The notes under the pieces were generated by a model. The model ran no database searches, had not been told where the DNA came from, and saw only the letters and a list, made by a program, of their open reading frames with translations. A program made the translations under genes and the position numbers. Below, piece after piece: positions 1 through 64,000 of a DNA stretch of 64,000 nucleotides. The DNA is taken from the NCBI GenBank assembly GCA_034180415.1, contig JAXFOK010000005.1, positions 65,093-129,092 of the forward strand, written 5' to 3'. Each line of letters starts with the position of its first letter. Within the stretch, counting starts at the first letter, position 1. This DNA is from Bdellovibrionota bacterium (lineage in GTDB: Bacteria > Bdellovibrionota_C > UBA2361 > CAKMMH01).

Positions 1-1
1 T

Positions 2-3000
2 TTATATTTTGAAGCTTACATCGTAACAGATCCTGCAGATTCTCAATATGAAGTAGGTGATTTGTTAAATGAAAAAGAATATAGAGCTGCAAAAGCTGAG
101 TTTGGCTCAGATTTTGAAGCAGGAATGGGTGCTGATACTATTCAAAAAATGCTTCAAGATTTAGACTTAGAGGAACTTTCAAAAAAATTAAAGAAAGAAT
201 TTTTAGCAACAAATTCTGATGCAAAGAAAAAGAAAATCACAAAGAGATTAAAAGTTATTACAGCATTTATTAATGCTGGTAATAAGCCTGAATGGATGGT
301 ATTAAATGTTATACCTGTTATTCCACCTGATTTAAGACCTCTTGTTCCATTAGATGGTGGAAGATTTGCAACAAGTGATTTAAATGATCTTTATAGGCGT
401 GTAATTAATAGAAATAATCGTTTAAGAAGATTACTAGAGCTTAATGCACCAGATATTATTATTCATAACGAAAAGAGAATGCTTCAAGAATCAGTTGATG
501 CATTATTTGATAATGGAAGACGTGGAAGAACTGTTACAGGACCTAATAAGCGTCCACTTAAGTCATTAAGTGATATGCTTAAAGGTAAGACAGGTCGTTT
601 CCGTCAAAACTTATTAGGTAAACGTGTTGACTACTCAGGACGTTCAGTAATTGTTGTAGGACCAGAATTAAGACTTTATCAATGTGGTCTTCCAAAGAAG
701 ATGGCTCTAGAATTATTTAAGCCATTTATTTACAACAAGCTAGAAGAAAAAGGATATGTAACAACTATTAAGTCTGCAAAGAAAATGGTTGAAAAGCAAA
801 GACCAGTAGTTTGGGATATTCTTGAGGATGTAATTAAAGAGCACCCAGTATTATTAAACCGTGCTCCAACACTTCACAGACTTGGTATTCAAGCATTCGA
901 GCCAAACTTGATTGAAGGTAAGGCTATTCAACTTCACCCTCTTGTTTGTAGTGCATTTAACGCTGACTTTGATGGTGACCAAATGGCTGTGCATGTTCCA
1001 CTATCAGTAGAAGCACAAGTTGAAGCAAGAGTTCTTATGATGTCAACAAATAACATCTTAAAGCCAGCAGATGGTAAAGCAGTTATCGTTCCATCACAAG
1101 ACATGGTTCTAGGGCTTTATTATATGACAAGAGAGCGTCCATTTGCTAAAGGTGAAGGTAAGTCTTTCTTTGATATTGATGAAGTGTTATTTGCTTGGGA
1201 TGCTAAAGAGGTTGATCTTCAAGCTTCAATTCAAGTTAGAATTGAAGGAAAACTTGAAAAAACTACAGTTGGTAGAGCGTTATTATATCACTTCTTACCA
1301 AAAGTTCTTCCTTTCTCAAGTCTTAATAAAGTAATGAAGAAGAAACAAATTGGTGGACTTATTGACGAAGCATTTAGAATTTCAGGAAACAAGGCAACTG
1401 TACTTCTAGCTGACCAATTAAAGAATATTGGATATCGTTTCGCTACAATTGCTGGTATCTCTATTGGTATTAAGGATATGGTTATCCCAGAAGCTAAGAA
1501 GACAATTTTAGCAGAAGCTGATGCAAAAGTTGCCGCAGTAGATAATCAATATCAAGAAGGTCTTATAACAGCCGGTGAGAGATCAAATAAGGTAATTGAT
1601 ATTTGGTCAGAAGTTGGAGATAAGATTACTACAGAGCTAATGGATAATATTTCTAAAGAAGAGTTTGTAAATGAAAAGACTGGCGAGAAGAAGACAGGTG
1701 AAGCATTCAACTCAGTTTATATCATGGCTGACTCAGGTGCCCGTGGTTCGTCTCAACAGATAAGACAGCTTGCTGGTATGAAGGGTTTGCTTGCTAAACC
1801 AGATGGTTCAATTATTGAACAACCTATTAAAGCAAACTTAAGAGAAGGACTTGATGCTATTCAGTACTTTATTTCAACACACGGTGCTAGAAAAGGTTTG
1901 GCAGATACTGCTTTAAAGACTGCAAACTCAGGTTACTTAACACGTAAGTTAGTTGATGTTGCACAAGATTGCATCATTACTGAGCATGATTGCGGAACAA
2001 CTAATGGTGTTAAGATGTCAGCTTTAATTGAAGGTGGTGAAGAAATTGAATCACTTGCAAATAGAGTAATTGGACGTGTAACAGCAGAGGATATTATTGA
2101 CCCAGTAACAAATGAAGTATTAATTCCAAGAAATACATTGATTGATGAGGCTAAATCAAAAGTTATAGCTCATTCAGGAATTGATTCAATTATGGTTCGT
2201 TCAGTATTAACTTGTGAATCAGAACATGGATGTTGTTCACTTTGTTATGGTCGTGATTTAGCAAGAGGACACCTTGTAAATATTGGTGAAGCAGTTGGTG
2301 TTATTGCAGCTCAGTCAATCGGTGAACCAGGAACTCAGTTAACAATGCGTACGTTCCACGTCGGTGGTACTGCTAGTATTGGTAAGACTGAACAGACATC
2401 ATTAGAAGCTAAATATGATGGTATTGTTAAGCTTATTGATTCTAAGTTAGTATCAAGACAAGATGGCACATCAGTTGTAATGGATAGAAAAACAGAGCTT
2501 GTTGTTCAAGATCCTCAAGATGGTCGTGAGAGAGAAAGATACAAACTTGTTTATGGTACAAGACTTCGTGTTAAAGATGGACAAAAAGTTAAAGCAGGAA
2601 CAGTTCTTGGTGAATGGGACCCATTTAGTTTACCAATTCTTTCTGAAATTTCAGGTCGTGTTGTATGGCAAGATATCAACGAGCAGACTATGGAAGAAAG
2701 AGCTGATGAAAGAACAGGTCTTGTAGAAAGAGAAATTATTCAAGCTAAGGATAGAGCAAAAGACTTATCACCTCGTATTGTTATTCAAGGCGAGAATGGT
2801 GAAATGAAAGCTTATAACTTACCAGTAGGTATCAGAATTACAGTTGAACATAATGTTCAAATTGAAGCAGGTGACGCGATTGCTAAGAGAGAGCGTTCAA
2901 CAACTAAGACTAAAGATATTACGGGTGGTCTACCTCGTGTTGTTGAATTATTCGAGGCAAGACGTCCTAAAGATCCTGCACAAGTTACTGAAGTTGATGG

Positions 3001-3712
3001 TATTGTTGATTTTGGTGAAGATATTAGAGGTAAGAGAAGACTTATCGTAACACCTGAATATGGTGATGCTAAAGAATATTTAATTTCTAAGAACAAGCAT
3101 ATTGCTGTTCAAAAGGGTGATTTTGTAAGAGCTGGTGAAGCTTTGACAGATGGTGCTATTGACCCTCATGATATTTTAAGTATTGAAGGTGTTGGCGCGT
3201 TAGCAAATTACTTAGTAAATGAAGTACAAGAAATTTATCGTCTACAAGGTGTTAGTATCGATGATAAGCACGTTGAGGTTATCATATCTCAAATGTTAAG
3301 ACGTGTAACTGTTATTGAGCCAGGAGATAGTAATTTATTAATTGGTGAATCAGTTGAGAAATGGAATGTTATTAAGCTTAATAATGAGCTTATTTCTCAA
3401 GGAAAGAAGCCAGCAACTTATGAACCACTTCTTCTTGGTATTACAAAGGCTGCACTTTCTACTGAGTCATTTATCTCAGCTGCTTCATTCCAAGAAACAA
3501 CTAAAGTGTTAACAGATGCTGCAGTTTCTAGTAAGATTGATACGCTTCGTGGATTAAAAGAAAATGTAATTATGGGGCGTTTAATCCCAGCAGGATCTGG
3601 AGCAACTAGATATGCATTTGATGAAATAAAAGTTAAGGAAGATGAGAAAGAGAAAGAACAAGATATTTATATTGGTCAATCTTCAATCGAATCATTAGCT
3701 GGACTTTTATAA
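2..3712 (+). CDS. rpoC: DNA-directed RNA polymerase subunit beta-prime, C-terminal about 1230 aa; the 5' end lies outside the window and the frame is open from base 2
   Basis: Translation contains hallmark RpoC blocks ([16 protein letters not shown] catalytic Asp triad region, trigger loop, C-terminal clamp). The reading frame is open upstream of the first ATG ([22 protein letters not shown]...). Confidence 0.95.
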
Positions 3713-3740
3713 TAAATTTAATTTACGTATTTCAATTTAA

Positions 3741-3778
3741 GAGGGTTTCTTTTATAATACAAAAGAAGCCCTTTTTTA
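3741..3778 (+). terminator. Rho-independent terminator after rpoC
   Basis: Stem GGGTTTCTTTT / AAAAGAAGCCC with a 7-nt loop, followed by a TTTTTT tract directly after the rpoC stop. Confidence 0.55.
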
Positions 3779-3798
3779 TTATATGGAAAAAACAATTT

Positions 3799-4662
3799 AT
3801 GGATTTAGATGCAGGTATTAATGCAGTTTTAGAGCGAGTTGAAAAAACAGGTTCACTTGATGTGCAAGATGAGTATTTTTTAAAGTATTTTGATATATAT
3901 TCCGATATAAATTCACTTAAAAGAAGAATCGTAAAGTCTGGTCATAAACATGTCACTCATACCTATTTTGAAAATAAAGAAAAATTCATAGATATAAGAA
4001 AGTTTTTGAAAATTTCAAATTTATACGATTTTATGGAGTGTGTTTTTATTGAAATATTCTCTAGAGCTTGTGAGCAAGGTGTAATGGTAGATATTATCAA
4101 GCGACTAGAAAATAACGAGTTGTCAAAAGAAGAGTATTTAGAAACTTTAGAAAGTTCGATAGAAGCAAAAGAAAAAGATATTAAGTTTACAGGATATAGT
4201 AAATTTAATGTTAATGCTTTTAATAATCTTTCTTCAAAGGATTTCGTAAGAATTGCATTTATAAGGTTACTTGAAAGGGAAGCTGATGATTTTGGCCTTA
4301 AAGATTTTACACTCAAGTTAAAGTTAGGAGAGCTTACAAGAAACGAAGTTATAAGAAGGATTGTACACTCAAATGAGGCACAAGGAAAAAATCTTCCTAA
4401 GATTATCTATTCTGGTGATGAAAATAATCAAAAGAAAAAAATATTTAATAGACATCCATTTAATAAACATGAACTTGAATTTATAAGTCAAGATTATGAT
4501 GAAATGGATAATCTTGAAAAATGTTATAAAGATGCAAAAAATGAGATTAAAAAAATGCATCAAAGATCGGATGAGCTTTTAGGTATGGTAAACTGGTTAT
4601 CGGGAAGATTAGAGCTTGCATTTTATATGTTAAGTACTAAAGAAGAATATAAAAAAAATTAA
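3799..4662 (+). CDS. hypothetical protein, 287 aa
   Basis: Long ORF with an SD-like AAGGA/ATGGAAAAA context; lysine- and glutamate-rich soluble protein with no recognisable motif. Confidence 0.45.
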   Translation: MDLDAGINAVLERVEKTGSLDVQDEYFLKYFDIYSDINSLKRRIVKSGHKHVTHTYFENKEKFIDIRKFLKISNLYDFMECVFIEIFSRACEQGVMVDIIKRLENNELSKEEYLETLESSIEAKEKDIKFTGYSKFNVNAFNNLSSKDFVRIAFIRLLEREADDFGLKDFTLKLKLGELTRNEVIRRIVHSNEAQGKNLPKIIYSGDENNQKKKIFNRHPFNKHELEFISQDYDEMDNLEKCYKDAKNEIKKMHQRSDELLGMVNWLSGRLELAFYMLSTKEEYKKN

Positions 4663-4686
4663 TAAGAAAAAATCAGAGTTAATATA

Positions 4687-5217
4687 ATGGAAAATTTTGC
4701 TAAAAATTTATTTAATAATATTAAAGCAGATAATATTAGATTAAAATCTATGATAGAAGAAAAGATTTTAAATTTAATAGTATTAGGTGATGCAAAAGAA
4801 AATTCTGATTATAAACTCATATGGGATGTACTTGATTGTTATAGAAACTATGTAAGTCCAGATTTTTATGTTTATATTTATAACTCAAAATTAGAAAACA
4901 ATGAGATTTTAAATAAGATTATCCATTATTACAATTTAGATAAGTTCGTATCTTTTATAAATAATGATAACATTAAAGATACTTTTACAACTTTTCTAGG
5001 AAGTGATATAGCGATTTTATTAAATGATGTTAAAGATGAAGATCTAAGTTTAGTAGAGTATTTTATGCTTCCTAGTATTGTTACAAATAAAGAATTAGTA
5101 AAATGTAATAATAAGTTTTTATATATAGAAGATAATCCTGAGGATATAGCCTCAGCTCTTAGTATACTAAACTTAAATATTGATTATAGAAGAAAGTTAG
5201 TTTTAGGGAATGATTAA
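4687..5217 (+). CDS. hypothetical protein, 176 aa
   Basis: ORF tightly spaced after the previous gene; no recognisable motif. Confidence 0.4.
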   Translation: MENFAKNLFNNIKADNIRLKSMIEEKILNLIVLGDAKENSDYKLIWDVLDCYRNYVSPDFYVYIYNSKLENNEILNKIIHYYNLDKFVSFINNDNIKDTFTTFLGSDIAILLNDVKDEDLSLVEYFMLPSIVTNKELVKCNNKFLYIEDNPEDIASALSILNLNIDYRRKLVLGND

Positions 5218-5232
5218 TAAAAGGATTTTTTT

Positions 5233-6276
5233 ATGAAAGTAGCGATTGCAACAGTTCAAGTTCCATTTACAAGAGGTGGGGCTGAAATCCATGCTGAGAT
5301 GTTAGAATCAGAATTAAAAAAAAGGGGATATAATGCAGATATTATTACTATTCCTTTTAAGTGGTATCCATACTCGTCGCTTGTGAAGTCAATTGAAATG
5401 GGGCGAATGATGGATTTAACAAGTGTTAATGGAGAGAAAATTGATAAAGTTATAGCAATGAAATTCCCTGCATATTTACTAAAACATGATGATAAAGTTT
5501 TGTGGCTTCTTCATCAACATAGACAAGCATATGACCTTTGGAATACGCCTTATGGTGATATTCATCTTTGGGATAATGGCGAGGAAGTTAGAGATTTTAT
5601 AAGGAAGATTGACAAGAAATATCTTCCAGAGGCTCGGAAGATTTATACTAATGCAAAGTGTACAGCAGATAGACTTAAAAATTATTGTAATATTGAAGGT
5701 ACTGCTTTATATCATCCACCACTAAATTATGAGAAATTTTATACCGAAGAATATAAAGACTACTTCTTTTATCCAAGTCGTATCAACTCAATAAAAAGGC
5801 AAAGAGTTTTAGTTGAGGCGATGAAGTATGTTAAAACAGATGTTAAAGCTGTGATTTCTGGTGGCGCAGAAGAAGATGAACTTATATATATAAAAAATTT
5901 AATAAAAGAAAATAAATTGGAAAATAAGGTAAAACTTGCAGGGTTTATTTCAGAAGAAGATAAGTTAAAGTATTATGCTAATGCTTTAGGTATTTATTTC
6001 GGAGCGTACAATGAAGATTATGGTTATATAACGCTTGAAAGTTTTTACGCTAGAAAGCCAGTAATTGTACATACTGATGCAGGTGGACCACTTGAGTTTG
6101 TAAATGATAATTATAATGGGTATATCATAGAAGCTGATGCAAAAGAAGTTGCAAAAAAGCTTGATTATTTATATGAAAACAAAAATGAAGCTATAAAACT
6201 TGGCGAAAATGGTTACAAATCATTACAAGAAAAAAATATAAACTGGGATTACGTAATAGAGTGTTTGTTATCTTAG
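5233..6276 (+). CDS. glycosyltransferase, GT4-like (GT-B fold)
   Basis: N-terminal VAIATVQVPFTRGGAE and C-terminal ARKPVIVHTDAGGPLEFVNDNYNGYII match the GT4 retaining glycosyltransferase pattern (E-x7-E-like block). SD sequence AAGGA upstream. Confidence 0.65.
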   Translation: MKVAIATVQVPFTRGGAEIHAEMLESELKKRGYNADIITIPFKWYPYSSLVKSIEMGRMMDLTSVNGEKIDKVIAMKFPAYLLKHDDKVLWLLHQHRQAYDLWNTPYGDIHLWDNGEEVRDFIRKIDKKYLPEARKIYTNAKCTADRLKNYCNIEGTALYHPPLNYEKFYTEEYKDYFFYPSRINSIKRQRVLVEAMKYVKTDVKAVISGGAEEDELIYIKNLIKENKLENKVKLAGFISEEDKLKYYANALGIYFGAYNEDYGYITLESFYARKPVIVHTDAGGPLEFVNDNYNGYIIEADAKEVAKKLDYLYENKNEAIKLGENGYKSLQEKNINWDYVIECLLS

Positions 6277-6286
6277 GTAGTTTAAT

Positions 6287-7447
6287 ATGGTTAAAAAAAA
6301 ATTATTATATGCAAGTCCTTTTCTTCCGATGAAAAGTGGGATTTCCGATTATTCTGAAAAGTTAATAAATGTTTTAAAAGAAAAATTTGATATCACACTT
6401 TATATTGATAATTATAAAATTGCTAATAATCTTAATAATGAATTTAAAGTATTAAAATACGGTGTATCAAAAGTAGATTATGATTCTTATGACTGTATTA
6501 TTTACAATATTGGTAATAATGAAAAATATCATAAGTACATATATAAGGAGTGTTTAAAGCATCCAGGATTTGTGATTTTACATGATTTTGTAATTTTTTA
6601 TCTATTTTATGGTATGTATGATGATGACATTATCTTTTATGAGAAGTTATTTAGAGAAGGTTCAAATAAAGATTTTTTTCAAGTAAAATGCATGATAAAA
6701 GAAGGATATTTTGATATTAATAAAATTGCAAATATTCCTTTAAATGGTGAAATCTTAAGATCTCAAAATAAAATTATTGTTCATTCAATATACGCGTATA
6801 ATAAAATTTTAGAAACAGGATTTAAAAACAAAGAAGATATATATAAAGTTAATTTAATATCACTTGATGAAGATTTAATTCGTATTCAAAATAAAAAAGA
6901 ATTGTTTAACAAGTATAATATTCCTTTAGATGCGATAATTATTGCGTCATTTGGGAATATCATTCCTACAAAATTAAATAAAGCTACATGTAAAGTAATT
7001 AAAAAAATTTCTGAAAATAGCAATAAAAAATTATGCTATTTATTAGTAGGTGAAGGTAAAGAGGTAGATGATATTTTAGAAGATAATTTAATTATAAAAA
7101 CTGGCTATACGAGCATTAATGAATTTAAAGCTTTTATGCATTACTCTGATTTAATTATAAATTTAAGATATCCATCTATGGGAGAGACATCTGCTTCGAT
7201 GGTGCAAATAATGAAAAATGGAAAATGTTGTATCATAAATGCTGATGGATGGTTTGCGGAAATTCCAAATAACGCAGCGTATCAAGTTAAAAGAGAAAAT
7301 TTAGAAAAAAATTTAGAAGAAGCGATTTTAAAATTAATTAATGATGATGAATTAAGAGAAAATATTGGAAAAAATGCAAAGGCATATATTGAAAAAGAGT
7401 ATAATGATAGTAAGATTTTAGACGATTTCTGCAAAATTCTATCTTAG
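6287..7447 (+). CDS. glycosyltransferase-like protein, GT4-like C-terminal domain
   Basis: C-terminal GETSASMVQIMKNGKCCIINADGWFAEIP ... DDELRENIGKNAKAYIEKEY resembles the GT4 nucleotide-sugar binding half; the N-terminal half is divergent. 10-nt spacing from the upstream GT. Confidence 0.5.
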   Translation: MVKKKLLYASPFLPMKSGISDYSEKLINVLKEKFDITLYIDNYKIANNLNNEFKVLKYGVSKVDYDSYDCIIYNIGNNEKYHKYIYKECLKHPGFVILHDFVIFYLFYGMYDDDIIFYEKLFREGSNKDFFQVKCMIKEGYFDINKIANIPLNGEILRSQNKIIVHSIYAYNKILETGFKNKEDIYKVNLISLDEDLIRIQNKKELFNKYNIPLDAIIIASFGNIIPTKLNKATCKVIKKISENSNKKLCYLLVGEGKEVDDILEDNLIIKTGYTSINEFKAFMHYSDLIINLRYPSMGETSASMVQIMKNGKCCIINADGWFAEIPNNAAYQVKRENLEKNLEEAILKLINDDELRENIGKNAKAYIEKEYNDSKILDDFCKILS

Positions 7448-7456
7448 TTTTGTTTT

Positions 7457-8011
7457 TTGATATCACTGATGGTTAATTTAAAAAATATAGATAATGTAAT
7501 TATTAGAAAAGCCTCAATTCAAGATGTTCCTGAGGTTTGCAAAATTCAAGTAGATGGCTGGTGTAAGACTTATAAGGGAATTATCTTGGATGATTATTTA
7601 AGTAGTTTAAAAAGTAATATTGAAGAGAAAATTCAAGAAACAATTAAATGGTTTAATGAAGATAAAATTTCTAAAAGATTTGTCGTAGCTTTAGAAGATG
7701 AAATAATAGCTTGTTTTTCTTTAATTTTTCCAAGCAAAACTCCAAACAATATTGAAGCAGAAGTGCAGCTAAGTGATATGTATGTAAAAAATGAATATAC
7801 GGGACTGGGAATAGGAACAAAGATTTTTGAATTCATTAAAGATTTTCTTCTTAGTAAAGACAAAAATACCCTTTGTGCATGGTGCTTTAAAGATAATATA
7901 GATGCTTTTAATTTTTATAAGAAAAAAGGCGGTATCGTAAAAAAGGAAGTTCTAAAAACAATTTCTGATAATGAGTACACTGTGGTTTGTTTTTACTATG
8001 AGTTTTTGTAA
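7457..8011 (+). CDS. GNAT family N-acetyltransferase
   Basis: Motif A-like block TGLGIGTKIFEFIKDF and overall 184-aa GNAT architecture. Confidence 0.5.
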   Translation: MISLMVNLKNIDNVIIRKASIQDVPEVCKIQVDGWCKTYKGIILDDYLSSLKSNIEEKIQETIKWFNEDKISKRFVVALEDEIIACFSLIFPSKTPNNIEAEVQLSDMYVKNEYTGLGIGTKIFEFIKDFLLSKDKNTLCAWCFKDNIDAFNFYKKKGGIVKKEVLKTISDNEYTVVCFYYEFL

Positions 8012-8024
8012 AATGAGCATAATT

Positions 8025-10457
8025 ATGAAAAAATTATTATATACAAAATTTATATTTGTTTTTCTGGTAACTTATTTAGTTATATTTTCTGTAGTTTTTA
8101 AAAATGACTATTTAAGTAATATTGATACCACAGAAATTTTAACTGAATGGCAAGTTAACTTTTCACAAATAAAAATATTGTACTATATGTTTCAGTCTGC
8201 GGTATATAGTATTTGCTTGTTGTCATTTATTGTCTTTTTATACAATTATAGCAGCAAAATTTTTAAATTAAAATTATTGATGGAATCTTTAGGAATAATT
8301 AGTATAACCGTAATTTTATTTGGTTATATATATGGCAATTTTTCTTGGGATATTATAAATCTTCCGTTGTTCTTTTATGGAAGTGATGATGCTTATTTTT
8401 TATCTATCGCAAAAAATATTCTAGATGGCAATAGTTTTTGGTTTATAAAAAATTTAGATGCACCATTTGGTACAAGATTGTATGATTTTCCAAATACGTT
8501 GCCTTTTTTTTGCATTTGCGTTCGTGTTTTAGGATTGTTTACAAGTAATGTAATTTTTATAACTAACTTTTATTATTTCTTAACTTTTTTATTAGCCACA
8601 CTCTCGTTTTATATAGTTTTAAGGTTATTTAATATAAATTACTTTTTTTCTATCTTAGGAAGTATTGTATTTTCATTCTCTCAATATCACTTTTATAGAA
8701 ATATTGTACATTTAAATATTTCATCGTTTTTCTCTACGCCCATTGTTTTATACGTGTGCTATTGCATTGCATTTAACAATGATTTTAATAAGAGAGATAA
8801 TCAATTTACCGAAAAGCTAAGGACAATCACAAATATTATAACAATTAGTTTATTAATTACATTTTCTCATATTTATTATATCTATTTTGGATGCGTAGTA
8901 ATTGGTTTTAGCATGATTTGGGCGTTATTTAAAAAAAGATATGTAGCAATAGTAAAATCAATATCTATTCTTTTTTGTATAATAATGTTTGTATTTTGTG
9001 ATTTATTACCATCAATAATATATGGTATTGTCAATACTAATATGATTTCTCATCTTAGACTTCCTTATGATGCGTACGTATATAGTTTGCAATTAGTACA
9101 TTTATTTATGCCTTATCTCACCGAAGGTAAGCATGTTTTTTCGAATATCACTGATGCATATATTCGTTCAGGTATGAGTCAAAGTGAAGCTATGGTTAAT
9201 TACTTAGGAATTCTATCTTTAATTGGATTTGTAATTCTAATTTTGATTTTACTCGTTCCATCATTTAATAATTATATAAGGAAATATGAAGATGAAGGTA
9301 AAAAAGGAATACTAAGTTTTTTTTCGGCAAGCAATATGCTAATACTGTTATTAGGATTACAAAGTGGCATAGGAGTTATCGTAGCACTGTTAGGTTTTAC
9401 AAAAATTCGCGCATATAATAGGGTATCAATATATATATTAATGTATTCAATATTTGCTTTAATTTATATAATGGATATTCTCTATAAGAAATATAATAAA
9501 AAATTAAAAAATTTATATGCAGCTATTATAACAATTTTACTTATATGTTTTCATATTTATGAAACACATTTAACAAATTTTGTACAAAACCAAAATTATA
9601 ATAAAATTGCAATAAGTAATGTTAAGGATTATGCTTACAAGTTAGAAAATTTATACAAAAATGGAGCAAATATTTTACAACTTCCAATAGTAAGTTATCC
9701 AGAAAATTTAACAAATAATTCTTTAACTAATTGTAATTATCAAGTTTTGCCGTACATTTATACTAGTAATATAAAATACAGTTCTGGCGCACTAAATAAT
9801 ACAAAAGAGTATTTTGCACAAAAAGTATTATTTGATATAGATGATATAGAAAATATTTTATTAAATGCGAAAGAATACGGGTTTGATGGAATTAGCGTAA
9901 ATACCGATATGTATAATAATAATTCAATTATTGATAAATTTAATAATATCTTAGGTAACCCTAAAATTATCAGCGATTTAAAAAATATATATTTATACGA
10001 TATAAGAAATTATAAATCTAATAAAAACTTTGAATTGGACAATGTTAATTTTATAGATGATGAAAGATATATTGCTGGCGGTTTTAGTATATTAGAAATA
10101 GGTAAGGATTTTAATATAAGATGGGGAACATTAGAAGGTAAAAAAAAGTCTAAAGGTATTAATTCTTATATTTATTTTCTCCCTCCCCCAAACAAGCCAT
10201 ATAAAATCTTTTTTGATGCAAATTCAGAAATTGATAATACCCTAACAGTTTACGTAAACAATAATAAAATAGATACCTTTAATATCCATAGAGGCGAAAA
10301 TATCTTTGAAACGAAATTAATTAATTTCAATAATATACTAAAACCTTGCATTCTAAAATTAGAACATTCTGCTTCATTTTCTCCAAAAGATATTGATAGC
10401 ACAAGTTTAGATGGGCGGGAGTTGACATTAGCTTATAAACAGATTCGGCTAAAATAG
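8025..10457 (+). CDS. large polytopic membrane protein, paralog A (GT-C / YfhO-like candidate), multi-TM N-terminal domain plus about 300-aa C-terminal extracytoplasmic domain
   Basis: Probable start at ATG 8025 (MKKLLYTKF...) rather than the overlapping 7971. Conserved blocks shared with the two downstream paralogs: NFSWDIINLPLFFYGSDDAYFLSIAKN..GNSFWF..NLDAPFG, FTSNVIFITNFYYFLTF, INYFFSILGSIVFSFSQYHFYRN, C-terminal NCNYQVLPYIYTSNIKYSSGALNNTKEYF...YGFDGISVNTDMY. Confidence 0.6.
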   Translation: MKKLLYTKFIFVFLVTYLVIFSVVFKNDYLSNIDTTEILTEWQVNFSQIKILYYMFQSAVYSICLLSFIVFLYNYSSKIFKLKLLMESLGIISITVILFGYIYGNFSWDIINLPLFFYGSDDAYFLSIAKNILDGNSFWFIKNLDAPFGTRLYDFPNTLPFFCICVRVLGLFTSNVIFITNFYYFLTFLLATLSFYIVLRLFNINYFFSILGSIVFSFSQYHFYRNIVHLNISSFFSTPIVLYVCYCIAFNNDFNKRDNQFTEKLRTITNIITISLLITFSHIYYIYFGCVVIGFSMIWALFKKRYVAIVKSISILFCIIMFVFCDLLPSIIYGIVNTNMISHLRLPYDAYVYSLQLVHLFMPYLTEGKHVFSNITDAYIRSGMSQSEAMVNYLGILSLIGFVILILILLVPSFNNYIRKYEDEGKKGILSFFSASNMLILLLGLQSGIGVIVALLGFTKIRAYNRVSIYILMYSIFALIYIMDILYKKYNKKLKNLYAAIITILLICFHIYETHLTNFVQNQNYNKIAISNVKDYAYKLENLYKNGANILQLPIVSYPENLTNNSLTNCNYQVLPYIYTSNIKYSSGALNNTKEYFAQKVLFDIDDIENILLNAKEYGFDGISVNTDMYNNNSIIDKFNNILGNPKIISDLKNIYLYDIRNYKSNKNFELDNVNFIDDERYIAGGFSILEIGKDFNIRWGTLEGKKKSKGINSYIYFLPPPNKPYKIFFDANSEIDNTLTVYVNNNKIDTFNIHRGENIFETKLINFNNILKPCILKLEHSASFSPKDIDSTSLDGRELTLAYKQIRLK

Positions 10458-10489
10458 GCGATGCAATCTTTGATGCCTCGCCTGTTTTA
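10458..10489 (+). terminator. hairpin plus U-tract immediately after paralog A stop
   Basis: GGCGATGCA-atctttga-TGCCTCGCC stem-loop followed by TGTTTTA. Confidence 0.4.
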
Positions 10490-10544
10490 GCAGCTAGGCG
10501 ACTGAACTACAGTCAATAAAAGTGAAGTGTTTTATTTATAAATC

Positions 10545-10880
10545 TAGTATGCAACAACCCCCCGTAGGGGGTTAATGAAGCGAAGCGGAGCCAGGATGGG
10601 GGGAGCTCGCATAAAAAATGCGACAGCATTTTTTAATGTGCGATTCAACCCATTATAGCAAATGCCCCCCCACACCACGACCCCTTTAGGGATCGACTAA
10701 CAAAATTAAATCGCAATCAATTTAGTAAACATCCCAAATAGAATATCCATTTATATTAGTATAGACAAAACCCCTGTAAAGGGGTTATTAAAGCGAAACG
10801 AGCGTTAGCGAAGTGAAGCGGCGCTAGGGCGTAGTGGCCTAAAGCACAAGCGCTAGCTTGTGCACTCACCACTACGTTAG
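10545..10880. repeat. GC-rich island of REP-like palindromic repeats (CCCC-n-TA-n-GGGG hairpins, each followed by an AGCGAAGCG-type motif) plus a nested compound stem-loop
   Basis: aaCCCCCCGTAGGGGGtt (10556-10573), aaCCCCTGTAAAGGGGtt (10769-10787) and gaCCCCTTTAGGGatc (10679-10694). Each of the first two is followed by ttaatgAAGCGAAGCGgagc / ttattaAAGCGAAACGAGCG. Nested hairpin GTAGTGG-cctaaa-GCACAAGC-gcta-GCTTGTGC-actca-CCACTAC (10831-10875). Composition is visibly GC-richer than the flanks. Confidence 0.5.
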
Positions 10881-10974
10881 AGCTACATATTGTGCATGCT
10901 ACTTGGTTGTCATACAATTATATTATATACTAATTTAAAACTAATTTTAATTAATTCAAGGAATATATGGATTT

Positions 10975-13752
10975 ATGAAGGGTAATATCAAATTTTTGGG
11001 AATTTTTTTTGTCGTTTATGTTTTTATTTTAAGTTTGATATTCAACAATAACTCATTATCTTACCTTAATACTACTAAAATTATAAAAACTTTAAATGTA
11101 ACTAATTTTAATAAATATAAGGTTAATAATAACAATAAAAACTTTGATTTAGAAATTCCCCTTAACCCCTATAATAACGGAACCTCTTATACTGTTTCTC
11201 TTAAATTAAATAACACTTTAAATAAACTATTCAAAACTCATATAAGCTTATATGATGTAAATACAAATAAATTAGCCTATAAGAAACTTTTTAATATAAA
11301 AAAAGGAAGAAGCGTAATTCTTGCTAAAATTTCATACGAAACAAAAGATACAAATTATAAACTAAAAATTGAATCTTCAAATGAAAATATTATAAAAAAT
11401 ATAAAAATTTCTCAAAATAACGTTACACCAAAAATTGTAAATGCTTCCTGCTATGTTTTTCAAGCTTTAATATATAGCATAATTTTATTTGCTTTTATTT
11501 TATTTACCTATTTTCATAGAAAACAAATATTTAATTTAAAAAATATAAGAGATTTTTTTCTAGTAAGCTTAATTACTCTAATACTACTAGGATACATCTA
11601 TAATAACTTTAACTGGGATTTTGTTAATGTACCTATTTATTTTCTAGGCTTAAATGATGCCCACTGCTTAGCTGTACTAAAAAACGCTATGCAAGGAAAT
11701 AGCTATTGGCATATTCCAAACTTAGGAGCACCTTTTGGAACAAATGTTTATTATTATCCAATCCTAATGGGGTTTTATTACTATTTTGGAAGGCTTTTGG
11801 GAATTTTTACGAATAATGTCATTTTTGTAAATAATTTATATTTAATATTAACTTTTATACTTTCTTCTTTTGGGGTTTTTATAATTGCAAGAATTTTTAA
11901 AATTAATTATTTTCTTGCCATTCTCGGAGGCTTGCTTTTTTCAATTTCTCAGAATCATTTAATAAGAAACGGTCTACACGTCCAAATTTCATCATATTTT
12001 GTAAACATAATCGTTTTTTATTACTGTTTTAAAATTGTTAAAGATGAAAAATTCAATAATAAATTAATCTTACTAAATGATAAATTAAAATTATACATAG
12101 GTTTAATCTTAGGAGCTTTCTTACTTGGGTCAGTAGAAATTTATTATGCTTATTTTGGATTGATATTTTTAACTCTAAGTGTGTTTATATCATTATTTAA
12201 TAAAAGATATACCGCAAGCATTAGAGGATTATTATTTATTTTTTTAATATTTATATGTTTAGCAAATAGCTTACTTCCTGCTATCATAAACGCAATTTTA
12301 AATGGAGCTACTAAATCTGCTGTAAGAAGTCCATCTGAAGCTTTTTATTATGGATTAATGCTAGTTCATTTGTTTAAACCGTATAATGTTACTAGCTCTC
12401 ATATTTTTTCTGCTATTTCTAACTCTTATGATAAAGTAATGCCATTTAAAGGAGAAGTGCTTTATAATTATCTTGGAATATTAGGAGGAATAGGATTTTT
12501 ATTATTACTATTATTTTTACTTGTTGAACCCTTTAAAAATATAATACAAAAATATGAAAAGCAAGAAAATAGAGGAACATTAAGTCTTATTTCGATACTA
12601 AATATTTTTGCACTTTTAGTCGGATTTCAAAGTGGTATAGGGATAATAATATCTTTAATGGGGCTTACGCAATTTAGAGCATATAATCGTATTAGTGTTT
12701 ATATCTTACTGTTTTCAGTATTTACACTAATTTATTTACTCGATATCTTCTTTAAGAGAGCCTTTAAAAATAAAACAAACGTATATGTAGCTATCTTTTC
12801 ATTGTTTTTATTATATATTCATATTGTAGATATTAATCCTTCAAATTTAGTTCAAGATTTTAATACAAATAAAGAAAAAGTTAATAATGTAAAAGAGTAT
12901 GCTAAAAACTTAGATGATTACTATAAAGATGGCGCAAAGATTTTACAATTACCTGTTTTATTATTTGTTGATAATTATGTAAGAGATGATTTTACAAACT
13001 GTAATTATCAAGTTTGGCCATATCTTTTTACAAAAAATATTAGGTATAGTTTTGGCGCATTTAAAAATACAAAAGAGTTTTTTATGCAAAATGCACTATT
13101 TGATGATAATAATATTGAAAATGTTGTGTCAAATGCTAAGAATTATGGTTTTAATGGAATAAGCGTAAATACAGATATATATGATAATAGTGATGTCGTA
13201 GCTAGTTTAAAAAACCTTTTAGGTGAACCTAAAATTGTAAGCAAGCTTGGAAACATATTATTGTTTGATTTAAAGGATTATAAATCAAATAAGGAAGTGC
13301 ATTTTAAAAATATTAATTTAATAGAAAACGATAGTAATATTATTAGTGGATTTAGTGGATTAGAAAGAGGAAAAGATTTTTATATAAGATGGGCGGTTTT
13401 AGATGAAAATTTTAACTTAAAGAAAAATAATGGCATAAATTCTTATATTTATTATATTCCTCCAAAAGGTAAGTCATATAAGATTGTTTTAAATGTTCAC
13501 TCTGAAATTGATAATACATTAAAGGTATACGTAAATAATAATAAAGTAGGGGATTTTAAAATTGAAAAAGGGGATAGTATTTTTGAGACCAAAACAATAT
13601 TAAAAGGGAGCGGGGCTAAAAAATTAGAACCTAGTGTGTTAATGTTAGAACATAGTAAGTCTTTTAGACCAAGCAGTTTTGATAATAAATCAATAGATAA
13701 AAGAATATTAACATTAGCATATAAGGAAATCTTGGTTAAAATTTTAGAGTAA
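10975..13752 (+). CDS. large polytopic membrane protein, paralog B (925 aa), with an extra N-terminal extracytoplasmic module
   Basis: Shares all conserved blocks with paralog A (NFNWDFVNVPIYFLGLNDAHCLAVLKN..GNSYWH..NLGAPFG; NCNYQVWPYLFTKNIRYSFGAFKNTKEFF; YGFNGISVNTDIYD). Also carries an N-terminal about 150-aa region (LDLEIPLNPYNNGTSYTVSLKLNN...) absent from A. SD sequence AAGGA 11 nt upstream. Confidence 0.6.
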   Translation: MKGNIKFLGIFFVVYVFILSLIFNNNSLSYLNTTKIIKTLNVTNFNKYKVNNNNKNFDLEIPLNPYNNGTSYTVSLKLNNTLNKLFKTHISLYDVNTNKLAYKKLFNIKKGRSVILAKISYETKDTNYKLKIESSNENIIKNIKISQNNVTPKIVNASCYVFQALIYSIILFAFILFTYFHRKQIFNLKNIRDFFLVSLITLILLGYIYNNFNWDFVNVPIYFLGLNDAHCLAVLKNAMQGNSYWHIPNLGAPFGTNVYYYPILMGFYYYFGRLLGIFTNNVIFVNNLYLILTFILSSFGVFIIARIFKINYFLAILGGLLFSISQNHLIRNGLHVQISSYFVNIIVFYYCFKIVKDEKFNNKLILLNDKLKLYIGLILGAFLLGSVEIYYAYFGLIFLTLSVFISLFNKRYTASIRGLLFIFLIFICLANSLLPAIINAILNGATKSAVRSPSEAFYYGLMLVHLFKPYNVTSSHIFSAISNSYDKVMPFKGEVLYNYLGILGGIGFLLLLLFLLVEPFKNIIQKYEKQENRGTLSLISILNIFALLVGFQSGIGIIISLMGLTQFRAYNRISVYILLFSVFTLIYLLDIFFKRAFKNKTNVYVAIFSLFLLYIHIVDINPSNLVQDFNTNKEKVNNVKEYAKNLDDYYKDGAKILQLPVLLFVDNYVRDDFTNCNYQVWPYLFTKNIRYSFGAFKNTKEFFMQNALFDDNNIENVVSNAKNYGFNGISVNTDIYDNSDVVASLKNLLGEPKIVSKLGNILLFDLKDYKSNKEVHFKNINLIENDSNIISGFSGLERGKDFYIRWAVLDENFNLKKNNGINSYIYYIPPKGKSYKIVLNVHSEIDNTLKVYVNNNKVGDFKIEKGDSIFETKTILKGSGAKKLEPSVLMLEHSKSFRPSSFDNKSIDKRILTLAYKEILVKILE

Positions 13753-13866
13753 CTTTACAAATGTTTTAGATTTTCAATTTTTAATAAATTACTTTATAAT
13801 ATTAATTATTGATAACTATTCAAAAATATTTAATTTTTTCTATATTATATTTTTTAGATTTTATTT

Positions 13867-16659
13867 ATGAAAAAACTTTCTTATTTATTTTTATTTATTT
13901 TTATTTTGTCTTTTAGCTTAATATTAAGTCTAGTTTTTTATAGAAACCCATTATCAAATATTACAAGGACTAAAATTGTAAAAAGTTTTGGTAATACTAA
14001 TTTAAAAGATATTCAAAGAAATAGTGATAATGATAAATTAGACTTAGAGATTCCCCTTAATCCTAATAATAATGGTAATTCTTTTACCGCATCAATTAAT
14101 CTTAATAATTCATTTGATAAGGAAGGCGATATATTAATAAGCTTATATGAAAGAGATACAAATAAACTAATATATGATAAGCATTTTAATATTATAAAAG
14201 GGGAAAGTGTAATATTTCCTAAAATATTTTATGAAAATAAAGATATAAGTTATATTTTAAAAATTAAAGCTGAAAATAAAGAAATTTTAAAAAATATTGT
14301 AATTTTTCAAAATGAAATAACTTTAAAATTCATAAATTCAATCTGCTATATTTTTCAAGCATTACTATATACGCTAATATTTTGTTCTTTAATTGCATTT
14401 TTATATTGTTATAAAGCAAGAATATTTAATATTAAAAATATTAGTATCTTTATTATAACTAGTACAATAGTTTTAACATTATTTGGATACCTATATAATA
14501 ATTTTAATTGGGACATAGTTAATGTTCCTTTATATTTAGTCGGTATTGATGATTTTCATTTCTTATCCGTTGCGAAAAATGCCGTTGATCGAAATAGTTT
14601 TTGGTATATGAATGATATGGGGGCACCATTTGGAGTTGCAAGGTATAACTTCCCAATGCTTATGGCATTTTACTATGATTTTTGTTATTTCTTTGGATTT
14701 TTTACTAATAATGCAATTTTTATCACTAATTTATATTATATATTAACTTTTATTTTGGCTGTGTTTGGTTTTGTTTTAATAGCAAAAGAATTAAAAATTA
14801 ATTATTATCTTGCAGTTCTTGGTGGAATTATATTTTCATTTTCTCAATATCATATATTTAGAAGTACACATCATCTTACAGCATCTTCTTATTTTGTCGT
14901 AACCTTAGTTTTATATTTTTGTTTACATATTGTTTTAAAAGATAAATTTAATAATTGGAATTTAAAAATTGCAGATAAAATTAAGATATATTCTAGCTTA
15001 ATACTTAGTAGCTTTTTGATTGGGTCTGTAGATATATTTTATGCGTATTTTGGATGTGCATTTATCGCGTTATGTTTACTGATGGCATTATTTAGTAAGA
15101 GATATATTGCAAGTCTTAGAGGTTTATTTTTCATAATAATGATTTTACTAGTTCTTGTAAACAATTTATATCCATCAATATTAAATAGTATAATTCATGG
15201 GACGACCAAAACATCTATGCGAGATCCCTATGAGGTTTTTTTCTATGGATTAAGTTTAGTACACCTATTTATGCCAAGAACTTTTGGTGAATTTCACATA
15301 TTTTCGTGGTTAACACAGTCTTATAATAATTCAAGATTTTTTAGAAGCGAGGCAACAGCTAGTTATCTTGGTATAATAGGTATTATAGGATTTTTAGTTC
15401 TCTTATCTGTTTTACTTATAGATAGTTTTAGAAAAATTCTTCAAAAGTATGAAGAAAATTCTAATAAGGGAATGTTAAAATTCTTATCTAGGTTAAATAT
15501 TTTTGCATTACTTCTTGGATTACAAAGCGCAATAGGTGTGTTTGTCGCATTAGTTGGTTTTACTAAGGTTAGAACTTATAATCGTATTTCAGTCTATATA
15601 TTATTATTTTCGATACTTACAACCATTTATTTGTTTGATATTTTCTTTAAAAAATTTTTTAAAAATTTTAAACCAGTCTCTAATCAGATTTGTCTTATAA
15701 TTTTATGTATTGGATTATTGTTTATTCACATAAAAGATACTTATTTAGTAAAATTTCCTCAAAATTTTGACGCTAATAATAAGAAAGTTAGCATAGTTAA
15801 AAAATATGCCACAAATATTAATAAACATTATAAAAATGGTGCCATGATTTTACAATTGCCTATTCTTACATATCCAGAAAATTATGTATCACAAAAGCTA
15901 ACTAATTGTAACTTTCAAGTGTTTCCATATCTTTTTACAAAAAATATAAAATGGAGTCATGGAGCATTAAATCACACCAATGAGTCTTTTTTCCAGAAAA
16001 GTTTATTTGGCTCTGATGATATTGAGAATGATATTATCAATGCAAAGATTCAAGGTTTTGATGGAATTAGTATAAATACTGATATTTATGATTATACTGA
16101 CATTTTAGCGTCTGTTAAAAAAATTTTAGGAAAACCACTTTTTGTAAGTAAGAATAATAAATTATATTTTTTTGATTTAACTAATTATAGAATTGATAAG
16201 CTAGCTAATGTTAATAACATAAATTTTATCAAGGATGAATTATATTTAGGTGATGGTTGGAGTGATTTATGGCCACCAAGAGATGTTCAAAGTAGATGGG
16301 CATTTGTAGAGAGTAATAAAACGAAAGCAAAAAATAAAAATTTAGGGGGAAGCACATATGTTAGGTTTATTTCTTATGCTAAATCACCATATAAAATTGT
16401 AATTAAAGCTTCATCACCTATAAAAAATCATTTAAAAGTTTATCTAAATAATTCTATTATCGGAGATTTTTCAGTTAATAAAGGTGATAACGTATTTGAA
16501 ACAAAATATATTTATGAAGATTCTTCAAAGAATCTTTATGAACCTAACTTAATTAAGTTAGAACATTCATTATCGTTTAAACCGAGTGAGATTTATAAAA
16601 AAAGTCGTGATCATAGGTCGTTGACTTTAAAATATAATGAGATTAGCTTGAGAGATTAA
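13867..16659 (+). CDS. large polytopic membrane protein, paralog C (930 aa), same architecture as B
   Basis: LDLEIPLNPNNNGNSFTASINLNN; NFNWDIVNVPLYLVGIDDFHFLSVAKN..RNSFWY..DMGAPFG; NCNFQVFPYLFTKNIKWSHGALNHTNESFF; QGFDGISINTDIYD. Confidence 0.6.
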   Translation: MKKLSYLFLFIFILSFSLILSLVFYRNPLSNITRTKIVKSFGNTNLKDIQRNSDNDKLDLEIPLNPNNNGNSFTASINLNNSFDKEGDILISLYERDTNKLIYDKHFNIIKGESVIFPKIFYENKDISYILKIKAENKEILKNIVIFQNEITLKFINSICYIFQALLYTLIFCSLIAFLYCYKARIFNIKNISIFIITSTIVLTLFGYLYNNFNWDIVNVPLYLVGIDDFHFLSVAKNAVDRNSFWYMNDMGAPFGVARYNFPMLMAFYYDFCYFFGFFTNNAIFITNLYYILTFILAVFGFVLIAKELKINYYLAVLGGIIFSFSQYHIFRSTHHLTASSYFVVTLVLYFCLHIVLKDKFNNWNLKIADKIKIYSSLILSSFLIGSVDIFYAYFGCAFIALCLLMALFSKRYIASLRGLFFIIMILLVLVNNLYPSILNSIIHGTTKTSMRDPYEVFFYGLSLVHLFMPRTFGEFHIFSWLTQSYNNSRFFRSEATASYLGIIGIIGFLVLLSVLLIDSFRKILQKYEENSNKGMLKFLSRLNIFALLLGLQSAIGVFVALVGFTKVRTYNRISVYILLFSILTTIYLFDIFFKKFFKNFKPVSNQICLIILCIGLLFIHIKDTYLVKFPQNFDANNKKVSIVKKYATNINKHYKNGAMILQLPILTYPENYVSQKLTNCNFQVFPYLFTKNIKWSHGALNHTNESFFQKSLFGSDDIENDIINAKIQGFDGISINTDIYDYTDILASVKKILGKPLFVSKNNKLYFFDLTNYRIDKLANVNNINFIKDELYLGDGWSDLWPPRDVQSRWAFVESNKTKAKNKNLGGSTYVRFISYAKSPYKIVIKASSPIKNHLKVYLNNSIIGDFSVNKGDNVFETKYIYEDSSKNLYEPNLIKLEHSLSFKPSEIYKKSRDHRSLTLKYNEISLRD

Positions 16660-16687
16660 AGTTCTTGTATAATTGAGGATGATGTAT

Positions 16688-17813
16688 ATGGAACGAAATA
16701 TACAATTTGCCATCTTACAAACTATTGCAATTATATTTGTTGTAGTAGGGCATAGTGGTGGAATTTCGATTGGCTTTGAATGGTTTTCTATAAGTAGTTT
16801 TAATATTCCACTCTTTATTTTTATATCAGGATATTTTATAAAGAAGAGCAAGAAAATAAACTGTTAATAACTTTTATAAAGAAGATTAATAAATTTTTGA
16901 TACCAGGTCTAATAATTAATGCTATGTATGGTATTTTGTTAATCTTTTTAAAAAAATATGCTCACTTGCAGTATGGAAATGAAATTAATTTTACTACTCT
17001 TTTTATTCTTCCATTCCAATATTGTTTTCAGCTTGGTATTAATCACCCAATGTGGTTTATTTTTGCACTGTTCTTAATTCAAATAACATATTTAATACTA
17101 AGAAAATTAATTTTTACAAAAAATGATATTATTAAAAATAGCATAATATTTATTACGACTACTGTATAGGAGTATATTTTGTTCATAAAGCATATGTAAT
17201 GAATGAAGCGAGAATTGATTTTTATGTTACTGTGCAACATATTGCATACAGACTTTTCTTTTATCATCTAGGTTATTTATATCATAAATACATTGAAAAA
17301 TATGATAAATTGAATAATCTTTTGTATTTTATAATCATTTTTGCTTTGCAGGCATTATTAATAGTTATCACAAATGGAAATATTGGGATCTCAATGTGGA
17401 ATGCAAATTATAATAATTTAAAAACATATCCTATCATGGCTTTGATAACGCCACTTACTGGAATATTTTTATGGCTTAGAATTTCAAAAATTTTGGTTCC
17501 GTCATTTAAAGATAGTAAATTAATAAATTTTATAAGTAAAAATACTTGGTCTGTTATGGTTCATCATCAAATGGTATTTATCTTAATTAATTTATTACTA
17601 TTATCTTGTTATCAGGTCTTTCATATCTTTAGTGATTTTAATGTCGAAGAATTTAGAACGCAAATCTGGTATATATATAAATTGTTTGGTTATCATAATT
17701 TTGCTTTGATATATGCGTTTTTGGGGCTTGCGATTCCACTTTGTATTAAATATGTTTTGCAAAGATTATCAACAAGGAATGTTGTAATTAAATATATAGC
17801 TAAGATCTTTTAA
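16688..17813 (+). pseudogene. acyltransferase family 3 (OafA/OatA-like membrane O-acyltransferase) gene broken into three frames
   Basis: N-terminus MERNIQFAILQTIAIIFVVVGHSGG is the classic acyltransferase_3 start. The roughly 360-aa coding potential is split across ORFs 16673-16867, 16897-17169 and 17199-17813 in three different frames, which requires two frameshifts. Confidence 0.55.
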
Positions 17814-17825
17814 TAAATATTTAAT

Positions 17826-17872
17826 AAAAAATCCTCTTACTTTTTATAAATAGGAAAGTAAGAGGATTTTTT
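17826..17872. terminator. bidirectional Rho-independent terminator between convergent genes
   Basis: AAAAATCCTCTTACTTT / AAAGTAAGAGGATTTTTT perfect 15-bp stem flanked by A and T tracts on both sides. Confidence 0.6.
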
Positions 17873-17882
17873 AATATTAACT

Positions 17883-18815
17883 TTATTTCTTTTCAGCAGT
17901 AGTGGTAGTATTATTACTAAAAATTTCCTTTATTGTATTAAGGCTTCCAAGCACTCCAGAGGTTTCTACTGGCATAAAGATTTTTGTTGCTTGTCCATTT
18001 GCCATTTTCTCAAGAGATTCAAGATATTTTAATGTAATTAAATCTTTAGTTGGACGTCCTTCATGCATTGCATTAAATACATTTACAATAGCCTGAGCTT
18101 CACCTGATGCTATTGCAATCTTTTTGTATTTCTCAGCATCTGCAACTTGTTTAATAGCCTCGGCTTCACCTTCGGCTTTTTTGATTTGTGCTTCTTTTTG
18201 ACCATCAGCTATAAGAATTTGTGATTGCTTCTCAGCTTCTGCCTCAAGGATTTTAGCACGTCTGTAACGCTCAGCTTTCATTTGTTTATGCATCGCATCT
18301 GTAACATCTACAGGTGGTTCAATTCTCTTAATTTCAACTCTTGTAACCTTAGTACCCCATTTATCAGTTACTTCATCCAGAGATTTTTGAAGCTTAGCAT
18401 TAATTGATTCTCTTGAACTTAAAGATTCATCTAGTGACATATCACCAATTACATTTCTTAAATTAGTTTGCGCAAGGTTTACAATTGCTAACCAAAAATT
18501 TGCTATATTGTAATTATAACAATATGGATCTACTACTTCTAGAAAAACCACGGCATCTACTGTTGCTACAACATTATCTTTAGTGATAACTTCTTGAGGC
18601 GGAATATCTACGACTTGCTCTCTTAAATCAATTTTAACCATGGTTTCTAATAATGGTACAACAATTTTTAATCCAGGTTTTAAGATTCTGTCAAATTTAC
18701 CAAGTCTTTCAACTAGTCCATTTTGATATGGTCTAATTATTTTAATTCCAGAGAGAATAAAAATAATTAGCACAACCGCCAAAATTCCAAATATAAAAGT
18801 AAAAACTTCTCCCAT
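17883..18815 (-). CDS. SPFH/band-7 domain protein (stomatin/HflK-C family)
   Basis: N-terminal TM helix followed by an SPFH domain (RPYQNGLVERLGKFDRILKPGLKIVVP..., ...ILEAEAEKQSQILIADGQKEAQI coiled-coil/Ala-Glu-rich tail). Confidence 0.8.
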   Translation of the reverse strand: MGEVFTFIFGILAVVLIIFILSGIKIIRPYQNGLVERLGKFDRILKPGLKIVVPLLETMVKIDLREQVVDIPPQEVITKDNVVATVDAVVFLEVVDPYCYNYNIANFWLAIVNLAQTNLRNVIGDMSLDESLSSRESINAKLQKSLDEVTDKWGTKVTRVEIKRIEPPVDVTDAMHKQMKAERYRRAKILEAEAEKQSQILIADGQKEAQIKKAEGEAEAIKQVADAEKYKKIAIASGEAQAIVNVFNAMHEGRPTKDLITLKYLESLEKMANGQATKIFMPVETSGVLGSLNTIKEIFSNNTTTTAEKK

Positions 18816-19055
18816 AATTTCTCCTTAGAAAACGAAAATGAATTTTTACGACAACTAATATAATTATTATTTAATTTAATAATACTAGCAATGAGGAATT
18901 CTATTTAAGATTTTCTTAGCTTTTAATAAATAATAATTTATTTTTATCAATTTTAGGATCTAATAGGATTTCTACACACAAAAAATTTGCAATTTCATTA
19001 AAGAAGATGTTTTAAAAAAAAATGCTTAAAAGAGACATTAAATTTTAAATTAAAA

Positions 19056-19505
19056 TTAATCTTTTTTTGCAATTTCAACAACTAATTTTACACCTGAAAT
19101 TTTTTTGATTGATACAGTTTCATTTAGTGAAATTTGTTTTCCCGACTCGCTCGTTGCCATCCATGTTTCATTCTCAACTTTTACGCTTCCTGTTCCAAAT
19201 TCTGGAATTTCCTCTGTAACAATTCCGATTAGTCCAATTAATCTTTCCGAGTTTGCCACTTTTAAATCGTTACCTTTTTTATTGCTAGAAATTCTTTTTT
19301 GTCTTAAAAATAAAAATATTGTAAGGGAACTTATTGCGCAAAATGTAAGACATTGATACATAAATGAAAGTTTAAATGCAGCACATATTGCAGCACCTGT
19401 ACAAGCTAGTCCTAAAAATAATAAAACGAAAGTACCAGATAACATTTCTAAAATGAATAAAAGTGCAGCTATTAGAAACCATATTTGCCAAGAAAGAAGT
19501 TCCAT
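19056..19505 (-). CDS. NfeD-like membrane protein (short form), stomatin operon partner
   Basis: Two to three N-terminal TM helices plus a C-terminal OB-like beta domain (GIVTEEIPEFGTGSVKVENETWMATSE...VKLVVEI). It sits upstream of the SPFH gene on the same strand, which is the conserved NfeD-stomatin pairing. Confidence 0.65.
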   Translation of the reverse strand: MELLSWQIWFLIAALLFILEMLSGTFVLLFLGLACTGAAICAAFKLSFMYQCLTFCAISSLTIFLFLRQKRISSNKKGNDLKVANSERLIGLIGIVTEEIPEFGTGSVKVENETWMATSESGKQISLNETVSIKKISGVKLVVEIAKKD

Positions 19506-19604
19506 GATTATTTCCCTTATTATTTGATATATTGCATTTTGTAATATATATTAAGAATATTAATTTTTAAGTTTGCTAGCAATAATAATTTTTATTTTTT
19601 TGCC

Positions 19605-19910
19605 ATGTACGATTTTATAACAGAAAATGACAATTCTTTAATACTATCTTGTTATATTCAAGCAGGCGCTTCGAAATCCAGGATTTGTGGTGAATTTAAT
19701 GGAAATTTAAAACTTCAAATTCAATGTCCACCTGTTGATGGAAAAGCAAATAACGAAATTATTAAATTTCTTTCAAAAACCTTTAATGTCTCAAAATCTA
19801 AAGTTGGTATAATAAAAGGAGAGAAACAAAAAACAAAAATTATAAAGATATCAGGGATTTCCAAAAAAGATTTCGTGAAAATACTTGAAGAATTAGAAAA
19901 TAGTGATTAA
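19605..19910 (+). CDS. DUF167/YggU family protein
   Basis: The 101-aa sequence matches the YggU pattern (..LKLQIQCPPVDGKANNEIIKFLSKTFNVSKSKVGIIKGEKQKTKII.I.G). Confidence 0.55.
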   Translation: MYDFITENDNSLILSCYIQAGASKSRICGEFNGNLKLQIQCPPVDGKANNEIIKFLSKTFNVSKSKVGIIKGEKQKTKIIKISGISKKDFVKILEELENSD

Positions 19911-19960
19911 TTATATATGTGTTAAAGAGAGTAATTATATTGTGAAGGTCAAAGTAGAAT

Positions 19961-20209
19961 ATGCCAATATATGAATATAAATGTCCAAATTGTGGAAAGT
20001 TTGAAGTTTTCCAAAAGATTACAGAAGAAAATTTGAAAGAATGCCCAAAGTGCAAAGAGCAGGGGAAAAGTGTTCCTGTAGAAAAATTAATTTCTGAGTC
20101 AAGTTTTGTCCTTAAGGGAACCGGTTGGTATGAAACTGACTATGGAAGCAAGTCTCATAGTTGCTCATCAGGAAAATCATGTGGCTGTAAAGGTCATTGT
20201 AACCATTAA
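19961..20209 (+). CDS. FmdB-family zinc-ribbon protein
   Basis: [16 protein letters not shown]...CPKC: the N-terminal CxxC-x(n)-CxxC zinc ribbon typical of FmdB/putative regulatory proteins, with a Cys-rich tail. Confidence 0.55.
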
Positions 20210-20354
20210 ATGAATTTAAGTATATTTATAAACTAATGATTAAGAATGTTTCGTTAAAAATGATTTAATAGTTATATTAAATATTTTTTGAGACTTTTTT
20301 CTCATATGAAGAATTTTTTCGAAATGGAAATCTGGTGTCTAGGTATCAGAAAAT

Positions 20355-20385
20355 CTAGGAACCCTAGCGCTGTTCCTAGTTTTAT
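20355..20385. terminator. hairpin terminator between convergent FmdB-like and recO-like genes
   Basis: CTAGGAAC-cctagcgct-GTTCCTAG followed by TTTTAT. Confidence 0.4.
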
Positions 20386-20400
20386 ATAGTGGAATTTTAA

Positions 20401-21003
20401 TTACATATTAGACTTTTTTTGTGGTAAAATGCTCATAAGCATATTTAAACTTTTTAAGTTAGTTTCTGAAATTTCGATAATTTTATTTATAAGTTGTATT
20501 AGATTATTTTTTGATGCAATAAGTTTTCTTTTTGAATCTTCAAAACCAAGTATCACTAAAAGTGAAAATAGACAATCATAAAGGTGTTTAAAAATTTTTA
20601 ATTCCTCACTTTCTTTATTAATAACATTTAGTGTGTTTTTTATTAAGTTAAATGCATTTTTACATTCGTCATATTCTTTTATTAAATTATTTGTACATTC
20701 CATTAATGTCATGCTTACACATAATTTTTTAAAATTCTCACGTAAATTTTTATAATTTTCGATAAATTTAAAATCTTTAAGTTTATTTAAATTTTCATCT
20801 GATTCGATTATTTCAAATTGGCAAATATCAAGGACTTCAGGCGCTCCTTGCCCTTTTTTTGCACGTTTAACATTTGGTGCAAAAAGAGAAATTTTCTTAT
20901 TTTCTGATGTTAATATAGTAAAAATCTTATTATAATCTCCAGATTCTGCGTATCTTAATACAACGCCATCAATTTTTTTTGTTGATATATTTAAATTTTT
21001 CAT
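20401..21003 (-). CDS. recO: RecO-like recombination mediator (short, lacks the C-terminal zinc finger)
   Basis: N-terminal OB-fold region GVVLRYAESGDYNKIFTILTSENKKISLFAPNVKRAKKG aligns with the RecO N-domain (..VLh.r...E.s.i...lT.e.G.......G.r..). At 200 aa, with no CxxC...CxxC motif present. Confidence 0.4.
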   Translation of the reverse strand: MKNLNISTKKIDGVVLRYAESGDYNKIFTILTSENKKISLFAPNVKRAKKGQGAPEVLDICQFEIIESDENLNKLKDFKFIENYKNLRENFKKLCVSMTLMECTNNLIKEYDECKNAFNLIKNTLNVINKESEELKIFKHLYDCLFSLLVILGFEDSKRKLIASKNNLIQLINKIIEISETNLKSLNMLMSILPQKKSNM

Positions 21004-21144
21004 AAAAATTGTTCATTTTTCTTGAAAGGTTTGCTTTTAGTGATTATATAAGAAATCAGTGGAAAAAATCTATTGTTAAAATATTAATAATAAAGCTTAT
21101 ATTAACTATTTATTTTAATTATTTATTTTAATTTAGGTGTAATA

Positions 21145-21744
21145 ATGAATAGAAAAAATGATAATTTAGATGAAAGTATTCTAAATGAGAATATGTTTGA
21201 AGAACAGGAAGAACAGGAAGGAAAGGAAGAAGCTTCTTTAAAGGCAGAAAATCCTAAGAATAACAAAAAAATTGCAAAATTGAATGAAGAAATTTCTTCA
21301 TTAAAAAAAGCTCTTTCAGACAGCAAGGAAAAGTATTTAATGGCTCTTGCAGATTTGGAAAATTATAAAAAGAGATCAAGCAAAGAGAGGGCAGATTTAT
21401 TAAAGTATCAAGGGGAACCGATTTTAGTTGATCTTTTAGAGGTTGTTGATAACTTAGACAGGGCTCTAGAGCATGCAGATCAGGAAAATTCTTCGAATGA
21501 TGATATTTGTTCTGGCGTTAAAATGATTCATAAGCAGTTTGTAGATATTCTTAATAAATGGGGAGTAAAATCAGAAGGTTCTGTCGGAAAGATGTTTGAC
21601 CCAGAAAAACATAATGCACTTAGTAAAGTTCCATCTCATGATGCAAAGGTTAATGAAATTATAAGTGAGTTTAAAAAGCTTTATTATTATAAAGATAAAA
21701 TTCTTCGTCATGCGCAAGTTGTAGTATGTTCAAAGGAGGAATAA
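21145..21744 (+). CDS. grpE: nucleotide exchange factor GrpE
   Basis: LMALADLENYKKRSSKERADLLKYQGEPILVDLLEVVDNLDRALEHA is the diagnostic GrpE core; it sits directly upstream of dnaK. Confidence 0.85.
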   Translation: MNRKNDNLDESILNENMFEEQEEQEGKEEASLKAENPKNNKKIAKLNEEISSLKKALSDSKEKYLMALADLENYKKRSSKERADLLKYQGEPILVDLLEVVDNLDRALEHADQENSSNDDICSGVKMIHKQFVDILNKWGVKSEGSVGKMFDPEKHNALSKVPSHDAKVNEIISEFKKLYYYKDKILRHAQVVVCSKEE

Positions 21745-21925
21745 ATATAATTATAAAATAAAAACCATTGGCTATATAACTTTCGAAATTTAAAAAATTT
21801 TTAAATTTTTTACTTGATAAGTTAGATTTTGATGGTTACTTATAAACAATGTAAAAGAAGGAAAGATGAGTTTTTAGTAGAAAATAAATTTTAGTAATAA
21901 TTATAAAAAAGAGAGGTATTTATAT

Positions 21926-23845
21926 ATGGGAAAAATAATTGGTATAGACTTAGGAACAACAAATTCATGTGTTGCTGTAATGGAAGGTAGCTCTGCTGTT
22001 GTAATAGCTAATGCAGAAGGCGCAAGGACTACCCCATCAGTTGTTGCTGTTACTGATTCTAAGGAAAGATTAGTAGGGCAGATTGCAAAAAGACAGGCAG
22101 TTACAAATCCCAAGAATACGATTTTTGCTGTTAAAAGATTAATTGGTAGAAAATATGATTCAGAGGAAGTTAATAGGGCTAAAAAAGTTTTACCTTATGA
22201 GCTTGTTTCTGCAAAAAATGGAGATGCTTGGGTTAAACTTGCAGGAGAGGATAAAAGCCCTCAAGAGATTTCTGCTATGATTTTAGGAAAGATGAAGCAA
22301 GCTGCTGAAGATTACTTAGGAGAAACAGTAACAGATGCTGTAATTACAGTTCCTGCTTACTTTAACGATGCTCAAAGACAAGCAACAAAAGACGCTGGTA
22401 AAATTGCCGGGCTTAATGTTCAAAGAATTATAAACGAGCCTACAGCTGCAGCTCTTTCTTATGGTGTGGAAAAATCAGGTGGTGAAAAGACAATTGCAGT
22501 ATTTGACCTTGGTGGTGGTACGTTTGATATTTCAATCCTTGAGCTTGCAGAAGGTGTGTTCGAAGTAAAATCAACAAATGGTGATACATACTTAGGTGGT
22601 GAAGATTTTGACTTAAGGATTGTTGATTATCTTGCAGATGAATTTAAGAAAGATAATGGTATCGATTTAAGAAATGACACCATGGCACTTCAAAGATTAA
22701 AAGAAGCTGCTGAGAAGGCTAAACATGAGCTTTCATCTTCTATGGAAACAGATGTTAACTTGCCATTTATTACAGCTGATGCATCTGGTCCAAAACATTT
22801 AAATATTAAATTAAGTCGTTCAAAACTTGAACAGTTATGTGCTGACTTATTAGATAGATTAGATGGACCTTGCCAAATAGCTTTAAAAGATGCTGGTATT
22901 TCAACTTCTGATATTCATGATGTTGTACTTGTAGGTGGTATGACTCGTATGCCTGCAGTACAAGAAAGAGTTAAGAGAATATTTGGAAAAGAAGCTTCTA
23001 AAAATGTTAACCCTGACGAAGCTGTAGCAATTGGTGCTGCAATTCAAGGTGGTGTTTTACAAGGTGACGTTAAAGATGTTCTTTTACTTGATGTAACTCC
23101 ATTAAGTTTAGGTATCGAAACATATGGTGGTGTGTTTACAAAGCTTATTGATAAAAACACAACAATTCCTGTAGAAAAATCACAGGTTTTCTCAACTGCT
23201 GCAGATAACCAGCCTGCCGTTTCGATTCATGTTCTTCAAGGTGAAAGAGAGATGGCAAGTGATAATAAAACACTTGGACGTTTTGAGCTCGTTGGTATTC
23301 CACCTGCTCCTCGTGGTATTCCTCAAATTAGAGTTACATTTAAAATTGATAGTAACGGTATTGTTGCTGTATCTGCAAAAGATGAGGGAACAGGAAAAGA
23401 ACAATCAATTACAATTACTGCTTCATCTGGTTTAAGTGATGCGGAAATTGAAAAAATGGTAAAAGATGCTGAGCTTCATGCAGAGGAAGATAAGAATAGA
23501 AAAGAAGCAGTAGAGGCTAAGAATAACCTAGATAACTTAGTTTATACTACTGAAAAGTCAATTAAAGATTTAGATGGTAAACTTCCAGCTAGTGATAAAG
23601 AAAATGTTGAGAAAGAAATTGCCAATGCTAAGAAAGTTCTTGAAACTTCTAGTAATGACAAGAAAGCACTTACTGATGCATATGAATCTTTAATGAAAGT
23701 AAGTCATAAACTTTCAGAGGAAATGTACAAAAATGCTTCTCAGCAAAATCAACAAGCAGCAAGCGGCGCTAGCGATGCAAGCTCAAATGATTCAAAAAAA
23801 TCAGATGATGATGTAGTTGATGCTGACTATGAAGAAGTTAAGTAA
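21926..23845 (+). CDS. dnaK: molecular chaperone DnaK (Hsp70)
   Basis: [39 protein letters not shown] and a C-terminal [13 protein letters not shown] tail. Confidence 0.97.
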
Positions 23846-23921
23846 CAAGTAGTTTTTAGCATAATTTGACCAAAAGTGTACTTATTTAAGAATTAGTTTA
23901 TAATAAGAAAGCTAATCTTAG

Positions 23922-25100
23922 ATGAGTGCACTTTTTGTTTATAATAAGAAAAATAGGAAAAAGATTTTGGAAAAAAGAGATTATTACGAGGTATTAGGTG
24001 TTTCAAAAAATGCAAGTAAAGCTGATATTAAGAAAGCGTATAGAGTTCTAGCATTAAAGTATCACCCAGATAAAAACAAAGGAGATAAAGAATCAGAGGA
24101 TAAGTTTAAAGAGGCGACGGAAGCATATCAAGTGCTAAGTGATGATGATGCTCGTCAAAAATATGACCAGTTTGGACACGCAGCGTTTGACCAAAATGGT
24201 GGTATGGGTGGAGGCTTTGGAGGATTTGGCGATTTCTCTGGCTTTGAGGATATTTTTGGTGATATTTTTAGTTCGTTCTTTGGCGGTTCAATGCAAGGAG
24301 GGGGGCGTTCAAGAGGACAAGTTGGTGCAGACCTATCTTATGATTTAACTGTTGAATTTGAAGAATCTGTATTTGGTACAGAAAAGGAAATAAAATTAAA
24401 AAGGCGTGTAAAATGTGATGATTGTGATGGTACAGGAGCTCAAAAAGGAACGACAATAGATAAATGTCCACACTGTAAAGGAACAGGCCAAATTAGAATG
24501 CAACAAGGATTTTTTAGCATTAGTAGAACATGCCCAGATTGTCAAGGAAGTGGTCAATTTATTAAAAATAAGTGTCAAACATGTCGAGGAACAGGAAGAA
24601 AATTATCAGAGGCTTCTCTTAAAGTTAAAGTTCCTGCTGGTATTGCTGATGGTCAAAGACTTAAATTAAGAGGTGAAGGAGAATCAGGAATTAATGGTGG
24701 TGAGTCAGGTGACCTTTATGTAAATATCAGAGTTAAGGAACACAAAGTATTTAAACGAGAAGGATATGAGCTTTTTTATGAACTTCCTGTAAATTACACC
24801 ACTCTTGTTCTTGGTGGAAAAGTTGAAATGTTAACTCTTGAAGGAAAAGAGGAATTGGATATTCCGGCAGGTACTCCAGCAGAAAAAGTTTTTAAATTAC
24901 GAAATCGAGGCGTTCAAATTTTAGGCACATCAAGAAGGGGAGACCTTCATATAAAAGTTGTCGTACATGTTCCTACATCAATTTCTGATGATGAAAGAAA
25001 GGCCCTTGAACTTTTAAAACAAGCTGAAAAAAAAGCCCCTAAAGTTACTGAAAAGCAAGGAGAGGGGTTGTTTGATAAGTTTAAGAAAATGTTTGTCTAA
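23922..25100 (+). CDS. dnaJ: co-chaperone DnaJ (Hsp40); the true start is probably TTG at 23967 ([12 protein letters not shown]) with AGGAAAAAG as the SD sequence
   Basis: J-domain ([32 protein letters not shown]), a G/F-rich region, four CxxCxGxG zinc-finger repeats and a C-terminal substrate-binding domain. Confidence 0.93.
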
Positions 25101-25235
25101 TAAAAATGGACGATGCATCGAAAAATCCCGCGTTATCTTACAAAACGCTCCTTTCGCTGTAGAAGGACTACACCTTCAAGTCGCGTTTTATAAGATGCCT
25201 TGTCTTTTTCGCGCCTCGTCCATTTTTATAAAATT
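25100..25235. repeat. about 135-bp element bounded by a 27-bp imperfect inverted repeat (ATAAAAATGGACGAnGCnnCGAAAAA)
   Basis: Left arm taATAAAAATGGACGATGCATCGAAAAAtc (25101-25130). Reverse complement of 25205-25235 is ATAAAAATGGACGAGGCGCGAAAAAg. A third partial copy, GCGATGCATCC, lies at 25236-25250. GC-rich relative to the surrounding native DNA. Confidence 0.4.
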
Positions 25236-25408
25236 AGCGATGCATCCAAATATACTTCGTTATTTGAGAGAGATGACTTTCCTCGCTGCATTACCAGTAC
25301 AGCTCCGGAGATGTCCTCTCAAATGCCTAATTAACGCCTCATCAATCATCATTTAAGGTTGATACGTTTTTTCTTTTAGTTATTATCATCGCAAGGGAAG
25401 AAGCGAAA

Positions 25409-26129
25409 TATGACATTTTTTAGTATGAAAATGCGTGCGAGTCGTACAGATGGCGAAACGACTTTTCATGTATCTGGTGCCGAAAAGATACTTTCTGAAC
25501 CAGAGCTTGTCGTGAATGCAAGGGCATTGATTGAACGGGCACTTCATCATGCAAAGGGAGATGCTGATTATATTTAGTTGAAAATAGAAAAAGCTACACC
25601 GGAAAGTATAGAATATATTGATGCACTACCTGTTCATACTATTGAAGTGGATGATGTAGCATAAGGGCACGAGGCGATTTTGTCACTCTTAATGAAGCTT
25701 GGATTGAAAAATGGTGCTGACATTATGAAAAAATTTCATGAAACTTATGCAATGCGTGGTGCAATGTTATTAGATGTTGACTCTTTGGATCGTTTAGAGC
25801 CAGACCACGCTCGTGGAATACGTGCCACTTATATGGATTCAGAGCACTCTCTATTACGTCCTGTTGATGATGGTAAAAATCATTTTCAATAAGCCATTGT
25901 CCTTGCTAGCAAGGTGTCAAATACACCACACATTATAGCTGAAATCTGTATTTTCGATGATCCTGACTACGTGACAGGTTATGTCGCTTCAAAGCAGACA
26001 GGTTATGTGCGTATAACGAAGCTTAAGGAAATAGGTAATCCAGACGATGGGCGTATTTTCCTTTATCGCGGTCAAAGAGAAGAGGTAAAAATACTATCAA
26101 ATATCTTGAGAAGTAAATTGTCTTAGTAA
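25409..26129 (+). pseudogene. bioW: 6-carboxyhexanoate-CoA ligase (pimeloyl-CoA synthetase) BioW, full length in one frame but interrupted by three in-frame stop codons
   Basis: Single-frame translation MTFFSMKMRASRTDGETTFHVSGAEKIL...KGDADYI*LKIEK...VDDVA*GHEAIL...GKNHFQ*AIVLASKVSNTPHIIAEICIFDDPDYVTGYVASKQTGYVRITKLKEIGNPDDGRIFLY... aligns end to end with Bacillus-type BioW (YSVRMRAS...HISGGERL; AVVAELCWSDDPDYITGYVAGKKMGYQRITAMKEYG..GCRVFF). Internal stops: TAG ending at 25576, TAA at 25661 and TAA at 25893. The region is GC-richer than the genome background. Confidence 0.7.
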
Positions 26130-26132
26130 AAA

Positions 26133-26586
26133 ACGCACCAGATATACAAATTTCAGAAACTGCATACAGATCCGTGGCAGGTTCTTGCTAACAATTTAGA
26201 GCAACTAAAAAATGCAGGACTTTACCGAAGTATTACGACTATCGACTCGCCTCAAAGTGTTCATGTAACTATAGGTGGCAAGAATTTCTTAATGCTTGCT
26301 TCTAATTCCTACCTTGGATTGACGGATGAACCTCGTGTCTGCCATGCTGCATCTGATGCGACGTTACGATTTCGGTGCAGGGGCTGGTGGGTCACGGTTC
26401 ACTACAGAGAGTTTGCAACTTTATGACGAGCTTGAAAAGGCTCTCTCAGATTTTAAAGGAACTGAAGTAACACTACTTTTTAACACGGGTTATATGGCAA
26501 ATGTTGGTATATTGTCAGCCCTTAAATTAAATCGTAAATACCCTGTAATTTCTCGAATCAAATGCACATTTGTGCAAAAATTTTGA
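26133..26586 (+). pseudogene. bioF: 8-amino-7-oxononanoate synthase BioF, N-terminal about 150 aa only, with one frameshift and a premature stop
   Basis: Continues in the bioW frame: ...WQVLANNLEQLKNAGLYRSITTIDSPQSVHVTIGGKNFLMLASNSYLGLTDEPRV. After a frameshift near 26338 it reads HLMRRYDFGAGAGGSRFTTESLQLYDELEKALSDFKGTEVTLLFNTGYMANVGILSAL, which matches the BioF blocks NYLGL...FGTGSSGSRLTTGN...LEKKIA.FK.TEAALLFSSGYLANVGVLSSL. The frame ends at 26586 and native AT-rich sequence resumes. Confidence 0.65.
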
Positions 26587-26684
26587 GTATCATCACACTA
26601 ACGGGTTTACTAAAATTTTGGATTAATCAGTGTTTCCTTAGAGCTTTACAATGCTCTTGATACCTAATTAGTTTTTGATATTTG

Positions 26685-26990
26685 TTAATCTTCATTATCA
26701 AAATAAGGCCTAATTATTTTATATGGTTCTTTGCCGTGGATGCCAGGCCTGTAATAGTATATGTATCCTTTAGGTTCGTGCTTTTCAAGTGCAAGCTTCT
26801 TTTTTTCTTTTTCTGCTTCTGCTTTGGCTTTTTTACTTCTTTCAACTCTTGCATGTTTTGTATCTTTAATAAATCCTATAAACCAAAATACACCACTAAT
26901 TAATGAAAGGATAATTATAATTAAAAATATTAAACTTCCTTCACCTTCACCTTTTTGATTTCTATGACATTTACTAAAAAATCTAAGCAT
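26685..26990 (-). CDS. small membrane protein, hypothetical (one TM helix plus a Lys/Glu-rich tail)
   Basis: ORF last in a same-strand trio (SurA-like, UvrA-like, then this one); hydrophobic segment LIFLIIIILSLISGVFWFIGFI. Confidence 0.3.
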   Translation of the reverse strand: MLRFFSKCHRNQKGEGEGSLIFLIIIILSLISGVFWFIGFIKDTKHARVERSKKAKAEAEKEKKKLALEKHEPKGYIYYYRPGIHGKEPYKIIRPYFDNED

Positions 26991-27042
26991 AACAATATGA
27001 ACCTATAAATAAAATCTCACGAATTTTAATCAATACAATTTA

Positions 27043-28944
27043 TTAAATTGCTTCTAATATTATCGTATTATTTTCTATAGAACTTTCAAGTATATCTATA
27101 AATCGTAATTTTTGAGAATTACTTAAGAATGAAAAGGCATTTTTAATGATATAAAGATTTGAATTTTGTAACTCATTGAAATTGCTAAATATGTTAATTG
27201 TATTAATAATATTGCTAGTCAAATTATCCGTTTGGAAATTAAGCCTTAATTCCCCAAGTTTCATTTTGTTTAGTAGATCAATTTGATAGTATATCTTTTT
27301 AAAATTCTTAAAAAATTCTGATGCCTCAGTTATATTAAAGTTGTAAACTTCTTTTAAAGTTACATTTTTAAATTTTAAATTTAAAATAGTGTCATTAAAT
27401 AAATTTCCATTACATTTAGGACATATCTTATATATACCTTCTATTTCCTTAATCTTTCCTTTACCTTGGCAAATTTTGCACAAATACTTATTGCTTGTTT
27501 TTAAGAAAAAATCTTTTTTTTGAAGTCCTATAACCTTAGCATCTGTAGTTTGTAAAAAAATGTCATTAATCTTACTAAAGATATCTAAAAGATTCATTAA
27601 TGTTGTACTTTTAAAAAATAATGGATAAATAATATTAACCTTTTTATATAGATTACTTTCTTTTGCTAAATTAATAATATTTTCTAAATTTTTGTAAGAA
27701 ATAATATTAACTTTATTTTTAGTTATTGTTGTTTGCAGTTTAACACTATTTCTTTGCTTAATTATTAAATTGCTATCTGTATGCTTAGTTAAGTTATAAA
27801 CCTTATCAAAATTAAGTGAAAATATATCATTATTATTTTCAAATATTATTATAGATATATTCTTTAATTCTTTTAGGATTTGTTCTAAATATTTTCTCTC
27901 TATAAATGAAAGGGGATTTTGAATTATTAGGATATCATTTTTATTAATTTTATTTTTTATATCTATATAATTTAAAATATAACTTAATGTTAAATTGTTT
28001 ATTTGAGATAAAAAATTTAAAGATTCTAAACCAAAATTAATAAAATTTGCTAACAAATTTTTTATTCGTATATTCTCAATTTTTGAAATTAAGATATTAA
28101 ATGGATCGTTAAGTAAAGAAGATAAACTTATATTGTTATAAAAAATATTACTTAAAGAATTTAAATCTGAATTTTTATTGAAATTATATTTTGAAGTAGG
28201 AAAATCAAATTCGTATGAACAATTTTTGCAAATAAATTTATCATTAATGTTATAAATTTTAAAATTATTATTTTTAGTAGAGAATATAAAGAAATCATTA
28301 GTTTGGTTTTTATAATCGTTTAAAATGCTATTAAATTGATTTTTAAATGTAGTAAAATTTGATAGTGATATTTTATTTTTTACGATGTAAAAATTATTTA
28401 TTTCCTTAGTGTTTATATCATCAATGTCAATTATGCTGTCATTATAGATTATATTAAATATGCCTTTTTTAATAAGCTCTTTAACGTTAATGTTGTCAGT
28501 TATGCATTTATTTTCACCAATAGCTATAATATCACCTTGATAATTATCAAAAATATTTTTTGTTAAACTTTGAGTACTATTTTTTTCTAATATATGACCA
28601 CATTTGGGACATTTGTAAGATAATGCGGGGTCATTTTTTAATATTTCATTTAATACATTAAATTTGTTTAAAATATTAAAAGAGTCATTTTGATAATCTA
28701 AACAATAAATGTTGCTATAAAAATTATTAATTTGGCTATTAATACTTAATGGGGGAATGATTCCAAAATTTATAAGTTTATAATTTTCATTTTTAATTAA
28801 AGTATAGTTTTTTAAGTTCTTATATAAAAAAAACGTATCATTTAACTTTGATGAAAAAAGTAAAGAATGCTTATGGTATTCGAAAGAAAACTTATCTATT
28901 GAAAAATTTAATGTATCGTTATTCTTTAATCCTTTATTAACCAT
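27043..28944 (-). CDS. UvrA-derived protein with conserved zinc-finger/helix region but degenerate ATPase motifs (ATPase-dead UvrA relic), 633 aa
   Basis: C-terminal CKICQGKGKIKEIEGIYKICPKCNGNLFNDTILNLKFKNVTLKEVYNFNITEASEFFKN aligns with the UvrA zinc-finger 3 region [63 protein letters not shown]. Walker A position reads YPLFFKSTTLMN (expected GVSGSGKSTLIN). The signature position reads LNFQTDNLTSN (expected LSGGEAQR). The Walker B position reads LYIIKNAF (expected LYILDEPT). The ORF stops at the H-loop position. Additional CxxC pairs are CPKCGH and CKNC. Confidence 0.6.
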   Translation of the reverse strand: MVNKGLKNNDTLNFSIDKFSFEYHKHSLLFSSKLNDTFFLYKNLKNYTLIKNENYKLINFGIIPPLSINSQINNFYSNIYCLDYQNDSFNILNKFNVLNEILKNDPALSYKCPKCGHILEKNSTQSLTKNIFDNYQGDIIAIGENKCITDNINVKELIKKGIFNIIYNDSIIDIDDINTKEINNFYIVKNKISLSNFTTFKNQFNSILNDYKNQTNDFFIFSTKNNNFKIYNINDKFICKNCSYEFDFPTSKYNFNKNSDLNSLSNIFYNNISLSSLLNDPFNILISKIENIRIKNLLANFINFGLESLNFLSQINNLTLSYILNYIDIKNKINKNDILIIQNPLSFIERKYLEQILKELKNISIIIFENNNDIFSLNFDKVYNLTKHTDSNLIIKQRNSVKLQTTITKNKVNIISYKNLENIINLAKESNLYKKVNIIYPLFFKSTTLMNLLDIFSKINDIFLQTTDAKVIGLQKKDFFLKTSNKYLCKICQGKGKIKEIEGIYKICPKCNGNLFNDTILNLKFKNVTLKEVYNFNITEASEFFKNFKKIYYQIDLLNKMKLGELRLNFQTDNLTSNIINTINIFSNFNELQNSNLYIIKNAFSFLSNSQKLRFIDILESSIENNTIILEAI

Positions 28945-28958
28945 AAAAAGTTAGTAAT

Positions 28959-29888
28959 CTAAAATTTTTTATCTATAGAATAATTTTTATAAATTTCTTT
29001 TGAAAAGTAAGAATCAATAGCATCTTTTAAATGTTCTTCTTCAAGTTTTGCTTTTATAATTCTCTTTTCTTCTTCTGTCGGCTTTTTTGTCGCATCTTTT
29101 TTGGCAACTTGGAATATGTAATATGCATTTTCTGTGTCAACAATTTTTGATACTTCATTTTCGCTAAGTTGAGAAATTGCATTAAATATTTCATTTGATA
29201 ATTCATTTAACTCAAATTCACCTAAATACCCTCCATTTTTTGCATCCGGAGTTTCTGAATATTTTTTAGCTACTTCTTTAAAATCATCATTTTTAAGAGC
29301 TTCTAAAATATCTTTTAAAACTTTTAAGCTTTCAGCCTCAGTCTTATTACCTTTTAGTATGCAAATTTGATTAAGTGAAATTTTACTATTTAATAAATTA
29401 TTTTCATTAACCTTTTTAATATAGGAATTAATTTCTTCATCGGTTACGGCTGCTCCATTTCTAATAATATTGGAAGCAATTTTTGATTTTAAAATATCAC
29501 TTCTTATTTGTTCTTTATAATTTTTAAAAGAAATATTTTGTTTTTTTAATTCTTCTTTGAAAGCAGGGACTGTTAATGAATTTTTGTTTGCTATTTGCGA
29601 AATGTAACTATCTAGTTCTTTATCGGAAACACTTAGTCTCTTTTTTTGACCTTCTAATTCAACTATCGTGTCTAGTATAGCAGCATCTACAATTTTACTA
29701 GCCTGAAGATTGTTTTTTAAATCATCATATGTCAAATGTTTGTTATATTTTTTATTTATATCTGATAATGTTATAGGTTTATCGTTAATTGTTGCAACTA
29801 TAGCATCTAAAAAAAGTTCAGCATTTGCATTAATAATTGGCGTAAATAAAATAACGGCTAATACTAAGAAACGTAATTTTTTTATCAT
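28959..29888 (-). CDS. SurA/PrsA-family periplasmic foldase (SurA N-domain plus parvulin-type PPIase domain) with signal peptide
   Basis: Signal peptide MIKKLRFLVLAVILFTPIINANA; SurA_N-like AIVATINDKPITLSDI; parvulin block ETPDAKNGGYLGEFELNELSNEIFNAISQLSENEVSKIVDTENAYYIFQV. Confidence 0.55.
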   Translation of the reverse strand: MIKKLRFLVLAVILFTPIINANAELFLDAIVATINDKPITLSDINKKYNKHLTYDDLKNNLQASKIVDAAILDTIVELEGQKKRLSVSDKELDSYISQIANKNSLTVPAFKEELKKQNISFKNYKEQIRSDILKSKIASNIIRNGAAVTDEEINSYIKKVNENNLLNSKISLNQICILKGNKTEAESLKVLKDILEALKNDDFKEVAKKYSETPDAKNGGYLGEFELNELSNEIFNAISQLSENEVSKIVDTENAYYIFQVAKKDATKKPTEEEKRIIKAKLEEEHLKDAIDSYFSKEIYKNYSIDKKF

Positions 29889-30129
29889 AATAACACACTC
29901 TTTTTATTAAAAATTTTACTTTTTAAATATACAAGTTTATTTATTTCATATCAACAATTTGGGTTTAAAACCCTGTGTTATTTTTGTGATATTTTCATAT
30001 ATATGTGTAGTTTTAGAGATTAAATTAAAGAATATTTTAATGAATTCCGATTTTTAAACATTGAGAGTAAAGATGCAAGAATATTTTTGTAATTATTTAT
30101 GTTAATTTTTACCAAAAGGAGTTTTTTAA

Positions 30130-31620
30130 GTGGAAGAGAAAAAATATTACACATATCAACGCGAAAATAATATAGCTAGTAATAATTCTATAAACCAAAA
30201 TATACCTCCTTTATTTACAAAAAATTTAGAGCTTAGACAAGCGTTAAATTCGATGTATGCAGCTTGGATGCCTTTAAATGAAGTAGTTTATAATTCGATA
30301 AAAAGTAAAGTTATCCAAAGAGTATATGATAATAATAGAGGAAAGTTCATTCAGGATATTTCTGCGGATTTTACAATTTTATCTTTAATCTTAAGAGAAA
30401 TGCCTAGTATTATTACTTCAAGAGAGAGCGTAGATCCTGTAAAATTTTTAAAATCGTGCGATATTGAACAGTTTAAAAATATCTTTTTAAAAGATGCAAG
30501 TGATTATTCGTTTCATTCATTTGATGACATTAATTATTCTCAAGCTGTAATGTATAAATATACTGCAAATTCTTCTCAGATTTCACAAAAGTATGCAATC
30601 CTTAATAATCAAGATCCATTATGGATTTACACGATATCAGTTTTAAGAGGACTTGCAAACTGCTTGCTTTCTTGGAACTATCCTCGTTTGTTTAGTAGGG
30701 GATTAAAAGTACAAGCTAATCAAGAAGGTACTCTTGATGATTTCATCGAAAGAGCATTAGGGTTTTCTCCAAATGATTTAATCGTTGAGCTTATTACGAC
30801 TTGGAATTTAAATGATAATGTAAGAGATTTAGTTGATAATACAAGAGCCGCTAACAATAAGGATACTTTAGCATATAAATGTATATACGACTCTGAAATG
30901 GTAGCAAAACTTCATGAACCAAAAGTTTTTCCTGAAGTTATTAATAAACTTGATGATTATGAAGACGAAATTTCAGGTACAAAAAATATATCAAAAGTTA
31001 TAAGTAAAGAAGTAACTAAAGTTTGCGAATACTATGAAAAATATGCACCTGAAATTTTTGATTTAACTATGTCTTTAAAAGATAAAATTAAAGAAGCAAT
31101 TTTAGCTCATGCTGATAATAAGCTTCGTAAAAATACTTTCATTTTCCAGTGTGATGATAGTATTTTTAATAGTTTTAAAAAAGTTTATGTAAACATGTCT
31201 GATGATAAATTTTCAAAGAAAGCTTTAGAAATTTTAAGATACGAAACTATAAATAAAGCAGGTTTTGAAAATGGTTGCTTATATGTTTATAACGAGCAAA
31301 AAAATACACTAATTCCAACATTAAAAATTGGTGAAAGAGAGTTATTTAAATATAGAGAAGTTTTATGTGAAGAAAATATTTTATCTTCTAGTATGATTTC
31401 TGATGCACTTAAATGTACTGTCCCCATAAGAAATTTTGGAGTCTCCGTTACTGGTAAATACGTAAGTTATATCTGTGCTTCATTTGGTAATTCGTTTAAA
31501 AGAGGAGTACTTTATCTAGAATATTCAAATGATGATGAAGATATGGATGGCGAAATGATGTTACGTTTTAAAGCTATTCTAAAGTGTCTAAATGAGTGTT
31601 TAGGCTTTAGCGTAAATTAA
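30130..31620 (+). CDS. hypothetical protein, 496 aa (possible HDOD-like N-terminus and GAF-like C-terminus, weak)
   Basis: Long ORF, soluble, no firm motif. Confidence 0.4.
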   Translation: MEEKKYYTYQRENNIASNNSINQNIPPLFTKNLELRQALNSMYAAWMPLNEVVYNSIKSKVIQRVYDNNRGKFIQDISADFTILSLILREMPSIITSRESVDPVKFLKSCDIEQFKNIFLKDASDYSFHSFDDINYSQAVMYKYTANSSQISQKYAILNNQDPLWIYTISVLRGLANCLLSWNYPRLFSRGLKVQANQEGTLDDFIERALGFSPNDLIVELITTWNLNDNVRDLVDNTRAANNKDTLAYKCIYDSEMVAKLHEPKVFPEVINKLDDYEDEISGTKNISKVISKEVTKVCEYYEKYAPEIFDLTMSLKDKIKEAILAHADNKLRKNTFIFQCDDSIFNSFKKVYVNMSDDKFSKKALEILRYETINKAGFENGCLYVYNEQKNTLIPTLKIGERELFKYREVLCEENILSSSMISDALKCTVPIRNFGVSVTGKYVSYICASFGNSFKRGVLYLEYSNDDEDMDGEMMLRFKAILKCLNECLGFSVN

Positions 31621-32040
31621 AACTTTATCCCCATTGCATCTTTTACTTCTATAAGTGTTTCTTTTGCGATTTCTCTTGCACGTTTTGTGCCATCGTTTAA
31701 GATATCCCATACTTCGTTTGTATGAATTTCATAGTGTTTTTTTCGCTCTCTTATTTCTCTTAATGACTCATTAAGTTTACACGCAAATTTTGCTTTGCAA
31801 TCTCTACATCCAATACTTGCACTTTCACTTCATGTCTTATTTCATCTAGCATTTCTAGCGCAAATATTTTCCAATATGTATACGCAAAACATTATTTCTG
31901 CATATTTTTTAATTTGATCGGTAAAAACTTACCAATTTGCGATAATAAAATAGCAATCATAGGTATCCTGTATTTTTTAACGAACCAATATAATGTCCGA
32001 TGTGAAGCTGCCTGTCGCCCTATCTCCTGTTAATATCCTT
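31617..32040 (-). pseudogene. trpS: tryptophanyl-tRNA synthetase remnant: C-terminal about 60 aa intact in frame, N-terminal block in fragments, middle of the gene missing
   Basis: Minus-strand translation of 31617-31800 gives GCRDCKAKFACKLNESLREIRERKKHYEIHTNEVWDILNDGTKRAREIAKETLIEVKDAMGIKF*, which matches the TrpRS C-terminal blocks (G.C.DCK..l.e.v...l.PIRER...pe.v..iL.eGaeKAr.iA.eTl.eVk.AmG). The 31900-32030 minus strand gives ILTGDRATGSFTSDIILVR*...DCYFIIANW*VFTDQ, resembling the TrpRS N-terminal class-I region (..cyFfiaDlHAiT..) with stops. The total span of about 420 bp is less than the roughly 1 kb expected. Confidence 0.5.
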
Positions 32041-32564
32041 TTTTTACTTGCATTATTTGAATTTTCCTTAAGATTGGATTATATCGATACCCTAACAATA
32101 TTTAAGGGATTTTTATTTAATAACTAAAAAATTTTCAAATAATTTTCCTAATTTATTGACATTTATCACTAAAAAATGTATTTTTTATCACCATGAGATG
32201 TCATTAGATTTACTTTTAGGGTTTTTAAACTCTAAGATGTTATAAGATGCTCTGCTAAAAGTCATCCTAGATTTTTATGTTATCCATCTTTAAAAGTAAA
32301 TTAATCATTGATAAAAATTTGTTGTACTTATTTATTTTTTTATAATTAGGTGCTAATCTTATATAACTTTAATTTTAAATAAAATTTTTTGAATGAAAAA
32401 TTTTTGAATGAAAAATTTTTAAAGTATCCTGTTTTAAAGATTACTTAATAGCTTATAAATGTAGGTATTTTTTAAAACTTGGAGTAATAGTTTTTTGTAT
32501 TTTTTTATTTTATTTATAGAAAAATTGTATCAAACTTGTTATAAATTTATGGAGATGAGGCGTT

Positions 32565-32939
32565 ATGCCAACGATTAATCAGTTAGTAAGAAAAGGAAGA
32601 CAAGATAAAGTTAAGAAAACAAGTGTTCCAGCATTAAAAGCTTGTCCTCAGAGAAGAGGAGTTTGTACTCGTGTTTATACTCAAACTCCAAAGAAACCAA
32701 ACTCAGCTTTAAGAAAAGTTGCTCGTATTCGTTTAACAACTGGAATGGAAGTAACTAGCTATATTCCAGGTATTGGACATAATCTTCAAGAGCACTCAGT
32801 TGTATTAGTTAGAGGTGGTCGTGTTAAAGACTTACCTGGTGTTCGTTACCACATAATAAGAGGTAAACTTGAAACTCATGGTGTTCAAGATAGAAAGAAG
32901 AGCCGTTCTAAGTACGGTTCTAAGAGACCTAAAAAATAA
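32565..32939 (+). CDS. rpsL: 30S ribosomal protein S12
   Basis: [57 protein letters not shown]... is near-identical to the bacterial S12 consensus. Confidence 0.97.
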
Positions 32940-33020
32940 GGGAGCCTAAAAATAAGTCGATTTAGGTAAACGATTTTATAATAAGTAAAATTAATAAAAT
33001 AAAAAGTAAAGGGGTATGGT

Positions 33021-33491
33021 ATGCCAAGAAAGAAAAGAGATTTTACAAGAGAAATTATAGCAGATCCAAAATATGGTGAAGTTATCGTTGCTAAGTTTAT
33101 AAACAATCTTATGGTTGATGGAAAGAAGAACGTTGCTGAGCGTGCTTTCTATACTGCTATGGATAAAATCGAAGCTAAAACTAGCAAGAACCCAATTGAA
33201 GTTTTTATGAAAGCTTTAGATAATATTCGTCCATTAGTTGAAGTTCGTTCAAGACGTGTTGGTGGTGCTAACTATCAGGTTCCTGTTGAAGTTTATCCAA
33301 AAAGAGCTCAGGCGCTTTCTATTAGATGGCTTTTAACTGCTGCTAATAATAGATCAGAAAGAAATATTTCTGATAGACTTGTTGGTGAAATTTTAGATGC
33401 AATAGATAACAGAGGTGGGGCTATTAAGAAGAGAGAAGATACTCATAAGATGGCAGAAGCTAATAAAGCATTTTCACATTTTAAATTTTAA
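33021..33491 (+). CDS. rpsG: 30S ribosomal protein S7
   Basis: [50 protein letters not shown]...: S7 consensus. Confidence 0.97.
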
Positions 33492-33539
33492 TTTTTTATT
33501 TTTTAGTTTTATAGGTAATCAAGTTAGGAGAATAAAAAG

Positions 33540-35633
33540 GTGGCAAAAAGAGATCTTCACAAGTTACGTAACATTGGTATCATGGCTCACATCGATGCTG
33601 GTAAGACAACTACTACAGAAAGAATTTTATACTACACAGGTGTTAACTATAAAATAGGTGAAGTACATGATGGTGCTGCAACTATGGACTATATGGACCT
33701 AGAGCAAGAAAGAGGTATTACGATTACTTCTGCTGCAACAACTTGTTTCTGGCAAGGTTCTGGGCATCAATATGATAAGCATCAAATTAATATTATCGAT
33801 ACTCCAGGGCACGTAGACTTTACAGTTGAAGTAGAAAGAAGTTTAAGAGTGCTAGATGGCGCAGTTGCCGTATTTGATGGCGTAGACGGAGTTCAACCAC
33901 AATCAGAAACAGTATGGCGTCAAGCAGATAAATTTAGCGTTCCTAGAATTTGTTTCATTAATAAAATGGATAAGACTGGTGCTAATTTTAATTATGCTAC
34001 AAGCACAATTAGAGAAAAGCTAGGAGCAAATGCTGTAAGAGTTCAGCTTCCAATAGGTGCTGAATCAAATTTAAAAGGTTGCATTGACCTAGTAAAAATG
34101 AAAGGTATTATTTTTGAAGATGCTGATAAGGGATCAACTTTTAACTATATTGATATTCCAGCTGATTTAGTTGATGAAGCGAATGAAGCAAGAGAACAAC
34201 TTTTAGAAGCTGTTTCAGAAATAGATGATGCTTTAATGGAAAAATTCCTTGAAGGGCAAGAAATTTCAGAAGAAGAAATTAGAGCTGCAATTAGAAAGGG
34301 AACACTTGCGTTAAAAATATTCCCAGTGTTTGTTGGTAGTGCATTTAAAAACAAAGGTGTTCAACCACTTCTAGATGGTGTTATTGATTATTTACCTTCA
34401 CCATTAGATATTCCTCCTGTAGAAGGAGTTAATCCAAATGATCCAGAAGGTGCACCTATTACAAGAAAAGCAGATGAGGAAGAACCTTTCTCAGCTCTTG
34501 CATTTAAAATCATTACTGACCCTTATGTTGGTGTGCTTACTTTCTTTAGAGTTTATTCAGGTAAAGTAACAGCTGGTGCCACAATTTATAACGCTACTCA
34601 AGGTAAGAAAGAGAGAATGGGTAGAATTTTAAGAATGCACGCTAACGATAGAGAAGAATTAAAAGAATTAGGTGCAGGTGAAATTGGTGCTGCTGTTGGT
34701 TTAAAAGAAACAGTAACAGGTGATACTTTATGTATGCAAGAAACACCAATCTTACTTGAAAACATTACATTCCCAGAACCAGTTATTAAGATTGCAATTG
34801 AACCAAAGACAAAAGCTGATGAAGAAAATATGGGTGTTGCATTAATGAAGCTTTCAAAAGAAGATCCATCATTATATGTAAGTACAGACCAGGAGTCAGG
34901 ACAAACAACAATTGCTGGTATGGGTGAACTTCACCTTGATGTTATTGTTCAAAGATTAAAAAGAGAATTTAATGTTGAGACTATAACTGGTAAGCCTCAA
35001 GTTGCTTATAGAGAAACAATTAACTCTAAGGTTGAGCATGAATATAAATATGCTAAGCAATCAGGTGGTCGTGGTCAATATGGACATGTACTTTTACGTC
35101 TTGAGCCACTTGAACCAGGTAGCGGATTTGAGTTTGTTGATGAAATTAAAGGTGGTGTTATTCCTAAGGAATATATTCCTGCAGTTAAAGCCGGTGTTGA
35201 AGAAGCACTTAAGGGTGGTGTGCTTGCAGGTTACCCTGTAATAGATTTAAAAGTTGCATTATATTATGGTAGTTTCCACGAGGTTGACTCAAGTGAAATG
35301 GCTTTCAAAATTGCAGGTTCTATTTGTGTTAAGGAAGGTGCTAAGAAAGCTGGTATGACACTTCTTGAGCCAATAATGAAAGTTGAGGTGGTAACACCTG
35401 ATGAATATTCAAGCAATATCGTTGGAGACTTAAATAGAAGAAGAGCTAAGATTATGGGTATGGAACCTCGTTCAGGCGCAACGATTATTAATGCAGAAGT
35501 TCCATTATCTGAGATGTTTGGATATGCAACTGACTTAAGATCAGGCTCTCAAGGTAGAGCAAGTTATTCGATGGAGTATTCTCATTATGCACCAGTGCCT
35601 GCACAGGTAGCAGAAGGGATAATTAATAAATAA
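33540..35633 (+). CDS. fusA: elongation factor G; initiates at GTG
   Basis: GTG at 33540-33542 with AGGAGAATAAAAAG as the SD sequence. [46 protein letters not shown] and the EF-G domains IV-V. Confidence 0.97.
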
Positions 35634-35654
35634 GCTTAAGTTTACTTAGGCTTT

Positions 35655-35678
35655 AAGGATAAAATCTTTTTTATCCTT
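35655..35678. other. AT-rich hairpin between fusA and tuf (weak terminator or processing signal)
   Basis: AAGGATAAAA-tctt-TTTTATCCTT perfect 10-bp stem, but no downstream U-tract. Confidence 0.25.
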
Positions 35679-35764
35679 AAAAATGAGTGTATTGCCATGG
35701 TCAAAGCTTTTAAGCTTGCAATCGCTCAAATTTGGTATTTTGTTAACTTATTTAGGAGTTTAAT

Positions 35765-36961
<1,197 letters not shown>

Positions 36962-36972
36962 TTAAAATAATG

Positions 36973-37010
36973 TGTGTGAGAGGTGTTTAGACTTCTCACA
37001 TACAGTTTTT
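36973..37010 (+). terminator. possible terminator after tuf
   Basis: TGTGAGA-ggtgtttagact-TCTCACA stem followed by TACAGTTTTT. Confidence 0.4.
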
Positions 37011-37047
37011 AGATCTTTTTAAAAATATACTAAGGATCAGATTAGAT

Positions 37048-37362
37048 ATGATAAGTAGTGAAAGAATAAGAGTTAAATTAAGAGGGTATGATCACAAACT
37101 ACTTGATACAGCAGTTCAAGAGATAGTTTCTGCTGTAAGAAGAACAGGTGGTCGAATTGTTGGTCCAATACCATTTCCAACTAGAGTAGAAAGATTTACA
37201 GTTAATCGTTCAACTTTTGTTGATAAGAAATCAAGAGAACAGTTCGAGATGCGTACTCATAGGAGACTTTTAGATATATTAGAACCTACTCAACAAACTA
37301 TTGATGAGTTAGGAAAGTTAGAATTATCAACAGGAGTGGATGTAGCAATTAAATTACAATAG
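37048..37362 (+). CDS. rpsJ: 30S ribosomal protein S10
   Basis: [49 protein letters not shown]: S10 consensus. Confidence 0.96.
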
Positions 37363-37483
37363 TATTAATGCTTAAATTTTGACTTGATTTAGTCATTGTT
37401 GTAAGATATTTTGGTTGTAAGATTTTTAGGTCTCATCCGTTAAAATTTAGTTCGAAAAGTACGTAGGTACGGGAGTATTTTAG

Positions 37484-38167
37484 ATGACAACAAATAAAAT
37501 TTACCAAGATGGGTTGCTAGGCAAAAAAATAGGTATGACTCAGATTTTTGATGAGCAGGGGCATTGTATTCCTGTTACATTAATAGAAGCTGGACCTTGT
37601 TATGTTCTTAGCGTTAAGAATGAGGAAAAAAACGGATATCAAGCTGTTGAGTTTGGTTTCGATGCTAAGAAAACACAAAGGGTTAATAAGGCTCTTATGG
37701 GACATTTTGCTAAAGCTGAGAAAGGTGCTTTTAAGTATGTAAAAGAAGTAAGATTTTCTGGCGAGTCAAAACTTGCAGGATTGTCTGTTGGTTCAGAAGT
37801 AACAGCGAAAGACATTTTTTCTCAGGGTATCTTTGTTGATATCACAGGTGTTTCAAAAGGTAAGGGCTTTGCAGGTGTTGTAAAAAGATACGGCTGTAAA
37901 GGTCAACCTGCTACTCGTGGTACTCACGAAGATAGAAGAAACATCGGTTCTATAGGTAACAGAGCAAGACCTGGTAAGGTATGGAAAGGAAGAAAATTAG
38001 CAGGACATATGGGTTTTGAGACAGTAACTACTCAAAATTTAAAAGTTGTTGCTTTTGACGAATCAAAAAACCTTCTTATGGTTAAGGGGGCAGTTCCTGG
38101 ACCAAAGGGCGGTATGGTCGTTATTAAGAATGCTGTTAAAAAGTCTTGTAAAAAGCAAGCTGCTTAA
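37484..38167 (+). CDS. rplC: 50S ribosomal protein L3
   Basis: GLLGKKIGMTQIFDEQGHCIPVTLIEAGPCYV...GKGFAGVVKRYG: L3. Confidence 0.95.
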   Translation: MTTNKIYQDGLLGKKIGMTQIFDEQGHCIPVTLIEAGPCYVLSVKNEEKNGYQAVEFGFDAKKTQRVNKALMGHFAKAEKGAFKYVKEVRFSGESKLAGLSVGSEVTAKDIFSQGIFVDITGVSKGKGFAGVVKRYGCKGQPATRGTHEDRRNIGSIGNRARPGKVWKGRKLAGHMGFETVTTQNLKVVAFDESKNLLMVKGAVPGPKGGMVVIKNAVKKSCKKQAA

Positions 38168-38216
38168 TAAATTTTTAAAAATTGAAGTTATAATTTGATA
38201 ATGAGGTAAAGAAGCG

Positions 38217-38867
38217 ATGGAAGCTTTACAATATGATATACATAATATGGCAGGTGAAGTAGTTGGTAATATCAATTTAGATCCTGATGTTTTTGGAGCT
38301 GCTATTTCAACAGATCTTGTTCATCAAACTGTTGTTTGGCAATTAGCAAAAAGAAGAGCTGGAACACATTGTTCGAAGAATAGAGCTGAAGTTTCTGGTG
38401 GTGGTAGAAAGCCTTGGAAACAAAAAGGTCGTGGTACTGCTCGTTCTGGTAGTAACACTTCTCCTGTATGGGTAGGTGGTGGTGCTGCATTTGGACCAAA
38501 ACCAAGAGACTATGAAACTAGACTTTCAAAAAGAACAAGAAGACAAGCATTAGCTTCTGTTTTAACTGATAAAGTTAATAAGAAAGATTTGTTTATCTTA
38601 GATTCTTTAGAATTAGATTCTCATAAGACAAAAGGTCTAGTGGGCGTTATAGAAAATTTAAAAATCGCAAAAGAAGATTTATGTAAAAGAGGAATTGCTG
38701 TTATAGACAAGGATGGAAATGAGAACCTTGTAAGAGCTTCTTCAAATCTTCCAAAATTATTAACATTATCAGTAGCTGGTGCAAATGTTTATGACTTAGT
38801 AAAACATAAGATTTTAATTTGTACAAAAGATGCTATCGAAATGTTAGAAGAAAGAGTAAAAGCATAG
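38217..38867 (+). CDS. rplD: 50S ribosomal protein L4
   Basis: RAEVSGGGRKPWKQKGRGTARSGSNTSPVWVGGGAAFGPKPRDY: L4. Confidence 0.95.
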   Translation: MEALQYDIHNMAGEVVGNINLDPDVFGAAISTDLVHQTVVWQLAKRRAGTHCSKNRAEVSGGGRKPWKQKGRGTARSGSNTSPVWVGGGAAFGPKPRDYETRLSKRTRRQALASVLTDKVNKKDLFILDSLELDSHKTKGLVGVIENLKIAKEDLCKRGIAVIDKDGNENLVRASSNLPKLLTLSVAGANVYDLVKHKILICTKDAIEMLEERVKA

Positions 38868-38897
38868 AGTAACAAGCATAAATTAATTGAGGTAAAA

Positions 38898-39212
38898 ATG
38901 GCTAAAGAAACAGCTCCTAAAATTAAAGATTATGAAATAATTAGATATCCTTTGCTTTCTGAAAAGACTACTGGCTTGACTAGTGATAATAATACTTACA
39001 CTTTTTGTGTTGGTACTAGTTCAAGTAAGATTGAAATTAAAGAAGCAATAGAAAGACTATTTAATGTTGAAGTTGAGAATGTTCGTACATGCAATTACCG
39101 TGGTAAAATGAAAAGAACTTTAAAAGGTATTGGCAGTACACCTAAGTATAAAAAAGCTTATGTAACTCTTAAAGAGGGAAATAAGATAGATAGCTTAGTT
39201 GAAGGATTATAA
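38898..39212 (+). CDS. rplW: 50S ribosomal protein L23
   Basis: 104 aa with the L23 pattern (IIRYPLLSEKTT...YTFCVGTSSSKIEIKEAIERLFNVEVENVRT); conserved position in the S10 operon. Confidence 0.93.
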   Translation: MAKETAPKIKDYEIIRYPLLSEKTTGLTSDNNTYTFCVGTSSSKIEIKEAIERLFNVEVENVRTCNYRGKMKRTLKGIGSTPKYKKAYVTLKEGNKIDSLVEGL

Positions 39213-39288
39213 TTTTAATATTATGATTTATAGATTTTTAAGTTTATGAAATAAGACTTAAAGTATTAATTAATAGGTATTAGTAAAA

Positions 39289-40122
39289 ATGGCACTTAAG
39301 AAATTTAAACCAACAACACCATCAAGAAGACAGTATACAGTTGCTGATTTCACAGAGCTTACTGATAAGAGACCTGAGAAATCATTAGTAGCAACAAAAA
39401 GAGCTGCTACTGGAAGAAATAACTATGGTCGTTTTACAAATATAAATAAAGGTGGCGGTCATAAGCAGCTTTATAGAATAATTGATTTTAAAAGAAGAAA
39501 ATATGGTATTCCTGCAAAGGTTGCATATTTAGAATATGATCCAAATAGAAGCGCTAGAGTTGCACTTCTTCATTATGCAGATGGTGCCAAAGCTTACATC
39601 TTAGCTCCTAACGGTTTAAAAGTTGGAGATGTAGTTATAAGTGGTGAAGATGCAGATATTAAAGTTGCAAATTGCTTAAAAATGAAAAATATTCCAGTTG
39701 GTCAAATGATTCATAATATTGAGTTAAAAGTTGGTGCTGGTGCTAAACTAGTTAGATCTGCTGGAACTGCTGCTCAGCTAGTAGGTAAAGAAGGTGCTTA
39801 TTGCCTTGTTAAGATGCCTTCAGGTGAGCTTAGAAAGATTTTTGGTGAATGCTATGCTACAATTGGTATTGTAGGAAATGCAGAGCATAAAAACATTGAT
39901 CTTGGAAAAGCAGGCCGTAATAGATGGTTAAATAGAAAGCCACATACAAGAGGTGTTGCTAAGAACCCAGTTGATCACCCAATGGGTGGTGGTGAAGGTA
40001 AATCTTCAGGTGGACGTCATCCATGTACTCCTAAAGGAAAACCAACTAAGGGTTACAAGACAAGAACTAATAAGAGAACTAATAAATTTATAGTAAGAAG
40101 ACGTTCAACTAAAAAACGTTAA
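39289..40122 (+). CDS. rplB: 50S ribosomal protein L2
   Basis: [48 protein letters not shown] and a C-terminal [23 protein letters not shown]. Confidence 0.97.
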
Positions 40123-40154
40123 TTTTTTCAGAGTTAATTTTTGGAGGATAAAAA

Positions 40155-40424
40155 ATGCCAAGATCACTTAAAAAAGGTCCATTTGTTGATGAACATTTAA
40201 TGAAGTGGGTTAATAGAGCAAAAGATGGTAGTCATAAAGGACCTATTAAAACTTGGTCTCGTAGATCTACAATCATCCCTGAGATGATTGGTCTTAGCTT
40301 TGCTGTATACAATGGTAAGAAATTTTTACCTATATTTGTTACAGATAATATGGTAGGTCACAAGCTTGGAGAATTTTCACCAACTCGTACATATCATGGT
40401 CATACAAGTAAGGATAAGAAGTAA
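40155..40424 (+). CDS. rpsS: 30S ribosomal protein S19
   Basis: [19 protein letters not shown]...[51 protein letters not shown]. Confidence 0.96.
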
Positions 40425-40469
40425 GATTTTTAATAAATGATAATGCTATTTAGATAGGCGGAAAATAAT

Positions 40470-40823
40470 ATGGGAAGTAATTCAAATAATTCAATTTCAA
40501 AAGCTACTTTAAGAGGAGTTAGAATTTCTCCTAGAAAGTTAAGATTAGTAGCAGATGTAATTAGAGGAAAAAATGTTTGGGATGCTCAGCAAATTTTAGC
40601 ATTTATGCCTAAAAAGGCCGCTAAAATCACAGCATCTGTTTTGAGCTCTGCTATATCAAATGCTAAAAATAATAGCAATGTTGATATTGATAGCTTAATT
40701 GTAGAACAAGCTTATGTTGATATGGGGAAAACATTAAAGAGATTTTTACCATGTTCTCGTGGTACTGCTCACCGTATCAGAAAAAAATCATCACATTTAA
40801 CTATAACATTAAATGTTATGTAA
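40470..40823 (+). CDS. rplV: 50S ribosomal protein L22
   Basis: ATLRGVRISPRKLRLVADVIRGKNVWDAQQILAFMPKKAAKI...GTAHRIRKKSSHLTITL. Confidence 0.95.
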   Translation: MGSNSNNSISKATLRGVRISPRKLRLVADVIRGKNVWDAQQILAFMPKKAAKITASVLSSAISNAKNNSNVDIDSLIVEQAYVDMGKTLKRFLPCSRGTAHRIRKKSSHLTITLNVM

Positions 40824-40953
40824 TGTTTAAGTTTTTTAAAGTATGTTTTTGTGAAAGTTTGATTAAATTTTCACTTTTATGTAAATTGTTTAAGCTGATT
40901 TTCCTTATAGATTGTTATAGGTTAATCAGAAAAATTGTATAGGAAGAAAATAC

Positions 40954-41616
40954 ATGGGGCAAAAAGTTAATCCAAAAGGCTTAAGAGTAGGTATTATTGA
41001 ATCTTGGCTTTCTAAGTGGTTTTCAGCAGATAATATTGCAAAATTTATTGATGAAGACGAGAAAGTTAGAAAGTATGTTAAGTCAAAATTATATACTGCT
41101 GGTATTTCAAAAGTAGAAGTAGAAAGAACAGCTGCTAGAATTAAGCTTAATATCCATAGTGCTAAGCCAGGTCTAGTAATAGGAAAAAAAGGTAAAGATA
41201 TTGAAGATCTTAGAAAACATTTAAAGAAAATTGTTGGAAAGGATGTCGTATTAAATATTATAGAAGCTAAAAAACCTGATATGGACGCACAGTTAGTAGC
41301 AGAGAGTGTTGCATATCAACTTGAAAAAAGAGCTAACTACAGAAAAGTTGCGAAAGATGCTCTTAATAAAGCTATGAGAATGGGCGCTGAAGGAATTAAG
41401 ATTTCTGTTGGTGGACGTTTAAATGGTGCTGATATCGCAAGAACTGAGCAGTATAAAGAAGGACGTATTCCATTACATACTTTAAGAGCTGAAATCGATT
41501 ATGCTACTGCTAGAGCAAATACTACTTATGGTGTAATTGGTATTAAAGTTTGGATCTTTAAGGGTGAAAAATACTCAAAAGCTGAACAAGCACCTGTTGA
41601 AGCTATGCAGTTATAA
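40954..41616 (+). CDS. rpsC: 30S ribosomal protein S3
   Basis: [26 protein letters not shown]... KH domain, ...[41 protein letters not shown]. Confidence 0.96.
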
Positions 41617-41770
41617 TCATTAAGAGTATTTAAATTTTTTTACTAGTTTTTATTTAGTATTTTATTATATTTTTTTATTGTAAATCTTGAATCTGTAATA
41701 AAAATGTATTACTTTTAAAAAGCTTACATTTTAAGATAGTTATAAGATGAAATTTTTGGGAATTTAAGTT

Positions 41771-42196
41771 ATGTTACAACCAAAGAAACCAAGACATAGA
41801 AAGCAGATGAAGCAGGTTAGCCATTTAAATGGTACTGAAACTAGAGGATGCGACCTTGCTTTTGGTGATTATGGATTAAAAGTATTAGAATCTGGTTGGA
41901 TTACAGCTAGACAAATTGAAGCTGGCCGTGTTGCCGTTAACCGTCATATGAAACGTGGTGGTAAGCTTTGGATTAAAGTGTTTCCTGATAAACCTTTAAC
42001 TTCGAAGCCTGCAGAAGTTCGTATGGGTAAGGGAAAAGGTGCTCCAGAGCAATGGGTAGCTGAAATTAGAGCAGGAAAATTACTATTTGAAGTTACAGGT
42101 GTTGCGAAAGAAGTTGCGCTAGGAGCTTTGAGTAGAGCAGCTGCAAAAATTCCTTTAAAGTGTAAGGTAGTTGCTCGTAGTGGTAATCTTTTATAG
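41771..42196 (+). CDS. rplP: 50S ribosomal protein L16
   Basis: [75 protein letters not shown]. Confidence 0.96.
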
Positions 42197-42278
42197 ACAT
42201 TTATTGATAAATTTTAAACGTTTTAGTATATTTTAAGTTTAAATACACTAAAGTAGACATACTGTTAAAGGAGTATAG

Positions 42279-42476
42279 ATGAAGAATAAAGAATATCTTA
42301 AAGAGCTTGAAGGACTTGATGTTTCAGCTCTTAATCAGAAAGAAAGAGAGTTAAGAGAAGAGATTATGAAGTATAGGTTTCGTATTGCTACTGGACAGCT
42401 TGATAAAAGTAATTTAGTTTCATTAGCTAAGAAGAATCTAGCTAGAGTTAAAACAGTTTTGAATAGTAAGAAATAA
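42279..42476 (+). CDS. rpmC: 50S ribosomal protein L29
   Basis: 65-aa coiled-coil protein (LNQKERELREEIMKYRFRIATGQL) in the canonical position between L16 and S17. Confidence 0.9.
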   Translation: MKNKEYLKELEGLDVSALNQKERELREEIMKYRFRIATGQLDKSNLVSLAKKNLARVKTVLNSKK

Positions 42477-42491
42477 TATTATTTAAAAATT

Positions 42492-42788
42492 TTGAAATTT
42501 AAGGAATTTTGTATGATACAAGAGAATAATTCAGAGCAAAGAGGAAATGCGAAGCTTCGTATAGGTACTGTTGTTAGTAACAAGATGGATAAAACTGTTA
42601 CAGTTTCTATTACAAGACATACTAAAACTGAACCTTATGGAAAATTTATAAAAAGAACTGTAAAATATCTTGCACATGATAAGGACAATTCGTGCAATAT
42701 TGGTGATACTGTAAGAATTGTAGAAACTAGACCACTTAGTAAAAGAAAACGTTGGTTGGTGCAAGAAATTTTAGAAAGAGCTAAATAG
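42492..42788 (+). CDS. rpsQ: 30S ribosomal protein S17 (the start may be the internal ATG at 42513)
   Basis: [71 protein letters not shown]. Confidence 0.93.
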
Positions 42789-42812
42789 GATATAAATAAA
42801 GGGTATATATTC

Positions 42813-43184
42813 ATGATACAGGTAAAATCTCGTTTAAATGTTGCTGATAATTCAGGAGCTAAAGAATTAGTTTGTATTAAAGTGCTTGGTGGCTCTAAGA
42901 GACGTTATGCTACTATAGGGGATATAATAGTTGTTTCAGTTAAAGATGCTTTACCAAATACTAAGATCAAGAAAGGTACTGTTCATAGAGCAGTTATTGT
43001 AAGAGTTGGTCAAGATGTTAAGAGACCAGATGGTTCTTATATTAAGTTTGATGATAGCGCAGCAGTGCTAGTTGATAAGAAAACTAATGAGCCACTTGGA
43101 ACTCGTATTTTTGGCCCGGTAGCAAGAGAGCTTCGTGCTAAGAAGTTTATGAAAATAGTATCTTTGGCACCTGAGGTGTTATAA
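42813..43184 (+). CDS. rplN: 50S ribosomal protein L14
   Basis: [49 protein letters not shown]. Confidence 0.97.
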
Positions 43185-43258
43185 TAAAGATTACGATAAA
43201 GTTTTAAAGTAGTTATTAAGTCTAATATTCAAGGCTTATAAGTTTAAGAGGAATAGAA

Positions 43259-43618
43259 ATGACATTAGCAAAAAGAATAAAAACATCACTTAGAATTGGC
43301 GATACAGTAATGGTGATTGCTGGTGGAAGTGGAGATAAGAGGAACAACAAAGGCAAAACTGGAAAGATTTTAAAATTTGTTGGAAAGGATAGAGTTATAG
43401 TTGAAGGTTTAAACTTTACTGTAAAACATCAAAAAGCTACTAGTGCTAGTCAGCCTGCACAAAGAATTGTTAAGGAAGGCCCAATGCATATTTCAAATGT
43501 TATGTATTATGCAGAAAAAGCTAAACGTCCTGTAAGACTTTGTAAAAGAGTATTGGCTGATGGAACGAAAGTAAGAGGGTATATTGATCGCGAAACTAAG
43601 GAGTTTGTGCAGATCTAA
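43259..43618 (+). CDS. rplX: 50S ribosomal protein L24
   Basis: KOW motif IGDTVMVIAGGSGDKRNNKGKTGKILKF...DRVIVEGLNFTVKHQK. Confidence 0.93.
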   Translation: MTLAKRIKTSLRIGDTVMVIAGGSGDKRNNKGKTGKILKFVGKDRVIVEGLNFTVKHQKATSASQPAQRIVKEGPMHISNVMYYAEKAKRPVRLCKRVLADGTKVRGYIDRETKEFVQI

Positions 43619-43655
43619 TTAAATTTTTTTTATTTTTGGGGTAAATGGATTTAAA

Positions 43656-44195
43656 ATGGATAGAATAGAGCAAAAGTATAAAAATGAAGTTGTTCCTGCA
43701 CTTATGAAAGAATTCAATTATTCTTCTGTAATGGAAGTGCCAAAGCTAGAGAAAATAGTTTTGAGTTGTGGACTAGGAGAGTCTGTTCAAAACTCAAAAG
43801 CTATTGAGTATGCTAAGTATGCTATGGAAAAAATTTCAGGTCAAAAGATTATTGTAACAAAGGCTAAAAAATCAATATCTAACTTTAAGTTAAGAGAAGG
43901 TATGCCTATAGGTTGCATGGTAACTTTAAGAAAATCAAGAATGGATAGCTTTCTTGATAGATTAATTTCAATTGCTTTACCACGAGTTCGTGATTTTAGA
44001 GGTATCTCAAAGAAAGCTTTTGATGGAAGAGGAAATTATAACTTAGGACTTAAAGAACAAATAGTTTTCCCTGAAATTGAAGTTGAAAAACTTGATAAAA
44101 TTAGAGGTATGGATATAACATTTGTTACTTCTGCTAAAACTGATAAAGAAGCTTTAATGCTTTTACAACTTTTAGGATTGCCTTTCCGTAATTAA
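43656..44195 (+). CDS. rplE: 50S ribosomal protein L5
   Basis: [62 protein letters not shown]...[28 protein letters not shown]. Confidence 0.96.
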
Positions 44196-44264
44196 TATTT
44201 ATGTGAAGGCGTTTGTATTGTAATTACAGTAATTTGTAATTACGAAGATATATGGAGAAATAAA

Positions 44265-44450
44265 GTGGCAAAAAAATCGCTTATTGAAAAATGTAATAGA
44301 AAACAGAGATTTGAAGTACGTGAATATTCACGTTGTCAAAGATGTGGTAGACCACGTTCTGTTTACAGAAAATTTAAACTATGTCGTATTTGTCTTAGAG
44401 AATTAGCACATCAAGGAATGCTTCCAGGTGTTACTAAGGCTAGTTGGTAA
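44265..44450 (+). CDS. rpsN: 30S ribosomal protein S14, type Z (zinc-binding, 61 aa)
   Basis: [61 protein letters not shown] with the CxxC...CxxC motif. Confidence 0.95.
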
Positions 44451-44479
44451 TTTAATAATATTTAAAAGAGAATAGTAAA

Positions 44480-44881
44480 ATGGTAATAGATCCAATCGCT
44501 GACTTATTAGTGAGAATCAAAAATGCTCATGCAAGGCAACATAAAACTGTAAGAATTCCAGCTTCTAAAGTTGCTAAGAGTATTTTAGATTTATTAGAGA
44601 AAGAAGGGTTTATCTGGTCTTATAGTACAGAAAAAGATAACCAAGGTAAATTTGATGAATATGAAGTAAACTTAAAATATTCTCAAACAGGCAGGCCTGC
44701 TATTAAGAATTGTAAGAGAGTAAGTAAATCAGGTCGTAGAGTATATGTTAAAGCTACTGATGTTCCTAAGGTTAATTGTGGCCTAGGATTAGCAATAATT
44801 TCTACATCTGAAGGAGTTATATCTGATTGTGAATCTCGCAAAAGAGGGATCGGTGGTGAGATTTTAGCTTATATTAGTTAG
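44480..44881 (+). CDS. rpsH: 30S ribosomal protein S8
   Basis: DPIADLLVRIKNAHARQHKTVRIPASKVAKSILDLLEKEGFI...GLGLAIISTSEGVISD. Confidence 0.96.
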   Translation: MVIDPIADLLVRIKNAHARQHKTVRIPASKVAKSILDLLEKEGFIWSYSTEKDNQGKFDEYEVNLKYSQTGRPAIKNCKRVSKSGRRVYVKATDVPKVNCGLGLAIISTSEGVISDCESRKRGIGGEILAYIS

Positions 44882-44904
44882 TTTTTTTAAATTAAGGTGT
44901 TTAA

Positions 44905-45435
44905 ATGTCAAGAATAGGAAAACAACCAGTTAGTTTAGGTTCAGGTGTTAAAGCAAGTGTTAATGGTAATGTTGTTTCAATCACAGGGCCTAAGGGGACA
45001 TTAAATTATACATATCCAAAGGGTATTGAAGTTAAAGAAGATAATGGTCAATTAGTTGTTTCATGCCAAGATGCAGAATGTAATGCAGTTTATGGTACAA
45101 CTAGGGCAATTCTTCACAACATGGCGTTAGGTGTTGTTACTCCATGGAAGAAAGAGCTTGAGCTTCAAGGTGTTGGATATACGGTAAGAATGGATGGCAA
45201 TGCTGTTTGTCTATCTGTTGGATTTTCTCATGAAGTAAAGGTTCCTGTTCCTCAGGGAGTTACTTGCACAGTAAATAAAACAGATATTACTTTAGAGTCT
45301 ATTGACAAGCAGTTAGTTGGTAACTTTGCTGCGAAGCTAAGAAAAGTTGCTCCTCCTGAGCCATATCTAGGTAAAGGTGTTCGTTACAAAGGCGAAGTCG
45401 TTCGTAGAAAAGCTGGTAAGACAGGTAAGAAATAA
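44905..45435 (+). CDS. rplF: 50S ribosomal protein L6
   Basis: MSRIGKQPVSLGSGVKASVNGNVVSITGPKGTLNYTYPKGIEVKEDNGQLVV...YLGKGVRYKGEVVRRKAGKTGKK. Confidence 0.96.
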   Translation: MSRIGKQPVSLGSGVKASVNGNVVSITGPKGTLNYTYPKGIEVKEDNGQLVVSCQDAECNAVYGTTRAILHNMALGVVTPWKKELELQGVGYTVRMDGNAVCLSVGFSHEVKVPVPQGVTCTVNKTDITLESIDKQLVGNFAAKLRKVAPPEPYLGKGVRYKGEVVRRKAGKTGKK

Positions 45436-45482
45436 GATCTTATAATTTGATATTATAAAAGTTTGTTTTTGAGGAAAATAAA

Positions 45483-45893
45483 ATGGCTATAAAGAGTAAA
45501 AAAGAAAAGTTAACAGCAAGAGAGAGATGTAAGTTAAGAATAAGAAAAATTATTTCTGGTACTCCTGAAAGACCTAGAGTTAGCGTTTTTAGAAGTTCAA
45601 AATATACTTATGCTCAAATCATTTGTGATAATGAAGGAAAAACTTTAGTTAGCGCTTCTACGAGAGATAAAGACGTAATGGCAGGTGTTCCTTCTGTAGA
45701 GAGTGATGTGATTATCAATGATTCTAAAAGCACTAAGAGCATTAGAGCTGCTTATAGTTTAGGTTTAGTTCTTGCTAAGAAAGCGCAAGATAAAAATATT
45801 ACTAAAGTAGTTTTTGACCGTAATGGTTATGTTTATACAGGCAGAGTGAAGGCATTAGCTGAAGGCTTAAGAGCTGGTGGAATGCAAATTTAG
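45483..45893 (+). CDS. rplR: 50S ribosomal protein L18
   Basis: RERCKLRIRKIISGTPERPRVSVFRSSKYTYAQIICDNEGKTLVSAST...VVFDRNGYVYTGRVKALAEGLRAGGMQI. Confidence 0.95.
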   Translation: MAIKSKKEKLTARERCKLRIRKIISGTPERPRVSVFRSSKYTYAQIICDNEGKTLVSASTRDKDVMAGVPSVESDVIINDSKSTKSIRAAYSLGLVLAKKAQDKNITKVVFDRNGYVYTGRVKALAEGLRAGGMQI

Positions 45894-45950
45894 TAAAAGA
45901 TTTAATAAAAGTATTTTCATTTTATAAATTATATAAGGATTAAAAAAAAT

Positions 45951-46490
45951 ATGAGTTCAATTGCTAAGTTGATACAATCAAGAAGAGTGCCAATGGCAGT
46001 ATGTGGCGAGCTTACAGATAAGACAGTTGCAGTAAGTCGTGTTGCAAAGGTAGTAAGTGGAGGTCGTCGTTTTAGTTTTAGTGCACTTGTTGTAACAGGT
46101 GATGGTCAAGGACATGTTGGCTTTGGTTTAGGAAAAGCTGCTGAGGTTCCTGAGGCTATAAGAAAAGCTTCTGATGCTGCAAGAAAGAACATTGTAAAGA
46201 TTCCTTTAAGAGGCTTAACTATTCCTCATGATATTATTGGAACTTTTGGTTCTTCAAAAGTTGTGTTAAAGCCAGCAAGACCAGGTACAGGAGTTATAGC
46301 TGGTTCTTCTGTTCGTGCAATTGTTGAGCTTGCAGGAATTCAAGATATTAGAACAAAATGTATCGGTAGTAATTCAGCTCAAAATATTTTACAAGCTACT
46401 TTAAATGGTTTATTAAATCTTGATGAGCCAGAAGCTATTGCTAGCTTAAGAGGAAAAACTTTAGAAGAGCTTGATTATCAAGCATACTAA
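45951..46490 (+). CDS. rpsE: 30S ribosomal protein S5
   Basis: [46 protein letters not shown]...[28 protein letters not shown]. Confidence 0.96.
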
Positions 46491-46537
46491 TTTTGATTAA
46501 TACATAAGTTTTAGAGTTTAAGAAGTTATTTAGGAGT

Positions 46538-46747
46538 TTGAACCACATGGAATTAAAAGAGGGACAAAAGATACTTATTACTCAAGTAAGAGGTTCTGGA
46601 AGAAGGACAAAGGAAGTTATTGATACATTAAAAGCTCTTGGTTTAGGTAGAACGGGAAAAAAGAAAGAGCATACATTCAATAACTGTATTTTTGGTATGA
46701 TTCGTAAAGTTGAACATCTTGTTTCAGTAGAGAAGTTAGATTTTTAA
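46538..46747 (+). CDS. rpmD: 50S ribosomal protein L30
   Basis: KILITQVRGSGRRTKEVIDTLKALGLGRTGKK: L30 ferredoxin-like fold signature, in the canonical position. Confidence 0.9.
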   Translation: MNHMELKEGQKILITQVRGSGRRTKEVIDTLKALGLGRTGKKKEHTFNNCIFGMIRKVEHLVSVEKLDF

Positions 46748-46795
46748 TTAATTTTAAGGAAATATTAAAAAAGTTTTTAATATAGGAGTTACTAA

Positions 46796-47254
46796 ATGGA
46801 ATTATCTAGTTTGGCACCAAATAAGGGAGCAAAGAAAAATAGAAAGAGAGTAGGTAGAGGAAATGCTAGCGGTTATGGAAGAACAAGTGCTAGAGGTGAA
46901 AAAGGACAAAAGGCTCGTTCAGGCGGTAAAGTTGCTCCAAGGTTCGAAGGTGGACAAATGCCTTTGTATAGAAGAATCCCAAATATTGGATTTAAGTCTA
47001 AAAAACAAGTTTATGGTACAAACGATTACGCGTTAGTGAAGTGTAGCGATTTAGAAGTATTAGATAATGATACAGTTGTTGATATGGAACTATTATACAA
47101 AATGGGATTTAAGTGTTCTTTAAAACAGCAAGCAGGATTTAAACTTTTAGGAAATGGTGAACTAACAAAGAAACTAACAGTACGTGTTAATGCTATTACT
47201 AAGACTGCATTAGAGAAAGTTCAAAAAGCAGGTGGTACTGTAGAGTTATTGTAG
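46796..47254 (+). CDS. rplO: 50S ribosomal protein L15
   Basis: LSSLAPNKGAKKNRKRVGRGNASGYGRTSARGEKGQKARSGGKVAPRFEGGQMPLYRRIP. Confidence 0.96.
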   Translation: MELSSLAPNKGAKKNRKRVGRGNASGYGRTSARGEKGQKARSGGKVAPRFEGGQMPLYRRIPNIGFKSKKQVYGTNDYALVKCSDLEVLDNDTVVDMELLYKMGFKCSLKQQAGFKLLGNGELTKKLTVRVNAITKTALEKVQKAGGTVELL

Positions 47255-47317
47255 TTTTTAGTTCATTATAATTAATTTTTAGTATTTATAATTATAGGTT
47301 GACATGTTATTCTTAAA

Positions 47318-47378
47318 AGCCAATAGGTAAATCTTTTTATATTTAATATAAGGTTTACTTATTGGCTTTTTTTATTTT
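47318..47378 (+). terminator. strong hairpin plus U-tract inside the spc operon, between rplO and secY (terminator or attenuator)
   Basis: AAGCCAATAGGTAAA ... GGTTTACTTATTGGCTT (14 of 15 bp stem, 19-nt loop) followed by TTTTTTTATTTTT; lies in a 176-bp gap. Confidence 0.45.
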
Positions 47379-47430
47379 TGGGATTTTTATGTTAGCCTTA
47401 TAGTTTATTGTTTTATATGGGAAGTGCTTT

Positions 47431-48807
47431 ATGGCCAATATGGATGAAGTATATAATGTTGTCAAGGGAAGTGGCTCAGAGTTAAAGAAAAGATTCCTTT
47501 TTACTTTAATGATGCTTGCTGTTTACAGATTAGGCGTTTTTGTTTCAACTCCAGGGGTAAATGTTTCATTGTTAAGATCAAGACTTGGATTTGGTGAAAA
47601 TGGCGGTGGAGATGGTACAGTCTTTGGCCTTATTAATATGTTTTCAGGTGGTTCATTTGAAAACTTTTCTATTTTTACTTTAGGTATAATGCCATATATC
47701 TCAGTTTCAATTATCATTCAATTTATGACTCCATTATTTCCTTCACTAAATGAATTAAAGAAGCAAGGGGAGGCTGGAAGAAGGATAATTACAAGATGGA
47801 CAAGACAAGGGACAGTAGTTCTTGCTCTTATACAGAGCTTTATGATTGCAATCGGGCTTCAAAGAAGTGGGCTTGTATTAAATCCTGGACCTAGTTTTGT
47901 TTTCCTAACAATGGTTACGCTTACAGCGGGTACTGCGTTTATAATGTGGCTTGGAGAGCAAATTACTGAAAAAGGTGTAGGTAATGGTATAAGTATTATA
48001 ATTTTTGCTGGTATTGTAGCGAGAATGCCTCAGGTATTTGGTCAAACAGTTGAATTAGCAAAAGGAGCAGTTAATCCTCTGATTGTTTGTTTAGCAATTT
48101 TATTTTGTATTGCAACATTCTTCTTAATCGTATTTGTCGAAAGGTCTGCAAGAAAGATTCCTGTTCAATATCCAAGGCGTATGGTAAATAGTACGATGGC
48201 TACGCAAAAGCAAGTTCAGTATATGCCATTAAAGCTTAATATGTCAGGTGTTATTCCTCCAATTTTTGCGTCATCAATTTTGGTTATTCCTGCAACTATT
48301 GCTGGTTTCACAACTAATGAAACGATAAGAAATTTTTTATTAAATTACTTAAATCCATCAAATTTCTGGTATAATATAGTATTTGCATTATTAATTTTCG
48401 TTTTCTGTTATTATGCAACTGCAATGATGTTTAATCCAGAAGAGATTGCAGAGAATATGCAAAAAAATGGTGGATTTATTCCTACTGTAAGACCTGGAAA
48501 AGAAACCGCTGATTTCTTTTTTGATGTACTAAATAAGTTAACATTTTGGGGTGGAATTTATATAGTTATTATTTGTATATTGCCAAGGCTTGTTTATTCA
48601 AAATTTGGTTTAGATTCATTTTCATATGTATTTGGTGGTACATCAATACTAATTGTTGTTGGTGTTATATTAGATACGATGAATCAAATTCAATCAATCT
48701 TGGTTTCTAGAAACTATGAAGATTTTATGACAAAAGCTTCGAGATCTAAAGCTGGTATCAGTGGAGCTTTTGGTGGACATAAAGGCGGAAAAATATTCCA
48801 TAGATAA
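47431..48807 (+). CDS. secY: preprotein translocase subunit SecY
   Basis: 10-TM protein with SecY blocks (GIMPYISVSIIIQFMT, GEAGRRIITRWTR, FFFDVLNKLTFWGGIYIVIICILP). Confidence 0.95.
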   Translation: MANMDEVYNVVKGSGSELKKRFLFTLMMLAVYRLGVFVSTPGVNVSLLRSRLGFGENGGGDGTVFGLINMFSGGSFENFSIFTLGIMPYISVSIIIQFMTPLFPSLNELKKQGEAGRRIITRWTRQGTVVLALIQSFMIAIGLQRSGLVLNPGPSFVFLTMVTLTAGTAFIMWLGEQITEKGVGNGISIIIFAGIVARMPQVFGQTVELAKGAVNPLIVCLAILFCIATFFLIVFVERSARKIPVQYPRRMVNSTMATQKQVQYMPLKLNMSGVIPPIFASSILVIPATIAGFTTNETIRNFLLNYLNPSNFWYNIVFALLIFVFCYYATAMMFNPEEIAENMQKNGGFIPTVRPGKETADFFFDVLNKLTFWGGIYIVIICILPRLVYSKFGLDSFSYVFGGTSILIVVGVILDTMNQIQSILVSRNYEDFMTKASRSKAGISGAFGGHKGGKIFHR

Positions 48808-48876
48808 TTTCTAGATTTGTTTTAAACTATAAGTAGTTTCTAGAAATTTTTATAAAAAAGAATTTAACAAAGATGA

Positions 48877-50553
48877 ATGTCTTATGTTAATTCTTTTTTT
48901 ATAATTGCTCGTTTAAGGTGGCATGTGAATAGAAAAATTGTAAGATTTTCATATATTATTTTTAGCTTAATAGTAATTTTTGCTCCAGTTGTCCTAGAAA
49001 ATTTACAATCTATATTTAATTTTAATTTTGACACTAAACTTATAGGTTTTACAATAAAAAATAATAAGCCTCAAAGATTATCTTATAATGATTTTAAATC
49101 TGGTAAATTTCAAACAAACTATTCTTCTTGGTATAATGATAACTTACCGCTTAGAGGTCATTTAGTAAAATGCTATAATACGATACGTTTTAAGCTTTTT
49201 CATCTTGCAAATTTATGTAGGTTAATAGGTAATGATAATTTTGTTTACGAACCTGCTTATCTAAATGCTCATTTTGTTTTAAGTGAAAAATATGATTTTT
49301 CAATAAAGAAGAATAAAATGGGTATGCAAGAGTTTGTTAATGATTTAGTAACTCTTCAAGAAAAATTAGATAATATGGGTAAAACATTATATATATTTAT
49401 TCCACCAAGCAAAGTACATTTTTATCCTCAAAGTGTACCGAATAAATTTTATAATATGAAAGATGAGCATGCCATAAGTCCCTTAACCATGTTTAAAAAT
49501 TTAGTGGATAAAACAAACCTTAATGTTAGAATTGCCACATATGATATGCAAGATAATTATAAGTATCCTTCCTTTTACTCTACTGGAATTCATTGGTCAA
49601 GGACTTATGAACAAATTGCTACTGATAAAATGTTAGAAGATATTAATAATATTTCAGGTAGACATTATAGGAGGTTAGTATTTGGTAAAGTTAAAAAAAA
49701 CAAAAAGGGCTTTTGGCGTGATAAAGATGTTTATAATGCATTAAATATTTATGATAACAAAAAAAATGAAAAATATTATGAATTTAAATTAAAAAGGGAA
49801 AAACCACAAGAATATGACAAGATGAGGTTTTTAATAAATGGTGATAGCTTTTCAGAAGGTTTAATTCATGATATTTTACAAATTTATCCTGATGAAAAAT
49901 TTATAGTGAGAGTAAATAGAGATGTTTCTGTAACTGATGGTTATAACAATCGAATATTGCTAAATCATGATTTTAATAATGCTGATTTTGGAAAGTATTT
50001 GAATGAATCTGATGTCGTAATTATAGAAATGATAGAACCTGAAATTTTATATTATTCACATGGATTTGTTAAACATTTATTACGTATTATAGATAATGAT
50101 AGTGAGGTTCAGCATGGTCGCAATAAAGATAATAAAAATACGAAATTAATATTTGATGATAATATTGACTATGAAAATAGTATTGGGTTGTATAATAAAT
50201 ATAGAAGAGGTATTTGGACTAATAAATATGCTTCAATTAATATGACTAATAAATATATAGGGAAGAAAGGTTTTAAGATTGACTTTAAAATTCCTCATCA
50301 AATTATTGAAAAACATAAAACGCAGAATGTTGTTATGTATATTAATCAAGAAAAAGTATACGAAAAAGAATTTAGTAAATCTGGTTTTTACACTTTTCAA
50401 ATGTCGCCAAAAGATATAAATATTACAAAAGATGATACGTATGAAGTCGTACTTGAACTAAGTCATATTTTTATTCCGAAAAACTTTAATAAAAAAAGTA
50501 ATGATAGCAGAAAACTTGGTGTTCTTATTAAATATATTGGTGAGGTGAGGTAA
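48877..50553 (+). CDS. SGNH/GDSL hydrolase-family protein with N-terminal membrane anchor; likely partner of the downstream MBOAT (AlgJ/AlgX/DltD/PatB-like O-acyltransferase)
   Basis: N-terminal TM (FSYIIFSLIVIFAPVVL); GDS block RFLINGDSFSEGLIHD; 3-nt spacing to the MBOAT gene. Confidence 0.45.
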   Translation: MSYVNSFFIIARLRWHVNRKIVRFSYIIFSLIVIFAPVVLENLQSIFNFNFDTKLIGFTIKNNKPQRLSYNDFKSGKFQTNYSSWYNDNLPLRGHLVKCYNTIRFKLFHLANLCRLIGNDNFVYEPAYLNAHFVLSEKYDFSIKKNKMGMQEFVNDLVTLQEKLDNMGKTLYIFIPPSKVHFYPQSVPNKFYNMKDEHAISPLTMFKNLVDKTNLNVRIATYDMQDNYKYPSFYSTGIHWSRTYEQIATDKMLEDINNISGRHYRRLVFGKVKKNKKGFWRDKDVYNALNIYDNKKNEKYYEFKLKREKPQEYDKMRFLINGDSFSEGLIHDILQIYPDEKFIVRVNRDVSVTDGYNNRILLNHDFNNADFGKYLNESDVVIIEMIEPEILYYSHGFVKHLLRIIDNDSEVQHGRNKDNKNTKLIFDDNIDYENSIGLYNKYRRGIWTNKYASINMTNKYIGKKGFKIDFKIPHQIIEKHKTQNVVMYINQEKVYEKEFSKSGFYTFQMSPKDINITKDDTYEVVLELSHIFIPKNFNKKSNDSRKLGVLIKYIGEVR

Positions 50554-50555
50554 AA

Positions 50556-51938
50556 ATGGTTTTTTCATCTACAATATTTTTATTTATATTTTTGCCTGTA
50601 TGCTTATTTTTTAATTTTATTGTTGATAAAAAATTTAAAAATTTAGTACTACTAATTTTTTCATTAATATTTTATGCCTGGGGAGAGCCTAAAAATGTTA
50701 TATTAATGCTTTTTTCGATTTTATTTAATTATTTTTTTGGAATTCTTGTTGAAAAAGACAATAAGTATATTAAAAAATCATCTTTAATTCTTGCGTGTGT
50801 TTATAATTTAGGTGTTCTTTTTGTTTTTAAATATTTAAATTTTTCAATAGATACCTTTAATGAACTTTTTAACCAGAATATTGAAATTGCAAAAATTGCG
50901 CTTCCAATTGGTATTTCATTTTATACATTTCAAAATTTATCTTATGTAATAGATGTTTATAGAGGAAATGTAAAAGCGCAAAGAAAATTTTTGGATCTTG
51001 CACTTTATGTTTCGCTTTTTCCTCAATTAATTGCCGGCCCCATAGTTAGATATATTAATATTCAAAAGCAGATTATAAATAGGGTGTCATCTATTAAAAG
51101 AGTAAGGGAGGGACTCGTTAGATTTCAAGTTGGATTTATAAAGAAAGTTTTAATTGCTGATGTTTTGTCTGGTCTAGTTGATATTGCATTTAGAGGAGAA
51201 TATCCATCAATATACACAAATTGGATTGGTGCCATAGCGTATGCACTTCAAATATATTTTGATTTTAGTGGTTATTCAGATATGGCAATAGGAATTGGTA
51301 GAATTTTAGGATTCAAATTCTTAGAAAACTTTAATTATCCTTATATTTCAAGGTCAATACAGGAGTTTTGGAGAAGGTGGCATATTTCACTTAGTTCATG
51401 GTTTAAGGATTATGTGTATATCCCTCTTGGTGGAAGTAGAGAAGGAAATTTTAAAACATATAGAAATATATTTATAGTTTTTCTTTTATGTGGTACGTGG
51501 CATGGAGCTAGCTTTAATTTTATCTTTTGGGGCGTTTATTATGCGTTATTTTTGATGTTTGAACGCGCTATAGGAAAGAGCCTCCTTGAGAAGCTCCCCT
51601 TAATTTTCAGACATTTTTACGCAATATTAGTTGTGCTTGTTGGTTGGGTGTTTTTTAGAGCAGACACAATGATTGATGCAGTAAAATATTTAAAAGGTAT
51701 GGTTACATTTCAAGGAAAGGATTTAGCTAATTTTAATTTTATCATGAATGGGGAATATTATCTTTTTTTAATAGTTGGAATTTTATGTTCAATGCCTCAT
51801 ACAAAAATTAAAAACTTTTTTAAGAAAACAATCTTTAGAATATGTATATCTGACTTTTTAACACTTTTAATCTTTTTGGTAGCAATTAGCTATATGGTTG
51901 GAAAAGGACATAGCCCGTTTTTATATTTTAGATTTTAA
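50556..51938 (+). CDS. MBOAT-family membrane O-acyltransferase (AlgI/DltB/PatA-like)
   Basis: MBOAT signature FWRRWHISLSSWFKDYVYIPLGGSREG with the invariant His, and the multi-TM architecture FYAWGEPKNVILM at the N-terminus. Confidence 0.8.
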   Translation: MVFSSTIFLFIFLPVCLFFNFIVDKKFKNLVLLIFSLIFYAWGEPKNVILMLFSILFNYFFGILVEKDNKYIKKSSLILACVYNLGVLFVFKYLNFSIDTFNELFNQNIEIAKIALPIGISFYTFQNLSYVIDVYRGNVKAQRKFLDLALYVSLFPQLIAGPIVRYINIQKQIINRVSSIKRVREGLVRFQVGFIKKVLIADVLSGLVDIAFRGEYPSIYTNWIGAIAYALQIYFDFSGYSDMAIGIGRILGFKFLENFNYPYISRSIQEFWRRWHISLSSWFKDYVYIPLGGSREGNFKTYRNIFIVFLLCGTWHGASFNFIFWGVYYALFLMFERAIGKSLLEKLPLIFRHFYAILVVLVGWVFFRADTMIDAVKYLKGMVTFQGKDLANFNFIMNGEYYLFLIVGILCSMPHTKIKNFFKKTIFRICISDFLTLLIFLVAISYMVGKGHSPFLYFRF

Positions 51939-51980
51939 TTTTTTGGTACTGCAGTATTTATATAATTTAAGAGGATAATT

Positions 51981-53804
51981 TTAGTTTTTTAACTTTTTTA
52001 TCGCTTCCTCTAATTTATTATTAGCTTCTTCTAATTTTAAAAAGCTTTCTTCAATCTGGCTTTCAAGATATGCACAATCGCTTTCAAGAGTTTTTACTTT
52101 ATCTGTATATTCTTGTGTGTAAAGTAGTAATAGTTCTTCTTTTATAGCTTTTAGCTTATCTTCTTTTTGAGTAATTTCATTTTCAATCTTTTCTACTTCT
52201 TTTCTAAGTGGCCTTAGAAGCTGATTTCTTTTTGTAAGCTCATCTGCTCTCTGTTTTCTAGCTTCTTTTTTGCTATTTTGAGAAACTTCTTTTTGAGTTT
52301 CATTTTCAATGAATTCATCTTCCCAGCCAATTTTTTCTAAGAATTCATCATAATTACCATCAAAAAACAAAATTCCATCTCTTTGAAAGATAATAAGCTT
52401 ATTTACAAGCTTTCTTAAAATGTTTTCACTATGAGTTACTATAAGAACTGCTCCATTAAACTTACTTGTTGCCTCAATTAAAGCGTCTGTTGAAGACAAA
52501 TCAAGATGGTTTGTAGGTTCATCTAAAAGTAAAATATTGCTAGGCTTTACTAAGATTTTTCCAAGAAGCACGCGGCTTTTTTCTCCACCAGATAGCACAG
52601 AAACTTGTTTTAGAGCGTCGTCTCCCTGAAACATCATAAGACCGCATATGCTTCTAACGTTTGTTCTTGGCATTAGAGGATCTACCGACCATATTTCTTC
52701 TTCAACCGTTAGCTTTGGATCTAATCTTTCAATATTTGTTTGTCCAAAATAACTAATTTTTGCAAGTGGAGGAGTTGAGATAGTACCTGTAAAAGGAGTA
52801 AGCTCTCCAAGAAGAAGTCTTAAAAGGGTAGTTTTTCCTTTACCATTTTTACCAATTATTCCAATTCTATCATTTTTCTTTAATATAAAACTTAAATCTT
52901 TAATAAGAATATTATCATTATTATAACCAAATGATAAATTAGAAGCGCTCATCGCCGTTTTCCCTTGTAGGGGTTCTTCTTTAAATTTAAAATCAAGAGT
53001 TTTTATTTTTTGAAGCTCATCTAAACGTTCAATTTTTTCAATCATTTTTATTCTTGATTGCGCAGCCTTTGCTTTTGTAGCTTTTGCACCAAGCTTATCG
53101 ACAAATCTTTGCATGTGTGCAATTTTTGATTCCTGATTTATCCTTGTTTTTTCGTAAAGCTCCTCTTGCTCTCTTATAACTTTTTCGTAATCTTCAATTT
53201 TTCCTTTAATTTTAAGGATTTTTTTTCTGTGAATACCAAGTGTGTGATTTACTATACTATTTACAAACCCTCTATCGTGGCTAATTAATAAAAGTTCATT
53301 CTTCCAATTTCTTAAGAATTTTGTAAGCCATCTAATAGATACAATATCTAGGTAGTTACTAGGTTCGTCAAGTAAAAGAAGATTGGGATTTGTAAGAAGA
53401 AGTTTTGCAAGTTCAAGCCTCACTTGAAAACCACCTGAAAGTTTATAAGGACTTAAAGATAAACTTTCATCAGTAAAACCAAGACCAGAAAGCATAGCTT
53501 TTGCTAGATATGTCTTATCAGTCCCATCTTCATCTTTGGGAATTGAGCTAAGAGCTTCATTAAGGATGGTGTCTTTTGTAAGATTTATATGCTGAGTTAA
53601 ATAACCAATTTTATAATCTTTAGGAATACGAATATTTCCTGAGTCTATACTTTCAAGTCCTGCAAGAATTTTAAATAGGGTACTTTTCCCAGAGCCATTT
53701 AATCCCACGAGACCAATTTTGTCTTTTTCATTAATAAAAAAGTTTACTTCATCAAATAAACATCTTGTGCCGAAATATTTTGAAACATTATTTAGTTCTA
53801 TCAT
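51981..53804 (-). CDS. ABC-F family ATP-binding cassette protein (tandem ABC domains plus C-terminal coiled coil)
   Basis: Two Walker A sites (GLNGSGKST; GKNGKGKTT), two signature motifs (LSGGFQVR; LSGGEKSR), Walker B LLLDEP twice, and a Lys/Glu coiled-coil tail. Confidence 0.8.
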   Translation of the reverse strand: MIELNNVSKYFGTRCLFDEVNFFINEKDKIGLVGLNGSGKSTLFKILAGLESIDSGNIRIPKDYKIGYLTQHINLTKDTILNEALSSIPKDEDGTDKTYLAKAMLSGLGFTDESLSLSPYKLSGGFQVRLELAKLLLTNPNLLLLDEPSNYLDIVSIRWLTKFLRNWKNELLLISHDRGFVNSIVNHTLGIHRKKILKIKGKIEDYEKVIREQEELYEKTRINQESKIAHMQRFVDKLGAKATKAKAAQSRIKMIEKIERLDELQKIKTLDFKFKEEPLQGKTAMSASNLSFGYNNDNILIKDLSFILKKNDRIGIIGKNGKGKTTLLRLLLGELTPFTGTISTPPLAKISYFGQTNIERLDPKLTVEEEIWSVDPLMPRTNVRSICGLMMFQGDDALKQVSVLSGGEKSRVLLGKILVKPSNILLLDEPTNHLDLSSTDALIEATSKFNGAVLIVTHSENILRKLVNKLIIFQRDGILFFDGNYDEFLEKIGWEDEFIENETQKEVSQNSKKEARKQRADELTKRNQLLRPLRKEVEKIENEITQKEDKLKAIKEELLLLYTQEYTDKVKTLESDCAYLESQIEESFLKLEEANNKLEEAIKKLKN

Positions 53805-53928
53805 AGATTAAAATCTTTAATGAGGGTTATACATATAATAATATATAATAGCAAAGCAAAGCTATAAGTATAAAGGCGTAACTTTGTAGTACACTTAAAA
53901 ATAGTATTAATAAATGTTAACTAGATTT

Positions 53929-54882
53929 TTAATATTCAACTACATCTTTAACCTCATTTAAGTACCAATTAATCATAGTATTAAGCCCTTCTTCAAGTGA
54001 TACGTGTGGATTATATCCTAAAACTTCTCTTGCTTTATTAACATTAGCATGAGTTGTAAGTTGGTCTCCAGGGCGTTTAGGTAGCATTTTTACTTTTAAC
54101 TTTCTTTTAAAAATTTTTTCTGCTACTTCTATGCAGCGTTTTGTCGTGTTTTGCTCTTCTGTTCCAATATTAAAAATCTCGCCTTCTGCTTTTTCCCATT
54201 TTTTAAGGGGAAGTATTAGCCCTTGAGTTATGTCTTCAATGTTTGAAAAACTTCTTTTATGTTCTAGACTTCCTTCAAATAGAGGAAACTCAGTATCGTT
54301 TGCTAACGCTTTAATTAGTTTCGGGCAAAGTTTATCAGGCCTTTCTCTTTTTCCAAATACTGAAAAAAGTCTACAAGAACAAGCAGGGAATTTGTTATTT
54401 CTATGTTCCGACATTACAAGGTGTTCTGCTGCAAGTTTAGTAACTCCGTAAGGTGAAACTGGTAGTGGAATCTCAGTTTCTGGGCTTGTAGCAAAAAATC
54501 CATAAACAGAAGAAGTCGCTATATTTATAAAAGCTTTTAAAGAATTAAGCTTTTTTACTTGCTCAAGTAAATTTTTAGTAGCGTAAATATTATTATTTAC
54601 ATAATTTTCAAAAGGTGTCTTTGCGTCATTTCCAGGTTGCGCAGCAAGATGATATACAACATCTACGCCATCTAATGCATTACTTAAGCTATCTTTACAT
54701 AAGTTAAGCTCATAAACCTTTATGTCTTGTTTTTCTAAAATATTTGCAGTATGTCTTTTAAATATAGGGCTATAATAATCTTCAAAGGAATCAATTCCGA
54801 CAACTTCATATCCATAATTATTTAATTTTTCTGCAAGGTTTGAGCCAACAAATCCAGCGATGCCTGTAATACAAATTTTCAT
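53929..54882 (-). CDS. NAD-dependent epimerase/dehydratase (extended SDR family, nucleotide-sugar epimerase-like)
   Basis: N-terminal Rossmann MKICITGIAGFVGSNLAEKL and the SDR-e catalytic region. Confidence 0.75.
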   Translation of the reverse strand: MKICITGIAGFVGSNLAEKLNNYGYEVVGIDSFEDYYSPIFKRHTANILEKQDIKVYELNLCKDSLSNALDGVDVVYHLAAQPGNDAKTPFENYVNNNIYATKNLLEQVKKLNSLKAFINIATSSVYGFFATSPETEIPLPVSPYGVTKLAAEHLVMSEHRNNKFPACSCRLFSVFGKRERPDKLCPKLIKALANDTEFPLFEGSLEHKRSFSNIEDITQGLILPLKKWEKAEGEIFNIGTEEQNTTKRCIEVAEKIFKRKLKVKMLPKRPGDQLTTHANVNKAREVLGYNPHVSLEEGLNTMINWYLNEVKDVVEY

Positions 54883-54962
54883 AAATATAATATCCTTAAA
54901 TATAAATATATATTTGTGTATTATATCTTAAAAAATGCAATACTTAAAGACTTTAAAAGGTG

Positions 54963-55526
54963 TTAGCATCCATAAACAACTAACCCAGTTAGTGCTGATA
55001 TTAATATAAGATAAATAGGAGACATCCTGGTTTTAAATAGCTTTTTTGATAAAAAGTTAATGGAAAGTAAAAATATTGTTATAAAGAGTGATGTCGTGTT
55101 AATACTATTTTCTTTATGAAAATTAGTTATATTTTCTAGCATCATGCTAGCGCCAACTGCCAAAATAATTCCGATCATGCAAGGCTTTAAAGCTTCTAAT
55201 AGCATGTTTACAAATTTATTTTTAATATTTTTTTTAAAAAAAGAAGCTATTAATAAAATTATAAAGAAACAAGGGGTAATAACAGCACTTGTCGAAACTA
55301 GAGCTCCTAACATTCCACCTTTGGTGCTTCCTATGTATGTAGCAAGATTTATGATAATTGGACCAGGGGTACTTTCACTTACTGCTATAATATAAGTAAG
55401 CATTTCTTCTGTAAGCCAATTATTTTTTAAAACTACATCTCTAATTAATGGAATTGCAGCATATGCTCCACCAAAAGCAAATATCCCAACCTTTAAAAAC
55501 CCTAAAAATAGTGATAAGTAAATCAT
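54963..55526 (-). CDS. chrA: chromate transporter ChrA, short form (C-terminal-type half)
   Basis: GLFAFGGGYA-type block (FLKVGIFAFGGAYAAIPLI), the ESTPGP motif and about 6 TM helices; overlaps its partner by 4 nt. Confidence 0.7.
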   Translation of the reverse strand: MIYLSLFLGFLKVGIFAFGGAYAAIPLIRDVVLKNNWLTEEMLTYIIAVSESTPGPIIINLATYIGSTKGGMLGALVSTSAVITPCFFIILLIASFFKKNIKNKFVNMLLEALKPCMIGIILAVGASMMLENITNFHKENSINTTSLFITIFLLSINFLSKKLFKTRMSPIYLILISALTGLVVYGC

Positions 55527-56113
55527 GACTTTTTACTTCCCTTGGGCTTAGAATAGTTTAAGTTAAAATTTTTTGTCAAATAAATAAGCATTGCGCATAT
55601 TGCAACAAATATAATAATAGTTATTGAAGAAATTTTTGATGAAAAAATATTAGCGTAGAGCATAAGAAGAAATGAAAATAAGAAAATAAGCTTAATTAAT
55701 GTTTTAGTACTTAAATTTTTGTACATATTTAGTCCTGCATCAAAAATCATGACACTAACTCCAATTTTTATGCCTTTAAATGCATTTGCGATAAATGATA
55801 TTTCTAAGAAATTATCAAAATACAAAGATATAAAATAGATAATTAAAAATGATGGTAAAATTAAACCAAGAGTAGCTATAAAGCTTCCGATAATACCTTT
55901 TTGTAAAAAACCAACATAAGTGGCAGTATTAACTGAAATAGGACCAGGAGTGGATTCTGCAATTACAATTATGTCTAGCATTTCATCTTTAGAAATCCAC
56001 TTTTGTTTTTGAACACAGGCGTTTTCTATAACAGAAATCATGGCGTATCCACCACCAAAGGTGAAAAGTCCGACTTTGAGAAATGTTATAAAGAGCTTTA
56101 GTAAGATAGACAT
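55523..56113 (-). CDS. chrA: chromate transporter ChrA, short form (N-terminal-type half)
   Basis: FLKVGLFTFGGGYAMISVI, IAESTPGPISVN. Confidence 0.7.
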   Translation of the reverse strand: MSILLKLFITFLKVGLFTFGGGYAMISVIENACVQKQKWISKDEMLDIIVIAESTPGPISVNTATYVGFLQKGIIGSFIATLGLILPSFLIIYFISLYFDNFLEISFIANAFKGIKIGVSVMIFDAGLNMYKNLSTKTLIKLIFLFSFLLMLYANIFSSKISSITIIIFVAICAMLIYLTKNFNLNYSKPKGSKKS

Positions 56114-56189
56114 ATTGATTATTAGATAACTTTTTTGAATAATAAGTTTCTAATAAATAAATTATTTATAATTAATATGTTAGAGAATG

Positions 56190-58037
56190 TTAGTTGCTAT
56201 ATTTTTTAAATTGTTCTTTAAATTCTTGATATTGTTCTTGTATGAATTTATATAAATCAGTATATTTTGGAACTTTTTTCCCCTCGTATTTGCAAGAAAT
56301 ATTTTGAAAACATCTAACATAGTTTTCTTTATCAGTATTTTTGCATTCATTAATTATTTCTTTTATCGTTTCAAATTCTTTTTCACTTGGAATACCTTGT
56401 CTATTAAACATTCCACTTATAGAACTAAATAACTTAAATATTTCTTTGTTATCTTTAATATGAAGTTCATTTTCTGAATACTCTATAAATTTATTTAAAA
56501 AATCTTTAGCTTTATTTAAATCTTTAGCACCTTTTTTTGCTAACATACTAGTAAATGAGCTAAAGATATTTAAATAATTATCACTGTCTATGCTTTGACA
56601 TTCTTTAATTATTCCTTTAATTTCTTCAAATTCATCACTACTTGGAATACCTTGATCAGCAAACATTCCACTTATAGAACTAAATAACTTAAATATTTCT
56701 TTGTTATCTTTAATATGAAGTTTATTTTCTGAATACTCTATAAATTTATTTAAAAAATCTTTAGCTTTATTTAAATCTTTAGCACCTTTTCCACCTAACA
56801 TGCTAGTAAATGATCTAAAAATATTTAAGTAATTATCACTATCTATGCTTTGACATTCTTTAATTATTCCTTTAATTTCTTCAAATTCATCACTACTTGG
56901 AATACCTTGAGCAGCAAACATTCCACTTATAGAGCTAAATAACTTAAATGTTTCTTTGTTGTCTTTAATATGAAGTTCATTTTCTGAATACTCTATAAAT
57001 TTATTTAAAAAATCTTTAGCTTTATTTAAATCTTTAGCACCTTTTCCACTTAACATGCTAGTAAATGAGCTAAAAATATTTAAGTAATTATCACTATCTA
57101 ATTCTTTACAAGCTAGGATTATTTCTTTTATAGTTTTAAATTCACTTTGAGTAGGGATACCTTCTCCATGATACATTCCACTTATTGATTTTAATATTTC
57201 AACTGATAACTCTTTATTCCCTAATTCTTTTTCTGAAAAATTAGATAACTTTTGTAAAAATTCATTAAATTTTGTCATATCTGGTATTTCGCAAGAGGCA
57301 CTATACATCGATGATAAATTCTCTCTATATTTAGAACTTGCATATACTGATAAATCTTCAAAATCTGTCATTAATAAATTTTGAAAAAATCTTTTCATTT
57401 TATGATACTGAGTCATATTTGAAATAGCAGTAATAACTCGTATATCATGATTTTTTTCATTATCTATAAGTTCTTTAATTCTTAATGTAAGTTCAATTTC
57501 TAGAACTCTTAAAAATTTTTTATTATTTTCATTAATTTCAAATTCATTTTCTATTAATCCATCTTTTGTATATATTGGTTTAATATCATAGACTTTATAC
57601 ATTTCACAAATTTGTGCTTTTAAATTTTGATATCCTATTTTTATTTCACCTATTGAATTTTCCATATCCTCAAAAAAGTTATCAACAAATTTTTTTGCAC
57701 ATAGAAATAATTTTTCAAGAGACTCAATTTTGTCTTCTTTAGCTTCTTTATGCTTAACTTTTGTATTACCTACATGATAATTTTTATAAAAATATAGAAT
57801 TCGGTCAGTAGGGAAGCTTTTAATTTCTCCAAATGTTGATATTTTTTCATCTTGTCTTAATCTTTCACATCTTTTTTTAATATCTTCTATTTGTTCTTCC
57901 GTTAGCCTTCTCGTTTCTTTATCTACCTCTAAACTAGATGCTACATATTTTAAATATAATTTAGGTAATATCCCCGTGCACTTTGCATCATGCTGATAAA
58001 GTTCATTACTATTACTTATTAAAATTTGCTCTGCCAT
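56190..58037 (-). CDS. hypothetical protein built from tandem about 85-aa repeats
   Basis: The 615-aa ORF has a central region with 3 nearly identical repeat units plus two diverged units (LNIFSSFTSMLSGKGAKDLNKAKDFLNKFIEYSENELHIKDNKE.FKLFSSISGMFA.QGIPSSDEFEEIKGIIKECQSIDSDNY). Confidence 0.5.
   Translation of the reverse strand: MAEQILISNSNELYQHDAKCTGILPKLYLKYVASSLEVDKETRRLTEEQIEDIKKRCERLRQDEKISTFGEIKSFPTDRILYFYKNYHVGNTKVKHKEAKEDKIESLEKLFLCAKKFVDNFFEDMENSIGEIKIGYQNLKAQICEMYKVYDIKPIYTKDGLIENEFEINENNKKFLRVLEIELTLRIKELIDNEKNHDIRVITAISNMTQYHKMKRFFQNLLMTDFEDLSVYASSKYRENLSSMYSASCEIPDMTKFNEFLQKLSNFSEKELGNKELSVEILKSISGMYHGEGIPTQSEFKTIKEIILACKELDSDNYLNIFSSFTSMLSGKGAKDLNKAKDFLNKFIEYSENELHIKDNKETFKLFSSISGMFAAQGIPSSDEFEEIKGIIKECQSIDSDNYLNIFRSFTSMLGGKGAKDLNKAKDFLNKFIEYSENKLHIKDNKEIFKLFSSISGMFADQGIPSSDEFEEIKGIIKECQSIDSDNYLNIFSSFTSMLAKKGAKDLNKAKDFLNKFIEYSENELHIKDNKEIFKLFSSISGMFNRQGIPSEKEFETIKEIINECKNTDKENYVRCFQNISCKYEGKKVPKYTDLYKFIQEQYQEFKEQFKKYSN
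56386..57150. repeat. three near-identical direct tandem repeats of about 255 bp (in-frame coding repeats), flanked by diverged copies
   Basis: The landmark ttccacttatagaRctaaataacttaaat recurs at 56411, 56667 and 56921 (periods 256 and 254 bp), with near-identical intervening sequence. Confidence 0.8.
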
Positions 58038-58277
58038 ATTCTGATTACTTTTGTATATTAATTAATTATATATTTAGGATAATTATTATGAATTTTTAAA
58101 TAATAATAAAACGCTTAGATATACTCACATAAATATTACTGTTATGCAAAAATAATTTTAGAATATTATTTCTTTTAATTTTTTACCTATGTTGGTCTTT
58201 TTTAGTGTTAATCTTTTTTAGCGATATTCTAGATAGATGTTTTTATAATATATTGAAGTTATTATAAAAGTTTTCTT

Positions 58278-58928
58278 TTATATTCTATTTGGAAAAATCC
58301 CTTCAATGTATCTTTTAGCCATAATCATAACTTTTAAATAGTAACCAGAAATTTTTGTTCGCTCATCGTGTAAATTAAAATCAGAAATAGAAATAGTTTT
58401 CGTGTTATCTAAATAGCTGTTATCTTTAAATATTTTTCCTGAAACTTTTACACTTTCTATTTTATTTGAAAATAAATTAATTCCATCTTCTATATTTAAT
58501 TTATATACACCATAAACTTCGCCTGCTTCTAAAGAAAAATCTTCTAACTTACTATTTGTACTTGCAATAAATACGTTGCAAAATTCTCTATTTATATAAT
58601 TTTCGCTTATAAATATATTTCTAAAAACGCCTAAATATTCCTTATTAAAAATTATTATATTATTTCCAAGTTCTTCTTTAAGCTCTCTAAAGCCATCTTC
58701 TATCTTTTCGTTAAATGCCAGATGCCCGCTTGCTGTGGCATCAAAAGTATTTGCGCCAACTCTATTTTTAGTCCCTCTAAGCTGAAGATAAATAACATTC
58801 TCGTCTTTATTTACAAGCCAACAAGCAAAAGTTTGGTGCCAGAGCCCAAGTTTGTGAATATTATCAATTGACGTGTGATAAGGCTTAAGTTTATTATACA
58901 TTTCATCAAAGATTTCTATTTCTTCCAT
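58278..58928 (-). CDS. Nudix hydrolase family protein
   Basis: Nudix-box-like GHLAFNEKIEDGFRELKEELG (G-x5-E-x6/7-REuxEExG). Confidence 0.45.
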   Translation of the reverse strand: MEEIEIFDEMYNKLKPYHTSIDNIHKLGLWHQTFACWLVNKDENVIYLQLRGTKNRVGANTFDATASGHLAFNEKIEDGFRELKEELGNNIIIFNKEYLGVFRNIFISENYINREFCNVFIASTNSKLEDFSLEAGEVYGVYKLNIEDGINLFSNKIESVKVSGKIFKDNSYLDNTKTISISDFNLHDERTKISGYYLKVMIMAKRYIEGIFPNRI

Positions 58929-58948
58929 TTTTATTTCATTTAAAAATT

Positions 58949-59734
58949 TTATTCATTTTTAACATCTAAATTAGATTCTAATATTGTTACATTATCTGTT
59001 TTTTCTTCCCATGATGTCTGAATTTCGCAAATTAACGCATCATCTTTTGTAATCTTATGAATATAAGTTTTTTCTTTATTTGTTTTAAATGTTTCGCAAG
59101 TTAAGGAATCACCTAAAAAGGTTTCTCTATAAAATTTAATACTAAGTTTTTTTACAGTATTATTTTGCTTAAATTCGTCAGGGGCTGTCATCTCAGCAAT
59201 ATTAATGTAACTTTTATTATTCACATGTTTATTAAAATCTAAATCTGATAAGTTAATTATATGAGTAATCTCATTATATTTTTCTGAAACGTCAAAAAAA
59301 GTAGTTTTTTTATGTTCACCTAAAGTATACTCATTTTGAATTTCAAGTAACTCTTTTAGAAACTCAGCTTTTACTGGATGTTTTGTCTCGGTGCTAATTA
59401 AAAACCACAAAGCATTTCCTTCTGCGATAGTTTTTCCTTTATAAGTTATTTCATAATCAGTATAAATTTTAAGTTTAGAAATTTCTGAAATCCAAATATT
59501 TACACCAATTTCTTCAGACCAGAAAGGAAGCTCATCTATAAATTCAATATTAAACTCTGTAACTACCCAGTACATATTTTTAGGGAACATATCATAAGCA
59601 GCCACTTTTTTTGTTGCACACAATCTTGCGAAAGCATCTTGAATATACATGATTGCAGATATTGGCCTAAGCTTATAATTATATATATCCATGTTATCAA
59701 GAATTACATTGTAAGTTTTAGAATATTTTTTCAT
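58949..59734 (-). CDS. acyl-ACP thioesterase (FatA/B-type double hotdog)
   Basis: Two hotdog halves; catalytic-region block DLDFNKHVNNKSYINIAE matches D.N.HVNN.KY. Confidence 0.55.
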   Translation of the reverse strand: MKKYSKTYNVILDNMDIYNYKLRPISAIMYIQDAFARLCATKKVAAYDMFPKNMYWVVTEFNIEFIDELPFWSEEIGVNIWISEISKLKIYTDYEITYKGKTIAEGNALWFLISTETKHPVKAEFLKELLEIQNEYTLGEHKKTTFFDVSEKYNEITHIINLSDLDFNKHVNNKSYINIAEMTAPDEFKQNNTVKKLSIKFYRETFLGDSLTCETFKTNKEKTYIHKITKDDALICEIQTSWEEKTDNVTILESNLDVKNE

Positions 59735-59809
59735 AAGTTAAAAATTTTAAGTAATTATATAGTTAAATGTTATGTAAATTATTTAGGGGGTAGAATAATG
59801 ATTGTTATT

Positions 59810-60193
59810 TTACCAAAGATGCTTTCCAGTTTCTAGTAGGCTTTCAATATCTTTATAAGCGTTTTCTAGTGCTTCTTGATGATAGACAAAGTAGCTATCG
59901 TAAACTTCTTGTGTTATGCCTTTTTTATCCCAGTATCTTAGTACATCAGAAGTTTTCATATTTTTATCATAAGCATAACGTTCAAGAAGTAGGGTGAAAA
60001 ATTTTAACTCTTTACTCATCTTAAAAACCTTTTCAGAATTTTCGATTTTTGATTTTCTTTTTGCCCAAGAAACGGCTTGATTAAAATCAGATGTAGTGTA
60101 AAAGCCAGGTCCAAAATCTAAATTTTTCCTTGAACTTGATGCTAAAGGTTCTTTAACTACTATATTACTTCCATGATATAAAATTTTTATCAT
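59810..60193 (-). CDS. DUF3990-like small protein (YHGS...DFGPGFYTT...WA motif), function unknown and possibly toxin-like
   Basis: 127-aa ORF; the N-terminal motif LYHGSN-x12-DFGPGFYTTSDFNQAVSWA resembles the DUF3990 family. Confidence 0.35.
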   Translation of the reverse strand: MIKILYHGSNIVVKEPLASSSRKNLDFGPGFYTTSDFNQAVSWAKRKSKIENSEKVFKMSKELKFFTLLLERYAYDKNMKTSDVLRYWDKKGITQEVYDSYFVYHQEALENAYKDIESLLETGKHLW

Positions 60194-60299
60194 AATAAAG
60201 GAACTTTAAAAAAAATATTATGGACAACCTTTAATATTCTAATAAAAGAGAAGAATTTTAACAATTAATCTTGTTTCTTAATCCTTTAAACATCCAATA

Positions 60300-60545
60300 G
60301 GAACTATTAAAATACCATCTTTATTTTTGTATGCGTACGTTCCAACGCCTGAAAAAAAATCATTTTAAATGATGGCTCTTTCATTTTTTCAGTATCTAAA
60401 ATTTTAGATAATTTTTGAAGTGTTTCAATGCCTTCGTTAATTCGTGTATCCCCACCAAGTTTTATTTCTATTAAACCATATTGCCCGTTTTGTAAATGAA
60501 TAATTGCATCACATTCAAGGTCGTTTCATTAAAATATTGTTAACA
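60300..60545 (-). pseudogene. possible remnant of an ATPase/DUF4143-like gene (fragment only)
   Basis: Minus-strand translation IHLQNGQYGLIEIKLGGDTRINEGIETLQKLSKILDTEKMKEPSFKMIF is flanked by stops in all frames; there is no intact ORF. Confidence 0.2.
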
Positions 60546-60689
60546 ATTCTTGGTTTATAATCCATAAATTTAAGTTTTCTTATAATAATTAAATGACTTT
60601 TTAAAGATTATTGTAACAACATGAAACATATATAAATTAATATGTTAGCTTTGATTTTAATAAACATTATAAGTTTAGGTAGATTTTTC

Positions 60690-60775
60690 ATTATAGGTTT
60701 TGACGGATTTTTAATATAAGTTTTGGCGGAATTTTGATATAGGTTTTTGCAAAATTTAATAATATATAAACTATG
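60690..60775. repeat. three tandem imperfect direct repeats of about 25 nt in a non-coding stretch
   Basis: ataGGTTTTGACGGATTTTTAATATAAG / TTTTGGCGGAATTTTGATATAG / GTTTTTGCAAAATTTAATAATATATAA; also GTGGCTAGA x2 at 60860-60885. Confidence 0.35.
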
Positions 60776-60925
60776 AGTTTATGTTATCTGACTTCGGCGA
60801 TTTTTGAGAGAAATTAATGTAAAATTTGGTAATATGTTGAAAATAATATAGATTTTCTAAAAAGCAAAGTGGCTAGAAAAAGTGGCTAGAGGCTTATGCT
60901 TTCGGGTTATATGTTCAATATGAAT

Positions 60926-62344
60926 TTATTTATTTTGAAATTTATATTTCTTGTAAACATAAATATTCCCATCATTGTAAATATTTTTCCATGATTTAGA
61001 ATTGAAAATTGTTTCATTAATGTTATTTAATTCTTTTTTTGATACTGGAAAAGAATCTAATTGTTTATTAATAATTATGTAATCAGCGTTTTCATAACTA
61101 AAATTGTTTTGATATGGAAATACTTTTACAAATTTATAATTTCTTAAATGGGGAACTATTGGTCCTTGTGAAGAAATTTTAACATTTTTAGGAATGGTTT
61201 GTAGTATATCATGTTGCTTAAAGCAATCTTTATTTGGTAAATATATTTTCCAGCCCCATTGAGTGGTTAATAATATTACAAATATAATACTTATTAAGTA
61301 CTTATTTATAAATAAATATTTTGTTTTCAAAATTTTATAAATAAATGATTTTACTTCTGCTAATGAGGTAATTGCTCCCCAGTAAATAAAAGGAAGGATA
61401 CCAAATGAATAATATAATTTAAGTTCTGACTGAATATTAAATGAAGACGTGGTGTGTAAACTTATGTAAGGAAGTGACATAAGAAGTTGGTTAGGAGATA
61501 ATACTGGTAAAAAATAGAAAGTTTCAAGGAGTTTGTAGTAAGAATTAAGTAGAGATTTTATTATAAATATAGGATGAGTAATAAAGTACATAAAGATTTC
61601 TAATTTTGAATTTCCAAACTGTCCCCATCTAGCTTTTATCATCCAACTTTGATCGTTATTAAAATTGCCAAAATATGGAATTAGAAAAAAAATAATAAAA
61701 ATAAAATATAAAATTAAAAATGAAATTAATGATGTTTTTAGCTTTAATGAAAAATTTTTATTCAGAAAAATGTAAAATCCAATTAATGAAAGTGCCATGT
61801 CTTCTTTAACAATGAGTAATAGTGTAGAAAATAGATATACATATTTATTTTTATTTTTTAAGTAACAATAAATAATAAGTAATAAAAGAGGAATAGCAAA
61901 AATTTCAGGGTGATAATTATACATAATACCTTGTGCTAATCTTCTATTAAATATGCATATGAGTCCAATAAATCTTGCTTCTCTAATGTCGAAATCATAA
62001 AAACGTGCAATTTTAAAGCAAATACAAAAAATGATACCAACTAATATCGCTTGCGATAAAAAAAGCCAATATATTGAATTGAAGATTAAATATAATGGTA
62101 AATAGATTAATATTATTGGACAAAAATGTTCTGATAAAATGCTTCTTTCGATTTGATTAGAATATAAAAATTTCAATTTTAAAGTATTACTTATTGCAGT
62201 ATCAAATGTCGATAAATCGTAAGCATGTGTATTAAATGTGTAATGTTGTAAACACTTTAATATAAATATAAATGCTATTATTGAAGTGATTATTAGTAAA
62301 TTAATTTTTTGCTCTTTATTTATTACAATTTTACTAGCATTCAT
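60926..62344 (-). CDS. polytopic membrane protein (12 or more TM helices; GT-C/DUF2079-like candidate)
   Basis: The 472-aa ORF is almost entirely hydrophobic helices; it overlaps the upstream gene by 4 nt. Confidence 0.5.
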   Translation of the reverse strand: MNASKIVINKEQKINLLIITSIIAFIFILKCLQHYTFNTHAYDLSTFDTAISNTLKLKFLYSNQIERSILSEHFCPIILIYLPLYLIFNSIYWLFLSQAILVGIIFCICFKIARFYDFDIREARFIGLICIFNRRLAQGIMYNYHPEIFAIPLLLLIIYCYLKNKNKYVYLFSTLLLIVKEDMALSLIGFYIFLNKNFSLKLKTSLISFLILYFIFIIFFLIPYFGNFNNDQSWMIKARWGQFGNSKLEIFMYFITHPIFIIKSLLNSYYKLLETFYFLPVLSPNQLLMSLPYISLHTTSSFNIQSELKLYYSFGILPFIYWGAITSLAEVKSFIYKILKTKYLFINKYLISIIFVILLTTQWGWKIYLPNKDCFKQHDILQTIPKNVKISSQGPIVPHLRNYKFVKVFPYQNNFSYENADYIIINKQLDSFPVSKKELNNINETIFNSKSWKNIYNDGNIYVYKKYKFQNK

Positions 62345-63588
62345 TTTTTATTGTTCTTAGATAATTCTTTTACTTTTAAAGCATATTCTAGATTTATTGT
62401 ATCAAATTTATTATTTATTAGATTAATTGTCGCAGTATCTCCTTTTAGATTTTTAATATTTTCAGCAAGAACTGAAACTGTATGTGAGCGAAGAGAAACA
62501 CTTACTAATTTTCGTTGTGAAATGGGTAATACTATCACTAAGTAAATAATCATTATAAAGAGTATCTTATTGTTTATTATCAAACTATTTTTTACAAATG
62601 TGATTATACTGCAGATTAAAAATGGGAGAGAAATGTACACATATAAGTATGAAGAATTAGGTACTGGCATAGTGGGAATGACAAATATGATACCTGTAAT
62701 TAAAATTAAGAGGGCATGCATATTTTTAAATGAACAGTCATTCTTCAAGTCTTTAGTATTAAAAACAATTAGGAAGAATATAGGAATTAATGAAATAAAA
62801 TAAACATTAAAAATATAGTATGAGATTTTTTTTAAAAAGTATAAAAGAGAATAGTTGTATGTATATAAGTCTGGTGCTGTCGATATTTCCCATGCATTTG
62901 TATTTTTACGCAAATACAAATACAAGATAGTTAAAATGATATGAAAACTTAAACTTAAAATAATTTTTATTTTATTGATTTTACAGGTTATTAAAATAAT
63001 TGGGGTTGCAAATAATGTCATTATTGCAGTTTCTTTGCTAAGTAATGATAAAAATATAAGTATATTAAATAATATTAATGAAAGAACAGTATTTTTTATA
63101 TAAAGAAGTGCTACAAGTGCTAGGAAGAAAAAAAATACCCATAAAGTTTCTGTTCTTCCGACTATCATAAGTAATGTATTTTGAGCAATTTTAAAATTTA
63201 GAGCCCATATAAAAATTATGATACTAGATAAAATTTTTGAACCTGTTATCTTATTAAAAATATAATACCCAAGCATTAAATTTGTAAGAAATAATAAAAA
63301 ATTAAATAGTCCATAAGGGTACGGGTTAAATCCAAATAATTTTATGCAAATATAAAATGAGATATGGTTGATTGGTCTAAAGAAGCCATCCATTCCAATA
63401 TCTAATAAGCCTAGCATCTTGTTAGAATTGTCAACTAATCTAAAGAAATCATCACCAAAGAAATATTTTCCAGTAAATGGAAGATATGCTGTAAAACAAA
63501 AATATACAGCTAAAAGTAATATTATTTGGTTGTAAGAAAGATCTTTAATTTTGTTAATGTATCTGGTAAATATTTTGAATTGTATCAC
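62341..63588 (-). CDS. polytopic membrane protein (GT-C, ArnT/PMT-like candidate)
   Basis: The 415-aa multi-TM ORF has an N-terminal GDDFFRLVDN loop-like acidic motif after TM1, as in GT-C lipid-linked sugar transferases. Confidence 0.45.
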   Translation of the reverse strand: MIQFKIFTRYINKIKDLSYNQIILLLAVYFCFTAYLPFTGKYFFGDDFFRLVDNSNKMLGLLDIGMDGFFRPINHISFYICIKLFGFNPYPYGLFNFLLFLTNLMLGYYIFNKITGSKILSSIIIFIWALNFKIAQNTLLMIVGRTETLWVFFFFLALVALLYIKNTVLSLILFNILIFLSLLSKETAIMTLFATPIILITCKINKIKIILSLSFHIILTILYLYLRKNTNAWEISTAPDLYTYNYSLLYFLKKISYYIFNVYFISLIPIFFLIVFNTKDLKNDCSFKNMHALLILITGIIFVIPTMPVPNSSYLYVYISLPFLICSIITFVKNSLIINNKILFIMIIYLVIVLPISQRKLVSVSLRSHTVSVLAENIKNLKGDTATINLINNKFDTINLEYALKVKELSKNNKK

Positions 63589-63704
63589 TTTTATAATGAC
63601 TTTTTTAGAAAAACCTAATACTCTTTAGAAATGCCTAAGGCACTCACTCTATGTTTTGTGTCTTAGGCATTTAGATTTACTAATCAATATATATTGTTAG
63701 TTGA

Positions 63705-64000
63705 TTATTTAGTTTCATAACCTGTAACTTCTAATTTGTCTTGTCCATAGATATAAGGGATATAGAAAAACAAATGAGATAAGTTTACATCAACTAACAT
63801 ATTTGCATCTTTCCACGTTGTCGCCTCTTTATACGCATCAGAAAAAAGAGGATTAAAATCAGTTGGAACAATACAAATAATATGTCGTCTTTTTACTCCA
63901 CTTACATAATTTCCTTTGTCCCGTGTGTTTACAGAGAAATCACTAGGATTAATTTGTCCATTAGAGAGTAATGTTAAATGAGACTTGCTTGTACAAGATG
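63705..64000 (-). CDS. hypothetical protein, C-terminal part only (the N-terminus lies beyond the window end)
   Basis: Open minus-strand frame to the window edge, ending ...DKLEVTGYETK*. Confidence 0.35.
   Translation of the reverse strand, partial: SCTSKSHLTLLSNGQINPSDFSVNTRDKGNYVSGVKRRHIICIVPTDFNPLFSDAYKEATTWKDANMLVDVNLSHLFFYIPYIYGQDKLEVTGYETK

Follow-up and report, generated by a model that had tools for sequence, protein, structure and literature searches.

The window analysed here is a chromosomal segment of 64 kb that extends from rpoC to secY, taking in dnaK/dnaJ and the S10-spc ribosomal operon, in an uncultured, very AT-rich member of the Bdellovibrionota (window GC 29%; GC3 approximately 0.18 over 56 native genes). 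Intact coding sequence occupied 84% of the window, approximately 85% with three small ribosomal-protein genes added and approximately 90% with pseudogenes included. When non-ribosomal ORFs of 80 aa or longer were scanned for domains, no transposase or IS domain was found. Five to six gene remnants were counted against approximately 65 genes (8–9%), which exceeds the expectation for a typical free-living genome and resembles the share in some recently host-adapted pathogens. They lay between conserved operons, at four short variable sites. Features are listed in table 1.

Table 1. Remnants, GC-rich islands and divergent repair-protein genes in the window.
Feature	Position	Strand	Description
GC-rich hairpin island	10541-10921	.	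GC up to 0.52; between two tandem paralogous membrane-protein genes
Acyltransferase-3 pseudogene	16673-17813	+	three ORFs in different frames; joined, Pfam Acyl_transf_3 6-301/326, E 1e-14
RecO, short, intact	20401-21003	-	200 aa; TIGR00613 58 bits (cut-off 48.7), model positions 2-166/239
GC-rich non-coding island	25101-25409	.	GC 0.395; upstream of bioW remnant
bioW pseudogene (6-carboxyhexanoate-CoA ligase)	25410-26126	+	Pfam BioW (PF03744) 1-234/239, E 1.8e-68
bioF remnant	26130-26586	+	approximately the N-terminal third; Aminotran_1_2 positions 2-96/361
UvrA-derived protein, intact	27043-28944	-	633 aa; matches PDB UvrA, E 6e-20
trpS remnant	31617-32051	-	N-terminal HIGH-motif piece, tRNA-synt_1b 7-54/292, E 3e-7, and 64-aa C-terminal piece
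DUF3990/DUF3791 ORF	59810-60193	-	127 aa; Pfam DUF3990 2-55/152, then DUF3791 2-58/60
AAA_14 + DUF4143 ATPase fragment	60310-60525	-	C-terminal 72 aa; matches last ~60 residues of ~425-aa proteins

Gene remnants and GC-rich islands

The sequence-only reading had listed a bioW gene with three nonsense codons, a truncated bioF, an internally deleted trpS, a twice-frameshifted acyltransferase-3 gene, an ATPase fragment and two GC-rich islands, and all of these were recovered. Comparisons were made with a conspecific strain, L094 (98.5% identity), and with sister lineages. In bioW the domain was full-length in a frame broken by three in-frame stops (TAG at 25575, TAA at 25662 and TAA at 25890). 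The first two were specific to the window, L094 reading CAG and CAA at these sites; the third was common to both strains, and the L094 gene also carried a frameshift of its own. The reading frame of bioW can still be recognised from end to end (E 1e-68), so its inactivation is recent. The bioF remnant contained a frameshift near 26365-26393, the remainder of the gene having been deleted, and differed from its L094 counterpart by 4.1% with three indel events. Neither bioW nor bioF was found in the dnaJ-to-hyp101 interval of the three sister lineages L091, L092 and L006.

For trpS, approximately 435 nt were left, the two ends being retained with frameshifts and stops and the middle deleted. The catalytic domain of a functional tryptophanyl-tRNA synthetase, approximately 330 aa long, contains HIGH and KMSKS motifs; the remnant contained a HIGH-type motif and no KMSKS-type match. 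It differed from L094 by approximately 1.8% with four indel events, and trpS was not found in the hyp496-to-rpsL gap of L091, the sole sister lineage covering the site. GC3 was 0.285 in bioW, 0.375 in bioF and 0.346 in the trpS remnant, compared with the native value of approximately 0.18. No donor was found for BioW or TrpRS, the best intact BioW homologues being just 58–63% identical and the TrpRS pieces approximately 60–63%.

The acyltransferase-3 gene was interrupted by frameshifts near 16867-16897 and 17160-17200. L094 was open across the second break, so this lesion is polymorphic between strains. The ATPase fragment had 419 homologues and matched at residues ~346-404 in full-length proteins of approximately 425 aa with AAA_14 and DUF4143 domains. 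The adjoining DUF3990/DUF3791 ORF, which was not among the remnants listed earlier and was present as the same ORF in GCA_028724725.1, is probably a fusion generated by deletion.

The two GC-rich islands were not copies of each other, and neither had a match in Rfam. Island 10541-10921 contained several perfect hairpins and an internal direct repeat of approximately 60 nt, with folding z-scores of −5.0 and −6.1; metagenome hits to its motif were rejected as chance matches. Some contigs of the same strain ended near the GC-rich island. In L006, a 40-aa C-terminal piece was found as the deletion remnant of a lost paralogous membrane-protein gene. Island 25101-25409 was part of the same lineage-specific insert as the bioW remnant; it differed from L094 by 3.9% and had no counterpart in L006.

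The UvrA-derived protein and RecO

Two intact genes had been read as further signs of decay, one encoding a UvrA homologue with dead ATPase motifs and the other a RecO without its zinc finger. In the UvrA-derived protein all Walker A, signature and Walker B motifs were indeed lost. The first Walker A was cut by a deletion of seven residues and the second fell within a deleted region; at both sites the signature motif was replaced (LSGGE by LTSNI at site II), as was Walker B (IIQNP at site I, IIKNA at site II). The insertion domain, which carries Zn2, and the C-terminal ~60 residues were also missing. The protein scored 61.5–62.6 bits with the UvrA equivalog models, below their cut-offs of 729.8 and 1147 (TIGR00630 / NF001503).

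The interpretation of these losses as decay was not supported. The UvrA-like family comprised seven members of 608–643 aa and one partial sequence of 403 aa, and the length was kept in at least five divergent lineages. The cysteines of zinc fingers 1 and 3 (C112, C115, C239, C242, C489, C492, C508 and C511) were invariant in six aligned family sequences, and LYIIKNAF was conserved in the family in place of Walker B. The pN/pS ratio was 0.15, and the chance of an open frame of that length at this composition was approximately 1e-29. In L091, L092, L094 and L006 the gene was flanked by surA and a 101-aa gene, and in L093 only the small-gene side was recovered. The 101-aa neighbour is a small membrane-protein gene. 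The UvrA derivative is a conserved derived feature of the whole clade under purifying selection.

Its relatives by sequence and fold are class I UvrA and the class II paralogues (Deinococcus UvrA2 and Ecm16). A structural model, weak overall (pLDDT 60.5), gave target TM-scores of 0.53–0.57 with 4dfc_B and 3fpn_A over approximately 124 residues, and would in part match the UvrB/TRCF-binding domain of class I UvrA. Unlike UvrA, UvrA2 and Ecm16, the derivative has no ATP-binding motifs, no insertion domain and no C-terminal ~60 residues; Ecm16 is reported to need its ATPase activity (PMC9328131). We tentatively suggest a previously undescribed, clade-specific and non-catalytic protein derived from UvrA and kept by selection, with intact zinc fingers and a domain resembling that which binds UvrB. 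Such a protein may be an ATP-independent DNA-binding or damage-sensing scaffold; alternatively, it may have taken the place of canonical UvrA in a lineage whose nucleotide excision repair is being reorganised.

The short RecO exceeded the TIGR00613 equivalog cut-off and shared the N-terminal OB-fold domain (RecO_N, E 5.8e-7); unlike a full RecO, for which the model has 239 positions, its match stopped at approximately position 166. No CxxC pair was present in the sequence, and the absence of the C-terminal Cys4 zinc finger was therefore as described. Some RecO proteins, that of E. coli among them, likewise have no four cysteines, so that absence alone is no mark of decay. Orthologues were 44–88% identical and of 198–200 aa in L091, L006 and L094, and pN/pS against L094 was 0.06. 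With orthologues of similar length across the clade, this pN/pS value spoke against decay, and the short RecO is a conserved derived feature of the clade under purifying selection.

Strain divergence and the origin of the remnants

Intact genes differed from L094 by 0.2–1.1%, with a pS of 0.022 (2.2% at synonymous sites). Across 15 intact genes pN/pS was 0.10, estimated from 86 substitutions (62 synonymous and 24 non-synonymous). The bioW, bioF and trpS remnants and island 25101-25409 differed by 1.9–4.2%, with one to four indel events each. Since this divergence reaches or exceeds the synonymous rate and indels accumulate, the remnants are true pseudogenes. The inactivating mutations in bioW and acyltransferase-3 differed between the window and L094.

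It was considered whether the frameshifts and stops could be artefacts of sequencing, of assembly or of chimeric joining in a MAG. The source is of the MAG type, and the contig ends near the GC-rich island could be read in this way, but the bioW and bioF lesions were also carried by GCA_028724725.1 and the acyltransferase lesions by the Logan assembly SRR21357823, both of which matched the window at 99.9–100%. Because the lesions recur in these two assemblies, they are not assembly errors. In a different strain, moreover, one of the bioW stops recurs alongside further lesions peculiar to that strain, and the lesions are not limited to homopolymer indels but include nonsense codons by base substitution and deletions that remove hundreds of codons. 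An artefactual origin is therefore regarded as exceedingly improbable.

The window is probably the product of ordinary gene flux (gain, inactivation and deletion) under AT-biased mutation and not of a genome-wide collapse of selection, as judged from 64 kb and a few flanking loci. At least the bioW-bioF block would represent GC-richer DNA that came into the lineage without being maintained and is now eroding, and the trpS piece probably has a similar history. Erosion would proceed by GC-to-AT nonsense mutations (CAG/CAA to TAG/TAA in bioW), by frameshifts and by deletions. Inactivation of acyltransferase-3 varies between strains, and the ATPase and DUF3990/DUF3791 remnants may be the leftovers of a small accessory islet. 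As no donor was identified, synteny and GC3 are the evidence that bioW/bioF and trpS came from elsewhere. Acquisition with later decay is a better fit than ancestral loss because the genes are absent at the syntenic sites and their GC3 (0.29–0.38) lies above the native value.

Ancestral loss would correspond to long-term streamlining, in which all the remnants, bioW/bioF and trpS among them, go back to the ancestor of the clade, were fully deleted by the sister lineages and are in the course of loss in the window species. This is consistent with the AT-richness and compact gene order of the whole clade, with the 40-aa remnant kept in L006 and with the lack of a close BioW or TrpRS donor. It requires, however, that L091, L092 and L006 each deleted bioW and bioF independently and completely from the one site. 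A native gene decaying under AT bias would not end up with GC3 above the native value, and recognition of bioW over its full length argues for a recent inactivation. Streamlining of this kind is accordingly rated as quite improbable.

Gene turnover and genome reduction

The sequence-only reading had interpreted the window as evidence of genome-wide reduction in a recently host-restricted bacterium, with relaxed selection, small effective population size and AT drift. In this proposal the neutral pseudogenes, their high local density and the AT-richness stood, and the relaxed selection and recency found no support. In favour of reduction are the five to six real pseudogenes in 64 kb, the low GC and GC3 and the paralogue remnant in L006. 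Close copies of the window were also present in assemblies labelled MUNK18-1, which we take to be metagenomes from pig or poultry faeces, and these labels suggest a gut habitat for the organism. The loss of biotin synthesis, the UvrA homologue without ATP-binding motifs and the truncated RecO without a zinc finger would likewise fit a reductive trend, and are a counterpoint to the gene-flux reading.

Several observations are against genome-wide reduction. Relaxed selection and a small effective population size are at odds with the pN/pS of 0.10 over 15 intact genes; because these other genes are under strong selection, ordinary gain and loss is indicated and not a degenerating genome. Recent AT drift was not supported, since the relatives have a GC of 22–31% and the bias, common to the whole clade, would be old. 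Low coding density, which had been named as a check, was not seen in the window. The Asn/Lys/Ile-rich ORFs that had been described as orphans were present, but those tested had orthologues of 46–90% identity in related MAGs. Of the features of host restriction, IS proliferation was not seen among the scanned ORFs and genetic isolation was not supported, a 1-kb tract (18600-19600) being 97–100% identical to L006 between flanks of 65–85% identity; near-identity of this kind with a divergent lineage indicates recent DNA exchange. In addition, the UvrA-like protein and RecO are conserved throughout the clade and under selection there, and the pseudogenes occupy variable sites at which relatives lack them. 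Genome-wide reduction is for these reasons thought unlikely.

Sodalis glossinidius, Mycobacterium leprae and Shigella are recently host-restricted and have degrading genomes. The window resembles these in its AT bias and in having biosynthetic and accessory genes disrupted by nonsense codons, frameshifts and deletions; it is unlike them, within its 64 kb, in a coding density of approximately 85–90%, in the lack of visible IS elements, in the low pN/pS and in ongoing recombination with another lineage. The second comparison is with the failed horizontal transfers and ordinary pseudogene turnover described in the literature on bacterial pseudogenes. The window differs from these in that no donor lineage was found and in a local density at the high end (8–9% of genes). 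It shares with failed transfers remnants that are located at variable sites, are atypical in composition, are absent from close relatives and evolve at the neutral rate, with inactivating mutations that are specific to the strain.

Gene content of the window and the broken genes

The window (64 kb, 29% GC) reads well in the standard bacterial code. No tRNA gene was found within the 64 kb, and Rfam at gathering thresholds gave no match over its whole length. About 29 kb of unrelated genes (3712-32565) lie between rpoC and rpsL, and secY is followed at its 3' side by an AlgX-like gene and then an MBOAT gene (48807-51938); adk, map, infA and rpsM, which usually come after secY, would have been expected there instead. 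The three tandem paralogs 3' of the glycosyltransferase genes (7971-16659) encode multi-pass membrane proteins of ~830-930 aa with a weak match to DUF6311. One copy and a 40-aa C-terminal remnant of another are present at 783-3798 of L006, a locus from a related lineage, so the paralog copy number varies between lineages. A 615-aa protein without family match (56190-58037, minus strand) carries a 255-nt (85-aa) tandem repeat in three to four copies, which are 71-88% identical.

Features of the window in gene order, with the state of the broken genes
Feature	Position	Strand	Description
rpoC, 3' part			first in the gene order
Glycosylation cluster			after rpoC; DUF4214 protein, two GT1 glycosyltransferases, GNAT, three tandem ~900-aa membrane-protein paralogs
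Island 1	10541-10921		GC-rich hairpin island
Acyltransferase-3 pseudogene	16673-17813		after the membrane-protein paralogs; three frames, profile positions 6-301/326
Band7/NfeD, yggU, zinc-ribbon gene, recO, grpE-dnaK-dnaJ			after the acyltransferase-3 pseudogene
Island 2	25101-25409		GC-rich stretch within the bioW insert
bioW pseudogene	25410-26126		after dnaJ; Pfam BioW E 1.8e-68, three in-frame stops
bioF remnant	26130-26586		after dnaJ; profile positions 2-96/361
101-aa gene, UvrA-like gene, surA, 496-aa gene			after the bioW/bioF remnants
trpS remnant	31617-32051	minus	between the 496-aa gene and rpsL; ~435 nt left
rpsL-rpsG-fusA-tuf-S10-spc operon through secY			after the trpS remnant; complete
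Accessory genes			after secY, last part of the window; ~15 kb
ATPase fragment	60310-60525	minus	C-terminal end of an AAA_14+DUF4143 protein

All lesions listed in the sequence-only reading are present in the window sequence. The BioW profile is matched over its full length, and the nonsense codons are TAG at 25575, TAA at 25662 and TAA at 25890. The remnant of bioF is frameshifted and ends 98 bp before the adjoining gene. Of trpS, roughly 1 kb when intact, the N-terminus with the HIGH motif and 64 C-terminal residues are left in broken frames, with no match to a KMSKS-type motif in the remnant. The acyltransferase-3 gene is indeed broken, and the ATPase fragment matches the last ~60 residues of proteins of ~425 aa. 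Adjoining this fragment, a 127-aa ORF absent from the earlier list (59810-60193) joins DUF3990 positions 2-55/152 to DUF3791 and appears to have arisen by deletion. Assembly artefacts were ruled out, because GCA_028724725.1 has the same bioW and bioF lesions and a Logan assembly has those of the acyltransferase.

Two GC-rich repeat islands had also been proposed. The first is real and folds much more stably than shuffled sequence (z = -5 to -6), and the second is part of the bioW insert; the two are related neither to each other nor to any fetched locus, and neither matched Rfam at E up to 1. Island 1 was considered as a mobile repeat, and the 20-nt motif of its two repeat units gave 12 matches in JGI metagenome contigs, all unrelated chance matches, at least two of which appear, in our own reading, to encode a GVIEAKR peptide; the scan thus gave no evidence of mobility. 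In two separate short-read assemblies of this strain, contigs (L110 from SRR21357823 and L111 from SRR21357804, equivalent to window 10457-11018) break off at island 1 or no more than ~50 bp from it; the island may have further copies in the genome or be hard to assemble.

Divergence between strains and origin of the remnants

Locus L094, 98.5% identical to the window over 18.9 kb, belongs to a conspecific strain. Between the two strains, intact genes differ by 0.2-1.1% with zero internal indels, whereas divergence is 1.9-4.2% in island 2 and in what is left of bioW, bioF and trpS, each showing between one and four indel events. Nei-Gojobori counts over 15 intact genes gave pS = 0.022, pN = 0.0022 and pN/pS = 0.10; the remnants therefore evolve at least as fast as synonymous sites, and the relaxed selection and small effective population size suggested earlier are not supported by the intact genes. 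Where the window has its first and second bioW stops, L094 reads CAG and CAA; the third stop is common to both strains, L094 carries an additional bioW frameshift of its own, and the second acyltransferase-3 frameshift is absent from L094, where the frame reads through. The two strains thus carry partly different inactivating mutations, and decay is ongoing within the species.

Four related lineages have a common local gene order (L091, L092, L006 and L093), with L091 the closest other species (DnaK 96%, RecO 88% identical). Neither bioW nor bioF was found between dnaJ and the 101-aa gene in any of the three lineages covering this interval, which is a gap of 143 bp in L092 and of 439 bp in L091 and holds an unrelated 191-aa ORF in L006. 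Likewise, no trpS pieces were found between the 496-aa gene and rpsL in L091, where there is other GC-rich repetitive DNA, and the 450 bp adjoining rpsL are 86% conserved; this interval is a variable site. The L091 counterpart of the gap (4115-5162) is GC-rich DNA with a short tandem repeat translating as RTRVASGF. Upstream of rpsL, 454 bp of non-coding DNA without Rfam match (32111-32564) show zero substitutions against L094 and 86% identity to L091, equal to the conservation of the flanking protein genes, and could represent a conserved leader or a promoter region.

GC3 is 0.285 in bioW, 0.375 in bioF and 0.346 in trpS, against ~0.18 in 56 native genes. As GC3 would not rise in a native gene decaying within an AT-biased genome, lineage-specific acquisition is favoured: bioW/bioF and trpS would have been acquired in this lineage and then not maintained. 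The closest intact homologs of BioW reach only 58-63% identity, and for the TrpRS pieces the figure is about 60-63% over a third of the query, values too low for a donor to be assigned.

Local turnover and genome-wide reduction

An 11-kb part of the window is 99.93% identical to JAQYCR010000021.1 (GCA_028724725.1). Members of its protein cluster are labelled 'Bdellovibrionota bacterium' or 'Pseudomonadota bacterium' in NCBI records, and in the genome collection the nearest species representatives are MAGs of Bdellovibrionota and Bdellovibrionales (GrpE identity 73%). Close copies were found in ENA assemblies named MUNK18-1_SAMEA..., a label that we take to denote a survey of faecal metagenomes from pigs and poultry, so that the habitat is possibly animal-associated; literature searches, on the accessions and on gut Bdellovibrionota, gave no confirmation of a faecal habitat. 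The phylum is known mainly for predators.

We consider it probable that the window reflects the usual turnover of genes, gained and lost at a few variable sites, in a lineage already AT-rich and compact. The genome-wide reductive evolution proposed from the sequence alone draws on the high local pseudogene density (8-9% of genes), the loss of biotin-synthesis genes, the extreme AT bias and the possible animal association, and yet seems unlikely. The relatives have 22-31% GC, so the AT bias is old; intact coding sequence occupies about 85% of the window, or about 90% including remnants; no transposase was present among the ORFs scanned in the window; the repair-protein variants are conserved throughout the clade; and a pN/pS of only 0.10 speaks against a recent drift-driven collapse. 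DNA exchange with a divergent lineage also stands against it. A ~1-kb tract (18600-19600), spanning the 5' end of the Band7 gene and the entire NfeD gene up to the start of yggU, is 97-100% identical at the DNA level to L006 (about 7600-8570), with 149/149 NfeD residues identical, whereas its flanks are 65-85% identical, which indicates that recombination or transfer between the two lineages took place recently.

Pseudogene turnover is already well known, and the window is a further example in an uncharacterised lineage. As pseudogenes drift at the synonymous rate beside constrained neighbours within one species, it offers a small-scale case in which a few accessory or acquired genes decaying neutrally can be told apart from genome-wide degeneration. 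Were widespread decay to be found in complete genomes, this would be an animal-associated, reduced Bdellovibrionota lineage.

Conserved repair-protein variants

The tested Asn/Lys/Ile-rich ORFs, earlier called orphans, have orthologs at 46-90% identity. RecO does lack its zinc finger, with no CxxC pair in the protein and a match above the TIGR00613 cut-off that ends at model position 166/239. It is nevertheless no sign of decay, as orthologs in L091, L006 and L094 are of like length (198-200 aa) and within-species pN/pS is 0.06; identity to L006, L007 and L091 is 44-88%.

The 633-aa UvrA-like protein is a homolog of UvrA (E 6e-20 in a phmmer search of PDB) and scores 62 bits in NCBIfam against cut-offs of 730-1147. 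In alignment with canonical UvrA, the first Walker A is broken by a 7-residue deletion, the second falls in a segment that is deleted, both LSGGE signatures have given way to other residues, the Walker B motifs are altered to IIQNPLSF and LYIIKNAF, and the insertion domain and last ~60 residues are absent. Loss of the ATPase motifs was thus read correctly, but its reading as decay is not supported. Seven family members of 608-643 aa and one 403-aa partial sequence were found, and relatives share 39-49% identity with the window protein. The eight zinc-finger cysteines occur without exception in the six aligned sequences, and the replacement motifs are also conserved. In L091, L092, L094 and L006 the gene is flanked by surA on one side and a small gene on the other; L093, which covers only the UvrA-like gene and the adjacent small gene, shows the latter side. 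Within-species pN/pS is 0.15, and the chance of so long an open frame at this composition is ~1e-29 (70 and 117 stops in the other two frames). On these grounds the protein is not decaying. At 47% identity to L091 (27043-28944 against 7855-9765), compared with 72-96% for neighbouring proteins, it evolves very fast yet is constrained; a core is fixed, and many positions appear nearly free.

Given the low confidence of the AlphaFold model (pLDDT 60.5), only family- and domain-level matches were used: the model matches UvrA structures at E 5e-15, and one region resembles the isolated UvrB/TRCF-binding domain (target TM-scores 0.53-0.57). The best canonical UvrA match, P0010, was rejected as a UvrA of the same lineage, its contig being judged from gene neighbourhood to belong to an unrelated bacterium.

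A search of the accessible literature for ATPase-dead UvrA paralogs turned up no account of a protein of this kind. This conserved ATPase-less UvrA derivative is the most novel element of the window, and its conservation without ATPase sites would widen the known roles of the UvrA scaffold. The known UvrA paralog Ecm16, according to the title of the report on it, requires its own ATPase activity (PMC9328131), whereas the window protein is without ATPase sites.

Follow-up and report, generated by a model that had tools for sequence, protein, structure and literature searches.

Three old tandem paralogs of a probable GT-C glycosyltransferase family in a strain-variable locus of an uncultured Bdellovibrionota lineage

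Introduction

What are the three very large membrane proteins encoded one after another in the genome of a Bdellovibrionota bacterium, and what might they contribute to a locus that also carries glycosyltransferase genes? The window analysed here is a stretch of 64,000 nucleotides (assembly GCA_034180415.1, contig JAXFOK010000005.1, positions 65,093 to 129,092 of the forward strand), for which an earlier reading of the bare sequence (the original prediction) had proposed a triplicated and perhaps undescribed family of GT-C shape, possibly transferase and hydrolase in one, within a diversifying surface-glycan locus. The evidence set out below indicates that the three proteins, termed A, B and C, are probably non-redundant paralogs of a large family of inner-membrane glycosyltransferases of the GT-C (GT-C_A) type, with transferase activity suggested by the modelled fold and the residues conserved around it.

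Three paralogs of long standing

All three open reading frames were recovered on the + strand of the window at the positions given in Table 1, in agreement with the proposal of three consecutive, co-oriented genes of 810-930 aa. Their products are 44-50% identical in pairwise comparison over 760-920 residues (BLASTP, E = 0). Because DNA identity is merely 62-72% even within the best-conserved stretches, and because each exact protein is found on 2-10 independent contigs of up to 132 kb, the triplication is not an assembly artefact of one gene, the outcome that would have undone the original prediction. Its description as a tandem triplication, if taken to mean a recent event, needs correction: judged by their sequences, the three paralogs diverged long ago and each has separate orthologs in related loci (for A, L018_814/P0008, 77% identical; for B, L019_927, 83% identical). 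Gene conversion had been put forward for scrutiny, and no recent conversion among A, B and C was found, the longest common DNA tracts being 160-220 nt at 62-72% identity. An alternative start of A at 7971 would give a protein of 828 aa; both NCBI and the original prediction place it at 8025 (810 aa). Searches with tblastn returned no plasmid or phage match to C.

Table 1. Positions of the genes, spacer and protein C domains discussed in the text, counted from the first nucleotide of the window
Feature	Position	Strand	Description and basis
DUF4214-domain protein	3799..4662	+	287 aa; Pfam DUF4214, E 2e-12
Conserved protein	4687..5217	+	176 aa; without family match; syntenic orthologs in L001, L018 and L020, 37-78% identical
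GT4-type (GT-B fold) glycosyltransferase 1	5233..6276	+	Glycos_transf_1, E 3e-26; orthologs (71-93%) in L001, L018 and L020
GT4-type glycosyltransferase 2	6287..7447	+	Glycos_transf_1, E 6e-11; orthologs (62-76%) in related loci
GNAT acetyltransferase	7457..8011	+	Acetyltransf_1, E 5e-10
Paralog A	8025..10457	+	810 aa; GT-C-fold membrane protein without N-terminal beta-sandwich; alignment, ortholog and motif check
A-B spacer	10458..10974	.	517 bp; GC-rich, strongly structured; fold z-score -4.9
Paralog B	10975..13752	+	925 aa; GT-C fold, with N-terminal beta-sandwich; alignments
Paralog C	13867..16659	+	930 aa; GT-C fold; the paralog with a structure model
C residues 31-153	13957..14325	+	Eight-stranded periplasmic beta-sandwich; DSSP of model, positive-inside loop analysis
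C residues 189-625	14431..15741	+	Canonical GT-C membrane module, about 11 transmembrane helices
C residues 210-282	14494..14712	+	First periplasmic loop, the 'invariant loop' of the original prediction; DSSP, column counts
C residues 626-800	15742..16266	+	Periplasmic alpha/beta domain including the GFDGIS block; models, conservation
C residues 801-930	16267..16656	+	C-terminal jelly-roll beta-sandwich resembling carbohydrate-binding modules (CBMs)
Acyltransferase-3 gene	16688..17813	+	Broken, three ORFs; Acyl_transf_3 on fragments (Pfam)

Fold, topology and conserved residues

The AlphaFold2 model of C reaches a pLDDT of 89.5 and a pTM of 0.88, and its best PDB matches in Foldseek are all GT-C enzymes: AftD (1e-7), followed by AglB, EmbB, STT3 and AftA. 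Together, the model and a positive-inside analysis give C 11 canonical transmembrane helices and two added N-terminal ones (2-26 and 154-181), the latter bracketing the beta-sandwich, with the N-terminus inside and the C-terminus outside, as in GT-C_A proteins with their 7-13 helices. The first periplasmic loop, which follows TM1, holds two short helices (228-240 and 267-276) and a conserved acidic residue, as expected of that class, paralog B with its Asn excepted, and a later loop, 445-502, is long, modelled with lower confidence, and contains the conserved E495. The anticipated C-terminal soluble part of some 300 aa corresponds to residues 626-930 of C. The additional N-terminal module was correctly assigned to B and C and not to A, but is shorter than the ~150 aa proposed, at about 108-123 residues; it is also missing from family members of 590-770 aa.

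At the level of sequence, the original prediction's likening of the proteins to YfhO and ArnT did not carry over: the GT-C fold is borne out by the model and by Foldseek, whereas no model of YfhO, PMT_2 or ArnT was matched. In the Pfam and NCBIfam copies searched, A, B and C have no match, and 57 relatives have no consistent one, in keeping with a family that lacks a curated description. For YfhO (PF09586) none of the three proteins gave a hit at E <= 0.1, and a single one of 57 relatives scanned gave a weak match (E 0.0013, under the gathering cut-off); PMT_2 and PMT (PF13231, PF02366) and the STT3 model went unmatched in A, B, C and the scanned relatives; any PMT likeness is at the fold level alone. 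Pfam scans of relatives yielded nothing consistent, five relatives matching AMPK1_CBM, and the family profile gave no hit at E <= 10 when run against PDB sequences. Precomputed matches to PF19830 (DUF6311), mostly weak, exist for some relatives, but hmmscan against the Pfam copy used here returned none for the same proteins even at E <= 10. No paper mentioning DUF6311 was found, and a general literature search on new GT-C families produced nothing relevant.

The sequence motifs originally quoted are present, though without strict invariance: B reads GLND against G.DD in A and C, and RNS replaces GNS in C. Conservation is nonetheless pronounced at single positions. In C numbering, position 228 is D or E in 115 of 116 aligned relatives, B being the sole exception, and position 237 is K in 115 of the 116; the corresponding acid of A is D121 (8385-8387), and B has N227 (11653-11655). 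H329, R452, R569 and R573 are invariant among relatives, and conservation at R332, H336, E495, Y571 and N572 is 90% or higher; in the positive-inside topology all of these residues face the periplasm, as do D228 and K237. The alpha/beta domain of C carries QLP (663-665), E671, (K/R)(W/Y)S.G (695-699) and GF.G (730-733). The third of these belongs to a near-invariant block, (R/K)(W/Y)S(Y/F/H)G, about 70 residues past the last transmembrane helix, for which the family consensus is RWSYG and which reads IKYSSG in A, IRYSFG in B and IKWSHG in C.

Comparison with known systems

Among the closest known systems are the mycobacterial arabinofuranosyltransferases AftA (GT85, PDB 8if8), AftD (6wbx) and EmbA/B/C, from which the present family nevertheless differs: sequence identity is 9-11%, no family model is held in common, the conserved motifs are different, and two N-terminal helices are added around a beta-sandwich. 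Unlike AglB, STT3 and PglB (GT66), its members have neither the WWDYG motif nor an STT3 match, are His/Arg-rich rather than DxD-bearing at the loop-2 position, and possess a CBM-like C-terminal module. They are likewise set apart from ArnT (GT83), the GT39 protein O-mannosyltransferases and YfhO by unmatched Pfam models, the lack of a MIR or TPR domain and different periplasmic domains. A further likeness, by published architecture only, is to the GT136 enzyme ORF12 of Citrobacter youngae O1, which spans the membrane with eleven helices, is proposed to use an Asp after TM1 for catalysis and binds the O-antigen backbone through a C-terminal CBM (PMC11127046). Emb and AftD are likewise described as having a catalytic Asp in this position and CBMs at the C-terminus for binding the acceptor polysaccharide, whilst ORF12 and the Gtr-type systems (GtrA/GtrB/GtrC) are periplasmic, post-polymerisation glycosyltransferases using Und-P-sugar (PMC11127046).

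Gene neighbourhood and strain variation

The neighbours that the original prediction described were all found: two GT4 genes, a GNAT gene, an acyltransferase-3 pseudogene in three ORFs and a GC-rich, structured spacer between A and B. The DUF4214 gene is the first conserved gene of the island, lies downstream of rpoC and has same-position orthologs in L001, L018 and L020. The GNAT gene is variable, with none in L001, only fragments in L020 and two copies in L018. The acyltransferase-3 gene directly follows a family gene in the window, L019, L020 and L014; it is broken here by the loss of one nucleotide at each of two places, near 16834 (a T run) and near 17166 (AA), relative to an intact 375-aa counterpart in L019, and broken and intact alleles are each present in many assemblies. 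The A-B spacer contains a 20-nt unit twice, found nowhere else in the window, and neither spacer nor window has an Rfam match.

The window lacks a polyprenyl-phosphate sugar synthase of the GT2 family, a flippase of GtrA or Wzx type and an initiating phosphoglycosyltransferase, so the donor pathway is not visible there; in this the window differs from the GT136 and Gtr-type systems, with their GT2/GtrA or MATE flippase partners. P0013, a 30% identical relative, is flanked by GDP-sugar genes and by an Acyl_transf_3, a GT2 and a GtrA gene, which on sequence grounds form a three-component periplasmic glycosylation set; DUF4214 proteins flank this distant relative too. GT2 genes alone accompany the relatives in L005, directly beside the family gene, and in L010, where an epimerase-GT2 fusion and a GT87 gene lie nearby. 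Most sampled relatives (L012, L016, L017, L021 and L022) have unrelated gene neighbourhoods.

Comparison of related strains supports the view of a diversifying surface-glycan locus on three counts: copy number, inserted genes and mosaic identity. Family copies number from one (L001 and L020) to three (the window). In sample SRR33322312, A and B are followed by an unrelated polytopic gene (805 aa) and then by C. Nucleotide identity between the window and L019 is mosaic: it falls from 93-100% at the 5' end of B to 63-70% at the 3' end of that gene and rises from 72-88% at the 5' end of C to 98-99% at the 3' end, and per-domain identities show the C-terminal modules to be swapped likewise. Breakpoints of recombination would lie near 12,500-13,000 and 15,900. 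Two other large ORFs were ruled out as family members, namely another large ORF in L001 (890 aa) and an ORF of 805 aa that separates the B and C orthologs in L019; the latter looks ArnT/PMT-like by eye and is without Pfam support.

A possible mechanism

If the proteins work as the GT-C enzymes of solved structure do, their membrane module would bind, on its periplasmic side, a sugar linked to polyprenyl phosphate. The phosphate could be held by K237, H329, R332, H336, R452, R569 and R573, whilst D228, with which the first loop helix begins, might activate the acceptor hydroxyl, roles assigned from position and conservation only. Use of a polyprenyl-(di)phosphate donor with extracytoplasmic transfer is indirectly suggested by the conserved periplasm-facing Lys, Arg and His residues and by GT2 and GtrA genes beside some relatives. 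The acceptor, presumably polymeric, would be held by the periplasmic alpha/beta domain together with the CBM-like beta-sandwich or sandwiches. In this lineage A, B and C would then decorate or extend a surface glycan started by the two cytoplasmic GT4 enzymes, with GNAT perhaps supplying an N-acetylated sugar, acyltransferase-3, where its gene is unbroken, O-acylating the product, and each paralog serving a different linkage or position. Gene gain, loss and recombination, of the C-terminal modules especially, could make the surface glycan differ between strains. The GT-C placement offers residues (D228, K237, H329, R452, R569 and R573) and a role, the decoration of glycans in the periplasm, that can be tested, and the array beside rpoC, with its tandem genes, mosaic identity and variable copy number, would be a compact natural example of acceptor-binding modules reshuffled between strains.

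Alternative readings

Several other readings must be weighed against transfer of single sugars from a polyprenyl-monophosphate. It is unlikely, though worth entertaining, that the proteins act like oligosaccharyltransferases, ligases or polymerases, transferring a preassembled, GT4-built Und-PP-oligosaccharide as a whole to a protein or glycan. The best structural matches include AglB, STT3 and PglB, and loop 445-502 with E495 recalls the flexible EL5 loop. WWDYG is the motif of oligosaccharyltransferases, and the RWSYG-consensus block resembles it loosely. In L001, moreover, the family gene adjoins one whose secreted product contains TKTPT repeats and could plausibly be O-glycosylated. A related proposal, which we consider rather improbable, is a new GT-C family glycosylating proteins and not polysaccharides, in which the (R/K)(W/Y)S(Y/F)G block would take the acceptor-recognition role of WWDYG and the enzymes would act on secreted proteins rich in Thr and Pro, for instance the L001 repeat protein, or on DUF4214 proteins. 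Were it true, the tandem genes of this lineage would be a recombining cassette array, whose swapped C-terminal binding modules retarget glycosylation and vary surface antigens. Comparably doubtful is a hetero-oligomer after the manner of EmbA-EmbB or Pmt1-Pmt2 (7bvc and 6p2r, both among the structural matches) with B as a catalytically impaired partner: B, alone in its Asn and with E671D and P670V at near-invariant positions, may be inactive, but its L019 ortholog keeps the Asp, a second Asp adjoins N227, B's other conserved residues are counted as intact, and one C-type copy suffices in related strains.

The remaining two readings are disfavoured. A bifunctional transferase/hydrolase with a C-terminal TIM-barrel of GH18 or GH114 type, as originally suggested, draws on one point, the likeness of GF(D/N)GIS(V/I)NTD to FDG-type motifs, and is very improbable, no (beta/alpha)8 barrel being present in the C-terminal domain. 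Least credible of all are phosphoglycerol transferases of the OpgB/MdoB type, a name that JGI gives to dozens of relatives; we reject this identity since no member scanned has a Sulfatase domain (PF00884), hhalign aligns E. coli K-12 OpgB to the family profile with a probability of 1.9% over 32 columns, and the fold is GT-C and not alkaline-phosphatase-like.

Extent and annotation of the family

The suggestion of an undescribed family holds insofar as no curated model in the Pfam or NCBIfam copies searched covers it, but the family is neither rare nor lineage-restricted, with 5,841 representative clusters (at 50% identity) in Acidobacteriota, Bdellovibrionota, Myxococcota, Alphaproteobacteria and others. 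Public databases label its members 'hypothetical' or 'phosphoglycerol transferase', the latter misleading, and the GT-C placement would correct the annotation of many genes. A protein of Roseobacter litoralis is a family member (hhalign, E 1e-52); a second hypothetical protein beside it was ruled out as a paralog, and the member itself adjoins rfbABCD, GT92 and RgpF genes and an ABC transporter.

A new sequence family within the GT-C fold class

The best-supported reading of A, B and C, three neighbouring paralogous large membrane proteins, is that they are periplasm-facing GT-C glycosyltransferases; we infer their activity, the donor and acceptor, and how the three share the work. For C, AlphaFold2 run on a 116-sequence alignment gave a confident model (mean pLDDT 89.5, pTM 0.88), and its secondary structure, together with the positive-inside rule, yields the layout tabulated below (residue numbers refer to C unless stated). 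Pfam and NCBIfam scans of A, B and C gave no match, no Pfam family was consistently matched among 57 relatives scanned, and no sequence relative was found in the PDB. A profile of 19 relatives, searched against 1.84 billion representatives, recovered 5,841 representative clusters at E <= 1e-3 and 3,196 at E <= 1e-30, most matches being 590–770 aa long and beginning at ~residue 187. These members begin at the canonical TM1, which makes the N-terminal hairpin an addition of the A/B/C clade, and an unusual one. The extra N-terminal module predicted for B and C, but not A, was confirmed by alignment. It spans ~110–120 residues and is inserted after the first helix; A has both added helices and lacks the beta-sandwich.

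Members are labelled "hypothetical protein" at NCBI, including the one from a cultured organism (Roseobacter litoralis plasmid pROLI127, WP_187431735.1, 590 aa, hhalign E 1e-52 to the profile). Dozens in JGI/IMG (P0014, P0029, P0030 and others) are called "phosphoglycerol transferase", a label that we reject and that is probably a propagated misannotation: members lack a sulfatase domain, and the family profile shows no similarity to OpgB of E. coli. Weak precomputed matches to PF19830 (DUF6311) are recorded for some relatives; our own scan of the Pfam copy used recovered none. A/B/C belong to a new sequence family inside a known fold class. The GT-C assignment itself is unsurprising; what is noteworthy is the family's size, its absence from the searched copies of Pfam and NCBIfam, and the exchange of modules within genes.

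Features of the window and domain layout of paralog C
Feature	Position	Strand	Remark
rpoC 3' end	62-3712		window start
DUF4214 protein	3799-4662	+	
Conserved 176-aa protein	between DUF4214 gene and first GT4	+	
Two GT4-type glycosyltransferases	5233-6276, 6287-7447	+	
GNAT acetyltransferase	7457-8011	+	
Paralog A	8025-10457	+	810 aa
A-B spacer	10458-10974		
Paralog B	10975-13752	+	925 aa
Paralog C	13867-16659	+	930 aa
AT3 (acyltransferase-3) gene	16688-17813	+	fragmented
Band_7/NfeD pair	3' of AT3	-	opposite to island
fusA	33540-35633		~30 kb from rpoC
558-aa ORF and MBOAT region	48877-51938		ORF precedes MBOAT
MBOAT acyltransferase	50556-51938		
615-aa ORF	56190-58037	-	repeats at 56320-57196
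DUF2079 polytopic membrane protein	60926-62344	-	
Added transmembrane helix	C 2-26		
Periplasmic beta-sandwich	C 31-153		eight-stranded
Added return helix	C 154-181		
Canonical transmembrane helices	C 189-625		about 11
Periplasmic alpha/beta domain	C 626-800		
C-terminal beta-sandwich	C 801-930		

Conserved residues

The "invariant loop" of the original prediction is the first periplasmic loop (210–282), which contains two short helices. Position 228, at the start of the first loop helix, carries an acid (Asp or Glu) in 115 of 116 relatives, and K237, nine residues further on, is Lys in the same proportion. Polar residues that are likewise invariant or nearly so are H329, R332, H336, E495, R452, R569, Y571, N572 and R573; under the positive-inside topology, all the conserved polar residues fall at periplasmic helix ends or in periplasmic loops. 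Published GT-C enzymes carry an acid after TM1 and, near the membrane surface, basic residues as possible ligands of the lipid phosphate (PMC11127046), a pattern that this family fits; by analogy, acid 228 and the basic set may have roles in catalysis or phosphate binding. B has Asn at N227 (window 11653–11655), where the other 115 aligned members have Asp or Glu, as well as P670V and E671D at near-invariant positions. Its ortholog in L019, a locus of sample SRR33322312, is 83% identical and has Asp at that site; B in this strain may be impaired, or may act as a partner subunit.

Modelled separately, residues 655–930 (pLDDT 85.7) form four to five strands interspersed with helices, then a jelly-roll sandwich. 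Periplasmic motifs are conserved family-wide (QLP 663–665, E671, (K/R)(W/Y)S.G 695–699 and GF.G 730–733, a set that includes the predicted GF(D/N)G block), so the alpha/beta domain is probably part of the substrate site.

Age and authenticity of the paralogs

The three large, consecutive, co-oriented open reading frames are present as predicted, as are their motifs, with small deviations (GLND for G.DD in B, RNS for GNS in C). Listed at NCBI as SPJ04_00485/490/495, hypothetical proteins encoded by a Bdellovibrionota MAG, the products align over their full length at 44–50% identity. An assembly artefact is ruled out: the best-conserved DNA tracts between paralogs are only 62–72% identical, and the exact A, B and C proteins each recur on 2–10 independent contigs, the longest of 132 kb. 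No long identical DNA stretch of the kind left by recent gene conversion was found among them. By distance tree and BLAST, A, B and C pair with different orthologs in related metagenomic strains: P0008/L018_814 for A (77% identical), L019_927 (83%) and P0007 (60%) for B, and P0002/L019_930 (81%), L020 (68%) and L001 (63%) for C. These separate orthologs imply duplications older than the divergence of the strains and, on this sequence comparison, not recent.

Variation between strains

Related loci share a conserved frame (rpoC – DUF4214 – 171/176 aa – GT4 – GT4 ... Band_7 – NfeD), and the glycan island (window 3713–17880) lies directly 3' of rpoC in all four related strains; in many bacteria fusA is near rpoC, in the str operon. 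Content differs between the GT4 genes and Band_7. The window has one GNAT, A, a structured spacer, B, C and a broken AT3; SRR33322312 (L018 and L019) has two GNATs, A, B, an unrelated 805-aa polytopic protein, C and an intact AT3; L020 has GNAT fragments, one C-type gene and an intact AT3; and L001, from the Bdellovibrionota MAG JBMNLI010000010, has one C-type gene followed by a secreted protein of 890 aa that is unrelated. Copy number therefore varies from one C-type gene (L020, L001) to three copies (window, SRR33322312), and 22 other loci each carry a single family member locally. The 805-aa protein (L019 3086–5503, between the B and C orthologs) begins with one helix and then a soluble module, like B and C, but is not recognisably homologous to the family (hhalign probability 5.6%), nor does it match any Pfam model. 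The 890-aa protein (L001 13269–15941, directly 3' of the single family gene) has a hydrophobic, by eye signal-peptide-like start and long TKTPT/TRTPT repeats, and is plausibly a glycosylation target.

At nucleotide level, a sliding comparison of the window with L019 gives a mosaic of identities: in B, 93–100% over the first 1.5 kb and 63–70% over the C-terminal sandwich; in C, 72–88% for most of its length and 98–99% from ~15,990 through AT3 to ~17,190. Protein identities match, the C-terminal sandwich of C being 98% identical to P0002 and only 44% to L001, and its membrane core 78% and 71%, respectively. The mosaic and the per-domain identities together indicate intragenic recombination, with breakpoints within genes, that swaps C-terminal modules between strains.

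The A-B spacer is GC-rich in a genome of 25–30% GC, folds into several GC hairpins (z = -4.9 against shuffled controls), has no Rfam match, and contains, twice, the 20-nt unit GGGGTTAWTRAAGCGAARCG, which is seen nowhere else in the window or the compared loci. In the related strain, assembly is interrupted here (L018 ends 59 bp past A, L019 begins 136 bp before B), which would fit a multi-copy element. Against the intact 375-aa AT3 gene of L019, the window's gene is 98–99% identical over the first ~500 nt and ~70–85% towards the 3' end, with two 1-nt deletions (T5 to T4 near 16834, AA to A near 17166). Many independent assemblies carry the broken allele (fragments of 59, 90 and 204 aa), and many the intact one; the on/off polymorphism is real, and is possibly slipped-strand phase variation.

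Proposed function

A, B and C would use polyprenyl-phosphate-linked sugars as donors to decorate or extend a surface glycan begun by the two GT4 enzymes and acylated by the AT3 enzyme, their CBM-like modules holding the polymer. That the paralogs are old, have separate orthologs and keep their conserved residues speaks for distinct, non-redundant specificities; the presence/absence pattern and mosaicism speak for glycan diversification between strains. The original interpretation is in part supported: the locus behaves like a variable surface-antigen locus, but the paralogs are old and the triplication is not recent.

Oligosaccharyltransferase-like action, with en bloc transfer, is a real alternative; the (R/K)WS(Y)G block bears what we take to be a loose resemblance to the oligosaccharyltransferase WWDYG motif. 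Bearing on the glycosyltransferase reading are the neighbourhoods of relatives. The gene for P0013 (30% identical and sharing the N-terminal module) is flanked by GDP-mannose/GDP-deoxysugar genes on one side and Acyl_transf_3, GT2 and GtrA on the other, with DUF4214 proteins on both, as in three-component systems of periplasmic glycosylation; no GT2, GtrA, Wzx or initiating transferase genes were found within the window. In L005 the family gene adjoins a GT2 gene, that of L010 has a GT87 gene and an epimerase-GT2 fusion nearby, and the R. litoralis member follows rfbCBDA, phosphomannomutase, GT92, RgpF and an ABC transporter. Neighbourhoods are unrelated for two closer relatives and for many members from Acidobacteriota.

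The MBOAT acyltransferase, preceded by a 558-aa ORF without assignment, and the DUF2079 protein are further envelope-glycan genes in the window, and an MBOAT and ALGX pair also occurs near relative P0010 in L017. The 615-aa ORF, without a family match, contains a 255-nt unit in 3–4 tandem copies that are 71–88% identical.

Follow-up and report, generated by a model that had tools for sequence, protein, structure and literature searches.

The 64-kb stretch of DNA analysed here (the window) carries two GT1 glycosyltransferase genes and a GNAT gene followed by genes A, B and C, whose proteins (828-930 aa) each have 11-12 hydrophobic segments and a weak DUF6311 match. The three are true paralogues, with amino-acid identities of 47% (A/B), 44% (A/C) and 50% (B/C), as a sequence-only reading of the locus had proposed for the pair flanking the A-B spacer. 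That reading had also singled out the spacer as a GC-rich island in an AT-rich genome, and this was borne out. Over its 517 nt (positions 10458-10974) GC is 0.404 (40.4%), compared with 10-33% in 33 of the other 34 gaps of at least 60 nt, the sole near match being the gap that holds a bioW pseudogene (0.388). Coding sequence of the window has a mean GC of 29.5%, genes A and B are host-like at ~0.24, and 200-nt windows over 10400-10900 reach 0.41-0.46, as against ~0.20-0.28 in the adjoining genes. The second GC-rich patch (25101-26684, GC 0.39) is a bioW/bioF pseudogene (PF03744, 231 bits) interrupted by three in-frame stops, and an Rfam scan of its leader gave nothing. Because this non-functional GC-rich relic persists in the window, GC-richness alone is no proof of function in this host. 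In the A-B island no reading frame is open or conserved, and a coding remnant was dropped as an explanation on that ground.

The island is dense in predicted structure. Three of the four perfect hairpins found in the 64 kb (at least 7 bp with at least 4 GC pairs) lie inside it, and its fold beats 100 of 100 shuffles on both strands (z = -6.3 and -7.1). Since native terminators of this genome are long AT-rich hairpins, the C4-6/G4-6 hairpins of the island are atypical for the host. The motifs listed in the sequence-only reading were all recovered. They comprise three palindromes, the third imperfect (Table 1), the tails AAGCGAAGCG and AAGCGAAACG directly 3' of the first two (10556-10573 and 10769-10786), a compound hairpin, CGTAGTGG...GCACAAGC-gcta-GCTTGTGC...CCACTACG, at 10830-10876, and a terminator-like hairpin at the gene A stop with a calculated dG of -26 kcal/mol (z = -5.96). 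The U-run of this last hairpin falls partly within the stem, and its flanking A-run and T-run suggest that it may work in both directions. It shares TAAAAT.RGCGATGCA with hairpins preceding bioW, a similarity that is not significant (Smith-Waterman 22-26; shuffles 20 +/- 2.4, maximum 29). Within the window CCCCNNNNGGGG occurs in the island only, with 0.02 occurrences expected by chance, and the tail motif is likewise confined to it. The island also contains direct repeats of 32 nt (75% identity) and 25 nt (80%), together with a 14-nt inverted repeat whose arms occupy 10750-10763 and 10926-10939.

Table 1. Features of the gene A-gene B region. Positions are those of the window; a point in the strand column marks features without an assigned strand; L007 is the contig with the homologous element described below.
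Feature	Position	Strand	Remarks
Gene A	7971-10457	+	828-aa DUF6311-like multi-pass membrane protein, 5' of island; 12 hydrophobic segments; weak PF19830 match
Gene A terminator-like hairpin, GCTAAAATAGGCGATGCA / TGCCTCGCCTGTTTTAGC	10448-10491	+	18-nt arms, 89% complementarity; overlaps TAG stop
W1, better-preserved ~150-nt element copy	10553-10699	.	L007-only model 48.2 bits, E = 5e-10; mirror (minus-strand) model 46.5 bits
W1 H1, AACCCCC-cgta-GGGGGTT	10556-10573	.	UUGUUG next on minus strand
W1 purine-rich linker, AATGAAGCGAAGCGGA (earlier described as 'tail')	10574-10589	+	Small hairpin at equivalent L007 site
W1 long irregular arm	10587-10669	.	Closing blocks GCCAGGATGGG (10590-10600) and CCCATTATAG (10649-10658), then ATGCCCCCCCACACC
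W1 arm apical A/T hairpin, TAAAAAATGC-gaca-GCATTTTTTA	10612-10635	.	Loop GACA
W1 3' hairpin H8, CGACCCC-ttta-GGGATCG	10678-10695	.	Imperfect palindrome; single C.A mismatch
W2, diverged second copy, same architecture	10765-10924	.	L007 model 17.1 bits, E = 0.014
W2 H1, AACCCCT-gtaa-AGGGGTT	10769-10786	.	Palindrome
W2 linker, internal duplication	10787-10824		
W2 arm (earlier described as compound hairpin)	~10820-10897		Apex GCACAAGC-gcta-GCTTGTGC at 10844-10863
W2 3' hairpin	~10903-10920		AT-rich
Gene B leader, AT-rich, native-type	10925-10974	+	AAGGAA at 10958-10963; ATG at 10975
Gene B	10975-13752	+	925-aa DUF6311-like membrane protein, 3' of island

The SecY protein of the host has its best match, among 185,579 species representatives, in a Bdellovibrionota MAG (only 60% identical). 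Identical proteins at NCBI bear the label 'MAG: Bdellovibrionota bacterium', and contig records at the locus carry the names of gut and faecal metagenomes. Five independent Logan contigs/runs of the same strain contain the island without any substitution; the island is therefore not an assembly artefact, and their identity carries no information on selection. In a relative, contig L004, synteny is kept on both sides at 77-93% nucleotide identity, the segment corresponding to window 8005-13763 (A, island and B) is absent, and only the orthologue of C is present. Other strains have yet different gene sets at this position. The polysaccharide locus is thus hypervariable, and the island belongs to one of its accessory segments.

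Two tandem copies of one structured element

By its sequence and predicted folding, the island is made up of the gene A intrinsic terminator and two tandem, diverged copies of one structured element of ~150 nt, which we call W1 and W2. The palindromes, tails and compound hairpin, taken as separate items in the sequence-only reading, are parts of these two copies. Each has a 7-bp CCCC/GGGG hairpin (H1), a purine-rich linker, an irregular arm of ~80-95 nt and a second small GC hairpin. The copies are most alike over a ~60-nt direct repeat, ATTTATA..TAGTAT..CAA.AACCCC-loop-GGGGTTA.T.AAGCGAA.CG.GAGC, whose two occurrences are 213 nt apart (Smith-Waterman 37; shuffles 15.7 +/- 2.3). A long hairpin follows each repeat, in the first unit a G6...C7 arm with an A/T apex and in the second the compound hairpin.

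A clear homologue of W1 and W2 is present at positions 137-286 of L007, a 7.9-kb Logan contig of clostridial affinity. It came up when DUF6311-homologue contigs were screened for GC-rich hairpins, as three clustered hairpins at the start of the contig. The L007 organism is not related to that of the window; the SerS protein encoded on L007 shares 70-76% identity with its counterparts in Lachnospiraceae and other Clostridia. L007 and the first unit correspond block by block (AACCCCGTAGGGGTT hairpin, GCCAGGATGGG, long hairpin, CCCATTATAG..ATGCCCC..ACACC and CCCC-loop-GGGG hairpin), the long hairpin of L007 being unrelated in sequence to its counterpart. Plain Smith-Waterman comparison of the island with L007 scored 40 (shuffles 22.3 +/- 2.7). 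A covariance model built from L007:137-286 alone and its own MFE structure, searched against both strands of the 64 kb, returned W1 first and W2 second (scores in Table 1). Reciprocally, a model of W1 and W2 found L007 at 86.7 bits (E = 8e-18; 170 kb searched). The motifs of the island are thus not a unique and unconserved feature of this locus.

Conserved nucleotides in the three copies are found in the internal loop and at the bases of helices (GCCAGGAUGGG ... CCCAUUAUAG..AUGCCCC..ACACC at the arm base and internal loop), while helix interiors vary. The apical loops are GACA, GAUA and GCUA, each closed by a conserved (U/A)GC...GC(A/U) and sitting above stems that covary. When W1 and W2 are mapped onto the L007-derived structure, 91.9% of the cells are standard pairs, compared with 33-49% with slid partners. 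Between W1 and W2, 14 pairs have changed on both sides with pairing kept, as against 0-2 in slid controls, and none of 500 shuffles reaches 14; resting on three copies from two organisms and on alignments fitted to the model, this covariation is supportive rather than definitive. Conserved loops and helix bases combined with variable helix interiors are the usual signature of a functional RNA. Because conserved positions lie in loops and helix bases while helices covary, the element most likely acts at the RNA level. The copies are unequally preserved. W1 has ~6 non-standard pairs. In W2 the conserved loop motifs are gone and the last hairpin has turned AT-rich, with most helices still perfect. 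W1, W2 or both may be decaying.

Occurrence of the element

Covariance search found no copy in the 64-kb window beyond W1 and W2, and none was found in ~10 kb of additional flanking sequence from other strains or in a locus of a Lachnospiraceae MAG. The element is likewise absent upstream of the DUF6311 homologues in L004, L005/L006, L096, L097, L105 and L232, the last of which has an upstream gap of 687 nt. The exact hairpin-plus-tail pattern had no match in the 185,579 species-representative genomes, plasmid and phage sequences gave no relevant blastn match to the island or to the L007 element, and the conserved arm motifs gave zero or random matches in a viral collection, without covariance-model support. 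Matches to hairpin-plus-tail-type patterns at four metagenome loci and in viral sequences (1+3) look like chance or pattern-driven matches and were discarded. In L093 the hairpin lies in a promoter spacer. L092 and L095 are repeat-laden AT-rich contigs in which the conserved arm motifs are missing, and their scores are only 12-21 bits.

An Rfam covariance scan, proposed as a check in the sequence-only reading, matched no family. None of the 4227 families of Rfam 15 reached its gathering threshold anywhere in the window, and the best match to the island in a permissive scan was CRISPR-DR46 at 20.8 bits (threshold 50; E = 1.3). The L007 copy had no match, with miRNA models hitting only its flanking AT-rich hairpins. 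Nothing relevant came from searching the literature for sequence strings and DUF6311. The element is probably, on this evidence, a previously undescribed structured RNA family absent from Rfam. Given the homologue in a clostridial contig, the family is, as far as sequence comparison can tell, horizontally spread across Bdellovibrionota and Clostridia.

Candidate functions

The reading that we favour, tentatively and at somewhat less than even confidence, is that W1 and W2 are minus-strand genes for an undescribed small structured RNA, possibly relics in this host. A structured small RNA was one of three roles suggested in the sequence-only reading, and appears to fit best given the conserved structure and the compensatory changes among W1, W2 and L007. 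Transcription of the candidate RNA would run opposite to genes A and B. Its Rho-independent terminator would be the CCCC/GGGG hairpin with its U-rich tail, and a pyrimidine-rich linker (CUUCGCUUC.., CCCAUCCUGGC) would be exposed between arm and terminator. On the minus strand H1 passes a terminator scan in W2 and L007, the U-tail of W1 being weaker (UUGUUG), and the putative U-tail flank is kept in all three copies (UUUUUGU, GUUGUU and UUUUGU). Promoter-like sites lie just upstream on the same strand, TTAAAA-17-TATAAT for W2 (10950-10922) and TTTACA-16-TAATAT for W1 (10780-10753). Such matches are weak and common in AT-rich DNA (6 found, 3.1 +/- 1.7 expected), and L007 has none. In keeping with a gene of its own, the L007 element is a separate unit flanked by two strong AT-rich terminator hairpins. 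The pair in the window would have entered the variable surface-polysaccharide locus together with the strain-specific A-island-B segment or as part of it.

The models discriminate poorly between the strands: W1 scores nearly equally with the plus and minus versions (48.2 vs 46.5 bits). G.U pairs slightly favour the plus strand (~8-12 vs 4, in an alignment fitted to the plus model), and only the plus-strand model matches W2 at full length. Both observations speak for a plus-strand cis-regulatory leader akin to a tandem riboswitch, in which W1 and W2 would be co-transcribed with B, sense a ligand or protein and control this DUF6311 membrane glycosyltransferase-like gene, and in which the single L007 copy would control a serS-DUF6311 operon through the terminator after the element. 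In both organisms a DUF6311 gene lies downstream of the element in the same orientation: in the window 50 nt separate the element from B, and in L007 it precedes serS and the DUF6311 gene, which are spaced 31 nt apart. A strong terminator hairpin follows the L007 element ~20 nt on. Tandem sensor domains occur in several riboswitch classes. Moreover, to meet the element by chance in a 7.9-kb contig retrieved through DUF6311 homology would be unlikely if it were low-copy and unlinked. Against such a leader, however, stand the DUF6311 homologues without the element upstream, listed above, and the plus strand between W2 and B, which lacks a terminator. No convincing antiterminator or RBS-sequestering alternative pairing was found on inspection. 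A leader would leave without a role the conserved A-tract before H1, which on the other strand would form the U-tail of the terminator. The terminator in L007 is moreover a generic AT-rich hairpin, bidirectional like those found after ordinary window genes. We consider control of B or serS-DUF6311 by a leader unlikely, though worth keeping in view.

The near-equality of the two strands can also be read as pseudo-symmetry, the L007 model matching the opposite strand of L007 itself at 25 bits. This would suit an element acting as DNA, whether non-autonomous and mobile, a recombination or replication site (MITE/PATE/REP), or hairpins of the single-strand- or transfer-origin-like type, that spreads horizontally. 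Its two terminal hairpins are alike (ACCCC-loop-GGGGT), and an imperfect inverted repeat, GCCAGGATGGG / CCCATTATAGC, makes up the base of the long arm. The copies are in tandem, and the element occurs in two phyla and within a strain-specific segment. Yet helix interiors are unrelated and pairing is nonetheless kept, which points to long-term structural selection and away from recent transposition. Target-site duplications are not seen, the 64 kb and flanks contain no further copy, and the plasmid, phage and viral collections gave nothing. Of 34 window ORFs scanned against Pfam none matched a transposase, integrase, RT or Y1/HUH protein (11 of the 34 had no match at all). A role at the DNA level thus seems quite improbable. 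The REP/BIME role suggested in the sequence-only reading is not supported: there is no further copy in the 64 kb or ~10 kb of flank, no exact pattern match in 185,579 genomes, and the copies differ in helix sequence with pairing kept, unlike the copy-and-paste families of REP or MITE type. Within the sequence covered, a dispersed REP/BIME-type family is thereby excluded. The scar of a GC-rich mobile element, its third suggestion, retains some support from the absence of the segment in L004, the cross-phylum occurrence and the GC-rich foreign bioW/bioF relic in the same window.

The same absence from L004 despite synteny on both sides, and the different gene sets of other strains at the site, would be expected if the island were simply a non-functional relic here, namely foreign DNA, plausibly from gut Firmicutes, in which the element may be functional, that recombined into the polysaccharide locus and is slowly decaying under AT-biased mutation. 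The bioW/bioF patch shows that such relics persist, and the broken pairs of W1, the lost loop motifs of W2 and the AT-rich last hairpin of W2 fit with decay. Weighing against this, most helices of W2 remain perfect and each of the 14 double changes that separate W1 from W2 keeps pairing, although the underlying selection may date from a donor genome. Genes A and B are host-like in GC, and the island is hence not part of one uniform foreign block. The identity of the island in five runs is uninformative here. We regard a functionless relic as rather unlikely; if the element were a decaying passenger, it would, with the bioW relic, document uptake of GC-richer foreign DNA by an AT-rich lineage. 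More doubtful still is a broader proposal, that the element represents a new class of structured RNAs that move horizontally, are shared by Bdellovibrionota and Clostridia and are functionally tied to DUF6311/GT-C-like surface-polysaccharide genes, either as a regulatory RNA (riboswitch or protein-binding leader) acting in variation of cell-surface glycans or as the RNA component of an unrecognised RNA-dependent mobile system.

Comparison with known systems

Several known types of element were considered and dropped. A CRISPR array does not fit two repeat copies 213 nt apart without a 71-nt sub-period repeat, and CRISPR-DR46 scores far below threshold. For integron attC sites, the GTTA.. heptamers do not fit GTTRRRY on inspection, the B-C spacer has no such site and the scanned ORFs include no integrase. 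A template/variable pair of a diversity-generating retroelement was discarded for want of an RT and of adenine-specific differences, and phase-variable G6/C7 tracts because these tracts are not conserved in L007, where a sigma54 promoter in the conserved block is not conserved either. An invertible promoter was considered in view of the 14-nt inverted repeat and of contig L099, which ends at 10770, but four other contigs run through this point and the break is off the edge of the repeat. Hammerhead and K-turn motifs were rejected on inspection. 6S, SRP and tmRNA were set aside for lack of an Rfam match and because an accessory location speaks against these RNAs.

Like the REP/BIME sequences of enterobacteria and pseudomonads, the island has short GC-rich palindromes just after a gene, some of them in tandem, and GTAG/CTAC tetranucleotides. 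Unlike them, the element is a 150-nt composite rather than a palindrome of 20-40 nt, it is not dispersed, its copies diverge with pairing kept, and no RAYT was found among the scanned ORFs. With Rickettsia palindromic, ERIC and MITE-type elements it shares a length of ~100-150 nt, a long hairpin, a GC content above that of the host and possible horizontal spread, but it lacks terminal repeats, target duplication and a multicopy family, and its hairpin interior is not conserved. The only inverted repeats are the imperfect ones at the arm base, and no duplication flanks W1 or W2. Tandem riboswitches and leaders resemble it in lying upstream of, and co-oriented with, a polysaccharide-related membrane-protein gene in two organisms, and in the tandem arrangement of the window; they differ in that an expression platform was not found here and most of the homologous genes examined have no element upstream.

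The GC-IGR approach has uncovered orphan structured ncRNA motifs in AT-rich bacterial genomes, where they stand out as long intergenic regions rich in GC. The island is similarly GC-rich, hairpin-dense and non-coding in a genome of ~29% GC, with conserved loops and covarying helices. It differs in that the element has no match at E <= 10 among the 4227 families of Rfam 15, and only three copies are known so far, two of them in tandem in an accessory segment. New orphan motifs are common, and what is distinctive in this case is cross-phylum sharing and the association with a surface-glycan locus. Should the element prove to be a functional RNA, it would be a new family missed by Rfam 15, from poorly known uncultured gut bacteria, and a handle on the regulation or exchange of hypervariable surface-polysaccharide loci. 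The covariance models are a ready query for a wider search, which could turn three members into a supported motif with an inferable function.

For the minus-strand small RNA genes that we favour, the nearest known arrangement is that of sRNA genes duplicated in tandem, such as PrrF1/PrrF2 and OmrA/OmrB, in which every copy ends in a Rho-independent terminator of its own. W1 and W2 have no sequence similarity to these, their conserved arm is unusually long (~90 nt) and their promoters are putative. Like these sRNA genes, however, they are diverged paralogous units placed head to tail, whose minus-strand ends consist of a GC hairpin and a U-rich tail with an unstructured pyrimidine-rich stretch before it. 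A GC stem-loop followed by a U-run, as in a Rho-independent terminator, is formed by minus-strand H1 in both W2 and L007.

Gene decay in the glycan locus

The variable glycan locus shows reciprocal gene decay between the window and L004, a syntenic contig of a related strain, since the acyltransferase-3 gene is broken in the former and the GNAT gene in the latter. When window positions 16660-17813 were compared with L004 10345-11472, the acyltransferase-3 gene, 3' of membrane-protein paralog C, was found whole in L004 (375 aa) and broken up in the window, where it is represented by a 59-aa fragment plus an ORF of 204 aa, the GNAT gene having the opposite pattern (fragmented in L004, whole in the window).

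The Bdellovibrionota MAG, with the window paralogs A, B and C, and AT-rich Clostridia-like contigs, with the clostridial-affinity L007 (1837-4632) and L232, have DUF6311-like genes in common, the identity between the two groups being 36-39%. The family is rare, with very few homologues (14 and 10 matches) in a 5.8-billion-protein collection; it is apparently gut-associated and may have been exchanged between phyla.

Relic genes and a long hairpin behind dnaJ

The GC-rich stretch that follows dnaK-dnaJ contains a decaying bioW gene (PF03744, 231 bits) with three in-frame stops and, after it, a frameshifted fragment from the 5' end of a bioF-like aminotransferase gene. Because its GC content far exceeds that of the host, this stretch was probably gained horizontally. 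The hairpin behind dnaJ and its partial repeat (25098-25265) matched no Rfam family; the outer stem of this hairpin and the terminator of gene A have TAAAAT.RGCGATGCA in common, their overall similarity not being significant.

Structured and repeated features of the window
Feature	Position	Location	Properties
Perfect GC-containing hairpin	20355-20379	~145 nt downstream of zinc-ribbon gene	CTAGGAAC-cctagcgct-GTTCCTAG, then TTTTAT
Near-perfect long hairpin	25098-25232	immediately 3' of dnaJ	135 nt; dG -45 kcal/mol, z = -7.8
Partial tandem repeat of the 5' end of that hairpin	25228-25265		Smith-Waterman 32 vs shuffles 15.5 +/- 2.2
GC-rich non-coding stretch	25101-26684	3' of dnaK-dnaJ	GC 0.39
255-nt tandem repeat	56320-57196	within ORF 56190-58037	~3.5 copies, 76-88% identity

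Other hairpins and repeats

The hairpin downstream of the zinc-ribbon gene, probably a terminator, is the only perfect GC-containing hairpin of the window outside the GC-rich island between genes A and B. Two AT-rich metagenome contigs, L095 (Ga0102688_1013441) and L092 (Ga0138286_1039994), are crowded with short hairpins of the types ACCCC-loop-GGGGT and TAAGATTA...TAATCTTA, repeating every few tens of bases, and so form a landscape densely filled with palindromic repeats; the two contigs have no homology to the long arm of the island. On the minus strand, the ORF at 56190-58037 (615 aa) encodes a repeat-containing protein owing to its internal 255-nt repeats.

Follow-up and report, generated by a model that had tools for sequence, protein, structure and literature searches.

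A decayed bioWF fusion gene of probable Selenomonadaceae origin beside dnaJ in an AT-rich Bdellovibrionota lineage

Introduction

BioW converts pimelate to pimeloyl-CoA and BioF makes 8-amino-7-oxononanoate (KAPA) from pimeloyl-CoA and alanine, a pair of steps that is useful only when bioA, bioD and bioB are also at hand. In its Bacillus form, BioW is a stand-alone protein encoded in a bioWAFDB operon. Natural and active fusions of the two enzymes are known from Desulfosporosinus orientis and Corynebacterium amycolatum, in which an N-terminal BioW is followed by a short linker and a PLP-dependent BioF (PMC9544090). The D. orientis enzyme has been tested by complementation of an E. coli ΔbioF strain on pimelate.

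The locus described here has the same layout. It lies downstream of dnaJ in a 64-kb stretch of Bdellovibrionota DNA (the window, in which all positions below are counted and all features are on the + strand), where 25410–26524 is a BioW-BioF pseudogene, here called the fossil. Unlike the D. orientis and C. amycolatum fusions it is dead, being interrupted by four nonsense codons and three frameshifts and shortened by ~268 codons at the C-terminus, and once repaired it is only 51% identical to a Desulfosporosinus BioWF. Much closer are the genes of Schwartzia sp. RGIG4989, a metagenome-assembled genome (MAG) from roe-deer rumen (L014; best genome match to the repaired protein, 81% amino acid identity over residues 1–371), and of a Selenomonadales MAG (L015; second genome match, 78% over the 371 retained codons), which share with it a predicted promoter, ribosome binding site and start codon. 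Those two genes are intact (639 aa, GC 61–63%, third-position GC or GC3 0.73–0.80), whereas the fossil, at 40% GC and GC3 0.29, is truncated and disrupted. Bacillus-type BioW belongs to the same family (PF03744) with the same predicted chemistry, but the plasmid-borne Bacillus and Alicyclobacillus proteins are only 33–41% identical and are not fused to BioF, and, unlike in the bioWAFDB operon, neither the window nor the nearest donor-clade locus has an adjoining bioA, bioD or bioB. The fossil belongs, as a pseudogene, to the known class of BioWF fusions and was acquired from another phylum.

Results

The BioW (6-carboxyhexanoate-CoA ligase) domain occupies 25410–26145, as delimited by Pfam PF03744 and by an alignment with fused BioWF proteins (alignment A1), and its frame opens at ATG 25410; a BioW reading frame had been proposed here when the window was first read without database searches (the sequence-only reading). 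Stitched across its stops and one frameshift, the translation covers PF03744 from end to end (positions 1–239 of 239; E 6.5e-72; 242.3 bits, for a curated cut-off of 25 bits); as there is no uninterrupted ORF, four in-frame stops and one −1 frameshift intervening, it belongs to the family as a pseudogene only. The linker and the N-terminal ~117 codons of BioF (8-amino-7-oxononanoate synthase) follow at 26146–26524, placed by the fused-BioWF alignment and by PF00155, the class I/II aminotransferase profile of which BioF is a member. This match too is significant (E 4e-7) and spans positions 2–96 of 361, so that both the similarity to BioW and BioF and the N-terminal BioF fragment expected after BioW are confirmed. 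The fragment is collinear with fused BioWF proteins through ...GYMANVGILSAL and, being the first quarter of the profile only, lacks the complete PLP-dependent fold with its Schiff-base lysine. It is also shorter than had been thought, ~117 codons and a linker in place of ~150 codons, and its homology stops at 26524 and not at ~26590, from where native DNA had been taken to resume.

Seven repairs suffice to turn the fossil into a single 371-codon ORF: T to C at 25575, 25662 and 26114, T to G at 25890, one A added to an A-run, and one T removed at each of 26151 and 26370. This ORF is collinear end to end with one-chain BioW-BioF proteins (alignment A1), and because removal of the strain-specific T at 26151 together with the other lesions yields one ORF, the alignments indicate that in the inferred ancestor bioW and bioF were originally one fused gene, bioWF. 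The nearest complete gene, that of L014, is likewise a single ORF, of 656 aa from an upstream TTG or 639 aa from the aligned ATG, with BioW at residues 21–257 and Aminotran_1_2 at 309–648 of the 656-aa form.

Behind the two closest genomes come Selenomonadaceae, Selenomonadales and Schwartzia MAGs at 64–66% identity, several of them from rumen samples, and below these Megamonas, Selenomonas, Anaerovibrio and Pectinatus. In a tree of 33 sequences, built by neighbor joining and not by maximum likelihood, the window sequence is sister to L014 plus L015 within a nine-member Selenomonadaceae clade, with 100% bootstrap support (200 replicates) for both nodes. Judged by these relationships, the donor is a rumen-type, Schwartzia-like member of the Selenomonadaceae, where the word rumen comes from the titles of the donor-clade records only and says nothing of the host strains. 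A Firmicutes (Bacillota) origin, compositionally distinguishable from the host, and a genuine pseudogene of the pimelate-to-KAPA route had both been correctly called; what had been taken for a Bacillus-type BioW adjoining BioF is instead a fused Selenomonadaceae bioWF, 81% identical to the Schwartzia protein as against 33–41% for Bacillus and Alicyclobacillus. A plasmid search with the protein returned only distant, non-fused bioW of the latter kind, at the same 33–41%, and so identified no transfer vehicle.

Homology to donor-clade DNA extends upstream beyond the start codon. The segment that would have been acquired, as defined by DNA homology to Selenomonadaceae loci, runs from 25352 to 26524 and comprises the donor promoter and the fused bioWF fossil with its 3' end cut; it aligns with L014 over 25381–26523 (71%) and with L015 over 25352–26524 (69%), and its left junction lies at ~25352–25358. 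A promoter scan predicts a donor promoter remnant, TTGATA-16 nt-TATTAT, at 25359–25386 (10 of 12 matches), after which come an RBS-like AAGGGAAG and then ATG 25410, and this arrangement corresponds, position by position, to TTGACA...TATCAT...CGCAAGGGGGAA...ATG of the L014 and L015 bioWF genes. From this upstream homology bioWF appears to have arrived with its own predicted promoter. In L014 bioWF is a solitary gene, flanked by lepA-hemN on one side and a GTPase gene on the other and lacking any adjacent bioADB, which makes the transfer of a single gene plausible.

A GC-rich spacer of 256 bp (40.6%) separates dnaJ from the insert and has no counterpart in donor DNA; 25095–25360 gave no match by blastn or tblastx against all donor-clade loci, nor by blastn against plasmids. 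No Rfam family was found in the whole window at gathering thresholds or in 25000–26800 at E ≤ 1, and scanning the window for tRNAs gave nothing.

The DNA around the insert is, on its protein matches, native Bdellovibrionota. DnaK, EF-G and S12 are identical to proteins of Bdellovibrionota bacterium MAGs, a 377-aa member of the window's DnaJ cluster bears the same label, and the nearest DnaJ relatives (60–78% identical) are Bdellovibrionota where named, with Oligoflexia and Deltaproteobacteria labels farther down. The neighbors of the fossil are dnaJ on one side and a small, conserved gene for a membrane protein on the other. In a sister species (L174, GCA_050952645.1, and L175), whose dnaJ is 74% identical at the DNA level, the order Band_7, NfeD, grpE, dnaK, dnaJ, small membrane-protein gene, ~600-aa ORF, SurA-like gene and rpsL is kept, and tblastn finds no trace of bioWF between dnaJ and the small gene, where there is an unrelated 187-aa ORF; more distant relatives have other genes downstream of dnaJ and no bioWF. 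The 187-aa ORF at the site leaves a possible second explanation for the missing gene, namely that the sister species lost bioWF and gained a replacement.

In composition the fossil stands apart in one respect. Its stretch has 39.6% GC against a window mean of 29.1%, so that it is indeed GC-richer than its surroundings, as had been noticed, but its total GC (40%) is not above that of the most conserved native genes (36–40%), and only GC3 is clearly anomalous, at 0.29 compared with 0.179 ± 0.027 (maximum 0.237) for the 48 window ORFs of at least 120 aa, an outlier by ~4 standard deviations. A place inside a foreign clade, no counterpart in syntenic relatives and this GC3 anomaly together are what is expected of a horizontally acquired gene. 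They also bear on the proposal that the fossil is what remains of an ancestral, vertically inherited Bdellovibrionota biotin operon that was silenced and truncated. Its stable position beside the core dnaK-dnaJ genes in all strains would suit such an origin, which we nonetheless regard as very improbable, for the fossil is nested inside the Selenomonadaceae with 100% bootstrap support, is missing both in the sister species with conserved synteny and in relatives farther away, is a GC3 outlier, retains a predicted promoter of the donor type, and has as its nearest relative a bioWF that stands outside any operon.

The same fossil was found at the same site in ten other metagenome contigs. The exact neighboring DnaJ protein occurs on 14 metagenome contigs, and six of the six shown that extend past dnaJ carry BioW fragments at the same place; further contigs were collected by way of less damaged BioW fragments. 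One of them (L006) has a fossil 100% identical to that of the window and in the others it is 96.6–97.9% identical, while the flanking dnaK, dnaJ and two downstream genes are 99.0–99.9% identical among strains. These contigs allow the lesions of the window (four nonsense codons, three homopolymer frameshifts and one 3' deletion) to be followed from strain to strain.

Three in-frame stops had been recognized beforehand and all are present, with coordinates that were off by 1–3 nt; a fourth, TAA at 26114–26116, had been missed. The first, TAG at 25575–25577, replaces an ancestral CAG (Gln) in the strain comparison: position 25575 is T in the window, L001–L006 and L008 and C in L007, L009 and L010, where the CAG allele shows in two proteins (P0001 and P0002) that read ...DYIQLKIE at this point. 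The second, TAA at 25662–25664, was CAA (Gln), as it still is in L001, L003, L004, L007, L009 and L010. The third, TAA at 25890–25892, was GAA, the codon found in L001, L003, L004 and L008, and the ancestral Glu is invariant in alignment A1 (E161). At the fourth, homologues have Gln or Thr (LEKQ.VLV). BioW had been described as complete in a single frame, but a −1 frameshift in an A5 run at 26087–26091 shifts its last ~19 codons; homology passes there from frame 1 (...GQREEVK) to frame 3 (NTIKYLEK*IVLVKNAP), and one added A restores the frame. A T3 run at 26151–26153 in the BioW-BioF linker has one T too many in the window and L006 only, all other covering contigs (L001, L002, L003 and L007–L010) having TT, and deletion of that T joins the BioW and BioF frames. 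The BioF frameshift that had been placed near 26338 is in fact an extra T in the T3 run at 26370–26372, and it is polymorphic: the window, L006, L001, L003 and L008 have it, whereas L002, L007, L009 and L010 do not and read on in frame as ...LRFGAGAGG.

The largest lesion is the 3' truncation. Homology to bioWF ends at 26524–26525, after codon 371 of ~639, where the window reads ...GCCCTT|AAATTAAATCG and L014 ...GCCCTC|GGCACAAAAGAC, and 26515–26700, past the truncation, has no homology to donor loci. The ~268 codons lost include the PLP-lysine of BioF, since the lysine motif GTLSK of L014 (639-aa form) is at residues 486–490, beyond the 371 codons retained. The A-run frameshift, TAA 26114 and the truncation are common to every covering strain; the truncation junction can be aligned in L001–L003 and L007–L010, and the gap from bioW to ORF101 is the same in L007, L009 and L010. 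Other lesions are confined to the other contigs, among them an extra T near 25950 (L001, L003, L004, L007, L009 and L010), a missing G at 26487 (L001 and L003), one base missing at 26468 (L007) and the loss of ~600 bp of the fossil (L005). The decay had been held to proceed by nonsense mutation and not by indels; it consists of nonsense substitutions (one G to T, three C to T), three homopolymer frameshifts caused by slippage in runs of A or T, and deletions, a large 3' one included. The mechanism is ordinary, and such decay is typical of an AT-biased and probably reducing genome.

Across strains the fossil evolves neutrally. Its SNPs are spread over the three former codon positions as 20:17:13, compared with 1:2:18 in dnaK and 1:1:15 in dnaJ, and this evenness means that no constraint acts on it; relative to the flanking genes, its divergence is raised and the codon-position bias is lost, as in a neutral pseudogene. 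It might be asked whether the gene could still be expressed through recoding, by stop readthrough or reassignment combined with programmed frameshifts. Nothing specific speaks for this except that the stops are TAG and TAA only, and its probability seems to us negligible: native long genes (an RpoC fragment of 1216 aa, EF-G and DnaK) are open under the standard code, 48 native ORFs end in TAA 37 times, TAG nine times and TGA twice, the catalytic lysine region of BioF is deleted, and the lesions vary by strain with SNPs even over codon positions.

The stops are not sequencing errors, for contigs assembled independently from several samples contain them again, as the sequence-only reading had assumed. 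The dnaK of L001 contains a lone TGA that is absent from the near-identical L003 and L004, and single-contig variants such as the extra T at 26151 call for caution for that reason. Such singletons, and the restriction of the 26151 insertion to the window and its identical copy L006, are what could be said for an artefact, whether a mistake of sequencing or assembly or a chimera in which Selenomonadaceae DNA was joined to a Bdellovibrionota contig. That the entire fossil arose in this way is scarcely credible, as the same junctions and common lesions are present in ten other contigs, a GC3 of 0.29 is unlike that of nearby Selenomonadaceae genes (0.68–0.80), and at the DNA level even the closest donor-clade gene is no more than 71% identical.

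Substitutions speak to the age of the transfer. Between the fossil and L014, dN is 0.106 and dS is saturated, and there are differences at 233 of the 371 third positions, where in 201 cases Schwartzia has G or C and the fossil A or T; for L014 against L015 the values are dN 0.049 and dS 0.54. A relatively recent acquisition, as once suggested, does not fit so many third-position differences at a dN of only 0.106, and on these comparisons the acquisition was probably not recent. That GC3 has been largely ameliorated while dN is only 0.106 suggests that, before it was inactivated, the gene spent a long period in an AT-biased genome with purifying selection acting on it, so that it may well have been functional in its host; the amelioration stopped short of completion, for the fossil GC3 of 0.29 is still above the native 0.18, and the composition had rightly been seen as not yet equilibrated. 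Inactivation itself would seem comparatively recent, since GC at first and second codon positions is still coding-like (0.55 and 0.36) and the strains are only 2–3% apart in the fossil.

A low GC3 might instead have been imported, if the transfer was recent, had an AT-rich but unsampled representative of the Schwartzia-like clade as its source, and brought in a gene that was never or only briefly functional in the host and decayed at once. The fossil GC3 still exceeds that of the host, as it should in this case, and low-GC3 Selenomonadaceae bioWF genes do exist (L028, L031 and L032; 0.29–0.32). These are, however, only 57–58% identical and outside the clade (L028 alone was placed in the tree), while all eight genes in the clade of the window sequence, those nearest the fossil, have GC3 of 0.68–0.80. 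The genome, metagenome and protein collections gave no match in the range from 81% to 100% identity, and the closest match of the repaired protein among metagenome contigs was 64%, so that no intact AT-rich relative came to light there. With one fixed site in every strain and old lesions common to all, we consider such a recent import improbable.

Within the 64-kb window, no bioA, bioD, bioB, bioY, birA or acc gene was found, and an extension past the right end of the window added no biotin genes. Nothing points to a bioADB cluster having been deleted along with the 3' end of the fossil. The organism may now take up biotin, as had been proposed, or import a later precursor, or it may possess a different bioF route.

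Discussion

The reading that we hold to be highly probable is that a Selenomonadaceae bioWF was gained with its promoter, long kept, truncated and inactivated, and then left to drift neutrally. A stand-alone fused gene with its own promoter would have moved from a rumen-type, Schwartzia-like Selenomonadaceae bacterium into the ancestor of a Bdellovibrionota species of ~29% GC, landing between dnaJ and the small conserved membrane-protein gene; we infer this direction, and the age of the event, from the tree and the substitution pattern. There purifying selection probably preserved it over a long period, while its synonymous sites would largely have turned to A or T. Inactivation, by whichever lesion it may have begun, would have preceded the split of the sampled strains and would have involved the 3' deletion of ~268 codons, the −1 slip in the A-run and one nonsense codon. 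In the drift that followed, the strains would have gained different nonsense codons, homopolymer frameshifts and one deletion of ~600 bp. Stop-codon reassignment, an assembly chimera and vertical inheritance were each considered and rejected on the evidence set out with them above.

A broader scenario can be built around this history, in which a predatory or host-dependent, genome-reducing Bdellovibrionota bacterium took a pimelate-to-KAPA module together with its promoter, across phyla, from diderm Firmicutes (Selenomonadaceae) that were its neighbors or prey in the rumen, relied on it for long, and then came to scavenge biotin or its precursors. We offer it tentatively, as a possibility that is rather unlikely as a whole. 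If it were true, the lesion combinations of co-existing strains would amount to a natural time series of the death of a gene. The scenario also invokes signs of recombination among the lesion combinations of the strains.

What the locus displays is ordinary gene gain and loss, not surprising in itself and unusually well resolved, and it reveals neither a new mechanism nor a new protein family. Its value is that gain, codon amelioration and loss are all visible in one uncultured and very AT-rich Bdellovibrionota lineage, with a donor clade that can be named, insertion boundaries mapped to within a few bases, and first disabling lesions that can be separated from later, strain-specific ones. There is a practical side as well, in that annotation pipelines label fragments of the fossil as 'BioW' genes, so that the metabolic capacities reconstructed for these MAGs could be overstated. 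For the organism, the fossil hints that the lineage may once have converted scavenged pimelate to KAPA and that the BioWF route is now closed to it, a loss that bears on the nutritional dependence of the lineage.

Sequence context of the fossil

The surroundings of dnaJ are variable within this Bdellovibrionota lineage. At the exact position of the bioWF fossil, the syntenic sister species carries an unrelated 187-aa ORF (region L174 11135-11950) that has no Pfam match on record, and in more distant relatives (L176 6695-9850) a MethyltransfD12 gene block separates dnaK from dnaJ.

The spacer that lies between dnaJ and the fossil (25100-25345; 40.6% GC, equalling the level of the fossil) begins directly 3' of the dnaJ stop with an imperfect hairpin of 130 nt (25100-25229), for which the RNA minimum free energy is -45.2 kcal/mol (z = -7.8 against shuffles), and continues with a second, weaker unit related to it (25230-25345); the two share a 34-nt direct repeat with 76% identity at a spacing of 127. 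This stretch may derive from a palindromic mobile element that has since decayed, or it may be a terminator. The spacer has no match in Rfam or among plasmids, no further copy elsewhere within the 64-kb window and no homology in donor DNA, and the sister species lacks it. Substitutions in strain L007 disrupt three stem pairs of the hairpin, none of which is compensated. On the other side of the fossil, the 160 bp from the truncation point to the stop of a 101-aa ORF (26525-26684; 29% GC) are 97.5-100% conserved among strains, which is higher than for the fossil itself. Neither the sister species nor the donor loci have detectable homology to this segment, so it may be native DNA or may be where the insert ends.

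Farther from the fossil, the window holds four long ORFs of 633-930 aa (7971-10457, 10975-13752, 13867-16659 and 27043-28944) with a very low GC content of 19-24%, none of which has a Pfam match; the 633-aa member is also kept in the sister species.

Variation among strains

At the first bases of the second and third nonsense codons (25662 and 25890), all four allele combinations are seen: the window has TT, L001 has CG, L008 has TG and L009 has CT. This indicates recombination between strains or else recurrent mutation at these sites. L008 is a low-coverage contig and calls for caution. L001 also carries a lone change in dnaK (L001 7918-9837), where codon 308 is TGA in place of TTA (window 22848), dividing the gene call into two. 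The TGA is not present in L003 or L004, both near-identical to L001, so either a mistake in assembly or a rare variant is the probable cause.

Automatic gene callers list pieces of the fossil, 55-160 aa in length, as separate BioW-family proteins (contigs L001, L002, L006 and L007; proteins P0001, P0002 and P0026), so that metabolic reconstructions of these MAGs could score BioW as present.

Follow-up and report, generated by a model that had tools for sequence, protein, structure and literature searches.

To our knowledge, all characterised proteins of the UvrA family (class I, class II/UvrA2, Ecm16 and DrrC) need both of their ATPase sites, and a literature search for UvrA combined with pseudoenzyme returned no match. 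Heterodimeric ABC exporters and CFTR carry one degenerate site that still binds ATP, the other site being catalytic. Within the UvrA family, class II proteins are devoid of the UvrB-binding domain with the ATPase kept (PMC3167621), and they retain functional ATPase sites as well as the insertion domain (PMC3167621, PMC10192343). The stretch of 64,000 nucleotides analysed here (the window) contains a gene for a 633-aa protein, against about 940 aa in UvrA, which appears to depart from all of these systems. On balance, we lean towards the view that it is a lineage-specific pseudo-enzyme, which derives from a class I (NER-type) UvrA by shortening and by loss of all four ATP-site halves, and which purifying, though clearly relaxed, selection maintains as a folded protein.

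Comparison with described UvrA-type proteins

The closest likeness is to class I UvrA (TIGR00630/PRK00349; 2R6F, 3PIH, 9GXK), whose domain order of NBD-I, Zn1 with the UvrB-binding domain, signature I, NBD-II, and signature II with the Zn3 hairpin is colinear with that of the UvrA-like protein. Eight Zn-ligand Cys are found at homologous positions, and both profile and fold matches are significant. In contrast to class I UvrA, the protein lacks the Walker A loops, the Walker B acids, the signatures and the H-loop His, as well as the insertion domain with Zn2 (about 150 residues missing after Zn1, just upstream of signature I), the linker region between NBD-I and NBD-II and about 60 C-terminal residues. 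The initial annotation had pointed to a UvrA2-like class of degenerate relatives; however, the pattern is opposite to that of class II proteins (Deinococcus UvrA2 2VF7, Ecm16 7SH1, DrrC), as the UvrB-binding-like domain is present while the insertion domain and the ATPase sites are gone. As in ABC proteins with degenerate sites, canonical Walker B, H-loop or signature residues are lost and the ABC fold is retained, but in the UvrA-like protein neither composite site is left and the P-loops themselves have been deleted.

Three mini-UvrAs (P0131, 696 aa; P0196, 702 aa; P0198, 763 aa) likewise lack the insertion domain with Zn2, their deletion having the same boundaries, and have a shortened linker and a truncated C-terminus; unlike the UvrA-like protein, they still possess two copies each of the Walker A, signature and Walker B motifs. 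P0131 aligns with the UvrA-like gene over 316 residues, compared with about 180 for ordinary UvrAs, and in tblastn its residues 305-618 align to positions 28053..27238 of the window (E 3e-19), reaching the region of signature domain I. The mini-UvrAs directly follow rpoC, in another lineage with RpoC ~62% identical to that of the window, and are not accompanied by the SurA-like gene trio described below. A search with P0131 recovered the small family to which it belongs, followed by generic UvrAs, several of them labelled Bacillota, Mycoplasmatales or Izemoplasmatales, and none from the clade of the window. Both P0131 and P0170 were considered as positional links to the trio and rejected, as their gene contexts differ. 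The best matches among real UvrAs, P0008-P0010, were likewise rejected as candidates for an intact uvrA of the clade, since they belong to an unrelated uvrB-uvrA locus of another lineage.

Gene context, domain map and lost catalytic elements

The 633-aa ORF reported by the initial annotation starts with ATG and is the sole long ORF at the locus, none of the other five frames staying open for more than 65 codons. It stands between a gene for a SurA-like protein with an apparent N-terminal signal peptide, as judged by eye, and one for a lineage-specific membrane protein that has a segment rich in Lys and Glu and whose C-terminal GYIYYYRPGIHGKEPY motif is conserved (Table 1). The three genes were already described as a tight same-strand trio, which agrees with the gaps of 14 and 52 nt; what had been regarded as an odd context is instead conserved and operon-like, with the same order in six loci. 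No recognisable Shine-Dalgarno ribosome-binding site was detected at the start of the UvrA-like gene, and this start lies 14 nt past the SurA-like stop codon. On both grounds the gene is probably expressed weakly and in coupling with the SurA-like gene. PADLOC gave no anti-phage defence match for the UvrA-like protein and its neighbours (four proteins). No other uvrA, uvrB or uvrC gene was found within the 64-kb window, and the sole tblastn match of UvrAs to it is the UvrA-like gene itself. The DNA-repair gene RecO is located in the window at 20401..21003.

Table 1. Positions in the window of the UvrA-like gene, its recognisable modules and its two neighbours
Feature	Position	Strand	Remark
SurA-like periplasmic chaperone/PPIase (SurA_N + rotamase)	28959..29888	(-)	upstream gene of the trio
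UvrA-derived ORF (whole), 633 aa + stop	27043..28944	(-)	putative non-catalytic class I UvrA derivative
NBD-I remnant, aa 1-105	28630..28944	(-)	Walker A GLSGSGKSS deleted
Zn module 1 enclosing UvrB-binding-domain-like fold, aa 109-247	28204..28620	(-)	C112, C115, C239, C242
Signature domain I + C-terminal part of NBD-I, aa 260-385	27790..28167	(-)	
NBD-II remnant with signature domain II, aa 425-633	27046..27672	(-)	Walker A II deleted
Zn finger 3 module CxxCxGxG...CxxCxG, aa 489-513	27406..27480	(-)	
Degenerate ABC signature II LTSNI (LSGGE in UvrA), aa 575-579	27208..27222	(-)	
Degenerate Walker B II LYIIKNAF (LYILDEPT in UvrA), aa 597-604	27133..27156	(-)	
Small membrane protein, 101 aa, single-pass	26685..26990	(-)	downstream gene of the trio

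Alignments at the sequence level showed the protein to be homologous to and colinear with UvrA, and for its C-terminal third the derivation proposed initially has solid statistical support. Of the NCBIfam UvrA equivalogs, PRK00349 matches aa 454-628 and TIGR00630 aa 453-623, together aa 453-628, with E 2e-17 to 5e-17, and the PDB UvrA 3pih_A matches with E 6e-20. The scores for TIGR00630 and NF001503 (61.5 and 62.6 bits) fall far below the curated equivalog cutoffs of 729.8 and 1147, with aa 453-628 as the only part matched, and a Pfam search of the protein gave neither ABC_tran (PF00005) nor UvrA_inter, only sub-threshold zinc-ribbon noise. In hhalign, aa 425-622 align with UvrA 678-883 (probability 98.75%, E 1.5e-16), and aa 109-247, the Zn1/UvrB-binding domain, align with UvrA 119-260 (probability 92%, E 6.7e-7); the full-length comparison gives the C-terminal match alone, the N-terminal homology being seen with a separate N-terminal profile. 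A phmmer piece in the latter region spans 111-252. An AF2 model built from six family sequences, with no UvrAs in the alignment, is weak (pLDDT 60.5) and matches UvrA (E 6e-16) and the isolated UvrB-binding domain, Foldseek hits including 4dfc_D and 3fpn_A with TMt of 0.54-0.58. Adding UvrAs to the alignment gave a better second model, whose fold is, however, biased in favour of UvrA.

What is retained comprises the two remaining Zn modules and the tandem-NBD scaffold. C112, C115, C239 and C242 of the first module are invariant in all six aligned orthologs, and the reported alignment of Zn finger 3 with that of UvrA was reproduced, with C489, C492, G494, G496, C508, C511 and G513 invariant in comparison with 15 UvrAs. 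The region from aa 425 to 633 is the best-conserved part of the family, mean pairwise identity per 30-aa block being 0.42-0.66. Of the 129 columns without variation in the 15 UvrAs, the protein lacks 33 and agrees with UvrA in only 27 of the remaining 96; the six family members all share 17 UvrA-invariant columns, for the most part Zn ligands and structural Gly/Pro.

The loss of all catalytic ABC elements, as previously proposed, was borne out, both Walker A P-loops being deleted in the alignments of all family members. In NBD-I, the signature LSGGE corresponds to L318-TLSY, the Walker B D-E to Q342-N343 and the H-loop His to N370. In NBD-II, the earlier reading of the signature as L575-T-S-N and of Walker B as L597-YIIKNAF was correct, the Walker B acids being replaced by K601-N602 and the H-loop His by A632; the protein does end at the H-loop, where the terminal E631-A632-I633 aligns with I-E-H-N of UvrA. 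The Walker B II segment is strongly conserved within the family, with I599, I600, N602, F604, F606, L607 and S608 invariant. The assignment of FFKSTT as a degenerate Walker A had to be abandoned, since aa 443-448 align with 'IGRTPRSNP' of UvrA and P441 matches the near-invariant Pro of 'DQSPIGR', and the true Walker A II would have stood between 'KNKVNI' and 'NLENIIN', where it is deleted. As the ABC-F gene in the same window has normal ABC motifs, composition alone does not erase such motifs.

Sequence drift and selection

The gene is indeed strongly drifted in composition, as the initial annotation had noted for Asn, Ile and Lys: with 19.3% GC and N+I+K+F+Y amounting to 54.7%, it is the most extreme among 14 window genes compared. 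It is also by far the fastest-evolving gene locally, being 47-49% identical in the comparison with L002 where its neighbours are 72-98% identical, and its dN is 0.41 against 0.01-0.17 for the neighbours. Nevertheless, full-length orthologs of 608-643 aa, 38-49% identical and placed in the same trio, occur in at least six loci. The window protein is represented in the database by 99% identical variants, an exact match not being found there; it belongs to a 90%-identity cluster of 49 proteins, of which 15 were listed, 13 of them with a length of 633 aa. The family is small, with five representatives among 1.84 billion cluster representatives, and its clade is uncultured.

Such drift could be taken as a sign of gene decay, and a nucleotide-excision-repair gene in mid-decay was one of the two initial proposals. 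A uvrA decaying in a reductive genome, its ORF open by chance, would account for the extreme AT content and N/I/K drift with the lowest local GC, for the highest dN of the neighbourhood and for the loss of all catalytic motifs, and genuine decay has occurred ~460 bp away (two genes on), where a bioW/bioF pseudogene is shattered by stops. This explanation is in effect refuted, as six loci sampled independently of one another all have an intact ORF, the eight Zn-ligand Cys are invariant across six diverged orthologs together with 119 positions, despite identities of 38-49%, and all indels between orthologs are in frame. NG86 estimates of omega are 0.29-0.44 against diverged orthologs, which are rough with dS near saturation, and 0.22 for the comparison with a strain of 99% identity (5 synonymous and 5 nonsynonymous differences), equal to that of the SurA-like gene. 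In a neutral simulation 0.85% of the ORFs were still open after 0.05 substitutions per site, and from 0.1 upwards none of 2000 was; a random ORF of 633 codons at this composition would have a chance of 6e-30. A related possibility is that the frame is kept open only to protect, or to couple, the gene of the small membrane protein, the UvrA-like product itself being functionless. The tight spacing, the missing Shine-Dalgarno sequence and the very fast turnover are in keeping with such operon mechanics, which we nonetheless regard as highly improbable, because selection against stops alone would neither keep the Zn ligands, Gly/Pro residues and long invariant stretches of the family such as IFLQTTDAK and YIIKNAFSFLS, nor hold omega well below 1 and the length at 608-643 aa.

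Possible roles of the protein

If the protein is a pseudo-enzyme under selection, it would neither bind nor hydrolyse ATP, and would thus be incapable of the UvrA cycle of damage verification and UvrB loading. Its most likely role would be that of an ATP-independent binding or scaffold protein, acting through the Zn-stabilised modules kept by selection. Nucleic-acid binding is the leading guess, because signature II/Zn3, which makes most of the DNA contacts in UvrA, is best conserved and the protein is basic (net +18); the UvrB-binding-domain-like module could be a protein-docking site, possibly for a new partner. Four basic residues are essential for DNA binding by UvrA, namely R712, R722, R724 and R730 in E. 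coli, with R725, K735, R737 and R743 as their Mtb equivalents (PMC3025350, PMC3167621). In the alignment from the 3pih_A search three of these four are replaced (R -> N460, R -> I472, R -> D478) and only K470 is kept. The second initial proposal, a UvrA paralog repurposed as an ATP-independent DNA- or damage-binding factor, fits better than decay as regards independence from ATP, but the status of the gene as a paralog is putative, and the DNA- or damage-binding part is weakened by these replacements.

Other roles would place the protein at the envelope or in repair. It is possible, although unlikely, that it acts in the cytoplasm as a pseudo-ABC module bound to the small membrane protein, with an envelope or tethering function linked to the SurA-like protein and no role on DNA. 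In its favour, docking of NBDs on membrane partners is common among ABC proteins, every locus examined has the trio unchanged, the DNA-contact Arg are lost, and the small protein was found only with the UvrA-like gene (eight homologs, apparently at the P0004, P0005 and P0006 loci). However, little can be concluded from genes being neighbours when the genome is compact, the three products would be located in three different compartments, and the best-conserved part is the DNA-binding domain of UvrA. A more specific version, in which the UvrA scaffold without nucleotide chemistry serves as a structural subunit and SurA-like chaperone, membrane protein and cytoplasmic pseudo-UvrA form a nucleoid-envelope tether or act in envelope biogenesis, appears quite unlikely; if true, the protein would have left DNA repair altogether and would be the first with a UvrA fold to work entirely without ATP, in a Bdellovibrionota lineage that has a reduced genome and may be host-associated. 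Modulation of NER or transcription-coupled repair, by forming a heterodimer with an intact UvrA or by titrating UvrB/Mfd via the UvrB-binding-like domain, is similarly doubtful. The retained fold of this domain and the presence in the window of other DNA-repair genes such as RecO speak for it, but R216 and E222, which contact UvrB/Mfd, appear not to be conserved on a provisional mapping to the E. coli sequence, and fast evolution would be unexpected for a partner of the highly conserved UvrB. Also on the side of repair modulation, some residues of the helix region described as the UvrA dimer interface (PMC12796330) are kept, Y55, G61 and P64 of the NBD-I remnant being conserved with UvrA in the alignments and in the list of invariant positions.

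Under the preferred reading of a selected pseudo-enzyme, a UvrA fold that is maintained after both sites are gone would imply that the scaffold is useful without nucleotide cycling. The practical impact is limited, as the clade is tiny and uncultured and the function is putative only. A naturally ATP-free UvrA would offer a test of which UvrA properties need no ATP, candidates being dimerisation, DNA binding by signature II/Zn3 and docking by way of the UvrB-binding domain. If the mini-UvrAs and P0170, which is a partly degenerate UvrA, are placed beside the family, successive degrees of UvrA reduction can be outlined in small AT-rich genomes.

Gene neighbourhood and composition

The UvrA-like gene lies in a compact same-strand trio, starting 14 nt after the SurA-like stop codon and ending 52 nt before the small membrane-protein gene, and the longest open stretch in its remaining frames is at most 65 codons. 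The trio is flanked on one side by dnaJ-dnaK-grpE-recO and on the other by a divergent 496-aa gene followed by rpsG-fusA-tuf. In the window and in three database loci with orthologs (L001, L002, L004), the UvrA-like start is found 9-57 nt past the SurA-like stop, with an apparent TTG start in L001, and a Shine-Dalgarno-like sequence was absent 5' of the start in every ortholog checked (window 28945..28958; L001, L002, L004). These two features suggest that expression may be low and coupled to that of the SurA-like gene. The GC content of the gene is 19.3% versus a window mean of 29%, and the initially described Asn/Ile/Lys-heavy composition is borne out, as N+I+K+F+Y account for 54.7% of residues, the top extreme among 14 window genes compared; the net charge of the protein is +18.

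The 496-aa gene has a strong AAGGAG Shine-Dalgarno sequence, and its product (61-89% identity where measured, in L001/L003 and L002) gives only a sub-threshold HDOD match. It is beside the trio in all four loci reaching that far (L001/L003, L002, L014 and L011, the last truncated at the contig end). Over positions 1..64000 no tRNA gene (ARAGORN) and no Rfam family at gathering score was detected, although leader RNAs are a common find in long ribosomal-protein/secY regions such as the one in this window. The three tandem paralogous ORFs, whose basic products are 44-50% identical to each other and have no NCBIfam match at 1e-5, represent a lineage-specific expanded family. Near the trio of a related MAG, two adjacent ORFs carry RCC1/WD40_RLD repeats, which are eukaryote-like and hint at a host-associated lifestyle of the clade.

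Features of the window and of database loci (L handles)
Feature	Position	Strand	Remarks
UvrA-like gene	27043..28944	(-)	633-codon ORF, ATG start
SurA-like gene	28959..29888	(-)	SurA_N and rotamase domains; putative N-terminal signal peptide, by eye
Small membrane protein	26685..26990	(-)	101 aa, single-pass
Trio	26685..29888	(-)	
bioW pseudogene and bioF stub	25410..26586	(+)	bioW in three stop-separated fragments
bioW fragments	25410-25577, 25680-25892, 25914-26126	(+)	
bioF fragment	26326-26586	(+)	model positions 50-103 of 365
496-aa gene	30130..31620	(+)	divergently transcribed, adjoins trio
S7 (rpsG)	33021..33491		
EF-G (fusA)	33540..35633		
EF-Tu (tuf)	35765..36961		
ABC-F gene	51981..53804		
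Tandem paralogous ORFs	7971..16659	(+)	828, 925, 930 aa
Mini-UvrAs (P0131, P0196, P0198)	L010:1614-3704, L012:10001-12109, L013:1159-3450		696-763 aa
P0170, degenerate UvrA-like protein	L009:2365-4560		731 aa; contig GC 29%
P0001, variant of UvrA-like protein	L011:2273-4174		99% identical
RCC1/WD40_RLD ORFs	L001:5412-6373		related MAG

UvrA ancestry and loss of the ATP sites

The product is UvrA-derived, as first proposed, and the profile search suggested at that stage gives a significant match: NCBIfam UvrA equivalogs align with aa 453-628 (PRK00349, 454-628; TIGR00630, 453-623) at E 2e-17 to 5e-17, with a score of 62 bits, far under the curated cutoffs. A phmmer search of PDB sequences retrieved T. 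maritima UvrA (E 6e-20), and, weakly, a further segment (aa 111-252 on UvrA 119-265). When the family profile was compared with a ten-sequence UvrA alignment, aa 425-622 corresponded to UvrA 678-883 (probability 98.75%, E 1.5e-16) and, with an N-terminal sub-profile, aa 109-247 to UvrA 119-260 (probability 92%, E 6.7e-7), the latter being zinc module 1 (Zn1) plus the UvrB-binding domain, colinear with UvrA. An AF2 model from six family sequences alone (pLDDT 60.5) matched UvrA structures in Foldseek (E 6e-16) and also the isolated UvrB-binding domain (4dfc, 3fpn; TMt 0.54-0.58), which is thus predicted to be retained as a fold. As this domain is present, the ancestor was a class I UvrA.

None of the catalytic features that define UvrA membership is present. 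In the first ATP-binding domain (NBD-I), Walker A is deleted (GLSGSGKSS versus 'SSKL-----ND' in the alignment), signature LSGGE has become L318-TLSY, the Walker B D-E is Q342-N343 and the H-loop His is N370; the C-terminal part of NBD-I with the linker, and the roughly 150-aa insertion domain that carries Zn2, are missing. In NBD-II a deletion between 'KNKVNI' and 'NLENIIN' removes the Walker A segment, and three readings of the initial annotation reappear in the alignments, namely LSGGE to LTSN (L575-TSN), DEPT to KNAF (D-E now K601-N602) and an ORF end at the H-loop, with A632 at the His position, the stop one residue later and the last ~60 UvrA residues absent. Its Walker A loss holds as well, but not the assignment to FFKSTT, a segment that aligns with 'IGRTPRSNP' past the old P-loop. 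Because the P-loops are physically absent, correction of sequencing errors, raised earlier as a possible cover for intact motifs, could not restore ATPase; the ABC-F gene of the same window scores normally against ABC-F models, so AT drift alone does not erase such motifs. Among 129 columns invariant in 15 UvrAs, 33 are deleted and 27 of the other 96 match, and 17 are shared by all six family members. All four Cys are kept in both Zn1 (C112, C115, C239, C242) and Zn3 (C489, C492, C508, C511, with flanking glycines), as are P344, E369 and E631 beside lost catalytic residues, and Y55, G61 and P64 in the N-terminal helix region, the UvrA counterpart of which is part of ATP-binding domain I, a dimer-interface domain (PMC12796330).

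Selection, relaxed constraint and decay

A search of 5.8 billion proteins recovered full-length relatives of 608-643 aa (39-47% identity), followed by a gap down to ordinary UvrAs, whose matches are confined to the C-terminal 28% of the query. When 1.84 billion cluster representatives were scanned exhaustively with HMMER, only five belonged to the family, after which scores fall from 629 to 177 bits; pairwise identity within the family is star-like (38-49%). In all recovered loci (L001/L003, on a 349-kb contig from a Bdellovibrionota-labelled MAG; L002; L004, labelled uncultured Bdellovibrionales; L011; L014) the gene is flanked by the SurA-like and small membrane-protein genes, with dnaJ past the trio wherever the contig extends far enough (L001/L003, L002, L014). 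The small protein has eight homologs in all, each adjoining a UvrA-like gene where look-ups show it. The 90%-identity cluster of the window protein has 49 members; among the 15 listed, 13 are exactly 633 aa and the others 609 and 452 aa.

The dN/dS comparison proposed at the outset gave NG86 omega values of 0.37 (L002), 0.29 (L001) and 0.44 (L004), which are approximate, dS being close to saturation at about 1.1-1.4. The comparison with the 99% identical L011 shows five synonymous and five nonsynonymous changes (omega 0.22; SurA-like gene, 0.24). The probability of a random 633-codon ORF at this base composition is 6e-30, and in neutral simulation 0.85% of copies stayed open after 0.05 substitutions per site and 0/2000 at 0.1 or more. 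As zinc ligands and long peptide blocks (IFLQTTDAK and YIIKNAFSFLS, among 119 positions invariant in the family) are unchanged, selection maintains the protein itself and not the open frame only. The earlier reading of a nucleotide-excision-repair (NER) gene caught mid-decay is rejected on these grounds: intact full-length orthologs, omega of 0.22-0.44, neutral ORF closure and invariant zinc ligands. The L011 variant has C115R in the first CxxC of Zn1, where Cys is invariant in six aligned orthologs and kept in the rest of the sampled cluster members; it may be an assembly error or a polymorphism, whether tolerated or deleterious.

True gene decay in this genome is exemplified by the bioW/bioF remnant, a natural control ~460 bp downstream of the UvrA-like stop codon, past the small membrane-protein gene. 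Its GC content is 34-46% versus 20-25% in adjoining genes, and the dnaJ-to-small-gene spacer that holds it measures ~1.6 kb in the window but ~440 bp in L002, a close relative lacking the region; L001 has an unrelated 187-aa ORF at that place. The remnant seems to be a biotin-synthesis fragment gained recently and now in decay.

Constraint on the UvrA-like protein is nevertheless clearly relaxed. Identity to L002 is 98% for EF-G, 96% for DnaK, 93% for DnaJ, 89% for the 496-aa neighbour and 88% for RecO, and within the trio 75% for the SurA-like protein, 72% for the small protein and 47-49% for the UvrA-like protein, with a dN of 0.41 versus 0.01-0.17 in neighbours. Since its identity to close L002 is no higher than to distant L001, the variable positions are saturated. 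Family conservation peaks at aa 451-540 (signature II start and Zn3; 0.53-0.66) and aa 571-630 (0.52-0.60), and is raised at aa 151-180 (UvrB-binding-like core; 0.54) and aa 301-330 (0.50). The dS of the trio against L002 is 1.0-1.2, about twice that of some flanking genes (496-aa gene 0.57, recO 0.56, dnaK 0.60); saturation, or replacement of the block by recombination, could explain both this and the L002/L001 parity.

Putative role and other reduced UvrAs

Having no P-loops, the protein would be capable of neither ATP-driven damage discrimination nor UvrB loading. The better of the two initial readings is that of a repurposed ATP-independent factor, which fits the absent P-loops and selection on the protein, and it is moderately probable from the sequence that the protein is a non-catalytic binder or scaffold maintained by selection. 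The R216/E222 pair, mapped on the E. coli sequence, is presumably not conserved, and any docking partner of the UvrB-binding-like domain may therefore be new. This pair forms the contact of the UvrB-binding domain (PMC3025350). UvrA contacts DNA most extensively through signature domain II, with the Zn3 hairpin as its damage-specific element (PMC7835731, PMC12796330); because signature II/Zn3 is the best-conserved part and the protein is basic, ATP-independent nucleic-acid binding is the leading hypothesis, with DNA the more likely ligand. It is weakened by the replacement of three of the four basic residues without which UvrA does not bind DNA (E. coli R712/R722/R724/R730; Mtb R725/K735/R737/R743; PMC3025350, PMC3167621): K470 is the sole survivor, with N460, I472 and an invariant D478, adjoined by K476 and K477, at the others. 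A membrane-associated role with the two operon partners seems unlikely, and action as an NER modulator or decoy is slightly more doubtful still. Within the 64-kb window, no intact copy of uvrA, uvrB, uvrC or mfd is found.

Of the initial labels, 'paralog' is tentative and 'UvrA2-like' does not apply, as class II/UvrA2 proteins have ATPase sites but no UvrB-binding domain (PMC3167621, PMC10192343), the reverse of the pattern here. The mini-UvrAs share the insertion-domain/Zn2 deletion and truncated C-terminus but, unlike the UvrA-like protein, have intact Walker and signature motifs; the genes of P0131 and P0196 (L010, L012) are directly downstream of rpoC in a different lineage, with an overlap in L012. 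P0170, in a gene context unrelated to the trio, lacks the NBD-I motifs as well as both signatures but retains Zn3 and, at Walker A II, the remnant GASGTGKE. The two reduced forms point to UvrA reduction by degrees in AT-rich genomes, and need not form one clade with the window family.
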